From assembly GCF_003918875.1 (NCBI RefSeq), contig NW_025766558.1, positions 3,596,001 to 3,660,000 on the forward strand: a stretch of DNA of 64,000 nucleotides. The letters are read 5' to 3'. This DNA comes from Haliotis rubra (taxonomy: Eukaryota). Below the pieces are notes generated by a model that worked only from the letters and a program-made list of their open reading frames with translations, made no database searches and was not told the origin of the DNA. Below, piece after piece: positions 1 to 64,000 of the stretch. Both the position numbers and the translations under genes were made by a program. The first letter of the stretch is position 1; every line of letters starts with the position of its first letter.

Positions 1-12
1 ACCATAAATTCT

Positions 13-762
13 TTGCGCTCATTGGGTCTTAACAGTACTGACTTACATCCAGTTACATGTGTTAATATATGGAAAAGAATGGTTTTACCTACAAGTTTCT
101 ATGGTTGTGAAACCATGCCTACGCTATATGGCAAAAACATTGATCTGGTGGAAAATACCCAACGATATTTCGATAAATGTATTCAAGGGTTCAACAGACG
201 TATGCCAACAGATTCTATATGTGCCAACCAAGGTCTCTGGACAATGGTTGGGTACATTGACAAGTGTAGATTATTATTCCTTGGAAGATTATGTAATAAC
301 GCTTGTAATTCATCAACGAAAACACTGTTCTGTGCATTTTTTTCACTCACTGTTCACTTAAATATTAGCTCACGCAGTATTTGCAACACTCTGTTATGTA
401 CGGCACGGAAGTATAATCTACTGGACTAGGTATTAACTTACGTGCAAACTGGTATTTTTCCGTCAAAGACAGTTTAGCGCAGAATAGTTTTAAGTTGTAT
501 CTTCTCTTATGAAGAAGTTCAATGGAAATTGAGACTCTCCATAAGAGAGGATATGTCCAGATATGCTGTAATCCATCAAACACTGAGTCTACATAGACTT
601 TACACTCTAATGTACCTGTACCCAGAATATAAAGACCATATACAACTTGCTGTACTAGTCGTTTCTAAAGCTAAATTCTTAAAGGTCACATGCATCGAAC
701 TATATCTATTCTTTAAAAGATTCCTTGATGTATACTTTCTGAACTATCATTGTTGTAAATAA
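13..762 (+). mobile_element. Degenerate non-LTR retrotransposon ORF2 C-terminal fragment (clade undetermined)
   Basis: ORF 13..429 reads IWKRMVLPTSFYGCE...TQRYFDKCIQG...GLWTMVGYIDKCRLLFLGRLC, which resembles the post-RT thumb region of LINE ORF2. It is broken by stops. Confidence 0.5.
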
Positions 763-849
763 CCGTGCTTTGTACATATCATATGTAGATATATGTAACT
801 GACTGATGTTTGTTTATGTAATCTTCGAATATCCGTTTTTGGAGGAAAT

Positions 850-1392
850 AATTCATTCATTCTTTTTCATCCGACACCAGCAACACATTTTCCAGCAAGA
901 TAATGCCAGGCCCAATACTGCTAAAGTCACTCAGGCATTATTCCAGCAGCACAACATCCGACAACTGCCATTGCCTGCTGTCAGTCCCGATTGAAATCCG
1001 ATCGAACATTTTTGGGACGAGCTGCAGAGACGACTGAATGAAGTCCTACCACGTCCGACAACTGCAGCAGAACTCCAGGCAGCCATCATCCGGACATGTG
1101 CAGCAATCCCTAGGGCCTTTGTCAACCGTCTGATTCACTCCATGTTCAGGCGGTGCACAGCTCTAGTGAATGCACGTGGTGGACATACGCGCTACTGACT
1201 TGTTGGATCAATTTCGATTTTGTCTTCAATGCAAAGTAAACCAGCAATGTTTCCATGCATTGGCTGACATGTCCCGATAATCCTGCAATAAGTGTTGATT
1301 GTTATTATGTACCTGTTTTCATGCATTATCTGTCAAAAGTAAAGTTTTTATAAATCTGGATTTTGACTTGCGTTTCTTTTGCGGTTCAGTAT
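850..1392 (+). mobile_element. Tc1/mariner 3' fragment with right TIR
   Basis: FQQDNARPNTA...LPAVSPD*NPIEHFWDEL...RGGHTRY* (end of DDE domain). Ends in gcgtttctttgcggttcagtata, a Tc1-like TIR plus TA. Confidence 0.85.
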
Positions 1393-2119
1393 ATAACTAC
1401 TCTTTGTACTATATTTCTAAGAAACCACATTCAATTAAACTACTACGTATTCCATAAGCCTCTAATGAACGTGTGAATTTCAATGTATCCTCGTCCAGGG
1501 GAAATGTCGTATTGTTTGTTGTTTTGACACCAGTTCTCTATGACGAAAACGCGATAATCCTTACTAACATATACCCAATATCATGGCAGCTGAACTGCCA
1601 GAAAGCACAGGGTGATGATAAATGGTTATTCAACCATGACAAAATAACGTCAATATTGTAATGGCTTGGCATGAGTAAAGGTTTACGAGAGGCATTTATA
1701 CCACAAAGTGCATGATTCTTATTCGTTTATACCATGGTATAATACTGTAGACAAAATACATTCACTGCTATACAGCTCTGTTTGTCATAGAGTGGAGTGA
1801 TTTTCGTCAATCTGTCTCTAAGCTTATATCTATATTGAACACAGATGCGGTTTCTCTTTTTGGATTCGACATGAAAACGATTCCTTAACAATATATGACC
1901 GATATATCCTAATCTTCCCCAAATGTCAAAGGTTTGCTAATTCGAGTTAAATTTCCGTTTCACGTGCGTGAAGAGACTGACAAGGAAGAAGTAAAGCACG
2001 CTTCGCTGTGCAGGTTTACTTCCTTCCAGTGACACACTTAACTTCTCGATTTTTAAGCACTATGCTCTTCCCATTTAATTTCAAAATGATTAATATTATT
2101 AACAAGCTCCAAGCACTGG

Positions 2120-3357
2120 AAGGACGGTTAAATAAATACAGAACAAGCCATATTATCATGTCATGTAAGATATGATATATGTGGGTGGTAACCGAAGGAT
2201 TTTGACAAAACTCATTACATTCACCCAATAACAGCTCTATTTTCACAGCAGAAGCTAACGCCATATTAACAGCTCTTAAATATATTAATAAACACCGTAA
2301 ATATAAACAATACATAATCTTTTCCGATTCTCTTTCGTGTCTTCAGGCTATTAAAAATCTTTCTGGTAAACATCCACTTTTAATAGAAATTACTGAATTG
2401 TACAATGAAATTGCTACTGGCCAATGCGACATCGTCTTTTGTTGGTTACCCAGCCACGTTGGCATTTCTGGGAACACAAGGCAGCATTCAACAAATCTGT
2501 GACACCACTTCTTATTCCATACTCTGATTACAAAGCCAGCATTAGAGCTTACATCCGTGATCTGACGCAGAAGAAGTGGGACACCAAAGTAGGTATTAAC
2601 AAAGTACACGAAATAAAACCTTATATTGGTTACACCTACTTGGGTTGTCAGTCCAGATTTGAAGAGGTCATCATGCGACGATGTCGTATTGGCCACACAA
2701 GGTATACTCACAAATACTTGTTAAAAGGTGAAGATCCTCCGTTTTGTATACCTTGTGATGAGAGAGTCACAGTCAAGCATCTCCTGCTTGACTGTGTTGA
2801 ATTCTCCATCATAAGGGATAAGTATATCAATGTGAAAACAGTTAAGGCTCTTTTTAAGACTGTTAATTTTCATTTAATTATTGGCTTTTCAAAAGAAATT
2901 GATTTAATAGATGAATTTTGAATGATATGTTCTGCAGATAGATGTATTTTAATGATTGGTAGTTTAGATTAGTAACTGATATTGTTAGTGGCTGTACCCT
3001 AGAAAGGGGTGAAAGTACTGTAAAAATATTGTCCTCCTCCGAGGGTACGCAAGTCCCAAAACATGCAAGTAAATTTAAGTCTACCAGGTTTTTAATCGTA
3101 GTTATTTGGTCATTTTAATGTATGGTTAAAGCTCAGCATAAACGCCAATGGCTAAAGGGATGGTGTAAATCCAGTTAGGGTCCATGCAGGTAGTAAAGGC
3201 ACTGTAAGTCCCCATAGTCCCTATTGTGGTGATCTATTTGTTAGCGATCTATAGTACTTTTACATTTATATCTGCGATATTCTACTTGTTTACTGTCCTT
3301 TGTTGACAGTTTTTTTATACTTTACCTATAATTAGTATTACTATATAACTTATCACG
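2120..3357 (+). mobile_element. 5'-truncated I/Nimb-clade LINE (RNase H, CCHC finger, 3' UTR)
   Basis: Motifs FTAEANAI, SDSLSCLQAI, WLPSHVGISGN, RCRIGHTRYTH and CIPCDERVTVKHLLLDC across frameshifted ORFs. A long 3' UTR follows, and fragments of it recur throughout the window. Confidence 0.85.
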
Positions 3358-3718
3358 NNNNNNNNNNNNNNNNNNNNNNNNNNNNNNNNNNNNNNNNNNN
3401 NNNNNNNNNNNNNNNNNNNNNNNNNNNNNNNNNNNNNNNNNNNNNNNNNNNNNNNNNNNNNNNNNNNNNNNNNNNNNNNNNNNNNNNNNNNNNNNNNNNN
3501 NNNNNNNNNNNNNNNNNNNNNNNNNNNNNNNNNNNNNNNNNNNNNNNNNNNNNNNNNNNNNNNNNNNNNNNNNNNNNNNNNNNNNNNNNNNNNNNNNNNN
3601 NNNNNNNNNNNNNNNNNNNNNNNNNNNNNNNNNNNNNNNNNNNNNNNNNNNNNNNNNNNNNNNNNNNNNNNNNNNNNNNNNNNNNNNNNNNNNNNNNNNN
3701 NNNNNNNNNNNNNNNNNN
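3358..3718. other. Assembly gap (361 N)
   Basis: Run of N. Both flanks carry overlapping parts of the same LINE 3' UTR. Confidence 1.
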
Positions 3719-3887
3719 GCGTGCCAGTTTTCAATTAAGAGCTGTGATATTCTAGTAGTTTTACTGTTCTTCGCCGACAGGTTTTTATGTTCTCAATTTA
3801 TTGTTTTTTATATTGATATAAATACATTGTTCTCGTCACGATATGGCTGAGATATTGCCGATGTGACGTTAAATATTAACTCACTCA
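3719..3887 (+). mobile_element. LINE 3' end with (ACTC)n tail
   Basis: atatggctgagatattgccgatgtgacgttaaatattaactcactca. The same tail occurs at about 37180-37242, 52460-52505, 53750-53800, 55395-55440 and on the minus strand at 58558-58620. Confidence 0.8.
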
Positions 3888-3953
3888 TTACATAATGAGC
3901 AAAAACATTAGACATCTTTAGATTCAAGGTCTTAATTTAATATTTGGCATTAA

Positions 3954-4930
3954 TTATGCAAATCGGCAGACACAAACACAATGCCTTATTAAATCGTTCT
4001 CAGTGAGGCAATAGTCAGTCAGTCCACCATTTCGCTCCAAACACTGTTCAGTCAGACGAGGCGTGGAAACTACAAGATTGTCTGTCAGTTCCTCAGATAG
4101 CTCGTACAACGTTTCATGAATCACTCGTTTCAACTCTGCTATGTCTTTTGGTTCCAACTTTTCCACTTTGTACTTGATGATTTGCCAAATATTTTCAATG
4201 GTGTTCAGGTCTGGTGAAGCGGCAGGAAAATCCATTCTTGTATGTGATTCTGACGAAGCCATGTTTTGGTGTGTGCGAATGTGTGAACACGGGCATTGTC
4301 CTGTTGCATAACATCGGATAACATTCTACTTTGTCCAATATTTGAATAAAAAAGTCCCTCTTGTAATTAGATCGCAGTACTTCCCTGAATCAACGCGATC
4401 TGTAATTTCCAAGAGCGACGTTAAGCCAAATTTCTTATCACACCCCGCACCGGCACAGAGGGCGAGAACTTCGGGCCCATTTTATCGCTTTTTCCTTTAC
4501 GACACCACGTTTTATTCGGAATTTTCCAGTTTGAAAAGTCAGTGTCTCTAATACCTTTAACACCACTCCCGTCTTTTCCGTTTGTGCACTTCAGTCATTA
4601 ATGGAATCTTTGTCGGCACTTTCTTCAAAACTCCCGATTCTTTTAAATTCCTCCTTGCAGTCCATTTAGACACTCTTGTACTCCCTAAAACTGTGGCACG
4701 CTCACCTAGTACTGTTGTTTTGCTGACCAGTGTGGATGCGCCGCAGCCAATTGTGCGAGTCGTCTCCTCTCATTCCCATCGAGTTGAAGTGGACGTCCCG
4801 AAAACTGCCTGCAGCTAAAAATCGGGCAATACGTCGGTAAATGGTACTCCAACGTTACCCCGATAGTTTCCGCAACCTCTGAACTGATTTGCGCCCTGCT
4901 TCTTAAAGAGCGAGAAGTCTCAAGGAACAA
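3954..4930 (-). mobile_element. Degenerate Tc1/IS630-type transposase
   Basis: VMQQDNARVHT (about 4285-4320), DFPAASPDLNTIENIWQIIK...CLERNGGLTDY, and an N-terminal HTH-like ERRRLAQLAAAHPHWSAKQ. Confidence 0.8.
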
Positions 4931-6192
4931 GGAAGTCGTCTGCTACAGCGTCATCACGTGCCCCGATATATACTACATTTTTAATATATGCAAATATACA
5001 TTGAATATTTTCAATGGTAATTTTGTAAATGAATTTTTGGTCATTTGAACCAGGAAAAGAGTGTGTTATATAAAACTGTCGAAGAAACGCAACCAGGCAG
5101 TTGTTGTTCAAATTACATAAAATTTGCAAGAACCATGACATATTCGAGACAACTGGCCGGATGTATTAACTTTAAAAGCCCAGACAACCAGACGCTTAAC
5201 ATATCAACTCAACGCAGTCTACAGAAGTGCAGAAGTCGGAGAAACACACCCAAATATCGTTTCAGATGCAACGCCTTGGGGAAAATGAAGAGCTATAGGC
5301 ATGCTTCGGTCTGGTAGCTCGCAGCCTGACATTGCTTGTTGATTTAACGTCCATGGAACACCACTTGGCACGTATGGCGACGAGACTTTGTAAATGTCCG
5401 GATCCGCTTTACTGTTTCTATAACAGAACGGCTCCATATCGCAGTGTTATGTACATATCTCCCTTCAGAAACAGCTGTGATGGGTCGAGACAGTCCTTCA
5501 TCTGATAGAACATGGGGTCGCGAGACCTAGACTAACACAACACTCACAGAGGCTCTTCCCAAAGTATACAACTCGATTTTGATCTTATTATGCTTAATCA
5601 CATATACACTATCTATTCTCACGTTACATGTTTTTGGCCAGTATATCTTAGTACATGTCACCCTGCCAATTCATATATTTTGGTTCTAATGTTAATAGTT
5701 AATAATACCACCTCACCACCTATATTTAAGTACAATTGCTTCAATTTACAGTTTGTGCATATTTATGTGTGTTGCTTTTGAATTCTCTGATGCGCATTTA
5801 CTTTATTGCTCCACTGTATTCTGAATAAAATATTTACTCGTGACTTCTTTTTACCAATCAATGGTCTACAATGAAAGTTGAAACATTATTTTTGGGCAAT
5901 GATTTCCACTATATAAACCCAAATAGCAGTTATACCCCACGGATAAGCACTAAACAAACATCACCCCATTGTTTTATGAGAATACGTGCAAAATGTAAAA
6001 CAAATCCTCTATTCCCACACAAGCAAATCCCCTACGCAAACTAACTGAAATTAATACCACACTACATCACAGCGTTTTTGTTTTTTTTTGTTTTTGGGAG
6101 GAGTGGATATTTAAGGAGAAGAGCTGACAGGTAAGGTATGCTAACTGCTTCGATAAGTATGCCATAATTTAGACATCATTTATTTATAACAG

Positions 6193-6531
6193 GTAAGGTG
6201 AAATAGGGTTTAACGTTGCAATTAAGAATATTTCGCTCATATGACGACGTGCATGCGTGTGTATGTGTGGCGGCTAGTCCAGACTTAAGTTGGTTTTACA
6301 GTGCTAGCCCACTGAGATACCATGCCGCAGTTAAGCATGAATACCCCACTCAGACACAGTATACTGACTCCGAGCCGACCAGTCCTTGTTGTACCCATTA
6401 ATGCCGAGTGCCAGACAGGGACCAACAAGTACCATATTTTAACGTCTTTTGGAATGAGGCGGCCGGGGATCGAACCTGCGACCTTCCACTCTCCCGGAGG
6501 ACGCTCTAACCACTACACCACGGAGGCGGTC
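6193..6531 (-). mobile_element. tRNA-derived SINE with conserved central domain and LINE-like tail
   Basis: Minus strand begins gaccgcctccgtggtgtagtggttagagcg (A box) ... ggttcgatccc (B box), then cattccaaaagacgttaaaatatggtac (recalled as Meta-domain-like), then tail gaaatattcttaattgcaacgttaaacc. Confidence 0.75.
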
Positions 6532-8200
6532 TATTTATTACAATATATATACTGCCCCATCTTGTTTTTTCTTGTTTGTGTATACTTCATTCTTCCAGGT
6601 CTTCGACAGTCTGAATCTGAAGAAGTTATCCAGGCAACACCAACATTCTACAGCGTAAAGTCAAGGCTCTACAGCTCCCGTGCCACCTGTAGAATACGCT
6701 GATGCTGTTTCATATTTTGTTTGATTGTATACTGGGACTCTCTATTATCGCGTCACGAGAAAACATCGGGAAAGCAGAAACACCACGCCCAGCATCGGCT
6801 GTTTACATATGCAAATTACGTAAAATATATTCATCGCTCTTGAAAAAGTCATTTATTTCATTGGAATGTTATGTGTAATCGGAAAAATATTAAAGCATTA
6901 ATCTTTTCAGTAAGTTCTAGAACATTTTGAAACTAATATGACCCCTACTGCCCTTACATCTAGCATGAATCAAATCTTACTTCATCAAGAGCAATCCTGC
7001 GACAACTTTAAGGTCATTTGCATATTTTCCGTGCTAAAAATATAACAGGAAGTGACGTATTATGCAACTTCACTCTGCACACGGCAGCGACTTGTATGGT
7101 ACGTTTTAAGCCGGAAAAACAATATTTTGTAACGTTATTGTTACCTTGTATCCAAATGAATAGAAGTTTCTGATGTTTGGGTTAAAAGCATGATGATATT
7201 ACTAATGTGAATGAAATTCCTAAATATTTTTTAATGATCAAACTATTTAGATTCGTTACTTGTCTTAGTAAACGTTTCACAGTGTCATCTGCTTGTACCG
7301 CGTGCCATAGTAAGAAAATCGCAATACCGCGATAATAGAGAGTTCCTTCAGTTACCGGGTCAAACGAGACAGTCGGAATTGCCGCAATGGTATTAAACGA
7401 GTTGCGACCATGTGTCACATTATTTGTGACAGAAATGAAGATTAAACATCAGTCAACTGAAAATATATATAAAATGCTAAATGTCAGTAGCCGTTCATAA
7501 TCCCGATGGCGACAACATTAACTACCGCGATAATAGAGGGTCCCATGATAAATTGAAATTTAGGTGTGGAAATTAATGTACTTTTAAATATACTTTATTA
7601 TTTTCATGTTTTAGGAATATGTATAAATTTACTTTGTCAATGAGTAAGGGAATATATATAGTATATACAAAATCACGATTGTTCAAATTGCACACTAAAC
7701 CAAGACTATTTTTTATGTTATGTATTTATGTACAGAAAAAATAAAACTATCAGATTTTACTTGCTTGCTTTACTTACTAGTATATTTCCCCATAAATGTA
7801 TGAACTGCCCCCGCCACCTCCTTTGTTCTGTCGATTAAAACGCCTGACTACACCTATAACACTAAACAATAGGGTGGTGGCAAACCGAGACCACACCACC
7901 TTAAAGCCTTATGATGACACAACATCTGTAACCACAGCTCCAAATATACTCATGCTGTTGTGTGGCCATATATTGAGAATATAAATTATGCAAGATATAA
8001 TCGAGATAACGAGGTAGTTTGGAAGGGTAACACATTGATATTTAACTGATGATTGTTGAAAGGAACAAATTCATTCTCATATGTCATACTGTAAAACTTG
8101 GGGCGGGGGCTGGGGTCTACTGCCTAGCCCTCCCTGCAATGCTAAAGCCCTAATTAAAGCAAGTCTAGATTACCTCAGGTTCTGAATTTCCCATCTCAAA

Positions 8201-8393
8201 TGGGTTTACGTGTGCGTGTAAGTCAACTTAGACCCAACTTCAGACAGAAAACATATGCCGTGAACCCAGACAAGTTCACACCCTAGCCCATGGCCACAGC
8301 CCAAGGCCCCAGACCAGAACCCAAGGTTTTACGGCATGCTTATGCTTTTTGTCTGAAGCTGGGTCTGAGTTGACGTACAAGCACATGAAATCA
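8201..8393. repeat. Palindromic MITE-like foldback
   Basis: Arm aagtcaacttagacccaacttcagacagaaaacatatgccgtgaacc pairs imperfectly with ggttttacggcatgcttatgctttttgtctgaagctgggtctgagttgacg. Confidence 0.7.
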
Positions 8394-8859
8394 TAGCTGT
8401 GTAGGATACAGATAGGTATTTATCACACGCTGCCAGAGCTGCCACTACCACATGTAGTTAGTTATTAAATACTAGGGTTTCAATCCTTGGCTAAATGCAA
8501 TAGTGGAATACATTCAAAATCAATGACAGTTTCCTCTTTAAATGTTTATGAACTAATTGATGCCTTCAGAATTCACTATAGCCGTAATTTACAACTTAAT
8601 CGCGGTGTTTTGACAAGTCAGTGTTTTGCCATCAAAATGATGTGAATGAATTCTCCTTATAATTATGTTTGTTTGCTCGTTTATTCCTTCATAATTACAT
8701 GATTTTGGGTGAGTTAGATTACACTGACAATGAGAAAGAAACAAGGCCATACATACTGAACAAATACCATGAAATAGTTTTTTTTAAATTCGGTAAGCAT
8801 TGTACTTGGCACTTTGAACATATTGCAAACATGAATATATATTTCCTTAATATCAGTGC

Positions 8860-8955
8860 TGGAATTGTCCTACTGGTTACAGAACAGGTGTGGGGAAATG
8901 TCATGAGGGGAATTGTCCTAGTGGGGAATTGTCCTGATGGGGAAATGTCCTACAC
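8860..8955. repeat. Short tandem array of about 16-bp ggggaa(t/a)tgtcc units
   Basis: Five recognisable units. Confidence 0.7.
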
Positions 8956-9346
8956 TCGCTGTGGACCCATTTTGCCCCGGGTCCACACGGCGTAAAAGCT
9001 ATTAGCGTCACTCAGCACTCGCCAGGAGGAGGTTGCTCTTCATGGGTGCCCCATCTTCTAAGAGCATCTCATACGTATTGGATGGGATTTAAGTCATGTG
9101 ATTTCGATGGTAAGGATATTATGCCTACTGCAGGTGTAGTTGTGTCCTGCATAGAAATCAAGCGGTTTCGTATGTTCTGGGCAGTTACTCCACACTTAAG
9201 CAGAGCGTAACTGGCTGATGTGGTCGAAAACAATTACGCAAATGACGTACGTAGCCCAGTTTGATCGTACTCTGCATGTGACCTTGGGCGCTCAGATGTA
9301 CGCGGTTCATGCACATGTGAGGGCATTCTTTTTCCTTTTGTGTTTC

Positions 9347-9597
9347 GACCCGTGAAGATCTGGGGTAGAATAGGTCTTCAGCAACCCATGCTTACCATAA
9401 AAGGCGATTATGCTTGTCGTAGGAGGCGACTAACGGGATCGGGTGGTCAGGCTCGCTGACTTGCTTGACACATGTCATCGGTTCCCAGCTGTGCAGATCG
9501 ATTCTCATGCTGTTGATTACAGGATTGTCCGGTCCAGACCGCCGCCATTTCTAGCTGGAACATTGCTGAGTGCGGCGCAAAACTAAACTCACTCACT
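9347..9597 (+). mobile_element. SINE-like retroposon (gacccgtgaagatc family)
   Basis: Flanked by TSD ttttgtgtttc and ends in an (actc)n tail. Homologous copies at 18150-18415 (-), 25795-26051 (+) and partial 63333-63412. Confidence 0.85.
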
Positions 9598-9837
9598 TTT
9601 TGTGTTTCACGTAGCCACCAAATTCTTAACATAGGTCGGTCGGTCGGGACCCCCCCTCCCTAAAAAGAATAATAATAAAGACAACATTCTCATTTATTGT
9701 ACTTCTTAGTACAATTTCTCGCGTTCTCATGACTTCATACTCGTGGCAACGACTGAGTGAAGGTTAACAATTTTTTAATGATATTTTCTAACGTTAATAA
9801 ATTTGGGTAATACAGTCATTTTGTGTGGTGGTATCGA

Positions 9838-9930
9838 TTCAAGGGTCGTCACACACGCTTCTGAAGGCTTGGACAGTTCATAATGTGACTTGAAACACAT
9901 CTTGTGAATGATCTGTGATTGGATAACATT

Positions 9931-9996
<66 letters not shown>

Positions 9997-10168
9997 CTTG
10001 TGCTTGATTCCGTGACCAGATTACTGTCGACTGGACATTGGTGATTCTGTTTCATGCTTGGTAAATGGTTAAATTTTGGATAAAAAACAAATTTTCTATC
10101 ATATATGTCTTGGTGTCTTCTTTATGAGCCACAACATCAGGTGATCAATTTCTTTTGCCCGGTAGTTT
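9838..10168 (+). mobile_element. Tc1 3' end with an embedded (AC)n microsatellite (9938-9993)
   Basis: GRHTRF* terminus and TIR-like tttcttttgcccggtagt at about 10150-10165. Confidence 0.6.
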
Positions 10169-10199
10169 ACAATGCTGGTTTGTGTACATGGACTTAAAT

Positions 10200-10990
10200 G
10201 CACACCTCAAAAACATATCTTTGGATACTTTAATGCACGATTACGCTCGAAAGTGTCAACTTGCATAAAACTGTCATGGAGAAAAAGTGGTTCGCAATAT
10301 CCATGTGCAGTTCTGAGGAATTGTGAGCAGGGACATTGCCTTATTAGACGGTCATTGGTAAATGAAAGCATATCGTTATGCTGCGACCAACTCTTGCAAA
10401 TCAAAACATAGCCATTGGACGTTGACCTATAGGCTGGGGAGTCTCAATCACCTCAATGTTCACCAGAGTACCATGAGTCGTCTATGGAACCGATATAAAA
10501 AATATATACGCAAGATCGGTCTCGATTATCACTGCAGCGCAGGATAAGTACATCTGGATAACTACATATCGAAATATCACAGATACTGCAACTGCAGTGT
10601 CTGGTTTATGAAGAGTGCCCGCGCAAACCATTCGTAATCGTTGTACGAGAAGCTGGACTTTGAGGCAGAAGATCCTACTTTCGCCCTGAGGTGCGACGAC
10701 GATATCGACTGCTCCAGTGGTTCAATATCGTTCGATTCTTGAATCTACAAACCTGGCTCAGTGTATGGCTCAGTGGCGAATCACGCTTTCTGCTTCAGTG
10801 CCGAGACGGAAGAGTACGTGCGAAAGGACCGTTTTGCCCCAAATTGTGTCGCCCAGGTTGAGCGATATGGTGGTGTGAGTCTCACGCTGTGGGAAACCAT
10901 ATCCTACACGCATAAATCTAACTTCGTATGCCTTCAGGGTAATTTAACTGCTATTCGGCACAGATACTAAATCTGGTGGCCACTACAGAT
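10200..10990 (+). mobile_element. Degenerate Tc1 5' part
   Basis: LNVHQSTMSRLWNRY (HTH) and RFAPNCVAQVERYGGVSLTLWETISYTHKS...GNLTA. Confidence 0.75.
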
Positions 10991-11819
10991 ATTAAAGACA
11001 ATGCCCCAAATTGTAACTGTAAGTACATCTATGCCTTTCCTTTTTTGAGAACGTATTAGTGATCACTCAGAGCTAAACGGACGCCTTCACGTATTGATAT
11101 GATACTTTTATACTGTGAATTTTGGCTGCAACGGATCCAGAATTACATTGGTATCGCCATTTAAAGGGAGGGAATATTACTGATAAGTCAGAGTTAAACA
11201 GTTATCATTTTACCTTGCAATCACGTGGCTCTTTATTTCCCTCAAACCAACTTGGTTGCAGTAGCTTCTCGTCATATCTTCATGTTCAACGCACCGTAAT
11301 GCCTCGTATAATCATGTATTGCGAAACCGGTCAATTACGCAAAACTTAGATGTGCCAATGCTCTTAGAAGTAGGTTTATGTAGAATAATTTGTCATAGTC
11401 GAACTGTGAGTGAGTGAGATACACTGTACTTTCAGTGAAACGTTTTTGCTGCTCGTATACTCATTGTTGAATGCCACGTACATTAAACCATATCTCCAAA
11501 TTTGACCAGTGTGAAACTGAACTGCCTAAACGAATTGCAAGTGAATCCCTGGCATCTGATTCAATAACCAAGAAATTAAGTCAGAACAACCGAACAAACC
11601 CTACAGTCTGAAGGCGTCCAGGACAACTGTTTCCTGGTTGGCTCTAGACAAGACATGTGTTACATTACTGCGTCGCGTGAACTTATTAATATGACGGTTG
11701 TCTACAGTTTCTATGGTTTCTAGTGAGGATTATAACAAACAAATATGATTTTGTCAAAACCACAACTTTCCCCAGCATCGCTAGATGTCGCAGAACGTCA
11801 TAACGATAGCCATAACATA

Positions 11820-14800
11820 CATTCTATCAGCTAATCACGTGACAGTCAGGCTTCCATGAGATTGCAACTGCGCATGCCCGAATCAGTGCAAAGCTGTGCT
11901 CTCGTAGAAATCAGACGTGAAAATCTCAGCTCTGGAAAATAAGTTTTCAAGTGAGATTATTTGAACTTTTTAGCTGGTTACAGTTGTATAAATACAACCC
12001 AGCTTCCTATAAAATCACTATAATTAGTGTAAAAACAGATATTATTATCTGTAATTGTGGAAACTTCAGTTTTTCGAAAATATAAAAACCACGTGTTTCC
12101 GAGTTCCGAGGCACGATAATGGCGGAGGCTTGTTTAATAACAAGTCTGTCAGCAGACAGTGATCACTCAAGTCAACATAGCAAATCGAAGTCCAAAAACA
12201 AAACTGACTGTAATGGTAAAAAATCCAGTCGAGGAAAGATATCATCTGTTAGCAATAATGCTATCCCAGGCCCGAGTGGCCAAGCAGTCGAGAGTGAATC
12301 CTATCGCAATCTGATGTCAGAGCTTGTGGCCGAAGTAAAAAACATGCGGCAAACTATGGACACTAGATTAGATGGTTTTCAGGAACAAATAGACTCGTTT
12401 TATGGTGGAGAAGACCACACATATGGTCAATGTGATGATGACGATGAAATGGATTACATTGAACCGAGTCAGAATAAACTCCATGAACGTTCACTGAGTG
12501 TAGGAACCGAAACCGGTTCCGTTGGCATTGCAAACCAGTTGCTTACCACGCACCCTGCGCATGAGCAGGAAGTGGCTATGCCTTCCGGAGAGGAGAATGT
12601 TGACGAGAATGGTTTTGTGAGTGCTGTCCGTTCTAACTTGCTGCTTTAGCAGCCAGACGGTGAACCTATCGACGCAAAATTGGCTGAACTGGTAACTGAA
12701 CTCTTTGAGACCAGACCGGACGAATCGTCCTTATCGACAAAAATGAAATCAATCAAAAGGCCTGGAAATTGCCATGGCTTAAAAACTCCCGAGGTAAACA
12801 AACTTCTGTTGGATTCTATCAATCCCGGAGCTATGTCTATGGACTGTAGAATGCAAACGGTACAAAATGGCGTGATTAAAGCTGCCACATGTGTTGCTGC
12901 TACAATAGAAGTTCTGATGAAGAACAAGAAGGATATCCCTACTCCCGTCTACTCAGAAATGGTTAACAAGTTATCAGATACATTGACTATGACCTCATAT
13001 CGTCCAGAGACGAAAAGAACTCATAAGACCACATCTGAATTTCCAGTATCGACCTTTATGTGCTCCAAGTGCACCCACTTCATGTGACTATCTGTTTCGT
13101 GATGATATTGCTAAAAGCCTGAAGGACATGAATATGGCCAGTCATCTTGTAAAACAATCAGCAGAGGTCGTGGGTATCACCAAACTGCTCGCTACGTGCC
13201 TTATAATAAGCAGTTTGGCCGCATAGGCAGAGGTCGAGGTCGTGGTCTTGGATTCCCACCTTGATATTTTTTAGCAGGGGACCCCCAATACAACAGAGGT
13301 TTCGAGAAAAAAAGAGGAGGGGGGAAGAACAGGCATATTTTGGACATAGTTTCAGGATTGAAAATAGATATGATTAAAACTCCAATACAGTTTAAAGAGC
13401 CAAAACAAATTGAATTCAATGACCAAGAAAAGGAAATTGTTAATAGAGAAATTGAAGTTTAAAGAACACTTGGTGTCATTGCGCTGGCAGAAGATACTGA
13501 TGACCAATTCATTTTAAAATATATTCATCAGAAAAAAGAAAAATAACAAATATAGATTGATTTTGAACTTGAAGCAATTGAACCAGTTTATAGAGTACCA
13601 TCATTTTAAAATGGAAAACTTACAAACAGTATTGCATTTGTTGAAAAAGAATATGTACATGGCATCAGTTGATTTGACACATGCTTATTATTCAGTAAGT
13701 GTACATGAAGATCATAGAAAATATTTAAGGTTCAGGTGGAATGGGTACTTGTACCAATTCACATGTATGCCAAATGGGTTGGCTTGTGCTCCTCGGATAT
13801 TCACTAAGATACTTAAGCCAGTATTTTCACATTTGAGACTGCAGGTTAATCAGTGTATGGGGTACATTGGTGACACTTATACTCAGGCGGAGACAAAAGC
13901 TGAATGCAAGGCATCAGTAGAGGGCATGGCAGAATTTCTGAAACATTTGGGCTTTACAATAAATCATGAAAAATCAAATTTTGAGCCCTCAAGGAGAAAG
14001 AAATTCTTAGGCTTTATTCTGGATTCAGAAAATATGAAAATAGAGTTACCAAATGATAAGGCAATACACATTGCTGAGACATGCTCATTGATTCTCAAGA
14101 ACACTCATCATGTGATAAGAGATATAGCTAGACTACTTGGATTGATTGTTTCATGTTTCCCTGCTGTAACACTTGGGCAGCTGTATTATAGGTATTGAAA
14201 TGGAGAAGACAATAGCTCTGAAACACAGCAAAGGTGATTTTGATGCTACTATGTATCTATCATCTGAATCTAAACAAGAGGTAACTTGGTGGAAGGATAA
14301 TGTGTTAGAATCAGTAAATGAAAGCTGTCCCTTCCAAAGCCCTGATTTTACAGTGACAAGGCTGGGGGCAAATTTAGGACATGGTGTTGGAGGAAGATGG
14401 TCTGAGGAAGAGACAGGTTATCACATTAATGTGTTGGAACTTAAGGCTATTCTGATGTCACTCCAAGCTCTGTCGCTAACAAACGTTTTCAATGGAAAAC
14501 ATGTACATGTGCTCTCAGACAATACTACAGCTATTTCTTATGTTCAAGCTATGGGAGGTACAAAATCTGTTGATTGTAACAACATTGCAAAAGATATCTG
14601 GTTTTGGTGTATGGAAAAAAATATTTGGCTCACTATCTCTCACATAGCTGGTTCTAAAAACACAGAGGCAGATAAAGCATTCAGAAAATGTAATGATAGA
14701 ACAGAATGGTCTCTGAATGCTTCAATATTTAAGAAAACCATGCAACATTTGAATGTGAACCCTACAGTAGATATGTTTACATCACGGCGAAATAGTAAAC

Positions 14801-16597
14801 TGTCAAGATTTGTTAGTTGGAGACCTGAACCAGAAGCAGTCGCAGTTGATGTGTTTCCAGGAAATTGAAGCTGATAGAGCGTTTCCAGAAAATTGAAGCT
14901 GATAGAGCTAGGGTGATGATTATTGTCCCATGGTGGCCTACACAAGCTTGGTTTGCTCATTTGTTGCAATTATTGTGTTGTAGACCTTTGATGTTGCCTG
15001 TGCGAAAGGACCTGGTAACCAGTGTGGAAGGTCTCCCACATCCCATAGCCAGGAGGCTGAGACTGACAGCCTGCCTACTGTCCGGTATTGTTTCACACAG
15101 AGAGGAATTTCTGACGACACAGCCAAGTTCCTTGTCAAATCGTGGAGAAAAGGAACACGCAATCAGTATGCCTGTTACCTCACAAGATGGAGAAAGTTTT
15201 ATTCTCAAAGGAAAGTTGATTTCAGTTTGCCATCTTTAGCAGATGTGTTAGATTTCCTACTATCGCTAGTCAAGGCTGGACTGAGTTATGGACTGCAAGA
15301 TGTGCATTGTCTACTATTGTATTGGTTAATGATCAACCATGTGGTAGTCACCCAATGGTATCTAGGTTCCTTAAAGCTGTTTTTCAAGAGAACCCACCAG
15401 TTCCTAGATATCTGGAGGTATGGAGTGTTAAAGATGTTCTTACATTTCTGCAGAGTTTGCAAACTATGTTTATTTCTTTGAAAGAGCTAACTATCAAGTT
15501 AGTATTGTTGATGTCACTGACAACTGCCCAGAGAGGTCAAACGTTACATTTATTGAGTTTAAACAACATGACAGAGAAGAAATCTGACATTACTTTTCAC
15601 TTTGCTGATTTAGTTTAGCAATCTAAACCTGGAAGACTGACAAAACCGCTGGTTCTTAAGGAGTATTCAGTGGACAAACGTGTGTGTGTAGTCATGGTTC
15701 TGAGGGAATACATAAGAAGAACTGCAGATTTGAGAGGTTCTGAGAAAAAACTGCTAACTACCTATATTAAACCTTATAAGGCAGTATCACGGGACACTGT
15801 ATCACGGTGGATTAGGACTGGCCTGTCTCAAGGAGGTATTGACACTAACGTATTTGCTGCACACAGTACTAGGGCTGCAGCTACATCTGCCGCACGACAG
15901 GCCTCAGTGCCAATCAGAACAATACTTGACAAAGCAGATTCGTCATCTGAGCATACATTTGCCAGTTTCTATGATAAGACAATTGTTGCCAGAGATAATT
16001 GCTTCCTGAAGCAATTCTGCAATGAGTTGAATGATTGGTAGAAGTATGGTTCGGTGATTTCAGAAAAGGAACAAAGTCTGCAAGTAAAATACTCTTATAT
16101 GAATGCTTCAACTAGTTGCATAAAGTGTTTGGAAATAAAGATATAGTTTGCTCATTGTTCTTTGCAAATGTTCATTAAAAGAAATGTACATAACTTCACA
16201 ACTTTATCAAAAGGTTTTCCAGTACAACAATTATCAGGCAATATTGAAACATACTACATGTATTACTGTCATTGATGTTTTTATGGAAATAAAAGTCCTC
16301 ATATGTTGTACCAGTTTGTTGGTGAATTTTATTTCTGAGTTGAATTGAGAATCTGTTTATGAGGGAGCATCCATCTTCAAAGTCTCATGGAAGCCTGACT
16401 GTCACGTGATTAGCTGATAGAATCTAAAAGTTAAACGAGACTTACCTGTGAGTTGAAGTATGACTGTGGTTCTATCAGCTAATCTACGTGAAGGAGGGGT
16501 TACATGCCCACCGCTGTATTATCCCTCCCATACTTGTTGGTTTTTAGTGGGCTACTCCCTCCTAAACTCTTTAAAGTCTGATTCGGGCATGCGCAGT
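11820..16597 (+). mobile_element. DIRS1-like tyrosine-recombinase retrotransposon, decayed, right end truncated
   Basis: Gag-like ORFs 12119-13260. RT 13557-14198 (SVDLTHAYYSV, CMPNGLACAPRIFTK, YIGD for YxDD). RNase H (HINVLELKA, SDNTTA, HIAGSKNTEAD). MT-like domain (DMFTSRRN...SWRP, IIVPWWPTQAWF). YR (AQRGQTL, HSTR, FASFY). 11821-11861 is reverse-complemented at 16383-16423, and 11867-11886 at 16578-16597. Confidence 0.95.
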
Positions 16598-17020
16598 AAA
16601 CAGAAAGACTGTAAAATCACTAGATTATCACAATAAGAGTTAAAACTAGCTTGCATATATCTTCAAGTGTAGAAAACTATTTTCGACAATACAATGTAAA
16701 AGCGGACTATTGGTCGCCAGCAACTGAAGGTAAAACACCATGCCAGGGACCATGGGGACTTACAGTGCTTTTCCTACCTGCATGAACCCCAGTTGGATTT
16801 ACATCATCCCCTCAACCATTGGCGATTGTGCTTAGATTTAGCCACAAATCAAAATGACAAAACTTCTACTATTAAAAAATGTAATAGGTCAAAATTAACT
16901 TTGACAGTTTTGGGACTTACGTACCCTCTCAGGAGGACAATAATTTTACACTACTTTCACCCCCTTTGAGGATACAGCCACTAACAACCTAAGTTGATAA
17001 TCTCAACTACCAATCATAAA
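16598..17020 (-). mobile_element. I/Nimb LINE 3' UTR fragment abutting the DIRS right end
   Basis: Reverse-complement similarity to about 2950-3300. Confidence 0.75.
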
Positions 17021-17924
17021 TGTAATGTTTTGTTCCGCATACAAATCAGGCATACACTTAACACAGGTATACACAGCAGTGTTCCGAAATACGTATAGAT
17101 ATCACCTCAAAATATATTTCTGCCTTCCGTTTTAAGTAATTTAACAGGTACACAGAGGATGTGTGTGTGTGTGTGTGTGCATGCGTGTGTGTGTGCATTG
17201 TTGGTGCTGCACGGAGGTGTTGGAATAGTCAGCAGTTATTAGAAGAAGTGCCGTCATGCAAAATATTATTGAAAATATATATTACAATTAGGTTGCTGCA
17301 CACCACTACGCGATACATAGCTGGAATATTGCTGAGTGCGGCGTTAAACAACAAAACAAACAAAACAAAGCTACACGATACATAGCGGCAACAGCCGTAC
17401 TGTGACAAGGTTGCATTTGGAAAAAGGTATAATTGGTATAATACATTCAAAATGTTGAAGTAAGTCCCTTCCCATGACTATTATTGTTGGAAGTGTCTCC
17501 GCATATTACACAACCGAAAATACAGAGGTATGCCTAGAAGTTGTGTTGTCTGTATTTATCAGAATTGATCTAAAAGACTGCAATAAGTCATTTAATGTGG
17601 TCATATGCATTTTATCTACCGTAAACAAGTCATATATATCACCTATTGTTAATTTAAGAGATATAACTAAACATTCTCACAAAACACTATATGTATATTT
17701 AATTAAGTGAAGAACATAGCAAAAATATTTCATTTCTCACAAGAATAAGTCGGAATGAGAATTCTGTTGACAGCTGGTGAGATAAGGGCAGGTCGAGTTA
17801 CCTCATGCCATAGCCTGGGAATAAAGGATGCAGGAACGGAGACTTGCCACCAGTCTAGGTAATCCAACCCTTCCCATATTCTCGGTGACCCGCTCTTCAC
17901 TGTGACTCCCGGCACACGGCACAT

Positions 17925-18050
17925 GGGAGCCAACAGCTCTGGAGTTACGTTTCAAAACGACAACGCCGGGCCACATGTTGCTCCAGTTGAAAGCAGTATC
18001 GTAATCAGAGCAATGTAAATGTGTTACCCTGGCCCGCAAGATCCCGTCAG
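17925..18050 (+). mobile_element. Tc1 transposase fragment
   Basis: GVTFQNDNAGPHVA ... NVLPWPARS. Confidence 0.65.
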
Positions 18051-18149
18051 ACTATAGGTCAGAATACGTTCAAGATGTGCATGGATTTAGTTTCGACTGA
18101 CAGTTCATTATCAACAAGTCCCACGAGGTTTATGGCATGCACTATACAG

Positions 18150-18415
18150 TGAGTGAGTGAGTTTAGTTTTACGCCGCACGCAGCAATATTTTAGCTATAT
18201 GGCGGCGGTCTGTAAATAAGCGAGTCTGGACAAGACAATCCAGTGATCAACAGCATGAGGTTCGATCTGCGTAATTGGGAACCGATGACATGTGTCAACC
18301 AAGTCAGCGAGCCTGATCACCCGATCCCGTTAGTTGCCTCTTACGACAAGCATAGTCTCCTTTTGTGGCAAGCATGGGTTGCTGAAGACCTATTCTACCC
18401 CGGATCTTCACGTCT
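18150..18415 (-). mobile_element. SINE-like retroposon (gacccgtgaagatc family)
   Basis: Reverse complement of 9347-9597. TSD gcact(a/c)tacag. Confidence 0.85.
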
Positions 18416-19073
18416 CGCACTCTACAGATCTAGCTGTTATCAAACATTTACATCCTACATATTGATAACTGTTCGCGTCATTATCAAAGTGATGTCAATA
18501 ACATTCGCGCCTGTGCAACACTGATTTCCTTTCCATCAGATAAACTACTGTTAATTAACATTTACAACACAGTCGATATCATACGATATAGGAAAGCTGC
18601 TGTCTCCCAAAACCCTAAATCATGTGTTCGAGGAAATGAAACCTGCCTAAATGAGTTGTGTTACACTTCGCGGGTAAGACAGTGTTTCCAGTAACCTCAT
18701 GCAATCTGCGTACATTTGTGTAGTCCGAGTGTATACCCAGAATCCCCTCATTGATTTATGTGTGTACACGTATGTTTCTGCCGAGTTCAATTAAATCGTT
18801 TCACTTATATTACCGTTTAAAAAGTACTGCCGTTATGTTGAAACCCCTGTGTGTAAATCATTGACATTTGTATTACAAGTACTATATAATTATTTGATAA
18901 ATCATACTTAAAATCAAATGATCTTTGAAGGCCTGAACGGGTGCTTAAGATCTTGCCTGGTCCGGACTGGGTTATTTACAGACCACTGTCCTGACCTGCA
19001 GCTGGAACATGGCAGCGTTAGAGAGCAAACAAACATGACCACATTTCTTAAACAATTTGAATAATTTCCTTAC

Positions 19074-19404
19074 CCTCTTTGCAGCAGGGGCTTCTCCATC
19101 CCTGTCTACACCTACACTGACCAGTGTTTTCATCGAACTTCCCTCCATTGAAGCAGAACGTGTTGCACGATCTGTAGGTTTCGGGTGCATCGCCAACGGA
19201 CATCTGGCATCGTTCTAGACATGATTCTGTGGACTCCTTGTCCTGGCAACAACGTGTTCGTTTCCTGGTTTGGTACCCTCCACCACAAGATCTACTGCAT
19301 TCCCCCCACTCTCCCACACTCCAGTCACAGTCCGCCACACATGTTCCACATGCAGAGTTGATACCAAGTGTTGATATGAGCAATATCAACAGCAATGTCG
19401 ACAT
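19074..19404 (-). CDS. First coding exon of a secreted thrombospondin type-1 (TSP1) plus EGF-like protein
   Basis: Signal peptide MSTLLLILLISTLGINSACG, TSP1 motif WSVGEWGECSRSCGGGYQTRKR, and EGF-like CFNGGKF...CRCRQGWRSPCC. Phase-1 donor G|GTAAGG at 19073. No downstream exons identified. Confidence 0.85.
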
Positions 19405-19835
19405 TTTCACCAAACAGTGTATTACCACTATTAACACTGTGTACTTGTCGTCCATGTGCCTGTGTACATGTGCTTGCTGTTTGCTATTGGCAGACGCAGT
19501 GCATGTTGTCTTTGTGCAGGGGACTTGTAGCCCAGGTCAAACAGCGGATAGCAAAACAAACTCTGCTATCATCTGACTGGGTCCAATCAAATTTCGATAC
19601 AATCTTACACTTGGGACCTCCTTTTGGGTAGATCTTTCATCCTGCGTACTCGACGTTCCCATAGCCGCAGTTCCTTTAACATTTCGAAAGAACCAGATGA
19701 AACGATGCAACTGAATTAAGTATTGGCAAAATGCTTCAAATATGAACAAAGACAGCAGTGTAACAAGTAGCACCAGCGTTCACTGATAGCACCTCGTTAA
19801 GCCCGATGAATGAATGAATGAACTTATGCCATTAT

Positions 19836-20948
19836 TTCCTCCAAATAGATCAGAAGATCTTCAAAACATCATGCTTATGTAATAATATAATTATACCCAA
19901 CACACACACACACGCACGCACGCGCGCACACACACATAGTATATGGGAACAAAATGTACAGGCTATTAACAGCCAGGTATTGGTAAGATTATTACCACAT
20001 ATGCTATTGAGGATATCTTTTGGTTTATACAAACACTGAGAATTCTATAATAGTAACATACCATGTTATTTCATCAATATCATTGTTATCGGCCCAAGAA
20101 AGAATGACTCACCCACTCCATCATCTCTATTTTGACATATATTTCAACATCAAGATTATCGAGTAGAGTTTGTGTCACCATCTCCAACGTAGGACATACC
20201 ATTTCCTTCGTAGGAGTTATTTAGTCCTACGTAGGACTACTTTCTCCTACGTAGAACTTAATATTTCCTACGTAGGACTTAATATTTCCTAAGTTGTATC
20301 TAATATATCCTTTTTAAGTTTCGGATTATGAAGTTTGGTTATTAAGTTGAGAAATGTTTGGCTATGCAGGACGTCAGATAACAGAAATGCAAGTCAGTGA
20401 ATATTCATGACACTAACGCAGTGTTACTATACAGTGTTAATGTGTGTGTGTGTGTGTGTGTGTTACGTTAGGGTGACGTGGACCTTGTTCTAATTGCAGT
20501 TAAGGAGGTTTTGGTATTGTTATGCTAGAGGTGCTCCTCAAGTTGTTGCTTGTCTTCAGATATGGCTAGGTGGATCGGATACAACGCTCGTGTGCGGTTT
20601 GTTTTTTCGTGATCGTTTACAGGTTGACTTGACTGGGGTGGAAAAGTGTTAAGTGCGGCGAGAAACAATACGAAATTGAAAAAAGGCAAAGAATTGTCAT
20701 TATAGTTATTTGTATAAGTATAATGGAATTAGTACGCATAAATTGCCACCGATAGTCTAAAGCCACCCTGACACTTGCACGAATTTTGTCCCCGAACTGT
20801 CGCGCAATACGTCGTGGCAATGCGTGTAATTTAGATGGTACGCATGAAAGCGCGAAGCCTAGTTTGCGCACTGTTCGCGTCCTGTTTACGCATAAGTAAC
20901 GCAATTGGCACGCAATGCGCGACAGAAAATGGTGCACATTGTCAGGCA

Positions 20949-20981
<33 letters not shown>

Positions 20982-22484
20982 AGCTAGGCTAGCTACACAT
21001 GATGAAAAGTTAGAATGTTGAAAAGTTAGAATGTGATGTCTTAGATACCCTTATCATCCTTATGATCACAGCACTCAGTCGTCTAAAATTGGTACATTCA
21101 GACTTCATTCCCAGACTTAACTCCAAGACTCCACTCTATTTTTTACAAGTATGCCATCACGCACGGCCCAGCAATAGTTGGCATAGTGTAAAGTATGGAC
21201 TGGATTTTGGCATGAAATAGTGGAATGGAATTTGGAGTGATACAAATTTGCTATTTATAAATGTTGCAGTCAGATTGTGTCATTTCAGTCATTTCGTTAA
21301 ATGGCTGGCCCTCTTAGTAAATGAAATGACTGACTTAGAGGTCTAGCCATTTCACGAAATGACTGAAATGGTGTTGTGAAAATTCCTCCAAATAGATCAG
21401 AAGATCTTCAAAACATCATGCTTATGTAATAATATAATTATACCCAACACACACACACACGCACGCGCACACACACATAGTATATGGGAACAAAATGTAC
21501 AGGCTATTAACAGCCAGGTATTGGTAAGATTATTACCACATATGCTATTGAGGATATCTTTTGGTTTATACAAACACTGAAAATTCTATAATAGTAACAT
21601 ACCATGTTATTTCATCAATATCATTGTTATCGGCCCAAGAAAGAATGACTCACCCACTCCATCATCTCTATTTTGACATATATTTCAACATCAAGATTAT
21701 CGAGTAGAGTTTGTGTCACCATCTCCAACGTAGGACATACCATTTCCTTCGTAGGAGTTATTTGAGTCCCTACGTAGGACTACTTTCTCTACGTAGAACT
21801 TAATATTTCCTACGTAGGACTTAATATTTCTAAGTTGTATCTAATATATCCTTTTAAGTTTCGGATTATGAAGTTTGGTTATTAAGTTGAAATGTTTGGC
21901 TATGCAGGACGTCAGATAACAGAAATGCAAGTCAGTGAATATTCATGACACTAACGCAGTGTTACTATACAGTGTTAATGTGTGTGTGTGTGTGTGTGTG
22001 TGTTACGTTAGGGTGACGTGGACCTTGTTCTAATTGCAGTTAAGGAGGTTTTGGTATTGTTATGCTAGAGGTGCTCCTCAAGTTGTTGCTTGTCTTCAGA
22101 TATGGCTAGGTGGATCGGATACAACGCTCGTGTGCGGTTTGTTTTTTCGTGATCGTTTACAGGTTGACTTGACTGGGGTGGAAAAGTGTTAAGTGCGGCG
22201 AGAAACAATACGAAATTGAAAAAAGGCAAAGAATTGTCATTATAGTTATTTGTATAAGTATAATGGAATTAGTACGCATAAATTGCCACCGATAGTCTAA
22301 AGCCACCCTGACACTTGCACGAATTTTGTCCCCGAACTGTCGCGCAATACGTCGTGGCAATGCGTGTAATTTAGATGGTACGCATGAAAGCGCGAAGCCT
22401 AGTTTGCGCACTGTTCGCGTCCTGTTTACGCATAAGTAACGCAATTGGCACGCAATGCGCGACAGAAAATGGTGCACATTGTCA

Positions 22485-22519
<35 letters not shown>

Positions 22520-22918
22520 TAGGCTAGCTACACATGATGAAAAGTTAGAATGTTGAAAAGTTAGAATGTGATGTCTTAGATACCCTTATCATCCTTATGA
22601 TCACAGCACTCAGTCGTCTAAAATTGGTACATTCAGACTTCATTCCCAGACTTAACTCCAAGACTCCACTCTATTTTTTACAAGTATGCCATCACGCACG
22701 GCCCAGCAATAGTTGGCATAGTGTAAAGTATGGACTGGATTTTGGCATGAAATAGTGGAATGGAATTTGGAGTGATACAAATTTGCTATTTATAAATGTT
22801 GCAGTCAGATTGTGTCATTTCAGTCATTTCGTTAAATGGCTGGCCCTCTTAGTAAATGAAATGACTGACTTAGAGGTCTAGCCATTTCACGAAATGACTG
22901 AAATGGTGTTGTGAAAAT
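19836..22918. repeat. Tandem duplication, 2 x about 1.54 kb (19836-21382 and 21383-22918)
   Basis: Copies are near-identical, including identical 110-aa ORFs at 20617 and 22157. Differences are mostly homopolymer or microsatellite length. Confidence 0.95.
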
Positions 22919-23240
22919 ACAAGTGACTAATAACAGACAAGTATTTGATAACAAGCTTTATTGACATAAGTATTCACGAAATTACATGTTATGTCACATA
23001 ATTAATGGGACCATAACTTGAACATCACTTAATAACTTTATCTACAAACATGGATCTCCACTCTAATATGCTAAGACAGTTTATAAACAACTGATCACTG
23101 ATATTATATGGCATGTAAGCTAAGAGACGTGGATGTCAGCTTATCTCCTCAGCCATGGCCCATCCACCTTACACCCAAAGGCACATGACTCTGGGGGGGA
23201 TAAGGTTTGTGTTTAAATATTATTGTCTAGGTTATGTCCA

Positions 23241-23494
23241 TTACCCCTGCCAGGTTCTGGTTCAACGGAGTGAAGGAACAAGGGAGTTAAATTTAAATAT
23301 GCTTTCCTTTACCCGCTACGCCAGAAGTATTTTTTGTAGAATAAATGTTACGAAAATTCTAAAAATAACGACCGCAGATAAGAAAAATAATCCCCAACAG
23401 TTTAACGGTAAAATTATGCAATATGATATTTGTGTTTAATTTCTGCTTATTCTTGTTCCTTCACTCTGTTGAACCGGAAGCCGGCAGGGGTAAT
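23241..23494. mobile_element. MITE-like element with about 45-bp TIRs
   Basis: ttacccctgccaggttctggttcaacggagtgaaggaacaag ... cttgttccttcactctgttgaaccggaagccggcaggggtaa. Confidence 0.7.
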
Positions 23495-23779
23495 AAAGGC
23501 GAAGAACGACTTGACATGCCACAAGTGGTACTTAAAATGTTGAATTAAATATATTGTACGTGAGCAATTATTAAATACGAGGTTGGAAACCTGTGAGCAC
23601 AACTCTGGATGTCTTCCTTTGATGATGGCGATATTTTATTTTTATATTAAAAATATTTTTCGAACCGAACCGAGGGAAGCACGTTGCCAACCTTCGCTCG
23701 GATATGGGAAGACTGGTAATTTTTCTCTGCCTTGCGCACCCCTATTTATGCTACAGTTTGCCTGTGCTGAGATATGATA

Positions 23780-24720
23780 ACTGACCGGCAAAAGAAAGAA
23801 AACCAAAAGTTACCATTTCTCAATTTTTAAGAAATATTTTTGTAGGTAAATTATACACTGAAACATGACACCCCAACGAAGCAATTTGATACCTGCAGGG
23901 TATAAAGGTTAGTGTGCGCACAGGTTACACATGCAGTTTGAAAAAGATCACCACAGATATGCAACGACTATCAGCAGTTGAACGTGAGAGGGCCATAGCT
24001 ATGCTCCAGATGGGGTCGACACACACCAACGTTGCAAGAACCTTCGGCTGCACCCGTGCAGCCATCTCTTGACTGCTGCAACGTTACAGGCAGACGGGCC
24101 GGACACAAGACAGACCAAAAAGTGGGAGACCGCGGATAACAATACCAGCTAAAGACCGGCATTTGAGGACGTTACACCTGAGAAACCATTTCCTGACTGT
24201 AACGTCATCAGCGGCAAATTCCCTTGATAACCATGTCAGTCAATACAAGGTGGCTAGACGTCTTCGGGCAACAGGTATCAGAGCCTACAGACCCTTCACA
24301 GGACAGGTGTTGACCCCTGAACACAGATGTCACAGATTGCGTTGGGCCCGAGTTGCTCGTCGTTGGCAGCGACGAGAGGAACAGCGTGAACGTTCTATAG
24401 TGGCTAGCACGTTCTCCAGACATGTCCCCGATGGAGCCCATGTGGGATGCACTAGACAGACACGTGCGGAAACCCACCACAGAATAGACAGCAACTTGCA
24501 CAAGTGCTCCAGCACGAATGGCGTGGCATACCTCGTGACCTTGTCCCACGTCTGGCGTCTTCGGCTAGAAGGAGGCTGCGTGTCTGTATTGATGCAAGGG
24601 GTGGACATACAGGATACTAAAGTGATGGTAGTGAACGTGTTTCTGTGGTATGAGTGTGATTTGTAGCTCAGGTTGTGCATTCTGTTTTGTGTGTCTAGGT
24701 TGTCTAGGTCAATGATAATG
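23780..24720 (+). mobile_element. Internally deleted Tc1 element
   Basis: TIR-like actgaccggcaaaagaaa, then MQRLSAVERERAIAML, DRPKSGRPRIT, RLRATGIRAYRP, LTPEHRCHRLRWAR, SPDMSPMEP, QGGHT. Confidence 0.85.
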
Positions 24721-24999
24721 ACCTCTCTCAAAACCGCCGCCATATGGCTGGAATATTCTGCGGCGTAAAACTAAACTAGCTCACTCACTCTCTTAAAAAG
24801 CAATGTACAATAATAAATAAAATGAAACTGAATCCTCAAAACTGGCTTAAGACTGAGGTATTTATGAACCCCTTGTACAAACATCATGGCAGCTAGTTAT
24901 ATACTAGCCACATAAAGAAACTGTGCATTGTCAATGATGAAGAAACGTCGTGTGTAAATAATAAAGAAGTTGCACATCCATATCAAGTGTGTTGTACTT

Positions 25000-25220
25000 T
25001 AGGTTCTGCCTCACATATATGCCAAGTTTTGCTGAAAGATATTAAGAAGTTTTCCAGTTGTGCTCTGGAAACGAAGCCCACCCCTCCCTTTTGAGATTAA
25101 GTCCGAATCGTTTCCATGGAAACTGAGAAAATGATAAATCACAAAAATCTGCAAATAGCATTTTTGGGATCTGCCTCACATATCTGCCAAGTTTTGCTGA
25201 AAGATATTAAGAAGTTATTC
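25000..25220. repeat. Partial tandem repeat with about 165-bp period
   Basis: ctgcctcacatat(a/c)tgccaagttttgctgaaagatattaagaagtt at about 25006 and 25171. Confidence 0.7.
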
Positions 25221-25794
25221 AGCCAGACACTTTCATTAAACCAAGTAAACGGGAACTGGTAAATTCACTGATATAAAGATATACATTGAATTCATATATA
25301 GGTGTCTTGGGTGTGAACTGAAATCAGTAGTGCCTGATATCTTAAGGTCGTCTTAGTATTCGTCTGCTTGAATACTGCGACTTGTTTTAGGATTCCACGA
25401 GTCCATCCAGTTAGTATGTACGCAAGTCTTTGCCTTCATGATGTTGGTGTACACACTGTATTAATTATTCTGTCATAAACAGTTTGTATGCAAATAGATG
25501 TTTTGCCCTAATATATTTGTGCTAGTTATTTCTTGATTTGATCGCTTGTCTTTCTTTGGGACCGATCACACTTTACATGTTACTACTAGAACACAATGAA
25601 GAATTTTCTTTTTCACTAGCTGAGAATAATAAGGATTTGTCAGTTCTATTTTTTGCATCTATATTTCTTTATTACATCTTTTATCAGCTGTTAAGGACGT
25701 TACAACAATTTCTTTATCATTTTATTTTTATGTATATTTGCAGATGTATATGACTATGTATCACAACAAATAATCAATGCTCTACACGTCTATG

Positions 25795-26051
25795 GACCCG
25801 TGAAGATCCGGGGTAGAATAGGTCTTCGTGCAACCCATGCTTGCCTCAAAAGGCGACTATGCTTGTAAGAGGCAACTAACCTAATCGGGTGGTCACGCTC
25901 GCTGACTTGGTTGACACCTGTCATCGGTTCACAATTGCGCAAATCGATGTTCATGCCGTTGATCACTGGATTGTCTGGTCCAGACTCGCTTATTTACAGA
26001 CCGCCGCCATATAGCTGGAATATTGCTGAGTAAAGCGTAAAACTAAACTCA
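25795..26051 (+). mobile_element. SINE-like retroposon (gacccgtgaagatc family)
   Basis: TSD ctacacgt(c/g)tatg and (actc) tail. Confidence 0.85.
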
Positions 26052-26304
26052 CTACACGTGTATGGAAATTGAAAATGTAATAAAACTGATGTTCGATGCA
26101 TAAATTAATACCAGACACCATATACCGACTTCTCCGAAAACATACACTAACAGATTTAGGGTACTTCTCAGTGTAGTGAGTGTGCATTGAGGAACTTATC
26201 CACTTCCGTAACGTCATTTCATAGAAAAGATTATCGCCATACTAATATCTTTACGGATACATTTCATCAGAAGACGCATTTTATGACGAAGCTGATATTT
26301 TTCA

Positions 26305-29300
26305 TTTTCATAAAATCATGAACCTGAAACGTACACGTAACTATTTCGGGTTTTACCTTTCCATACCGACGTATGTACGCCTGAAGACAGCCTCAACACA
26401 TTGATCGTACATTGCCGTCATGATGACTGCAAATTTTACCGTGACTGCTGAAAAATTCATTCAGTATTAAATCGGTTTTCCATGAACATATGATAGGCAA
26501 GTGACTTGCTTAACAGTCTACAGTAGGTCTGTTCGAAACGTAGTCGTGATCGGGATCGTCCAACGACTGTATGTTGTGAACTGGTGGAATCGTCGTCAAT
26601 ATTCCAGTCGGTCCTACCGCTGGAAATACTTTTAAATTGAAAAGAGTGTATGTATCATATTATCTGTATCTGGTATACCATTAAAATCCAGGTTTGACTT
26701 TGTGAGTTGATTTATTTCCTAAACTAGAAGCAGACCTCAGAAGCGAACAGGCTCGGCACCGCTGCCTTGTCCGTGTGTTGATGTAGCGACTGTCCGGTAT
26801 GACGGCACGCGATCACGTGACCGACTATTTCACTATCTTGCGAAAATGCTTTCGCGGGAGGTGCGTTTTAGATTCCTAATACAAGCTGTATAATGAAATA
26901 TTACTGTTTCTAGCTGCATTTTGTGTATATCATATATACCTAGGGGTTCATTAAGAGCGAATTTAAACAATGTGTAGTGACATTTTTTTTAAATCCTTTA
27001 ACGCCGCACTCATAACAATTAAGAAGATACCGTTAAAGAACATAGTGCAAAAGTTACCTTTCACCGCATCAGCATAGATTTCTTGAAAAAAAAAATTCTT
27101 AGACATCTTTTCACTTTCTCTGTCTTGTGGACTTTTGAACCTCCATTCTGCATCACTCGAAGATGTCAAGTGGTCGAAACATTTCCAGTTTATCTCCTTC
27201 ATGATCATGGTTTGTTAGAAAAGTCTGGACGCCTTTATATATTTTGTCTTAATTTTTTTAATTCATTCCCATAGTTACATATACACAAACATATTATTGT
27301 AACAGAAGTGAGTGAGTGTGGTTTAGCGCCGCTCTTAGGATCGCTCCCGTAATACCATGGAGTGGAATACCAGAAACGAGTCCCTCAGACAGTACCCATG
27401 AGATAGAACCCGGCGTGACGAGCCAAAGCCTTAGCCACTAGGCTACTGTGCAACCACAATAACAAAAGCAATATACAAGTAGTGAGTTAAGTTTTACGCC
27501 GTACTCAGCAATATTCCAGTTATATGGCGGCTGTAATATACAAGTAAGATAGCGTTGCGCCTATCGGGTTGCCTGCTGGTAAGATGGCAGTTCTGCAGGA
27601 AGAGAGAAACAACAAAACCAGTTGAGCGTCAGTCAAGTTTACTACTGCCATGGCGGGGTTCGTGGTAACAAGGATTACTGTCTCATTCATGCATCACCTA
27701 TTTATACAATAAACATGGTTTAACATTAGTAATCGTGAATGTAGTATTTACTACAAATATACCAGAATACTTTCATGGCTTGTTGTCTAGGGTAATGATG
27801 TTTCTTATGAAAGTATACAACAGCAGCTAATAGCACTCATGCACTGAATGGCAACGCTTGTGGCTTCTACAATCCACCATAATTATATCTTTATAATAAC
27901 TATGAACTATTGAGTTATTACACTCCAAACCCAATCAATAACTTGGTATTGCAAAATTGAACAATGAAAACATGTAACCTGATTTGAACTATAGATTACA
28001 GGACCATTTAATAATTCGAAAACGCCTGACATAGTAGCTATTTCCAATACACTTAACATGTATTATAACCAGACTATGATAACTGCTGCGGTTACATCCT
28101 GGAAAACTTACTGCAGTTTCATTATACTTAGGTAATTACCATGATATGTCCATGACATCAAAATTACAAACTACTTACTTTTGTACAAAATATTCAACCA
28201 TTATAGAAATATTCAACTAACATTTCCATTTTAAAAATAAATTCGAGATTGACAACTATATAAATGAACTAACAAGGAATTATTCTACATATGGTTATTG
28301 TTATTATTTACTATTTCAACATGGCTGGATTTTTACCAACCTCCTGGCAATAATGGCTAAATGCATTTACAATACACATAACTGCTGATATAATGCTAAT
28401 AATTACCAAGCATTCTGTTCCTGATTAAAATACTCCCTAACAACTGAGATAAACTGAACCGCTCAAAGCGGATGTTTACACATGGGTGCAGCCATGTTGA
28501 ATCCCTAAGCGCCACCTAGTGTAGTGGAGACAACTCGTTCCAGCTTATCTTTCCAACTAGCAATATAAACTAATCTTCAAATTTACAACGATTTGTTAAT
28601 TCTCTTACAAACAACAAATTTCATAACAAACTCTAGCATTAATCTGTAACCATAAGTAATGGTTATTTAACGAATACACCCTGTTTACACATCTTGAAGG
28701 TCACGCTGTACGTGAACTCACTGTCCCTGACATTACGCGCTTTGACCTGAGTTTACCTAACCAATTCCAGTTTTACCACACTTTCTACAAGCTTGATATA
28801 TACATATATGAAATCTAGGAATGGTAAACTCAATTAACACTTTAATATCTATGGGATAATTACCTACAGGAAGAGAGAAACAACAAAACCAGTTGAGCGT
28901 CACTCAAGTTTACTACTGCCATGGCGGGGTTCGTGGTAACAAGGATGGGAACCCCGTAGACGTAACACCGTATAAGGCGGTAGGATGCTGAGAGTTACTT
29001 CCCTTTGGCCATGTACAAATGACGCTGACGCTGCCGTAACAGAGTGACAAAACCCCAAATACAAAGATTTTTTTGGGGGGGGTCCCCTTTTAATTGTCAT
29101 AATAAAAAAAGGAGGCGATTACCACATGTTACAATAGGTTAACAAATACCAGCTTCTAAAGGGTGGTTGGACAGTCAATGATTGAGAAATAGGATGAAAG
29201 GAAGCCATTTTTTTTCCAACATTTTCCACATCATTGTTTCTTTTAGAATTTGTTTTTCTTCTGCAAGAAAGATGAATTCTAAGGTTTTCAGATAGTTATT

Positions 29301-32300
29301 TATTTTGTGGAATTGTTTTTTTGATATTACATAAATAGATATGTCTCTTTGCAGAGAAAATTACATGGTTTAGTATTTTGTTGGCTTTTTCATAAAATCA
29401 TGAACCTGAAACGTACACGTAACTATTTCGGGTTTTACCTTTCCATACCGACGTATGTACGCCTGAAGACAGCCTCAACACATTGATCGTACATTGCCGT
29501 CATGATGACTGCAAATTTTACCGTGACTGCTGAAAAATTCATTCAGTATTAAATCGGTTTTCCATGAACATATGATAGGCAAGTGACTTGCTTAACAGTC
29601 TACAGTAGGTCTGTTCGAAACGTAGTCGTGATCGGGATCGTCCAACGACTGTATGTTGTGAACTGGTGGAATCGTCGTCAATATTCCAGTCGGTCCTACC
29701 GCTGGAAATACTTTTAAATTGAGAAGAGTGTATGTATCATATTATCTGTATCTGGTATACCATTAAAATCCAGGTTTGACTTTGTGAGTTGATTTATTTC
29801 CTAAACTAGAAGCAGACCTCAGAAGCGAACAGGCTCGGCACCGCTGCCTTGTCCGTGTGTTGATGTAGCGACTGTCCGGTATGACGGCACGCGATCACGT
29901 GACCGACTATTTCACTATCTTGCGAAAATGCTTTCGCGGGAGGTGCGTTTTAGATTCCTAATACAAGCTGTATAATGAAATATTACTGTTTCTAGCTGTA
30001 TTTTGTGTATATCATATATACCTAGGGGTTCATTAAGAGCGAATTTAAACAATGTGTAGTGACATTTTTTTAAATCCTTTAACGCCGCACTCATAACAAT
30101 TAAGAAGATACCGTTAAAGAACATAGTGCAAAAGTTACCTTTCACCGCATCAGCATAGGATTTCTTGAGAAAAAAATTCTTAGACATCTTTTTCACTTTC
30201 TCTGTCTTGTGGACTTTTGAACCTCCATTCTGCATCACTCGAAGATGTCAAGTGGTCGAAACATTTCCAGTTTATCTCCTTCATGATCATGGTTTGTTAG
30301 AAAAAGTCTGGACGCCTTTATATATTTTGTCTTAATTTTTTTTTAATTCATTCCCATAGTTACATATACACAAACATATTATTGTAACAGAAGTGAGTGA
30401 GTGTGGTTTAGCGCCGCTCTTAGGATCGCTCCCGTAATACCATGGAGTGGAATACCAGAAACGAGTCCCTCAGACAGTACCCATGAGATAGAACCCGGCG
30501 TGACGAGCCAAAGCCTTAGCCACTAGGCTACTGTGCAACCACAATAACAAAAGCAATATACAAGTAGTGAGTTAAGTTTTACGCCGTACTCAGCAATATT
30601 CCAGTTATATGGCGGCTGTAATATACAAGTAAGATAGCGTTGCGCCTATCGGGTTGCCTGCTGGTAAGATGGCAGTTCTGCAGGAAGAGAGAAACAACAA
30701 AACCAGTTGAGCGTCAGTCAAGTTTACTACTGCCATGGCGGGGTTCGTGGTAACAAGGATTACTGTCTCATTCATGCATCACCTATTTATACAATAAACA
30801 TGGTTTAACATTAGTAATCGTGAATGTAGTATTTACTACAAATATACCAGAATACTTTCATGGCTTGTTGTCTAGGGGTAATGATGTTTCTTATGAAAGT
30901 ATACAACAGCAGCTAATAGCACTCATGCACTGAATGGCAACGCTTGTGGCTTCTACAATCCACCATAATTATATCTTTATAATAACTATGAACTATTGAG
31001 TTATTACACTCCAAACCCAATCAATAACTTGGTATTGCAAAATTGAACAATGAAAAACATGTAACCTGATTTGAACTATAGATTACAGGACCATTTAATA
31101 ATTCGAAAACGCCTGACATAGTAGCTATTCCCAATACACTTAACATGTATTATAACCAGACTATGATAACTGCTGCGGTTACATCCTGGAAAACTTACTG
31201 CAGTTTCATTATACTTAGGTAATTACCATGATATGTCCATGACATCAAAATTACAAACTACTTACTTTTGTACAAAATATTCAACCATTATAGAAATATT
31301 CAACTAACATTTCCATTTTAAAAATAAATTCGAGATTGACAACTATATAAATGAACTAACAAGGAATTATTCTACATATGGTTATTGTTATTATTTACTA
31401 TTTCAACATGGCTGGATTTACCAACCTCCTGGCAATAATGGCTAAATGCATTTACAATACACATAACAGCTGATATAATGCTAATAATTACCAAGCATTC
31501 TGTTCCTGATTAAAATACTCCCTAACAACTGAGATAAACTGAACCGCTCAAAGCGGATGTTTACACATGGGTGCAGCCATGTTGAATCCCTAAGCGCCAC
31601 CTAGTGTAGTGGAGACAACTCGTTCCAGCTTATCTTTCCAACTAGCAATATAAACTAATCTTCAAATTTACAACGATTTGTTAATTCTCTTACAAACAAC
31701 AAATTTCATAACAAACTCTAGCATTAATCTGTAACCATAAGTAATGGTTATTTAACGAATACACCCTGTTTACACATCTTGAAGGTCACGCTGTATGTGA
31801 ACTCACTGTCCCTGACATTACGCGCTTTGACCTGAGTTTACCTAACCAATTCCAGTTTTACCACACTTTCTACAAGCTTGATATATACATATATGGAATC
31901 TAGGAATGGTAAACTCAATTAACACTTTAATATCTATGGGATAATTACCTACAGGAAGAGAGAAACAACAAAACCAGTTGAGCGTCACTCAAGTTTACTA
32001 CTGCCATGGCGGGGTTCGTGGTAACAAGGATGGGAACCCCGTAGACGTAACACCGTATAAGGCGGTAGGTTGCTGAGAGTTACTTCCCTTTGGCCATGTA
32101 CAAATGACGCTGACGCTGCCGTAACAGAGTGACAAAACCCCAAATACAAAGATTTTGGTGTGTGTGTGTGTGTGTTTTTTGGGGGTCCCCTTTTAATTGT
32201 CATAATAAAAAAAGGAGGCGATTACCACATGTTACAATAGGTTAACAAATACCAGCTTCTAAAGGGTGGTTGGACAGTCAATGATTGAGAAATAGGATGA

Positions 32301-32492
32301 AAGGAAGCCATTTTTTTTCCAAAATTTTCCACATCATTGTTTCTTTTAGAATTTGTTTTTCTTCTGCAAGAAAGATGAATTCTAAGGTTTTCAGATAGTT
32401 ATTTAATTTTGTGGAATTGTTTTTTTGATATTACATAAATAGATATGTCTCTTTGCAGAGAAAATTACATGGTTTAGTATTTTGTTGGCTTT
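26305..32492. repeat. Tandem duplication, 2 x about 3.1 kb (26305-29386 and 29387-32492)
   Basis: Near-identical copies with a T-run junction. Copy 1 ends inside the 3' end of the Tx1 LINE, which continues after copy 2. Confidence 0.95.
27308..27460 (-). mobile_element. Degenerate short tRNA-derived SINE (duplicated at about 30392-30540)
   Basis: Similar to the 62535-62704 copy. Confidence 0.65.
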
Positions 32493-34010
32493 TGAATTAC
32501 CAAACCAAACTAGATATTTTGATATTTTGATTACTTTAGTCAGGTATTTATTGATCCAGATCTCGAGCTCATTCCAAAAGGTCTTGGTTTCCTTACAATT
32601 CCAGTTTACATGACAGATTGTTTCCTGTAGGTCATGACAAAAACTGCACATGTCAGAATCTACTAGTTTCATTTTTAAAAGCTCCCTTTTGGAATATATT
32701 ACTCCATGTAAGAATTAAAACTGAAAATCAAGAAGATTTACATATTTTAAACTATACCTATAAATACTGACAATCTTATGCCATTCAAAGTTATAATTAA
32801 AAAGTTTTTCCCATTTCGAACATATCTTAAGCTTACTGTCATCTGATATAAGTCTATCACAGAAAAGTCTTGATCCTTTTGAGACTGTAATGAGGCTTTT
32901 GTTACAAATGGTAATGGTCATATTGTTGATATGTATCATCCTGTTATTTCTAATGGTTTGTTTCCAGGATATAGGCAAGACGTGTATAACATAATTGTAA
33001 TCAAACATTGTTCCTCTTATATCAAAAGGCATTAATCCAGATTTATCACATATATCTTTAATAGTTACGATTCCTTTACCAGCCCAGTGTTTTATGAAGT
33101 GATGAGTATACTTTAATCTGTGATTAAACCATACAGGCTGTGCGAGAATATCATCCATGTTAATCCAATAAGGGTTTTGGATATCAAAATGTTTTGAAGC
33201 ATTAGCCCCAAACTTGAATACATCATTGAAGGGTGTATCACATGGATTATTGCCGTGATTTTTCTACAATGTGATCTCGAAGTGGAGATTTTTAAAGCTT
33301 TAATAAAAGTTTGTATATCAATCATCCATAGCCCACCCTCTTTTTAAAATCTTTTCATAGTTTCTCTTTTAATTTTATTGTTTTTGCCCTTCCAAATAAA
33401 TTTGAAGAATATTCTTTCAAGTGAAGTAATAAAAGTGTTTGGTGGATTTGGTAATGTGTAAAAAATATGGACTAATTTTGAAACTGCTAATGTCTTGATA
33501 ACTGTAATCTGTCCTATTATGTTAAATGCCTTTTTCTCCAGATGGCAAGTAGTCTATTAATATCTTCCAGCCTTTTCCTAGTATTAATCACCCATAAGTC
33601 ACATAGTGTTGAAGTAAATTTGATACCTAATACCTCAAATTCATCTCTGTAGCATTCTGTTTATATCATTACATAATCTTTCTTCACTACCCGCTTTTGT
33701 TCCTATCCAGATTGCTTTAATTTTATCAATATTTATCTTAAGACCCGACATATTGTAAAAGGTGTTCAATGTATTGATAGCAGCATACAGGCCAACCTCT
33801 GAGCCATCAAGAAATAATTCTGTGTCATCAGCATATTGTCGAAGATTATATTCTTTATCATCCATAGTAATTCCTTTTACGTCTTTATTTGCTCTTTCCA
33901 TACAACCTAAAATTTCAGCTACAAAGAGAAATAGGTAAGGGGATATGGGGTCTCCTTGTCTGCAACCATATTTTGTCTTAATTGATGTGCTGACATATCT
34001 GGTTAAACAC
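32290..34010 (-). mobile_element. 5'-truncated L1/Tx1-clade LINE ORF2
   Basis: GCRQGDPISPYLF, QYADDT, SGLKIN, PVWFN and the CCHC finger CSFCHDLQETICHVNWNC. Frameshifted. Confidence 0.9.
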
Positions 34011-35948
34011 AGTAACATATTACACTCGATCTTGTTTCAAATCAACTGATGTATCTTATGGTATCTAAAGGATATATCACAAAAAAATAGTTCTACAGAC
34101 TTGCTTTTTCATATCGTGTCATACCACTTCACAACTGCTGATACTTGTAATTGATAGGGAAGTGGGGTAAAGAGGGTGTGTGACCTTTTGTATGTGTTTT
34201 AGATTTCCGTGATTACATGTTGACTGGTTATTAAAGCAAAAATAATAATGGTTTGCATATCGTGTTTGTGATTCCTATGTTAGGCTTTTGGATGGACACA
34301 TTGGAAAATAAAATAGTCAAGGGACTGCGGGACAGGCTATTGCCACACCTCTGTCTGCCACTAGACTTATCTTCCATCCGGAGGGGAGGGGTGTAGGAAA
34401 ATGGGGGCGGGAGGGAAAGTGACTCCCGAACTGTTTACAAACTGTCGATTTAATTTATGTTTGAAGGTCGGCTCAACATTTGGTTTGTATAGTAAAAGAT
34501 GAGTATATTCCATGTATTCCCATTCCAAATTCCATTCCATCATTCCAATCCAAACTCCATTCCAAAAATCATTTCATATTTTACACTAAAAGAAATGGGA
34601 TTATTCCATTTGACTTTGATCACAAACAATGTACTTTTTAACTGTCTTTAAAATATGTGTCTTAAGGTTAAATGGTTTGTTGTATTCATGAATGCATGTG
34701 GCGAACTAAAATAGGAAAAAGGGATATGAAAGAAATCACTCTCCAAATTACGTAAGCGGGAAAGGAGAGTATATAATACGCAAAGGCAAAGTCTTGTGAC
34801 ACACAAACAACACGGAAAAGTGGTTGACATATGGCATGGAAATAACAAAAAAAGCAGAACACGGCCGTCCCGTAAGAAGTAACAGGCAATTTGCAGAGCG
34901 CACATGTTATAAACAAACGAGTTATGTGATATGCAAGTTTCAGGGGCACGTTCACACAGTCTGTGGAAAGGGGGTCGCTCTTGTACACAGCTGAGCAAGG
35001 ATAAGCCAGAGTCCCCACTGTGTTGTAGAGCGAGTTTCCATGGCGCGTTGTGTGGAGGGATCTGGATGGCATATATCGGTTGAGGGGGAGGGGAAAGGAA
35101 AAAAATGTTAGAGTCTGTTTAAATTGATGCCGTTCCTTTTTTTCCCCATTTTCTTAGACTGGTAATGGTAACGGACTGGATATGTGGTCTCTTGAAGAAC
35201 GGCTAAAACACTTTCTACCGAACATTTTTCACCTTTGGTTGGTTTGCTATACTTGAACATAAACATTTTCCCTGGTTCTATACAAATCGTAATGCGATAT
35301 GTTTGTAAGGGGAAAACATCGGCTCACAAGAACCTTACCTTTGAGCATGCATGCATGATACAAACGAAACAATGCTCAAATACTAATACTACAATATGTA
35401 ATATGTGCAAAACGTTCAAGTGTGGAATTAGTGAATCAATAGCTTAAATAGACACAGCTTCAGATTTTAAATGTCATAGTTAAAAAGGCCGGGGTGCAAT
35501 GCAAAAATCCCATTGGCCACACCTCAAAAGTGGAGAAGTCATCTTCCCATGAGTCTTAGGACTATGGGTGCCTGGCAAGAGCCTGGTGATGTCGAAGGTT
35601 AACCTTGGAATTTACTACTAGAATATAGCATATGCCCAACAACCCTTTCAATGCATGTAATGATGACTAAAGAGATTAGCATATTTGAAATTTCAATTTT
35701 GACTTCAATATGGTGATGTGTGCATCAAATAAGTGTACAACCCCAACCCTAACCCTGCACAGCATGCATATGCTGTGAAACCCTGACTGAAACTTTTCCT
35801 CCACTCACAGGCCCGTCTCTATGGATACGCACCTCCTCTTGCCACCTTACTGATACAGTGGGAAATGCAAACATGGATTTAAAAAGACTGTCTGCATTCA
35901 TACGTTTTGCCGTGAGTCTTCATAACATACTTGTCACAATGGTCCCTA

Positions 35949-36976
35949 TAGTACTGTCGGAAATACACAAAAAACTGTATTTTCTCATTTATCTCTACAA
36001 TTTATGTAGTTGATATGTGAAAGTGTGAAATATCTGTTAAACTAAGTTCGGCCTAACTACAGTCTCGGTGGTAGAGAGATAGGAAACGGAGAAAAAGGAC
36101 TTTACGGAGGGGAAATTAGTGCAGAAATGAGCGATGCGGTTCTTTTCTAAGTCCAAAAAGACTTATTTGGAACAGACCTTGGCTTTATGCAAATTAGTGT
36201 GCGACGATATTGTATTACAAAGGAAACTTTTTAAGTGCCCAATTTGAAATTAGACGTAGATTCATTATAAACGATAGCTGACGTAACAAATAATAACTTT
36301 TATGCCGAAACTATTAAGGATGTAGCTACCACGTAGTCTCACTGTCACTATAAAAAGAAACAGATAGGAGGGGTCGCCTCAAAAGCAAAACCTGGGGTCG
36401 GGCTTGGGGATAGAGATACCAGCTAAGATAAGATAATCCTTAAGGCCATCTCTACTGGGGAGGTACACGGCACGTCATAACAATTTACAAATAATATCCA
36501 GTCCTGTCGATCTTCGGGTGGTCATGCCACCTATATACTACGATGCGTTTCTATGGTTTTCGGGTATCATACTCTCTTACATATCTCAACATAAACTTTA
36601 TGAAAGAAAGACACGTAAGATGTTAATCAGTAGATGAGACATAGTCAACACACATGAAAAAGCACAAAATATCTTTGAGATGACCCCTTGTGCCTGTAGG
36701 CAGCACCTGCATTTCATGCCAGGTGAGTCGACGGTCCGTCGTCATACCTGGCTGAGCGACCTAATTATCATCAATAGTCTGATCTATTGTTTGCAGCAGC
36801 GTTTTGCCCGATTTTACGAGTAAACATGCTTTTCTGGCTATCGTATTACGCATCCCCCTGAACGCCCAGTTAGACCGAAGTGGGTTATTTCGACATATGC
36901 TATTTGCAATTGTGTCAATTTTAGGGATACAGAGTAAGAGCCTAAAACCAGTTTTTTTCTATTTCCGACAGTACTA
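35949..36976. mobile_element. Non-autonomous TIR element with TA TSD (Tc1/mariner-type)
   Basis: TIRs tagtactgtcggaaata...aaaaactg and cagtttttttctatttccgacagtacta. It interrupts the LINE-UTR motif ggtcccTAgtatggtgatctacc at the TA. Confidence 0.8.
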
Positions 36977-38739
36977 TAGTATGGTGATCTACCTTCAGTC
37001 GTTGGCGACCTATAGCCTGTTTTTATATTGTATTGTCCTAGTTTGAAATCCAATTGCAGAGAGAAATGCTATTTCTAATTCTGGATTCTGTGATATTATA
37101 GTTGGTTTTATTGTCCTTCGTTGACAGGTTTTTGATAATTTAATTGCGTTTATTATGACTTTATAAATTTTAAAGTCAGGATATGGGTGAAATATTGCCA
37201 TTGTGACTATAAATTTTAACTCACTCACTCACTCACTCACTCGTAACATACTTCTTCAAACTATGGCTTAATATCATCATGAACCGGAAGTAATTTTTTG
37301 TGATATTTAACGGAATGTATTTGAATACTGCTTTGCTTTGCACCGTAAGACAGCTTTGACCAGGCCACGTGGCCACAACTCATGTGTGTATGGGTTTGAA
37401 CCCTTTAAGGTTCTGATTTTAATCATAAAATTATTGTCCTCCTGAGAGGGTACGTAAGTCCCAACATTTTACAAAATCAATTTAAACTTAACAGGATTTT
37501 AAACGTAGTATTCTTGTTATTTTAATTTTGGCTAACATTTCTTACAATCGCCAGCAGCTGAAGGGATGGTGTAAATCCAACTGTAAGTCCCCATGATCCC
37601 TAGTATGGTGATCTACCTTCTGTTGTTGCGCGATATATATATGTTGCGATGTACCGTCTGCAACATGAGAAGCCTCAGCTAGCTCGTCAGCGGGCATGAG
37701 TGAGTGAGTTAAAGCTTAACGTCACATCGGCAATCAGCAGGCATGAGGATGCAGTAACTGAAAGGAAACTGTGTGATTTATGCTTGCACAAAGCAGCCGT
37801 CTCAATATAGCGTATAATATGTATATGTGAATGAAGATAATCCCATCTGCAAATACCCTGTATGATTGGCTTACAATACCCGGATGTTCGATTATACAAT
37901 TCTGACCATATAATAACTGCTTGTATCTTCGTTTGTTTGCTGAAGAGCGTATTCAGCATTATTCCAGCTAAATGATGACGATCTCTAAACAATCGAGTCG
38001 GAACCAGGCAATCCAGTGATTGACATCATTAGATGCAGTGACAAGGCATTGTTATGAATTCTGTATCAAATAGTAATGATACCAGATGTTCGCAAACGTT
38101 TGAGCGTATCCTGCCCCACCGGAAGTAGTAGTCCTGAACATATACACAATTTAGTCAGTAGTGGACCTGGAGAAAATTGGGAACTGATGGTACAAGTTAG
38201 GATAGTGAATTGCATCGGACATTATTTTTGTCACTGATCCATCAAAATTTAAACTGTCCTTCACATGTCTACCATAAACCTTTAAAGCTGTACTTGGGCC
38301 TTAAATTATGTTACCTTGATCAATCAACTTCCGAACAAGCGTGGTATGACGCTCTTTGAAATCTTAGTATGATTTATGATCGATGTAAGGAATGAATTCG
38401 ACCCCTCCTTAGACTGGAATGAGACTGAATCCAATGGTGCACTGCCAGTTATAGTTACAACAGAAGCCAGCTCCGTTCCTTCTGTCTTTTCTTGCAATCG
38501 CGACATACACGTTGAAGGTGGAAACGTATATAATTTGCAGCCTCATTGTATTGTAATCCTATATATAAAGACATCTTTGAAGCAAGTCTCGTGAAACAAC
38601 CATATGTGGTATTAAAACAACTAGCTGCAATTACGACTGATAACAGGTTTTTATTTAGATTAGACCACTACCACTTGATCTGTAGGTAAATACTTAAGTT
38701 ACACATGACAACAGTAATCAATCAAAATTACTTGAAGGA

Positions 38740-41023
38740 CTACAGAAGCTTCATCATCCACTCCATCTCCCAGTCGAATATTTTCTGTCGAGCCTCATTC
38801 CTGTGTTGACTCCTTGCAAGGCTTCTCTTCCTCCGGGAGTGACTCAGCTGGTGAAATGTGAAGGGTGATATTGCGAATCTGCTGTGATCGGAACACGTGT
38901 CACCTGCCCACACGTCCAGGTTGCGCTGCACGTCAGCCTTTATCAGATCAATGTCAAGGTCATCATAGACATGGAACTCGACTCCAGATACGTTCTTGCT
39001 GTAGACCATGAGAACCTTCGAAAGAAATAACATTGAGAAATCGTCCAATTAACCGTGCAGTATGTGAGACACTTCACTATGCGTGGTTACAGGGAGTATT
39101 TTGATATTTAATCTCCTTTCTGGCACATCCTGGAACAACCGAGGTTTAATTGGCAACAGGGCATGACAGTTACTTTGCATAACATTTTACAAACAGCTAA
39201 TATCATATACGTCTTTTGGAACTACATTTGATAAATATATCAGTTGATGATGACACTAGTTTTCTTTGAAGACTGTTGTTCCTAATGAGAAGTCTTGACG
39301 CCAAATAATACAAAAACGCCTACTATAAAAACCTTCAGGCATGAAACCTTCAGCTCAAATTATATTTATCTGTACGTGGACGCACATAATTCGGTCATGA
39401 CCAATAATTGTTACTAGTTTCAGCGTTCTTGTAGTGAATATTAGAATTACAAAATGCATACCATATATTTCTTTGTGCGAACTTTGCCATCTGTTAATTT
39501 GTGATAAATGTGTTTTATAATGCTGCCTAATCGGGATTACCTTCAGAATTCCTTTCAAGCTCTTAATATCTTCCTGGTGATCTACGAAGATTCGAACCCT
39601 GCCCGCGGCCCTGTAGGCCATCTCCTGCTCAACCAGTTCCATCAATGGCATCGGATTCTTCTCGGAGCTGAACATCAAGACCTCAATACTGCCTGAAGGC
39701 TCTGTTGGATAACGTGACGTCATCAACGGCACTGGAACCAAGTGATATCACAAGTTGGCTAATGATGTATAAATCTTTGAAGCAATAAAGTTCCCACGGA
39801 GAACAAATTTAAGGCATAAATCATTGAATTATATTTTTAGACGTGGGTTCATTTAAGGAAATTGTTTCCAAATGAAACAAAAAGAAATTTGTTCATCCCA
39901 ACACAATGCGGTATTACGTATGGTGATGTTATTTTTCATCACAATAGGGACGGCTTCCACTTCAAGGCCTTACTACAGGTACTATGCTAAAGGTTTTACA
40001 GTAGGCATGAGAAAGACGTCTTCCGTTTATTATGTTGGGTGAACAATAGATTTGCCTTTGCGTCCTTTTGTATTTTGGTAGAATACCTGGTGCCATCACT
40101 GTCTGGTACTGAATCAGAAACATATGCTCACCAAATGGTTGGAATAAAAAATCGAGATTTCTATAATTATTGACTGTGTTCTAGCATACATAAACAGAAA
40201 TTTGGTAAAATGATATCTCACTTAGCAAAGAGTACAGCTGAATGTTTTCAACACAGATGTTGCCATCATGACAGGCGAGGGAGTGGACGCTGGACTCTGC
40301 CGTCTCGGTATCAAAGAAGGTCGCCCGGTCTGTCAGATCAGGGAACGCTCTGGTTGCTCGGTTGATGAACTTGTCCACAACCACAGAACACGCTTTCACT
40401 TTGTCATCCCACAGATGACCTGGAAAGCACGCGTGTGGCAAATATTTAGTTTATCAGAACAAACTACCCAAGGAGTTTTTAGAAACAAGACAAGTTTTTT
40501 CAAGCCTGTAAATGTGAAAACAACCACAAAGCTAAATGTTATTGAGTTGACGAGAAACAAATAACATGCTAAGTTGTAAGAAATATATGTTAGTAAAGAA
40601 AATATAACTTCATCACATTACGATTTCTGCAGCTGCAATGCAAGAAAACTACTACTTTTATTTTATCTCAACCCATTCTCTCGATCATGGTAACTGAGGT
40701 ATCACGTATACGAAATCATTCGTATTGAATAAAACCACAGTATCTCCTGTACTTTTGTGGTTTGTACCTTTTGTTGTAAAACATACAACATGTTACCTGT
40801 CGCCGGACATCCTCCGCACAATTCAACAATACATTTCTGTATGTCCGGATTGAGGTCCACTCTGGGCAGACGACCAAATCCAGCAGCTGAAGTCATCCGC
40901 TCCTGCAACGTTCTAGCCTCCTCCTTGCGGAATGGTAAGGTTTGTTTGCAGAATGCTGGCTGCTCAGTCGTGGAACATAGCCTGAAGAAACATTCAAACG
41001 GCATTTAACACTCTGAAGCCGAC
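38740..41023 (-). CDS. Hedge-domain gene C-terminal four exons (41023-40797, 40419-40222, 39731-39541, 39015-38740)
   Basis: FCKQTLPFR..CIVELCGGCPAT | GHLWDDKVKAC..CVENIQLYSLL | MPLM..NPMPLMELVEQE..LK | VLMVYSKNV..WAGDTC..RRKRS..DWEMEWMMKLL*. Phases 1-1-0 match. Confidence 0.85.
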
Positions 41024-44000
41024 CTTTAACATATAAACAAACACTAGATATGCATTTAATCTCAGCACACTTACTCGTTATACAGTTGTCTCAGAAGCAT
41101 TATTTTTCAAGAGGTCGAATCTCGGATAGACTTTGATGCTTTCACACTGAGCTGATACAACTAACAATTAACAACAAAATGTAAAGACCTCCTTTCCAAA
41201 CTGTTGCTAGAATTTTGAATCCAAAGGCGAATTTGTATTACATGAACAGTATTTCTAATATGATATGATCAATAGCTCTTGAGATAATTCTTGAGTCTTA
41301 CATACCCATTTTGATGAAACTGGAAGGTAAGGTATTGTTTCACTCTACCTAGAGGATGAATGTCACAGATCCCTTTGTCAAAAGGATGAATAACAGGACC
41401 ACCTTAAAAATGGTTTGAAAATATTAATTATACAACATCAAATGATATCATTATAATATTCGGAAATATAAAACGTCAGTGTAAAAACACCCAGTGTTGA
41501 CCATCCATAAAATCCATTTAATTTGTGGTAAAAGGGCAAAATGGCTTTGAAAATTATAAGAATGGACGACTAAACATCAGTAATGACACCGTGTGTTCGC
41601 CAAGAGGGGACACACGCCCTGCCCTAAGTTCACTTTTAGACCTGTTGTTGGTGTAAATTTGTAACGTGGTACCATGACAGAATCATCATATCTCACAGTA
41701 GTTATATCTTTATCTCACCCTGAAGTAACTCCTCTTGTATGTCCAATATCTGTCTGAAGTAGGTAGTGTTCCAAGTGTTCCACAGCGTGATGTAGTTCAG
41801 TTCATTCCCATGTTGAAGAGGCCTGATATCCACATACAATTCATCTTGGTGACACCCTACACCCAAACCCCTCATCTGCTGTCTTAGAAAGGGCGTACAG
41901 CATCTGAACAACGTCTTAGCCAAATACACGAATTCGGAATTATGTCGATATCGAGGTGGCCTCAACTCAACGGCCTGTCCTGTTTGGAATCTATACATTT
42001 CCTCCACATGCCTAATGTCAAAATTCACCATGTTTACGGACTGCGTACGGTACCCAGAGCCTTTACAATTTCTACTTTATCGCCATATTCCTCGGAAATT
42101 AGATCAAGACACATGAGCAGTGATGAGTCAACCCTCAAATAATGTCTATTTGGACAGCTCATATCTTGGATGGTGTAATATTCGGAGAGATAGGTGTCTT
42201 TATCAAAGCCGGGAAACAGGTTTGGCAATATTGCTTCATGTTCTAGAGATTCAGGGTACATGTATTCTGTTTGTTCATTTGGAGGAGGGCCAACAGCAAG
42301 CCTAGCAATGTCGTCATGAGAAAACTCTACCCGTATTCCAATGAAATCTTCCTGACTCTTGACAAACACTTCGATAAATTGGGGGCTTGAAAAATTCATG
42401 AAATCAAAACCAGAGCATGCAGCCAAAACTGCCAATCTATTTAAACTTGAAATCGGCGAACTTGTGAGACACAGCCCTCTGAAAATATGTTACATATCAC
42501 TGTTTAATGACAGAGTCATCGCAAATATGTTTACATTTTAAAAATTTATCAATGTACTAATTGTTGGTGTATTTTGGTCAGAAGTTGCAAGCTCAGAGGC
42601 GTGTAACCATTTTGGTCCAGCTTGGTGAAAACTGGTCTCATATGACATCTGAGGTCATGCGTGATTTTCATGTTTCTGTTTAGGAAGTTTTCCTAACTAT
42701 TCACATAAATGTAGAAATAATACTTTACGAACCCTGTAAACTACCTATTATTTCAACATCATATTGGGTACCACACCTTCCTAGTTTTCAAATAAAATGG
42801 CTCACGATCTCTACTGTCAACCGATATGCTGAAATAGATGAATGGTTATGGTCTTTGGTGAACACGTGAGATCTCGCTCGTGATGTTCCTGCAAATTGTA
42901 TACTTCTGAGAAGTTAAACACATTCCTGGAAAACAAATAATTAGTACCTTCCTTCTCTGTAGTGCAGTGGCATGTCTGATTGCTCGGTAAAGGCCCTTTC
43001 AACGTTCACGTCTGCAATGAAATGTACACACAGGTCTTAGACAGCATTATTCAATTGATGGTTTGCGGGTTGTGGGTTGCTACAACCGACCAGATGACCT
43101 TCGATGTGTTTATTGTTTTACCCGCTTTGTTTCCATTTTTACTATGTTAAACATCATTATCTCCTTTTTGATAACCAAATGTGCTCCAACAAAACCTTTA
43201 ATATGCTTCTGTAGATATTACTATGTACCTTGCTGCAATCCATTATGTCCATTTTGTATATCATTGACAATGGTTGATAAACAAAAAATTATATCACAAA
43301 ACTTACAACTTAAACGTTAACAATTGATTACATTTCTAAAACGTGAAAAAGCATATATCTATTGCCTACAAGATGTTCATTTCACTGAAAATATGGAAAA
43401 GACAATACAGGAAGAATGGGGAAGTAAGAACTGCTTTTTCAGTTTTTTTAAGAGTAATTCTCGTGCGGTAGCAATCCTATGCTCTAAATGGCTTGACTTC
43501 GAGCTTCAGGGGGTAACCACAGATGAAGAAGGTAATGTGATAATAACTGAAATGACACTCGACTGATATAAACTTACTATTGGTAACCTCTATGGTCCAA
43601 ACAATGACGATGCAGACTTTATATATCTCTTGCGCAGAAAATCAAAAACTTCCATAGTGACCATGTGATCTTATGTGGACATTGGAATGTTGTACAAGAA
43701 TTCTCTACTGACACCTTTAATTATAAACATAAGAATAACCCTAAAGCTAGAGACCAGATTTTACAACTAAAAAAGATCTAGATTTCTTTGATCCCTGGCG
43801 TCAAATGAACCCTATGACCGGCGATAAACCTGACGACAACCCACTCCACTTACACAAGCGCGCTTAGATTACTTTCTCGTATTTCATAATATGCTACCCT
43901 CATTTACAGAATCAGTAATAGAACAAGGTTTCAAAACAGACCACTCCTTGATATCGGTGACATTCAAACTTTCAGATTTATCACGCGGCAAAGGGTTTTG

Positions 44001-47000
44001 GAAGTTTAATAATTCTCTATTTAGAGACCACATCTATGTCAAGAAAGTGAAGAATGTTATTTCTGAAACCGTTGCTCAGTATAATGTAGACACAGATAGA
44101 TATAGCATTGACGACCAAATTCTTTTCGAAACTATTTTATTGATGATCAGAGGAGAAACCATTAAGTACTCTTCATTCCAGAAAAAGGAAAGAATTAAAA
44201 AGGAAAAACATCTCTCTGACAATCTAAATGAAAAAGAAATTCAACTTGATGAATCAGATAATGAAACCGTTAAAAAGGAAATAATAACTGAAATATAGGC
44301 TATTCAACAGGAACTTGAAGAAATATATGTAACTAGAACCCAATGTTCAATTCTTAGATCCAAAGCAAAATTTGGCGTCCAATATCACTATTATCAGTAT
44401 TCTATAAAGTTGCTTCAATGGCAATTTCAAAACGAATTAAATCCGTTTTGGACACATTGATAAACGAGGACCATAAAGGCTTTATGTCTGGTAGATGAAT
44501 AAATGATATCACCAGGCAGATCTATGACTTGATTGAATATACTGACACATACCAAATCCCCGGACTTCTATTATTAATAGATTTTGAAAAGGCCTTCGAT
44601 ATTGTTGATTGGTCATTTATTGATAAAACTTGTATCTTTTTTAATTTTGGAGAATCAATTAAAAATTGGATTAAGGTTTTCTAAAATAATATTAAATCAA
44701 GTGTACTTGTAAATGGTTTTGGCTCAAATAGCTTTGAAATATACAGGGGCTGTCGTCAAGGTGATGCGCTATCACCATATATTTTTTATACTTTGTGTTG
44801 AAATTCTCGCAATAATGATACGTAATAATGTAGAAGTGAAAGGAATTCATGTAGAATATCTTCTAAATCAGTTCGCTGATGATACTACCTGCTCCCTAGA
44901 TGGATCAGAACGCGTTTTACAAGCAGTGCTTCAAATCTTAACTTTCTTTGCCCGCTTTTAAGGATTGAAAGGGAACATAGACAAAACTAGAATTATTTGG
45001 ATTGGTTGAGAGAAACGTTCAAGAATGAAACTTTGTCGGAAATGGAATCTAAACTGGGAACAAAGTAATTTTGAACTACTGGGAATAAAATTAGACATGG
45101 ATATTAAAGATATGATTGATTTGAACTACAACAAGCTAATAGAATGTGAAACCCTCATATCAATATGGTCAACTCGAACCCTAACCCCTTTGGGCAGAAC
45201 CACTGTGTTGAAATCTCTTATCCTCCCAAAATGAAACCATTTGTTTGCGTCTCTGCCAAATCCTCCGGACAAATTGATTGAGGGATTTCGAGGTAGATGT
45301 TTTCGATTTATATGGGGAAACGAGCCCGATAAAGTCAAACGTGACCAACTGATATGCACTGTTAAAGATGGTGGTCTAAATGCACCTAATATAAAAGAAA
45401 TAATGCAAGCTCAAAAGATTTCTGTCTTAAGACGATTTTATAATAACCACACCAAATGGTTTAATTATTTTTCTGAAAATCTACCTAAACTGGGGTCTGC
45501 AACTATTTTTGAATATAATTGTGCAAATCTAAGAAAAGTTATCATTCCACTTGTTCGCAACAACTTCTACTGTGATCTTCTGAATGCCTGGTGGGATTTA
45601 CTATCTAGACATGGGGCAGCAGATTCACCAAATATCACCTCTCAATATATCTGGTATAATCAAAACATCTTAATCGATAGGAAATCTATATTCTATCGAA
45701 ACTGGAATGCAAAAGGTGTAATATTTATAGATGATCTTCTGAATGACTCTGGAAAATTCATGTCTCTTGATATCTTTGAAAATAAATACAACGTTAAAAT
45801 GTTTCTAGAATATTCAGTATATTAACTCACTCAAAGCATTCCTCAAAAGAAGTAATATCAACTTAGAAACCATCAGGAAAACACAAAACCCTTTGCAACC
45901 ATATATGTTAAACTTTTTGATTAGACAAAAACAATGAAGGCAAATATACAGGGCTTTACTTGACACGTTTAATGTCTGGACGTTATATTGGAAGCTTTAC
46001 TAGAAACAAAATCAATAAAAAATCAACATGTGTAAAATGGAAAAGGATACTAGAGAATGAAATCGATGGAAACTATTGGCAACAATATACCCATATCCCG
46101 TTCCGCTGTAGTTCCAATACAAACTCCTGCACCATCTTTTACCAACAATTATAGCTAAAACACATGGAATTAGCATGAAACGGCCCTCCCATTATCAGAA
46201 ATATGCGGGCCGCTGCAAATGATATTGGACCGCTCAACCTTAACGACGGGCCACTATCAGTTCTGTTGTCAAGTGACGTCATAGTGGGTGCGTCGGTTCA
46301 TTCGACTTTGGCTTTGGACTGGCAGATATTCTGGGGCAAACAAGACAAAGCAATCCGAATTCCCGCTTTAAATAGCGGTATTATTGGCTTTCTTGCTGGT
46401 GCTAACCTTAACAATTGCACTATTAACGTTGTTGTTGTTGGACCAAAACCGAACACTGACAACTGACGTGTCTGACATAGTTTGACATGCTGCAAGCCAT
46501 GGTCTTGTCAAAGGCCAAGGTCGAATATCGTCACGTTCTGTTGTGACGTCACTTGAATTGTTCGATGACGTAATTGCATTCGGGCAGTCAACCCCGTCAG
46601 AAGTTGGTTTTGAGTAAACTTACAGTCAAATTCCTTCATTGTTTCCTTTTTCTTTTCAACACAAATCCCATGTATTTTAGCAAAAATAACGGTAATGCTA
46701 TTTTTGAGGGCATTATCATTTGCAGAAGCCCTCGGTCTTTTTAAACTTCGTCGGGCAGTTAATGGAAGACCTCGGGCTTCTGCAAATGATAATGCCCTAA
46801 AACATAGCATTACCGTTATTATTGCTAAAATACATGGGATTTGTGTTGAAAAGAAAAAGGAAACAATTAAGGAATTTGACTGTAGGCCAGAAGAACAATG
46901 ATCCAATCAACGTGTTTCTTATCCTTTTCAAAAATATTATCTTTAACTGTAAAATATCTAAACAGATGCCAACCTTTCAGTTTTTACAACAGGAGCTTAA

Positions 47001-50000
47001 AAAATATTATGAACTAACAAAATATTCTGCTACGACATATTGCAAATTTTAAACAGAACAAAAAACCCGACTGGAAACAAACACTAAGAAATGTGTGATC
47101 AACAGATGCAAGGTGATTGTCAAATGTATAGGTCTACAGTGATTTATCGACCTTCTTGACAACCGTCAAAATCAAGAATGAGACCCCATGCACGTGTATG
47201 GGACTACTGCGTTGTGCATGTACTTCCCATCCGTTGTGTTTAGCGGTGGTTATCAAGAAGAAATGTGGTGAGTTCATAAGATGTCTGTGTTTGAAAGGTC
47301 AACGCTTACACTTCCTATCCAAATTTAAAGTTCAGGTTCCCCTATTTGCAAAGAGTCTTACTATCTCTCATAACATATATCATATTCTTAATGTTAATTC
47401 TCAAGTTATATGTACATTCACACTGATATAATGTTGAAAATGGAAACCAATATATATATATATATATATATATAACTGTACCTATGCCGTCTGCATGTGC
47501 TAGTTTAGCGAGTTGTCGTAGTTTGAGCGCCATCCTGGGAGTCATTAGCCGAGTGCTACAGTATGACCAGGGTTCTGTTTGGCTCATGGAGGGCAGACAT
47601 GGCGTTCTACATCTTCTGGTGGAGAATCCACACACACTGCTGGGACTCCCCTCAGGCCTGAACACAACATCACTCCTATCGTAGTGATACAGCCTAGAAC
47701 AGAACATCTGAATTATTAGTGTACAGAATAAACATGTTCTCTTGTATACAGTTTAACATGGGGTAGTCAGAAGCTCTGCAGTGTTGTATTTTCATACTTT
47801 TGCATATCTTCCGAGTTCAACCTGCTCAGAGCACCTTGAGGAGGCCCACATGCTTCATCCACGCCTTCTCCGGATGGTATGGTATCGCCTACATTCAGAA
47901 TAGGGGCCTCTTTCGCACACCTTTGGAATCGAGCGTCATTACCTGTACATAAAAAACAAACATTACAAAATTCAAATATTTGCACTGGTGTGTCTCATAA
48001 TGTGTGGACTCATTATTTTATGAGGATATACGTTACTTTGTAACAACGTTGTTAATATCATATGGTAGAAATAACAAAATTCAATCAGAAATGTTTTAGT
48101 TTTGGGCTGTAAGATTGCTAAAACGTGAACTCCAGAGAATAATGGTCTCTAATGTTTGCAGAAACAGCTTTCAGAGAACAAACGACAAAAAGTGTGAGGA
48201 AAATATTTTGAACGGATCAAAACAAATCAGTGAAGACGTGTATCAACCTTTACCTTCATCAGCAATCAGGTCTTCAAACATCGCTCTCTCAGTACTCATG
48301 TTCATCACCCCGTCCTTCTTCATCGCAACGTGGATAACAGCGAACTCTCTGTTGATGCCGACATAGTCGAATCCAGAACAGACGCACAGGGAACCTATTC
48401 TGTCAAAGGTCGTGTTGTCAACCGTGTTGGCGGCTAAAGGAGGATACAGCAATGTTATTCACACATTACACATGGTTTGTTAGTGAGTAAACATAACACA
48501 AATATCATTGCATTCCTGAAACCAAACCTATATACAAATGTAATCATGAAGCAAAATAGATATGCAGTACCGTTAGCATGTACTGTTTCTTAGGAAACAC
48601 ATGTGAAAATATTATTCGTATACATGTACTTTGAAATGGAAACTCACACTTACACGTTTGGCAAGACACATTTAACATGACCATGAAGACGTCTACCATT
48701 TGACTCTGAAATCTGAAAATATCCTTTCATTTTCATTTCACTGGATAACTGAGCTCACTCACAGAAACAAATGCCACAGAGCGTGCTACATTGTTGGGTC
48801 CCGAAAATGTACACCTCACTCACTTGCTCAGGATCACAGAATCGCAGGAGACAACATTCAGAATATTAAAGTGATGTGTTTGGTGCCCAAACAACAACAT
48901 GGCAATGTCCGTTATAGCTGTTACGAAAACATACCTGAAACTCCTGTCACCGTTACAACAGCAGCTCTGCCTTCATAGTGTAGGGAACTGTTACCATGGT
49001 GACCACCAGGAAAGGCTGGGCTTGGTTCATCCCAGGCAGCTAGTACTATGAGTGTTGCTATGGGAGATACAGTCGAGTTATATTACACCGAATCTAGTCC
49101 CAACTAACCTGATCTCTGTCACATAGTTTTCTAATGTTGCTATTAAAAATTCCTAGTGTTTCTACTGAAAAGAGCGGGATTGCTAACGTATTAGAAATAA
49201 CAAAAACCCACCTGCTTATATTTTCCAAACAATGTTAGAGTAATTTATTGAAATTACTATTAGTTACTTTTAAAGTAATTTAAGGTGTTTGTGGAGTTAA
49301 TACGATTTCCTTCAATATACATTTAACGGGTTATGAGAAACGCCACATACAAACCGTTTGTCCACTCTGTTTTGACCAACTGACTCAGTTTAGTGATTGC
49401 ACGGGCAAGACGAGGTGTCATACATCTACTGGCACAGATGGTTGTTGAATGGTTGTTACATACTGAACATGCTGATGGCGTCAGTTCACAAAGAGCACTT
49501 TCCTCAGCAGCAAACACAATGTCCGTTCCTTCCAAAACCTCGAACCTACAACAGAATGAACAATCCTTAAACAGAAATAACAGAAATGTTTGTCCTTATG
49601 TTGCCGATGTTATGATCTCGAGTCATTCAAGATACGTTCATATATGACGCATATCATAGTGTACGGTGAAGAAAAACAACCTTCAAATGACTCTTTCTCT
49701 CAATCGATCACATTGAAGGAAAGTATCCTTCGAATATGTCAACTTACTTGTTGAACAGACTGCTGCCCCGTACAACCCTGTCAGTCATTTCGCCACACAC
49801 CTGGTCCTGTGTGAGTGGAGGCCCAAGTTCTGCAGGGCCGTCACAATGGGCCAAACATGTCAGGGACAGGCTGGACTCTGTGAGTGTCTCTCTTTTCGTG
49901 ATCTTCGGATTTAACATAACATCCCTGAAACAAGTACCTTTACTTTGACATACTCGTAATGCAAGCTCATGTAACATCATAACACTGTGTCTCAAAGTGT

Positions 50001-53000
50001 CATTTTCGAAATAACTTGGACATTGTGCTCATTGTATCATCCTGTGCAATATGACGTTCGTATGCAAGCAAAGTTTAGTTCTCACCATACGTTGCATCCA
50101 AATGCTTCAACGGACAGAACTGACTTTTCAACAGAAAATAATCCATCTACTGCAAGTGTCGCTTCTGTGCATACTTCAAGTCCACTAATGACAGATTCCA
50201 TTTTCATGCTTGGCCGTACTCTGTAAATCCAAAGTCAATAATATATTAACTGTCTTAACGTAAGGTACATATTGCATTGTACATATATTGCTAGGCGACT
50301 TGACTACTGTCAAAATATTCAGTGGTTGGTAGTCTTCATTTAGAACACGCGTATATGTACGGCATTACTTTTTCTTACTCATCTGTAAAACACATTTTTA
50401 TGTTATTTCATAACTTATTTTCTGACTACTTGGTAGATAAATGTCATTAGATTCTGTACTCTGCAAAGGTCTATATACACTGAACGAACAAACATCACTA
50501 CACGCTATAGATATGTACGTTATTTCCATTGGTGGGTACAGGTTGATGGTTATGTCCTTTACTTTCCAGGAAACAGATGCGTTGAAGAAAATCTGAAAAA
50601 AATGACAGCAAGTTGTTTAGATACTTGCCTATTTGCGGTCTCAGTTATCACTGTTATCATTATATGTGTACGGTAATACATCTACTATTGGTATACCTTC
50701 ACATTTGACTTATGTACCTGTTATTGAAGTTCGCCTTCCACGGGACACAAAAGTGAATCTTTTCACGTAATCCCCACAATAGTTTAGAGACATTGCATCA
50801 CGTTAACCTGATACACAACATAGCCAGTGACCGTCCAAGGCAAATGGAACATGAATGCTCAAATGGTACATACATGCTAAAACAAATCAACGAATGCATT
50901 CAACTACTACCTTCTGGAACACATCGACGGTGACGTTGAATGTGTCAGGAACAGCCATCTCTACTGTGTCCTGTCCATCCGATGTCCAGGCGTGAGATGT
51001 GATGTCTCCTTGTAGCGATGATGATGCCTCAAACTGCTGCGCTGCAACGGGTTAAGCATTGAAATTATGACTACAGGCTGTGTGGTGTCGATATAGATCT
51101 TGAAGGTTGAAGCAAATGTTCCAACTGTACACCATGCTACCATACAAACATACAGCATAATCAAAAATAAAGTTGATAATTGATTTACGACAGACTTAGT
51201 GTACGGTTCCATGTCAGACTATACTCTCTAAATAAAGAAACGCATAGGCGTTTTCAGCAGTTCATTTCGATATATTTTGATTTGGATCAAACGTCATTAA
51301 GACAATTCCTAATTTTGAATCCCGTTAATCATGTCGTGGTTGTTACGTATTGCGCGCAAACCCATCCCAAAATGTGTTTGTAAATGTTTGTCATAAAAAA
51401 TGAAAACGATACAGAAAAAATTGTCCACTCAATGGACGTGCAATGAGTCAGAAACATGACACATCGATTATAATAAGTCAAACCAAATTCATCATTTCAT
51501 TACGAAATTCACGACGTAAACGAAGATAAAAAATACCAAGATTGAATTCTACTGACCAAAATATCGCCATTGGACGTTTGGAAGCAGGGGACTCACAGTC
51601 TGCCGTTGCAAGACACTTCAAAGTTCACCTGAGGGCAATTATCTCGATTATGGCATCGGTATAGCCGCTTCAACTTGACCCAAGATCGTCCCAGAAGTGG
51701 AAGACCAAGAGTGACCACTCCTGCTCAAGACCGATTCATCCGGGTGTTACACCAACGTCACCGATTTGCTACAGCAACGGACACTGCAGGACAGGTGCCT
51801 GATCTGCGAAGAATTTCCGTTCAAACCATCAGAAATCGTCTGAGAGAAGTGACGATTCGGGCATATCGAACAAAAGTTGGACATGTCCTTGACACGACAA
51901 CAACGACGTGTCCAATAGTGGTCCAGCGATGAATCGCGTTTCCTCCTGCAACGACGGGAAGGGAGACAACGTGTCTATCGACGTCGACACGAACCATTTG
52001 CGCCGGACTGCGTTCGACAGGTGGACAGATTTGTTGGACGGAGCGTCGTGGTGTGGGGAAACATGTCCTACACGGGCAGATCAGAGCTAGTGGTGGTTAA
52101 AGGCAATCTTGCAGCAAATCGCAAGGTAAGTCACAAAACATAAATTAAAACCTTCTTGTTTTAATCGTAGAATATGTGTATTTTTATTGTATGGCTAGAT
52201 ATATCTAAATTGCTGACAGCAGAAGACATGATGTAAATCCAGCTTGGGCCAATGCAGGAAGCAAATGTACTGTAAGTCCCCATGGTCCCTAGTATGGTGA
52301 TCTACCTATAGTTGTTGGCAATCTATAGCCCGATTTTACCTTTCTTGTCATTTATAGGTAAAATATTTTAGATTTAATTACTAGTCTTAAATTTATTCCT
52401 GTGATAATCTAGTTGTTTTACAGCCCTTATTGTTCATGTAAAACATTTCTCGTCACTATATGACTGAAATATTGCCGAGGTGACGTTAAATCTTAACTCA
52501 CTCTCTCTACCAAATCCTGCGACCTCACCTTCCCCCACTTTTTAACCGCAAGAGGTCGCTGTTTCAACACGGCTACGCTCGACCTCACACAGCTCGTGTA
52601 ACAGGTGCCTATCTCGCTAATTCCAACGTCAATGTCCTTCCCTGGCCATTCAAATCATCTGATCTGAACCCGATCTAGCATCTATGGGACAAACTTGATC
52701 GACGCGTCCGTAAAGCTCACCATCGTCTTCAGATACATGCAGAACTTGCCTACGCGTTGCAAGATCAATCGTAAAAAATCCCCGAGGAAAATATCCGACG
52801 ACTTGTGCAATCCATTCGAAGGCGGTGTCGAGCAGTAACGGCTGCAAGGGGTCACCTGGTGCTAATGTGAACGCCTCCTTGTGTCCACACATGTGCAGTG
52901 AGTGAAGTGAATTAATGCTGACAATGACAACAGTTCATATGTTCATCCGTGTGTTGAATTTCTTTCATTTATGTTCAAGCTTTAAACACGAGTTATAAAC

Positions 53001-56000
53001 ACTTAAATACGTTTAGTACATTTCCTTATTTTGGGCCTATGCGTTTCTTTTTTTGAAGAGTCTTCATGACTTATGTTTGGCACATATTGGATAAGGAAAA
53101 AGATTTATCGATATATTGTGTATCGATCCACGTATTTATACTAAATACATTGATAAATGTCTCAGGAAAAATATGACAAAACGGAAAACTTCACAAATGT
53201 TTAAAAACTATTTGAGGTACAAACGAGAAATCTATCAATTTCATTAAGTTTGTTCAACAATGACAAGCTAAAGGTGACACACTTCTGAACGGAAAGATCA
53301 TGGGTTATTGATATAGTGACCAATCACCTTTGGCAGGCACCGGATAAGAATGTTATTACTAAAACATTATGAGATATTATGATGAAGTCTATCGACTCAA
53401 TTGTCGTGTCATAGATTAGAAACTAGTAAATTGAATCTTGTCAGTATCACAATATTGACACTGCATATTGCAGTGAAGAACCTATATCTACATTTGTCTT
53501 TCATCACATTAGTACACGAATACTACAAGTACTGTAAGTCCCCATGGTCTCTAGTATGGTGATATACCTTCAGTTATTGACGATCTATAGCCCGTGTTTC
53601 ATATTGTATCGTCTTCTTCAATTAAAATGTTTTTACATGCCAGTTTTATATTCAAATCTGTGACACTCTAGTATTTTTACTGTCCATCATCGACAGGTTT
53701 TATTCTTCAAAATGTTTTCATCTTTTATTGTATAAGTTGTTTTCTTCACGATATGGCTGAGACATTGCCGATATGACGTTATATATTAACTCACTCACTC
53801 AATAGCGTGATGATCTACCTTCAATTGTTGGCGATCTGCAGCTCATTTTTATACTGAGTTGTCCTAATTTGAAATCCAATTTTAGAGAGAGATGCTATTT
53901 TTAATTCTTGAATCTGTGATATCCTAGTTGGTTTTACTGTCCTTCGATGACAGTTTTTACTATTTAATTGCGTTAGTACTATAGGGAATGATAGTCCGAT
54001 GACGCGTAGGTTGACCATGCCTAGGAGCCTCCACAAACGCCAACAAGTAGAGTTTTGTGCAAAAGAAAGACAAAAAGTTTCCCGACAAATTCCGCTGGTG
54101 GAAGTGCACTCCAATTAGAGATATGCAAGTGTATGGATATAGAACAATGCCAGGAACCAAGCTATTGCGCGAAGACTATGCCGAGATCTGATCTGGCCAT
54201 TTGTCCCTTCGGAAAGCGAAGAGGAAAAACCACATCACAGGCCAGATACAGGAAAATCCGAGGTAGTATATAGACCCCGAGCCACAAATGGAGACAACTT
54301 CCAACATGGCAGAAGTCTTCGAGACCCTGCTAGAGAAGTATCCCCATGTCTTGCTTTCCGACAGATAGAAATAAGTCCTGGAGCGATCAGGACACCGTCT
54401 ACGAGCGATACCAGATCCCTCGACAGTTTCTTGAACATTATTTGCAGTGCTTTCGCCAGTTCGTAGAGGATGGTAAAATAGTCGATTTTGTCTACATCTA
54501 CCCACCTAACCAATTTCGACTCACAGCGGACAAACTCCGAATCATTCTCGGCATCGACTGTCCGGAACCCAAGGACAGACACCAACGCCTCCTCGACAAA
54601 TTGGTGGACAATGTCCATGCGAGAAAGATTCTTGTACCTTTCGGCAGCTAGCGGTGAAAGCAGACCTACCACAGTCTAACCATATTCGGCATACCTCTTT
54701 GCCCAACTACGGCGAGCCCAAGGATATGGAAGTGGCAGCCCCTCTGTGCAAAGAACAACGAAAAGCTGCAGACGTTCCCGAGGGAATCTATTCGTGTAAA
54801 CAGTTTGCCGTAGCCAAATACGAAGGGAAGAACACATTGTTGCTGCTACTCGATTCGACGTGGACTGGAGAAACTATTCCGGTCTAAGGCTACAAGATAC
54901 GAGAAACGGTTCGAGACGCAGGCGGAATAGAATGCCTACGGTTGGTGGGTGGACCTTTTCTGTTTAGACTCGGCAAAATCTGTCGCTCGCCCATATCGAA
55001 AAAGAAAGACGATCGAGAAGTCGAGTTGCTGTTCCCAGAGACCGATCGGGTATATCTTTTATCTAGTCCAAAAAACCCCCAATAAAACAAAACCATACAA
55101 ACATCCACGCAAACATACATACGAAACAGATACTTTTTTTCGACTCTTATTTCCTCTTCGCTTCCCGAAGGGACAAATGACCAGATCGGATCTTGGCATA
55201 GGCTTCTATGGCGCGATAGCTTGGTTTCTGACATTGTTCTATATCCATACACCTGCATATCTAATTGGAGTGCACTTCCACTAGCGGAATTTGTCGGGAT
55301 TGTCTTTCGGACTAGATTTGCTCAAAACTCATCGGACTATCGTTTCCCTATAATACTGCGTTTATTGTGAATTAATAACTTTTAAAGTCATGATATGGCT
55401 GAATTATTGCCAATGTGACTATACATATTAACTCACTCACTTACACAGTTAACTGCATATACATGTATACCCACAAATTGTATATCTGCCGCTTGCCCGG
55501 AATCCTGTCCTGCCTCTACCAGAGCCTCTGGAGTAGCCAAAGACGCTAACCAGAGCTTGTGTGTTGTAAGCAAGAGATAGCTCCACTGGGGGTAGTCGCC
55601 AGACAACAGCCACGGGTATGCGGATGAGTTCTATCGGCCCAGTCTCCCACACAGGGGTTGTATAGTTCACGCCCATCTCCTGGCTAAACTCTACTTCAAT
55701 ATCAGCCCGTAGTTGGGATTCACCTTCGAGCTGAAGGCCAAGAAGTAAATAGGTGAATGTGTATCTCTTATTTAAGTAGCTAATGGTATTACAGTCACAA
55801 TATATCAGAAATGTCATTCATATAGTTTATGGATGATATTACAGAGAAAGATTTGCTAAACATGCTAACATGAATAACGCAACACCCTTAAGAAATAACG
55901 TATTGAAAAATATTGTATATCGAGATTGATGTAATACTGCATGTAACATCTAATTGTGTAAGTTACTGTATATTTTGTTTAATCTGTATGTGAGCCTGAT

Positions 56001-59000
56001 GCCTAAAATACAATGAACTTCTTCTTCTAAGAATGCTAACATACTTATGTGTTAATTATATCAATACTCCTTCTCACCTGTGATATGTATTTCACCAGTT
56101 TCGGCTTGTTGTTTACCTTCTTTATGAGTAGTTCACTGTAATAATAAAGTATAACGATCTTGGTGATAACTTCTTTATCCTAATAAGCAGTTTCACGGAC
56201 TGCTAGGGGGATCTCTGACAGCGAGTTGAGTCCACCAGCTTCAACGATGCACCGACCGTTGATTTGAATACCAAATTCGTCACGATTGGAATCCGTGGCC
56301 ATCAGATGAGCACATGTGCTTGCTGTATTCACCAATATTGAAACATTCACAGCATGATATCAATATATGTATAAGACCTTCGTCTGATATCCAACCTGGA
56401 CCAAAATATCATGAGCAGCCTCGGCCTCCAACCGAATGGGATCACAGCTATAAAATCATTATGGATATTGTCTGTGTATATGGCAAAAAATGAAACGAGG
56501 GGGCAGTTGAATATTTTTCATCTTTAAGAGTGGGCTATGTCAACGAATAGTGTTCTCATTAATATAAAGCACAAAGCGCAAAGGAGAAATCACAAACGGA
56601 ATAAACCCATTCAGTTCCTTCCGTCCGTCATTCAGACTGGTTGCCCAACATTAAAGGTTTGCAGCTGTTCACACTTGTAAGGCCTCAAATAACAAGAACT
56701 TTAATGTAACCATCACTACATAACACGTTTGATCTTAGGATCCAATTCTGCTCCATACCATGCTACTGCAACCAAATTAATGTTCGCCTCACTCAAAAAG
56801 GTTGTCAGGTCAACACTCGATTACTTATGTAGTCGTTGTATTTTTTAGTTTGACCTTAAAAAAACAAATGAAACGGGCTGCTCTCTTGCTGGTTTGAACT
56901 CATGGGTATGTCATATATCAACACTAATACAATATACATCAACATACTCACAACACATATGACATGTCTGTTCCTCCATGACAATCCATGCACCTCACAA
57001 TGAAGTCATCCTTCAGCATAAGAAGGTCTTCTTGCGACGGAGAAAATGTCACATTTGCCTGTCTCGCACCTGAGGTCTTGTGGACTGCAAAGTATTTGTC
57101 TGGGGCACTGCTTTGATTATGATGTTCATTGAAGGGTATTCTGGTTGAGAAATTGGCGTGCCAGTCGAGATTCCCGAGTATTTTGGTGAGGATGTTCGAC
57201 AGATAACGGCGATGACGCTGCTTGGTTTCAACGGGCAGATCCGATCGTCCAGGGCTGTAGCGGAAGTGAATGTTGGCCTCCTCTATCATGTCATAAGGCC
57301 TTGAAATGACAAAAATACCCATTAGGTTTAGTAATGATTAGTTATGCTAAAAGAACAATGTTGAACAAAGTGTGTATGTTAAGAGTGTGTGTGTGTGTGT
57401 GTGGATTAATCTGGTGCTGAGAAATATATGGTTCGGTTACACATATGGACATTGTCACACTACTGGCGGGTGTCTTTACACGTTGGACAGCGTGAAATTG
57501 GAGTTGCCTACGTGGTGGGTTCGAACTCAACAACATACCCCTGCCTATGTTTTGGAAAACTACAAAACTGCAAAGTAAGGTTTAACCCAACTCGGACATC
57601 TGCTTACACACGCTCGCATGTATTCATGATGTCGGCAATCCTATAACATTCCCTCTGGCTATAAAACATATAACGTATTCCACTTTCTCCTATTGGTATT
57701 GATGTAAATCAAGAAGCTGTTGGACAGTTAAGCGATTAAATCAGTCAAGAGCGCATAGTCCGAAATCAAATAGTGCTCCAATATGTGCACTTAAATCATT
57801 TCGTCTAAATGGATAGCGCTATAAGGTGCTGATGCAGGCGTTACTATCAACTGATACAATACGAAACATCAACGTCAAAGAAAAACACGAGAATGTTTTA
57901 CAAACTCTTAAAGAAATGAAAAATGGGTCAATAGACATAATGACATTTCACTTTTTTGGTCCTGTATATATTTACTCAAATGATTTCGTTTTCGTGAGAG
58001 AAAAAAGAAACATTACATTAAGCAATGACATACATCACCAAGTACAAAATAATAGGGTGTCGCTACGGTTTCACAGTTTGCTGACACCTGAAATGGGCTT
58101 CACTTCACACATTGTAACCATGTGGGGAATTGAATCCTTGTCTTCAGCGTGACGAGCGGACCATTAGGCTAACCACCGCCGAACCCCACCCCCACCCTCC
58201 TTATGTAAAGAGTGGCGTGGGATAAGCTGATAAGCTGAGCTGTCGAGCTGGAATCAGGACACGATAACAAGTGCGCTGCAGTCATGACATTCCGGATGTG
58301 TACGTTTGCTGGTGCAACCGGATCGGATCGTATTACGTATTTTGCTTATCACCCACTCCAATCAGGGCCGATCAGAGCAACATATGTAACATATTCATAA
58401 CATTTGCTCCAAACTAAATTTTAATTAAGTGAACTAAGCCAACGACAAGTATTATCAAGTATGCACTATGGCAAACTTTCACGTAAACACTTGTGTCATT
58501 CCCAATCGACACGACGATCAGTACTTGGTCTACAGGGGCTGTAAGTTCAGTATCAAGAGTGAGTGAGTTAATATTTAACGTCACATCGGCAATATTTCGG
58601 CCATATCGTGACGAGAAAATGTTTGATATTGAAATGGAATATGTGTATTCTATATAACCCTGTCGTCAAAGGACAGTAAAACCACTAGAATATCACAATT
58701 ACAATTAAATCTAGTGTGGAAAGTTAAAACTAATAGCACTATTTGGACAATACAATATAAAAAAACAGGCTACAGATTGTCAACAACTGAAGGTAGATCA
58801 CAACACTAGGGACTCGGTATCAAGACCAGACGAAGGACTGTTTTTTCCAACCCGACATTAAGGCCATTGGCTTTTTAAAGAAGGAACAAGGCTGGGTGGA
58901 GGCATGTGTTCTTCTGATAAGAAACGGTGCCAAACCTCCACGTAGGAAGAGAAGATGAGTTGCACGTAACCATGCCTTGGAAATGTACAAGAGACTCATT

Positions 59001-60561
59001 ATCACATTTAACTGGTAATTAAGTGTGAATGGTGTGATGTGAAATATTGATGTATAATATGTAACATGATGTTGATGTTGTATTAAGTTGTATAAATGGA
59101 TATGTATATATATAATCAATAAATACAGACAAACATTGAATCAAACGTAGTAGCATTTTATCCCATTTGGCCCCGGATACTATTTCACAGGGAGCCAAAT
59201 AAGGGATTAAAGAGGATTATCATATCCCAGTGATTTCTTCTATTGAAACAATAGGAGTTGGGTAAGTGGGAAGACCCCGTCCTTGCAGCAAGTCTACAGG
59301 AACAAAGCACGAGGCTACGGGGCCAGGCTGTGATACCATCATGTTGATCGGTTTATTCCCTGGAAGACCAGGGACGTTTAAAACAACAAACCGGTGGAGC
59401 ATGCAAGGATTTTCAAGTCGACTGCCTCCAGAGAAAAATAGAGTTTTTGTTCTCATTTACGACTGGCAAGATGATACGTTTATTTGCAGTTTATAATATT
59501 TTTATCACATCATCACACAAACATGTGTATTTTATACACTTGTTCGTTCATTTATAATAAATTAATCGATCACAGTAAAGAAATTTACAAGCACTTTTCA
59601 CACATAACATTAAATTTTGAACAATTTCCATACATTACATACATTTATTTTAAAACAGATATATTTCATATATTTGTTTTCAGCACTTTTCATGCATTTC
59701 AATTCATCAATTACATTTCATACATTTCTTAAACATGTAACCTTGATGCACTAATATTCTTTCTCCACGGCGGGACGGAAAGAACTTATGGTTCATGGTT
59801 TAGTAAATGTATCATTCCTTAAAAAAGTTCACTACTTTCCAAAGTAAATTCAATAATTGGTGAACATGTTTTTTTTAACTAAAGTTGTGAGCTCAAACTC
59901 AATGTATTCAGTAAGTGGTATGCTTAATTCACTGACATTTTGAGACGACCCCATACTGTCAAAACAATGGTTATTGGCGTTAATTACTTCAAAGGACACC
60001 GGCAAGTCGGCCTGGTGCACCTCTCTGCATGCCCACTTGTCTAAAGACCTCGCAGGACGCCCCATAAGCACATGGGTAAATAAATATAGTAATCCAACGG
60101 ACCATTATTTACACCCCATAAAATACATGAAAATACAGTTTTCATAAGTAACATGTGTTACATTTGAAATTACTTTTTTTTAGTAAAGTACAAATTCTAA
60201 TTCTTTTGTTGGGTTGAGTCCCATCCGGGATTCGAACCAACACCCTCAGAGTCAGGGCAGCTAATCGCCAACACACAAAGTCAGCCGCCTAACTCGCTTA
60301 GCCACCGCGGCTTCTACAAAAAGGTTAACATATGTTACATTTGACCACTTTCTAAATAGCATTGTGTATTCATAGCTTCCGGCTTCGGGAGCCGTGTCAA
60401 TTTACACTATCAGAGGGGTACACCAAGTTCGTAGTCTAGACTACCAGCTGTCCGACTTCCATATTTGTGAAAGCCGAGGTGGATGAGGGTTCGATACCCC
60501 TCTATTGAAAATGACTATAGACCATGTTGAAGTTAATATTATGCATTGGCGGATTCAAGTG

Positions 60562-60592
<31 letters not shown>

Positions 60593-63500
60593 AAGGGGTT
60601 CGAAGCCCCCTTTTGAAAATGATTAAGGCCCATATTGAAGTTAATGTTATGCATTTGCGGATCGGGGGTGGGGTGGGTGGGTGGGTGGTTGGTTGTGGGA
60701 TTCAGGGGGTTCGAAACCCCCTTTGAAAATTCCTGGATCCGCCTATGGACGTGGATTAATTTCAGCCGTCTCTCATTCCCACGGTGGTATGTTTTCTAAA
60801 TAAAATTATCTGGGAGCAAATGCAGACTGACAAAAAGTTGGGATGTTTAGATAAACATGTCGAAACTGTTCATAAGAAGTAAAACATGTGTTGACGACAA
60901 ACAGTCTTTGCAAGAACGTTCATGTTGAGAAAAACAGAAAACCAAAGCACATCGCATGGTTTTCCCCACGCAGTAGCGTCACAAACGTTCACTGATCTTG
61001 TGGGATTAATGTTCCGCGCCAACTATCTGCGAATCCCAGCTGCAAGATGGTCAGTCCCTGCTCTCTCGACCGTGACGGACCCGGACACCCGGCTACCGTC
61101 CACCTTGGTAGGATTTCTTCAGCCAAAACAATGGGCATTAAGAAGGGTGGATGCCATCATATGCCGTTATTTGAAAATATTCCCTGTAGTTGTTGTCCAA
61201 TTGTAATAAAGTATAACAGCAGTGTAGACTTTTACGGGTTTTCTAATACGTGGTTGGTATAATGACTGATCAAATTTGATCCTTGGGGATTTATTACCTC
61301 GATATTTAATCGTATCCTGTAAAAATGTGATGTTTGTTACGTATGGTATTAAAAAACACATAATTTGAATCCTTACACAAAACAACCCCATTTTGCCATT
61401 GCAAATACAATTCTGAAAATAACTAAGATAAATAAGTATATACAGATTTTAAGTTCCGTTCGTATCATCAAAACAGTGTGGACACCTACGTTTATTGGGC
61501 AGTTCGAATTGCATGCAATACAGCGATTACTACTCCCTTGCTGTAACCCGTGTTTGGTGGTATAAACTTACACCTGTTTATTTGTCATCATTCACTTGAT
61601 GGTCAGTTAATGAATCTACAGGTACAAATGTAACAGTGCGACATTGATCTTGAACAATTCCACGTCTACTCGTTGTTTTTACCCCGCGACTACAAGGATG
61701 ATATCCAATAATTCCTGACTGGGTTGCGATCTCTGCAGTGCCACCCGCAAGCGCATTTGGTAGTATAAGTGCGTATTCTTACATTGATCAACAAAGATGA
61801 AGTACAGTTTCGTACTGAATTAATTGGAAAATGTTACCTTTTTTAACATTAATATTTCTATCTTCATTATCATTATAATAAATGTTTAATTTCATCTGCC
61901 AGTGGTAAAAAATGTTAGAATTGAAATTGTCGGTTATCCTGTGAAGGTTAATACTTTGTTTTTACACAGGCAGATCAAGAAAGCGTATGCCATGGTTAAC
62001 CGAAATAAATTACTTTATCTTCTTTTAAGAAATTGTATCCTGCTTGTTTGCCAATCCGGTTCCACTATTGGAAATATATATGTTTAAAGCAAATTCTATC
62101 CATTGCTTTGATTGTTCCACTGGTGTTAGACAAGGATGTCCACATAGTCCTTTGTTCTCCATATTTATGAAAGTGTGGAACATTAATTAATTCATTAATT
62201 AGGGGTGACAGCATGGCCCAAGAAATTAGTGTGCTATTTTTATCTGCTTTTTTGGAGGTCTGGGTTTTGGGGGGTCTGCGTTATGGGAGTGAACCTTTGC
62301 AAAAAAATGTGGGTGTATTCAATATACGTTAGTAAACATATACATACATAAACACTACCTTTTGACAAAACCGCATGATAAAAGTAATTTAACAATCAAC
62401 TCGTTATAGGTTAATCCTTTGATCGATGTATATTTCTTTAACTCAGCTGAAAATTCCTCTTGCTGCATTTCCACGCGCATATTACCAGGGATAATCTACA
62501 GATATTACAACTTTCCATAAATATTCCTGTCTGACTGACTGACTGACTGAGTTTGGTTTTACGCCGCTTTTAGCAATATTCAAGCAATATCACGGCGGGG
62601 GACACCAGAAATTGGCTTTACTCATTGTACCCATGTGGGGATTCGAACCCAGGTCTTCGGCGTGACGAGCCAACGCTTTAACCACTAGACTACCCCACCG
62701 CCCCTCCTGTCTGAAGACCATAGATAAAACTCATCAATATCACGATAGTGTGTACACTCACCCAGCAGGGACAACGTGTATGGAAATACGATATTCAGTA
62801 GGAAAGTAGATGCTGGAGATCTTAGCATAGATTCCATCTCCACCAGATCCCTGTGACGCATTACACCTCCATGTTGTGCTCCCCAGGATGAGCTGACCCA
62901 CTCTCCAGTCCCTGCCCACATCATTCTGGGTGGTCACCATCAGGATCTTGTCATCCACACACACGAGGCGCTGGAAAATATATGTCCTCTCGTGATCGCT
63001 TTTGTTACCATTTAATGACAATGAAAAGGATGAAATGTCGAGTTTCTGCCAATGTTTACTGCTTTAATTCAAAATCAACAAATTAAATGAATCCTGATAA
63101 ATATTTAATCCTTGTAGGGTGGCCATTATCGTTTCCCCAAATAACAGCATATTATCAGGGATATATACTATATCACAAAAAAAATAACAGCAATGTCAGG
63201 CTTGAAAAGAAAATATTCCTAACGTATGAGAAAATCACTATGCAATATGGAATTGAAATGTCAGTATTGTCTCGGTACCCATTGGCCTCAAGACATGCCA
63301 GCCAACGTCAGATTTCGTCATACGTGTCTATGTACCCGTGAACATCCGGGTTAGAATTGTTTTGTCAGCAACCCATGCTTGTAAAAGGCGACTATACAGA
63401 TCGGGTGGTCATGGAATTTTCACCTTTTTACAATTGAAATTATATGAAATAATAGCTCTTAAAGTAACGGAATACATTCTTCTAAAATGCCTTATGCGTT

Positions 63501-63741
63501 TCTATTTTTGAAGAGTGTATATAAACAAAGTCACTTGAAACCGTTCATAACCACATACCTTTAGTCCATCAATGACATCAAGATCAACAACATCACTGAG
63601 GACACCAGAACTGTGAAGTTTGAACCGTTCCCCGTTGTCGTCAGTTGTGAAGTCCACGTTGTGGTGGAAGGAGTTGTCGGTAGAATGACTGTCGTGTGGG
63701 AACAGCCCCGATATAACAAAGAAGAAAACCAGACGCAACAT
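38740..63741 (-). CDS. Multi-exon gene for a secreted protein of about 1500 aa with two Hedgehog-N (Hedge)-like domains and a peptidase M15-like domain; disrupted as assembled
   Basis: Exons (5' to 3'): 63741-63559, 62970-62762, 57299-56952, 56447-56078, 55730-55475, 51124-50911, 50592-50519, 50220-50086, 49924-49748, 49545-49355, 49057-48935, 48433-48254, 47942-47798, 47693-47482, 43011-42948, 42478-41719, [unresolved], 41023-40797, 40419-40222, 39731-39541, 39015-38740. All are GT-AG. Phases match once two 1-nt deletions are allowed, except at the 41719/41023 junction. Confidence 0.85.
41719..42250 (-). CDS. Peptidase M15 (Zn-DD-carboxypeptidase)-like domain, rest of exon 16
   Basis: LSEYYTIQDMSC..LRVDSSLLMCLDLI...VEIVK-GSGYRTQSVN..RFQTGQAVEL..LAK..GLGVGC..LYVDIRP follows the M15 pattern (SGYR..N, HxxGxAxD, GxG, HVDxR). 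Needs +1 nt at about 42061. Confidence 0.75.
42350..47942 (-). CDS. Hedge-like domain 2 (exons 13-15 and start of exon 16)
   Basis: LNVGDTIP..EACGPPQGALSRLNS, DVVFRPE, STRLMTPRMALKLRQLAKL, VNVERAF..PLHYREGRGLCLT, LNRLAVLAACSGFDFM..IEVFVKSQ. Confidence 0.88.
43265..47060 (+). mobile_element. L1/Tx1-clade LINE ORF2 (EN+RT), decayed, intronic and antisense to the host gene
   Basis: YCLQDVHF, GNLYGPN, DYFL, TDHS, GFWKFNNSL, IDFEKAFD, GCRQGDALSP, QFADDTT, GGLNAP, IWYNQNI, FQYKLLH. Confidence 0.93.
46172..46884. mobile_element. Insertion with a 119-bp-arm foldback, Crypton-like non-autonomous element
   Basis: Arms 46621-46739 and 46766-46884. The upstream ORF ends GANLNNCTINV. It replaces the zinc-finger region of the LINE. 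Confidence 0.5.
48254..49924 (-). CDS. Hedge-like domain 1 (exons 9-12)
   Basis: VCGEMTDRVVRGSSLFNK, DIVFAAEE, ASRCMTPRLARAITKLSQLVKTEW, LIVLAAWDE...[31 protein letters not shown]...IHVAMKK. Colinear with Shh [79 protein letters not shown]. Confidence 0.92.
50086..51124 (-). CDS. Hedge-domain gene exons 6-8 (51124-50911, 50592-50519, 50220-50086)
   Basis: GTFASTFKIYIDTTQP..(1-nt frameshift)..VPDTFNVTVDVFQK | IFFNASVSWKVKDITINLYPPMEI | VRPSMKMESVISGLEVC...FGCNV. Phases 1-0-2-2. Confidence 0.7.
51222..53061 (+). mobile_element. Near full-length decayed Tc1 element with a nested LINE 3' UTR (about 52123-52507)
   Basis: TIRs tactctctaaataaagaaacgcatagg and cctatgcgtttctttttttgaagagt. Motifs DRPRSGRPRVTTPAQDRFI, SDESRF, WPFKSSDLNP. 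Confidence 0.88.
53975..55357 (+). mobile_element. 1383-bp element with about 200-250-bp imperfect TIRs, AGTA..TACT ends and 5(6)-bp TSD; miniature Polinton/Maverick-like
   Basis: TSD gcgtt at 53970-53974 and 55358-55362. TIR core cccgacaaattccgctggtggaagtgcactccaattag...gtcccttcggaaagcgaagagg is mirrored at about 55150-55300. Decayed internal ORF about 54288-55083. An empty-site equivalent is visible at about 37141-37160. Confidence 0.75.
55475..55730 (-). CDS. Hedge-domain gene exon 5
   Basis: ccttcag|LEGESQLRADIEVEF...GFRASGRYTI|gtgggt, phase 0 to 1. Confidence 0.8.
56078..56447 (-). CDS. Hedge-domain gene exon 4 (two in-frame stops)
   Basis: CDPIRLEAEAAHDILVQVGYQTKVLYIY*YHAVN...ETAY*DKEV...VKYISQ|gtgaga. 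Phase 2 to 0 fits both neighbours. Confidence 0.55.
56952..57299 (-). CDS. Hedge-domain gene exon 3 (contains RHRR)
   Basis: tttcaag|PYDMIEEANIHF...CMDCHGGTDMSYV|gtgagt, phase 2 to 2. Confidence 0.8.
58558..58820 (-). mobile_element. I/Nimb LINE 3' end
   Basis: Reverse complement of the 3719-3887-type tail and UTR. Confidence 0.8.
60205..60316 (-). mobile_element. tRNA-like SINE head or pseudo-tRNA
   Basis: A box ggtggctaagcgagtta and B box ggttcgaatccc with an over-long spacer and no clean acceptor stem. Confidence 0.5.
60475..60747. repeat. Three units (about 115 bp) of a gcggatc..ggatccgcc MITE-end-derived tandem repeat
   Basis: ggggttcga.accccc..ttgaaaat recurs at about 60487, 60595 and 60706. 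Ends cctggatccgcctatg. Confidence 0.65.
62535..62704 (-). mobile_element. Short tRNA-derived SINE
   Basis: ggcggtggggtagtctagtggttaaagcg..ggttcgaatccc head and gatattgcttgaatattgctaaaagcggcgtaaaaccaaac(tcag)n tail. Confidence 0.85.
62762..62970 (-). CDS. Hedge-domain gene exon 2
   Basis: ttttccag|RLVCVDDKIL...IHVVPA(G)|gtgagt, phase 0 to 2. Confidence 0.8.
63559..63741 (-). CDS. Hedge-domain gene exon 1 (signal peptide)
   Basis: MLRLVFFFVISGLFPHDSHS...DLDVIDGLK|gtatgt, phase 0. Confidence 0.75.
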
Positions 63742-64000
63742 GACAAGCCTGCGGTGTTCAGCTGTACGCCATGGTGTGTTATGTACGCAAGATAAGAAGT
63801 ATTCTTTAGACAACTCAGTACATGCACTGGTTTGGAGTTAAATAAAACCCAGCCATACTGAAAACGTTGTCTTTCTGTAACCCATATTGCTTGTAACGCC
63901 TGCTAAAGTGCTGTTGGTTGGATAATTACAATAACTTGTCAGTATATACAGTAGGCTCAAGCTAAGATTTCAACATTAGCTGCGCGTTCACCGTTATCAT

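What the first reader, a model, noticed from the sequence alone, without database searches (positions are those of the whole stretch)
38740..63741. Hidden gene: secreted Hint-less protein with tandem Hedgehog-N domains fused to an M15 peptidase-like domain
Seen: 20 exons with GT-AG boundaries that splice into signal peptide, about 600-aa beta-rich region, Hedge-like 1, Hedge-like 2, M15-like domain and a roughly 300-aa C-terminus. The key exon carrying SLHYEGRA (49057-48935) is too short to appear in the ORF track. Established: Hedge domains normally occur as Hedge+Hint (Hedgehog) or Hedge+vWA+cadherin+TM (Hedgling), and Hedge shares the Hedgehog/DD-peptidase fold with M15 peptidases. Inference: this is a third architecture that strings three modules of that fold together. 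It could be an extracellular Hedgehog-pathway ligand or decoy, or a peptidoglycan/glycan-binding protein. I cannot tell from sequence alone whether the family has been described.
Basis: partly seen in the sequence, partly recalled or inferred. Interest (0 to 1): 0.92.

Follow-up and report, generated by a model that had tools for sequence, protein, structure and literature searches.

The report
Abalone tandem-Hedge, M15-like, CD38-like secreted protein
This is a real 21-exon abalone gene, already annotated but uncharacterised, for a secreted protein with two Hedgehog-type signalling domains, a dead bacterial-type peptidase domain and a CD38-like end domain; the combination is kept in molluscs and sea stars and appears in none of the papers I could search.

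Summary

Three corrections:
- The gene is not hidden. The window is Haliotis rubra contig QXJH01000025.1, and the span equals RefSeq LOC124279450, "uncharacterized protein".
- Exon 16 lacks one base at about 42062 compared with a paralogue. Orthologues align straight across the same point. This is either an assembly error or a recent frameshift, and the RefSeq model splices around it.

The N-terminal part is about 500 aa, all-beta, with no solved relative.

Full-length relatives, all unnamed, occur in gastropods, bivalves and cephalopods. A shorter one occurs in sea stars. The gene is under purifying selection (dN/dS 0.20). None of the three peptidase-fold modules keeps the full zinc triad, so they most likely bind rather than cut. 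Function is unknown, and I found no paper on the family. The scan's only other notes on it are two on this same stretch.

The parts
63559..63741 (-). Exon 1: ATG at 63741 and the signal peptide (residues 1 to about 20, 63741-63682)
   Evidence: Junction search. Hydrophobic N-terminus MLRLVFFFVISGLF. Identical N-terminus in P0039 and P0047.
49748..62970 (-). Exons 2-9 (62970-62762, 57299-56952, 56135-56078, 55730-55475, 51041-50911, 50592-50519, 50220-50086, 49924-49748). Together with exon 1 they encode the all-beta N-terminal domain, residues 24-523.
   Evidence: AF2 model of P0047:1-523 has pLDDT 78.5 and pTM 0.72, with long beta hairpins.
57206..57217 (-). Conserved furin-like site RHRR (residues 159-162), in a disordered loop of the N-terminal domain
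   Evidence: Family consensus RxRR. pLDDT is below 50 for residues 152-180.
48254..49545 (-). Exons 10-12 (49545-49355, 49057-48935, 48433-48254): Hedge-like domain 1, residues 524-690. SLHYEGRA lies at 48986-48963.
47798..47942 (-). Exon 13: linker between the two Hedge domains
42325..47693 (-). Exon 14 (47693-47482), exon 15 (43011-42948, 'LHYREGR') and the first third of exon 16 (42478 to about 42325): Hedge-like domain 2, residues 737-880
41719..42478 (-). Exon 16, a single 760-nt exon. It encodes the end of Hedge 2, a linker and the M15A-like module 3 (residues about 925-1085; 42192-41719, continuing into exon 17).
42061..42064 (-). Frame break: one base missing compared with paralogue L001, at a point where the orthologues' proteins align straight across. 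Read straight on, the upstream frame reaches a stop 9 codons later (TAA at 42036-42034).
   Evidence: dN/dS is 0.18 upstream and 0.16 downstream of the break.
38740..41402 (-). Exons 17-21 (41402-41306, 40981-40797, 40419-40222, 39731-39541, 39015-38740 including the stop): C-terminal region. Residues 1123-1377 (40959-38803) have a CD38/ADP-ribosyl cyclase-like fold.
38743..38835 (-). Conserved furin-like site RRKR (residues 1367-1370, 38835-38824), followed by a conserved C-terminal helix (NWE..WL.K motif)
   Evidence: Helix at model residues 853-873.

Best explanation
**What it is (shown).** The stretch is gene LOC124279450 of the blacklip abalone Haliotis rubra. Its 21 exons encode a secreted glycoprotein of about 1,397 aa with no membrane span, 39 cysteines and 15 N-glycosylation sequons. 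It belongs to a family kept in gastropods, bivalves, cephalopods and, in a shorter form, sea stars. The family is under purifying selection.

Domain order:
- signal peptide;
- an all-beta domain of about 500 aa, of unknown function, with a furin-type site in a floppy loop;
- two tandem Hedgehog-N (Hedge) domains, each with a four-cysteine insert;
- a third module with the fold of zinc D-Ala-D-Ala peptidases (M15A);
- a domain of about 255 aa with the ADP-ribosyl cyclase/CD38 fold;
- a second furin-type site and a short conserved helix.

There is no Hint autoprocessing domain.

**How it most likely works (inferred).** The protein is exported and cut by furin-like convertases. None of its three peptidase-fold modules has the complete His-Asp-His zinc triad, so they act as binding modules rather than enzymes. 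The CD38-like domain is the most constrained part. It supplies either nucleotide binding or an enzymatic output, or it is likewise a non-catalytic fold. The ligand and the biological role are unknown.

**This copy.** It carries a one-base gap in exon 16. I read this as more likely an assembly error than a true inactivation.
For: **Gene model**
- All junctions are GT-AG.
- The spliced product is colinear and gap-free with the H. asinina (1,397 aa, 89.7%) and H. rufescens (1,391 aa, 86.6%) proteins.
- The span is identical to RefSeq LOC124279450.

**Hedge domains**
- Pfam HH_signal: E 8.7e-5 on exon 11 alone, E 2.4e-19 on this gene's RefSeq product and E 6.4e-21 with two stretches on the orthologue.

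**Module 3**
- An M15A-like 'SxYRxxSxN ... RFQxGQAVE ... LYxDxRP' motif. By my recall of the M15A consensus (no M15A sequence was aligned here), Q, E and Y sit where His, Asp and His would.

**C-terminal domain**

**Secretion and processing**
-, with site conservation.

**Family and selection**
-. dN/dS against the H. rubra paralogue is 0.20 overall and 0.13 for the C-terminal domain.
Against: - Module 3, the C-terminal domain and the N-terminal domain have no sequence-level match to any Pfam family or PDB chain. Their assignments rest on AlphaFold models built from shallow alignments (15-17 sequences).
- The big model was made from the H. asinina orthologue, not from this window's own product.
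- hhalign of module 3 against Hedge 2 is weak (probability 24%).
- All three RefSeq H. rubra models of this subfamily skip most of exon 16. This includes the paralogue whose exon is intact, so exon skipping could be real.
- Whether the CD38-like domain keeps a catalytic glutamate could not be tested.
- The binding-module mechanism is inference only.
Confidence: 0.72

Rival explanations
1. This particular copy is a recently inactivated pseudogene. The one-base deletion in exon 16 is real, the protein ends 9 codons after the break, and one of the two close H. rubra paralogues carries the function.
For: - The deletion is in the public assembly.
- H. rubra has two other close copies, LOC124262764 and LOC124268503, at 85-93% identity, so one copy is dispensable.
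- The RefSeq model had to splice around the break.
Against: - There is only one defect in 4.2 kb of coding sequence.
- dN/dS downstream of the break is as low (0.16) as upstream (0.18), and the downstream frame is fully open.
- The break sits where a run of A meets a run of G, a typical place for an indel error. Three similar paralogues could also confuse polishing.
Confidence: 0.35
2. It is an extracellular Hedgehog-pathway ligand or decoy. The Hedge modules bind Patched, Ihog/CDO/BOC or HHIP-type partners and so modulate Hh signalling.
For: Hedge 2 superposes on Hh-N at rmsd 1.4 A over almost the whole domain. Identity to Hh-N is 25-29%.
Against: - The triad is incomplete in both Hedge modules, and it is the zinc that HHIP contacts in Hh (my recollection of the complex structures). 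Against Shh, H141 varies across the family, D148 is replaced, and H183 is Glu in Hedge 2 and not conserved in Hedge 1.
- A four-cysteine insert sits in the loop that helps bind calcium in Hh, and calcium is part of the CDO/BOC contact (same recollection).
- The modules are internal, so there is no N-terminal Cys for palmitate. There is no Hint, so no cholesterol.
Confidence: 0.1
3. It is an innate-immunity effector laid out like a bacterial polymorphic toxin. The dead peptidoglycan-peptidase modules recognise bacterial cell-wall peptides. The beta-rich N-terminal domain mediates surface or membrane contact. The CD38-like domain acts as an NAD(P)-consuming or signal-making enzyme.
For: - M15-fold modules derive from enzymes that bind D-Ala-D-Ala stem peptides.
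- The family has copy-number expansions in Haliotis and Saccostrea.
- The N-terminal fold is shared with secreted bacterial and fungal proteins.
Against: - There is no sequence-level link to any toxin, PGRP or NADase family.
- A rough by-eye mapping, not a test, suggests the catalytic Glu of CD38 is not conserved. An invariant Lys lies in that segment.
- dN/dS of 0.13-0.34 shows no sign of arms-race evolution.
Confidence: 0.15

Closest known systems
Hedgehog proteins (Hh/Shh/Ihh/Dhh)
   Same: - Both are secreted.
   Different: - No Hint/Hog autoprocessing domain and no GCF cleavage site.
- The Hedge modules are internal, not at the mature N-terminus.
- The zinc triad is incomplete.
- A four-cysteine insert sits in the calcium loop.
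- Four further domains are not found in Hh.
Hedgling (sponges, cnidarians, choanoflagellates; e.g. Nematostella Nv 200640, PMC2362128)
   Same: A Hedge domain without Hint inside a large extracellular protein. Hedgling's DD-peptidase motif is also incomplete (PMC6027127).
   Different: - Hedgling has one N-terminal Hedge followed by vWA, cadherin and EGF repeats.
- Here there are two internal Hedge domains plus M15A-like and CD38-like domains. There is no vWA or cadherin (Pfam) and no membrane span.
Bacterial M15A zinc D-Ala-D-Ala carboxypeptidase (Streptomyces albus, PDB 1lbu) and Peptidase_M15_3 / DUF882 (MepK-type) proteins
   Different: - No Pfam match.
- By motif position against the M15A consensus as I recall it, Gln, Glu and Tyr take the places of the His, Asp and His zinc ligands.
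- It is embedded in an animal multidomain protein.
ADP-ribosyl cyclase family (CD38, BST-1/CD157, Aplysia cyclase; PF02267)
   Same: - Ten conserved cysteines, the number I recall for this family.
- Extracellular location.
   Different: - No sequence-level match (Pfam and PDB profile searches found nothing).
- The catalytic residues are not verifiable and possibly absent.
- The domain is fused behind Hedge and M15 modules instead of standing alone.
Teneurins (analogy only)
   Same: Large animal extracellular proteins. Their C-terminal domain has been proposed to derive from bacterial polymorphic-toxin domains and to be kept in non-catalytic form (PMC3482391, PMC3417536).
   Different: No YD/RHS repeats and no membrane span. 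No homology was shown.

Membership tests
Hedgehog (Hh) proteins | Hedge domain (Pfam HH_signal, Hh-N fold) | tested here: met
   - Pfam E 8.7e-5 (exon 11 alone), 2.4e-19 (P0047) and 6.4e-21 with two stretches (P0048).
Hedgehog (Hh) proteins | C-terminal Hint/Hog autoprocessing domain | tested here: not met
   No Hint hit in Pfam on any family member. The residues after the Hedge modules fold as M15A-like and CD38-like domains.
Hedgehog (Hh) proteins | Hedge at the mature N-terminus, with Cys for palmitoylation directly after the signal peptide | tested here: not met
   The Hedge modules start at residues 524 and 737, behind a 500-aa domain.
Hedgehog (Hh) proteins | Zinc site (Shh H141, D148, H183) and catalytic-type E177 | tested here: not met
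   - Window Hedge 1 keeps two of three ligands; D148 becomes Val.
- In Hedge 2, D148 becomes Arg and H183 becomes Glu.
- The positions are not conserved across the family.
Hedgling | N-terminal Hedge followed by vWA, cadherin and EGF repeats | tested here: not met
   No vWA, cadherin or EGF Pfam hits. The Hedge modules are internal, not N-terminal.
Peptidase M15A / Peptidase_M15_3 | Hedgehog/DD-peptidase fold | tested here: met
   [not shown]
Peptidase M15A / Peptidase_M15_3 | Sequence membership (Pfam PF08291 or PF05951) | tested here: not met
   No hit, even at E up to 10. The module 3 profile against PDB gave only spurious repeat-protein hits.
Peptidase M15A / Peptidase_M15_3 | His-x(n)-Asp ... 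His zinc triad | tested here: inconclusive
   - Family consensus is RFQxGQAVE ... LYxDxRP.
- Against the M15A consensus as I recall it, Gln, Glu and Tyr sit in the ligand positions.
- No residue-level alignment to an M15A sequence or structure was available.
ADP-ribosyl cyclase / CD38 | Two-subdomain CD38 fold | tested here: met
   [not shown]
ADP-ribosyl cyclase / CD38 | Sequence membership (Pfam PF02267 Rib_hydrolayse) | tested here: not met
   - No Pfam hit at E up to 10.
- The C-terminal profile against PDB gave 0 hits.
- The Atlas feature score of 0.40 is only a lead.
ADP-ribosyl cyclase / CD38 | Catalytic Glu (CD38 E226) and the TLEDTL-type signature | not testable with these tools
   No residue-level structural alignment or CD38 sequence was available. 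A by-eye mapping on alignment A6 suggests an invariant Lys where the Glu would be. That is a lead, not a test.

The most novel reading that the evidence does not exclude
An old bilaterian family of secreted proteins couples recognition modules derived from cell-wall peptidases (two Hedge domains plus one M15A-like domain) to a CD38-type NAD(P) nucleotide domain. It could be an extracellular sensor-effector that makes or consumes cADPR- or NAADP-type messengers on ligand binding. It could also be a surviving relative of the bacterial toxin-like ancestor from which both Hh-N and CD38 are proposed to have entered animals.
Probability: 0.12. Interest if true: 0.85.

Novelty: new variant of a known kind. 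Interest (0 to 1): 0.6.

Why it matters
- Hedge domains are known in only two settings, Hedgehog and Hedgling, and their origin is debated (vertical descent through Hedgling or transfer from bacteria; PMC6027127).
- A third conserved architecture in protostomes and deuterostomes places Hedge next to a more bacterial-looking M15A module. This gives new material for that debate and for the module phylogeny.
- Its fusion to a CD38-fold domain links two animal signalling folds that have each been traced to bacterial proteins (PMC3482391, PMC6027127).
- The family is unnamed and untested. The constructs for binding, NADase and expression tests are easy to define from the domain borders given here.

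Tried and rejected
- **PDB sequence searches for module 3** (a single exon and the profile A1): only spurious hits to designed 'Cake' repeat proteins through one 16-residue stretch. Discarded.
- **Pfam at E up to 10** on the N-terminal, module 3 and C-terminal parts: nothing credible.
- **C-terminal profile against PDB sequences**: 0 hits.
- **hhalign of module 3 against the Hedge profiles**:
  - Against Hedge 1, probability 2%.
  - Against Hedge 2, probability 24%, with the alignment on the homologous core. This is suggestive only.
- **ESM Atlas feature searches**: scores of 0.4-0.6, leads only.
- **A short intron as the cause of the exon 16 break**: rejected. The residues on both sides (VEIV and GSGYR) align contiguously with all homologues.
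- **Word-indexed homologue searches**: few hits because of candidate caps. The taxon range is therefore a lower bound.
- **Short relatives from metagenome and Logan assemblies**: these are exon-sized ORFs without taxonomy.
- **Not done**: a module phylogeny with Hh, Hedgling and bacterial M15, because no such sequences could be fetched. No RNA-seq was available.
Full report
**1. What is in the sequence**

Six-frame reading of the minus strand shows SLHYEGRA at 48986-48963, inside a 53-aa open segment. That segment alone reaches the Pfam HH_signal threshold (22.7 bits, E 8.7e-5).

An exhaustive HMMER search with the largest open segment (window:42037-42477:-) found 35 protein clusters, several about 1,400 aa long. 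tblastn of these proteins lays them colinearly on the window from about 63.7 kb to 38.7 kb.

I chose junctions by frame, by GT/GC-AG ends and by best agreement with a close relative. Every chosen junction is GT-AG, which gives 21 exons:
- 63741-63559, 62970-62762, 57299-56952, 56135-56078, 55730-55475
- 51041-50911, 50592-50519, 50220-50086, 49924-49748, 49545-49355
- 49057-48935, 48433-48254, 47942-47798, 47693-47482, 43011-42948
- 42478-41719, 41402-41306, 40981-40797, 40419-40222, 39731-39541
- 39015-38740 (including the stop)

The spliced product is 1,397 aa. It aligns end to end without gaps to the H. asinina protein P0048 (89.7% identity) and to the H. rufescens protein P0049 (86.6%).

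**2. The frame break**

Exon 16 cannot be read through. Upstream of about 42062 the homologues follow one frame (…GDKVEIV). Downstream they follow the next frame (GSGYRTQSVN…), with no residues missing in between.

- The H. rubra paralogue L001 has one more base at this point, and its exon is open over all 253 codons.
- H. asinina and H. rufescens have Lys at the break position.
- The break lies where a short run of A meets a run of G.
- Between the window and the paralogue, dN/dS is 0.18 upstream and 0.16 downstream of the break.

So the downstream part evolved as coding sequence until very recently. The break is either an assembly error or a very young mutation, and I cannot tell which without reads. 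I marked the break with X in my working model and did not mend it.

**3. Identity of the locus**

The RefSeq protein P0047 (H. rubra LOC124279450 isoform X1) is 99.9% identical to residues 1-831 of my model. Its gene span on contig QXJH01000025.1 of GCA_003918875.1 is letter-for-letter the finding's 38740-63741.

The gene is therefore annotated, as 'uncharacterized protein'. The RefSeq model differs from mine only in exon 16. It joins exon 15 to an acceptor inside exon 16 (…LHYREGR|PLQHG…), which skips the break.

The models of the two close H. rubra paralogues (P0039, P0050) also lack this region. This is true even though exon 16 of P0039's locus is intact. I note this and cannot explain it.

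**4. Domains**

*Hedge 1 (residues 524-690) and Hedge 2 (737-880)*
- Pfam finds two HH_signal stretches in the orthologue and in other family members.
- Family profiles of each module hit ShhN chains in PDB at E 1.1e-15 and 7.2e-19.
- The two modules match each other at hhalign E 2.9e-37.
- Both modules carry a four-cysteine insert between the 'DV.F.PEG' and 'R.MTPR' motifs. In the alignment to Shh this falls in 'DEENTGADRLMT'.

*Module 3 (about 925-1085)*
- It has no Pfam or PDB sequence match.
- It also matches predicted M15A and DUF882 proteins (Foldseek E 4.5e-7 to 2.8e-4) and a Peptidase_M15_3 Atlas cluster (TM 0.72).
- The family motif 'SxYRxxSxN…RFQxGQAVE…LYxDxRP' resembles the M15A pattern. 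By my recall of that pattern, Gln, Glu and Tyr sit in the zinc-ligand places.

No module has a complete zinc triad.

*C-terminal domain (1123-1377)*
- About 200 residues align, covering nearly the whole ectodomain. Foldseek gives E about 1e-4.
- There is no sequence-level match.
- Ten cysteines are conserved. I could not test the catalytic residues.

*N-terminal domain (24-523)*
- The model is all-beta with 20-25-residue hairpins (pLDDT 78.5, pTM 0.72).
- No solved structure matches.
- Predicted models that match:
  - a Lingula protein (E 1.3e-22);
  - fungal DUF7029 and DUF7223 proteins;
  - secreted Myxococcota proteins, TM 0.54-0.60.

*Other features*
- There is no membrane span beyond the signal peptide.
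- There are 39 Cys and 15 N-glycosylation sequons.
- There are two furin-type sites, both conserved in the family: RHRR 159-162, in a disordered loop, and RRKR 1367-1370.

**5. Family and selection**

Named members, all 'uncharacterized' or 'hypothetical':
- Gastropods: Haliotis rubra, H. asinina and H. rufescens, plus a 32%-identical Haliotis paralogue of 1,404 aa; Batillaria; Gigantopelta.
- Bivalves: Sinanodonta, Potamilus, Mercenaria, Saccostrea, Ostrea, Pecten, Ylistrum, Pinctada.
- Cephalopods: Octopus, Argonauta.
- Sea stars: Asterias rubens and A. amurensis.

Three further uncharacterised AlphaFold DB entries (A0A2T7NW12, A0A8B6GDD1, V4B8A6) match the big model as apparent family members. 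The tool gave no organism for them.

The Asterias protein is 940 aa. It has a signal peptide, lacks the N-terminal beta domain and has one Pfam-detectable Hedge.

Against the H. rubra paralogue, dN/dS is 0.20 overall:
- N-terminal domain 0.20
- Hedge 1 0.28
- linker and start of Hedge 2 0.34
- exon 16 0.17
- C-terminal region 0.13

**6. Literature**

Full-text searches for Hedge or Hedgling, for the Pfam names, for locus names and for CD38 with hedgehog found no description of this family.

- Bürglin 2008 (PMC2362128), De Oliveira 2016 (PMC5103448), an annelid survey (PMC9695228) and Roelink 2018 (PMC6027127) name only Hh, Hedgling, Hog-domain relatives such as Lophohog and the nematode Hh-related proteins, and bacterial Hh-like peptidases.
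- Zhang et al. 2012 and Aravind et al. 2012 trace animal ADP-ribosyl cyclase and HINT to bacterial polymorphic toxins. That is context, not evidence for this protein.
- The library lacks most subscription journals, so absence there is not proof.

**7. Reading**

*Shown*
- The gene is real and annotated.
- The architecture is signal peptide, beta domain, Hedge, Hedge, M15A-like, CD38-like.
- There is no Hint.
- The family is conserved and under constraint.

*Inferred*
- The protein is secreted and furin-processed.
- The three peptidase-fold modules bind rather than cut.
- The role of the CD38-like domain is open.

The Hh-decoy idea is weakened by the changed metal sites and the internal position of the modules. 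An immune sensor-effector reading is possible but unsupported.

**8. Verdict**

'Hidden' is wrong, and this copy has a frame break. I rate it a new variant of a known kind, interest 0.6.

Noticed in passing
L001:47960-48720 and window 41719-42478: All three RefSeq H. rubra models of this subfamily (P0047, P0039, P0050) lack most of exon 16. For P0047 and P0039 I could see that different acceptors inside the exon are used. In P0039's locus the exon is fully open. Either this is real alternative splicing or an artefact of the annotation pipeline.
   Followed up: partly
window 43324-45825 (+): ORFs resembling a non-LTR retrotransposon endonuclease and reverse transcriptase, judged by eye. They lie on the opposite strand, inside the 4.5-kb intron between exons 14 and 15.
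   Followed up: no
window 51542-52143 (+): ORF fragments that look like remnants of a Tc1/mariner-type transposase (helix-turn-helix, 'RPRSGRPRVTT…'), judged by eye. They lie in the intron between exons 5 and 6.
   Followed up: no
window 12119-16041 (+): A run of same-strand ORFs that read like a retroelement: a serine-rich protein first, then reverse-transcriptase-like and RNase H-like parts. Judged by eye only.
   Followed up: no
window 19048-19455 (-): A 135-aa ORF with a signal-like start, a motif typical of thrombospondin type 1 repeats (W..W..CS.SCGGG) and an EGF-like cysteine pattern. It may be an exon of a small secreted protein.
   Followed up: no
window 20617-20949 and 22157-22489 (-): Two identical 110-aa ORFs lie 1,540 nt apart, which points to a recent tandem duplication or a repeat element.
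   Followed up: no
P0033 (Asterias), residues 77-221: In the sea-star member, the module in the place of Hedge 1 lacks the four-cysteine insert and has an 'RSGYQ' motif like module 3. It looks more M15A-like than Hedge-like. Pfam finds only one Hedge, at residues 311-407.
   Followed up: partly
L002:1-2743 (just beyond window position 64000): The neighbouring gene, transcribed divergently from this one, encodes a vitellogenin-type large lipid transfer protein (PF01347).
   Followed up: no
P0076 (ENA, 1950 aa) and P0075 (NCBI, 440 aa): Two proteins from unnamed sources, which I take to be bacterial from their domain content, have strong full-length HH_signal hits (E 1e-51).
- P0076 has the Hedge domain fused behind an AvrRpt2-type cysteine protease domain.
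- P0075 has it fused behind a VanY domain.
They are examples of Hedge domains at the C-terminal end of larger proteins.
   Followed up: no
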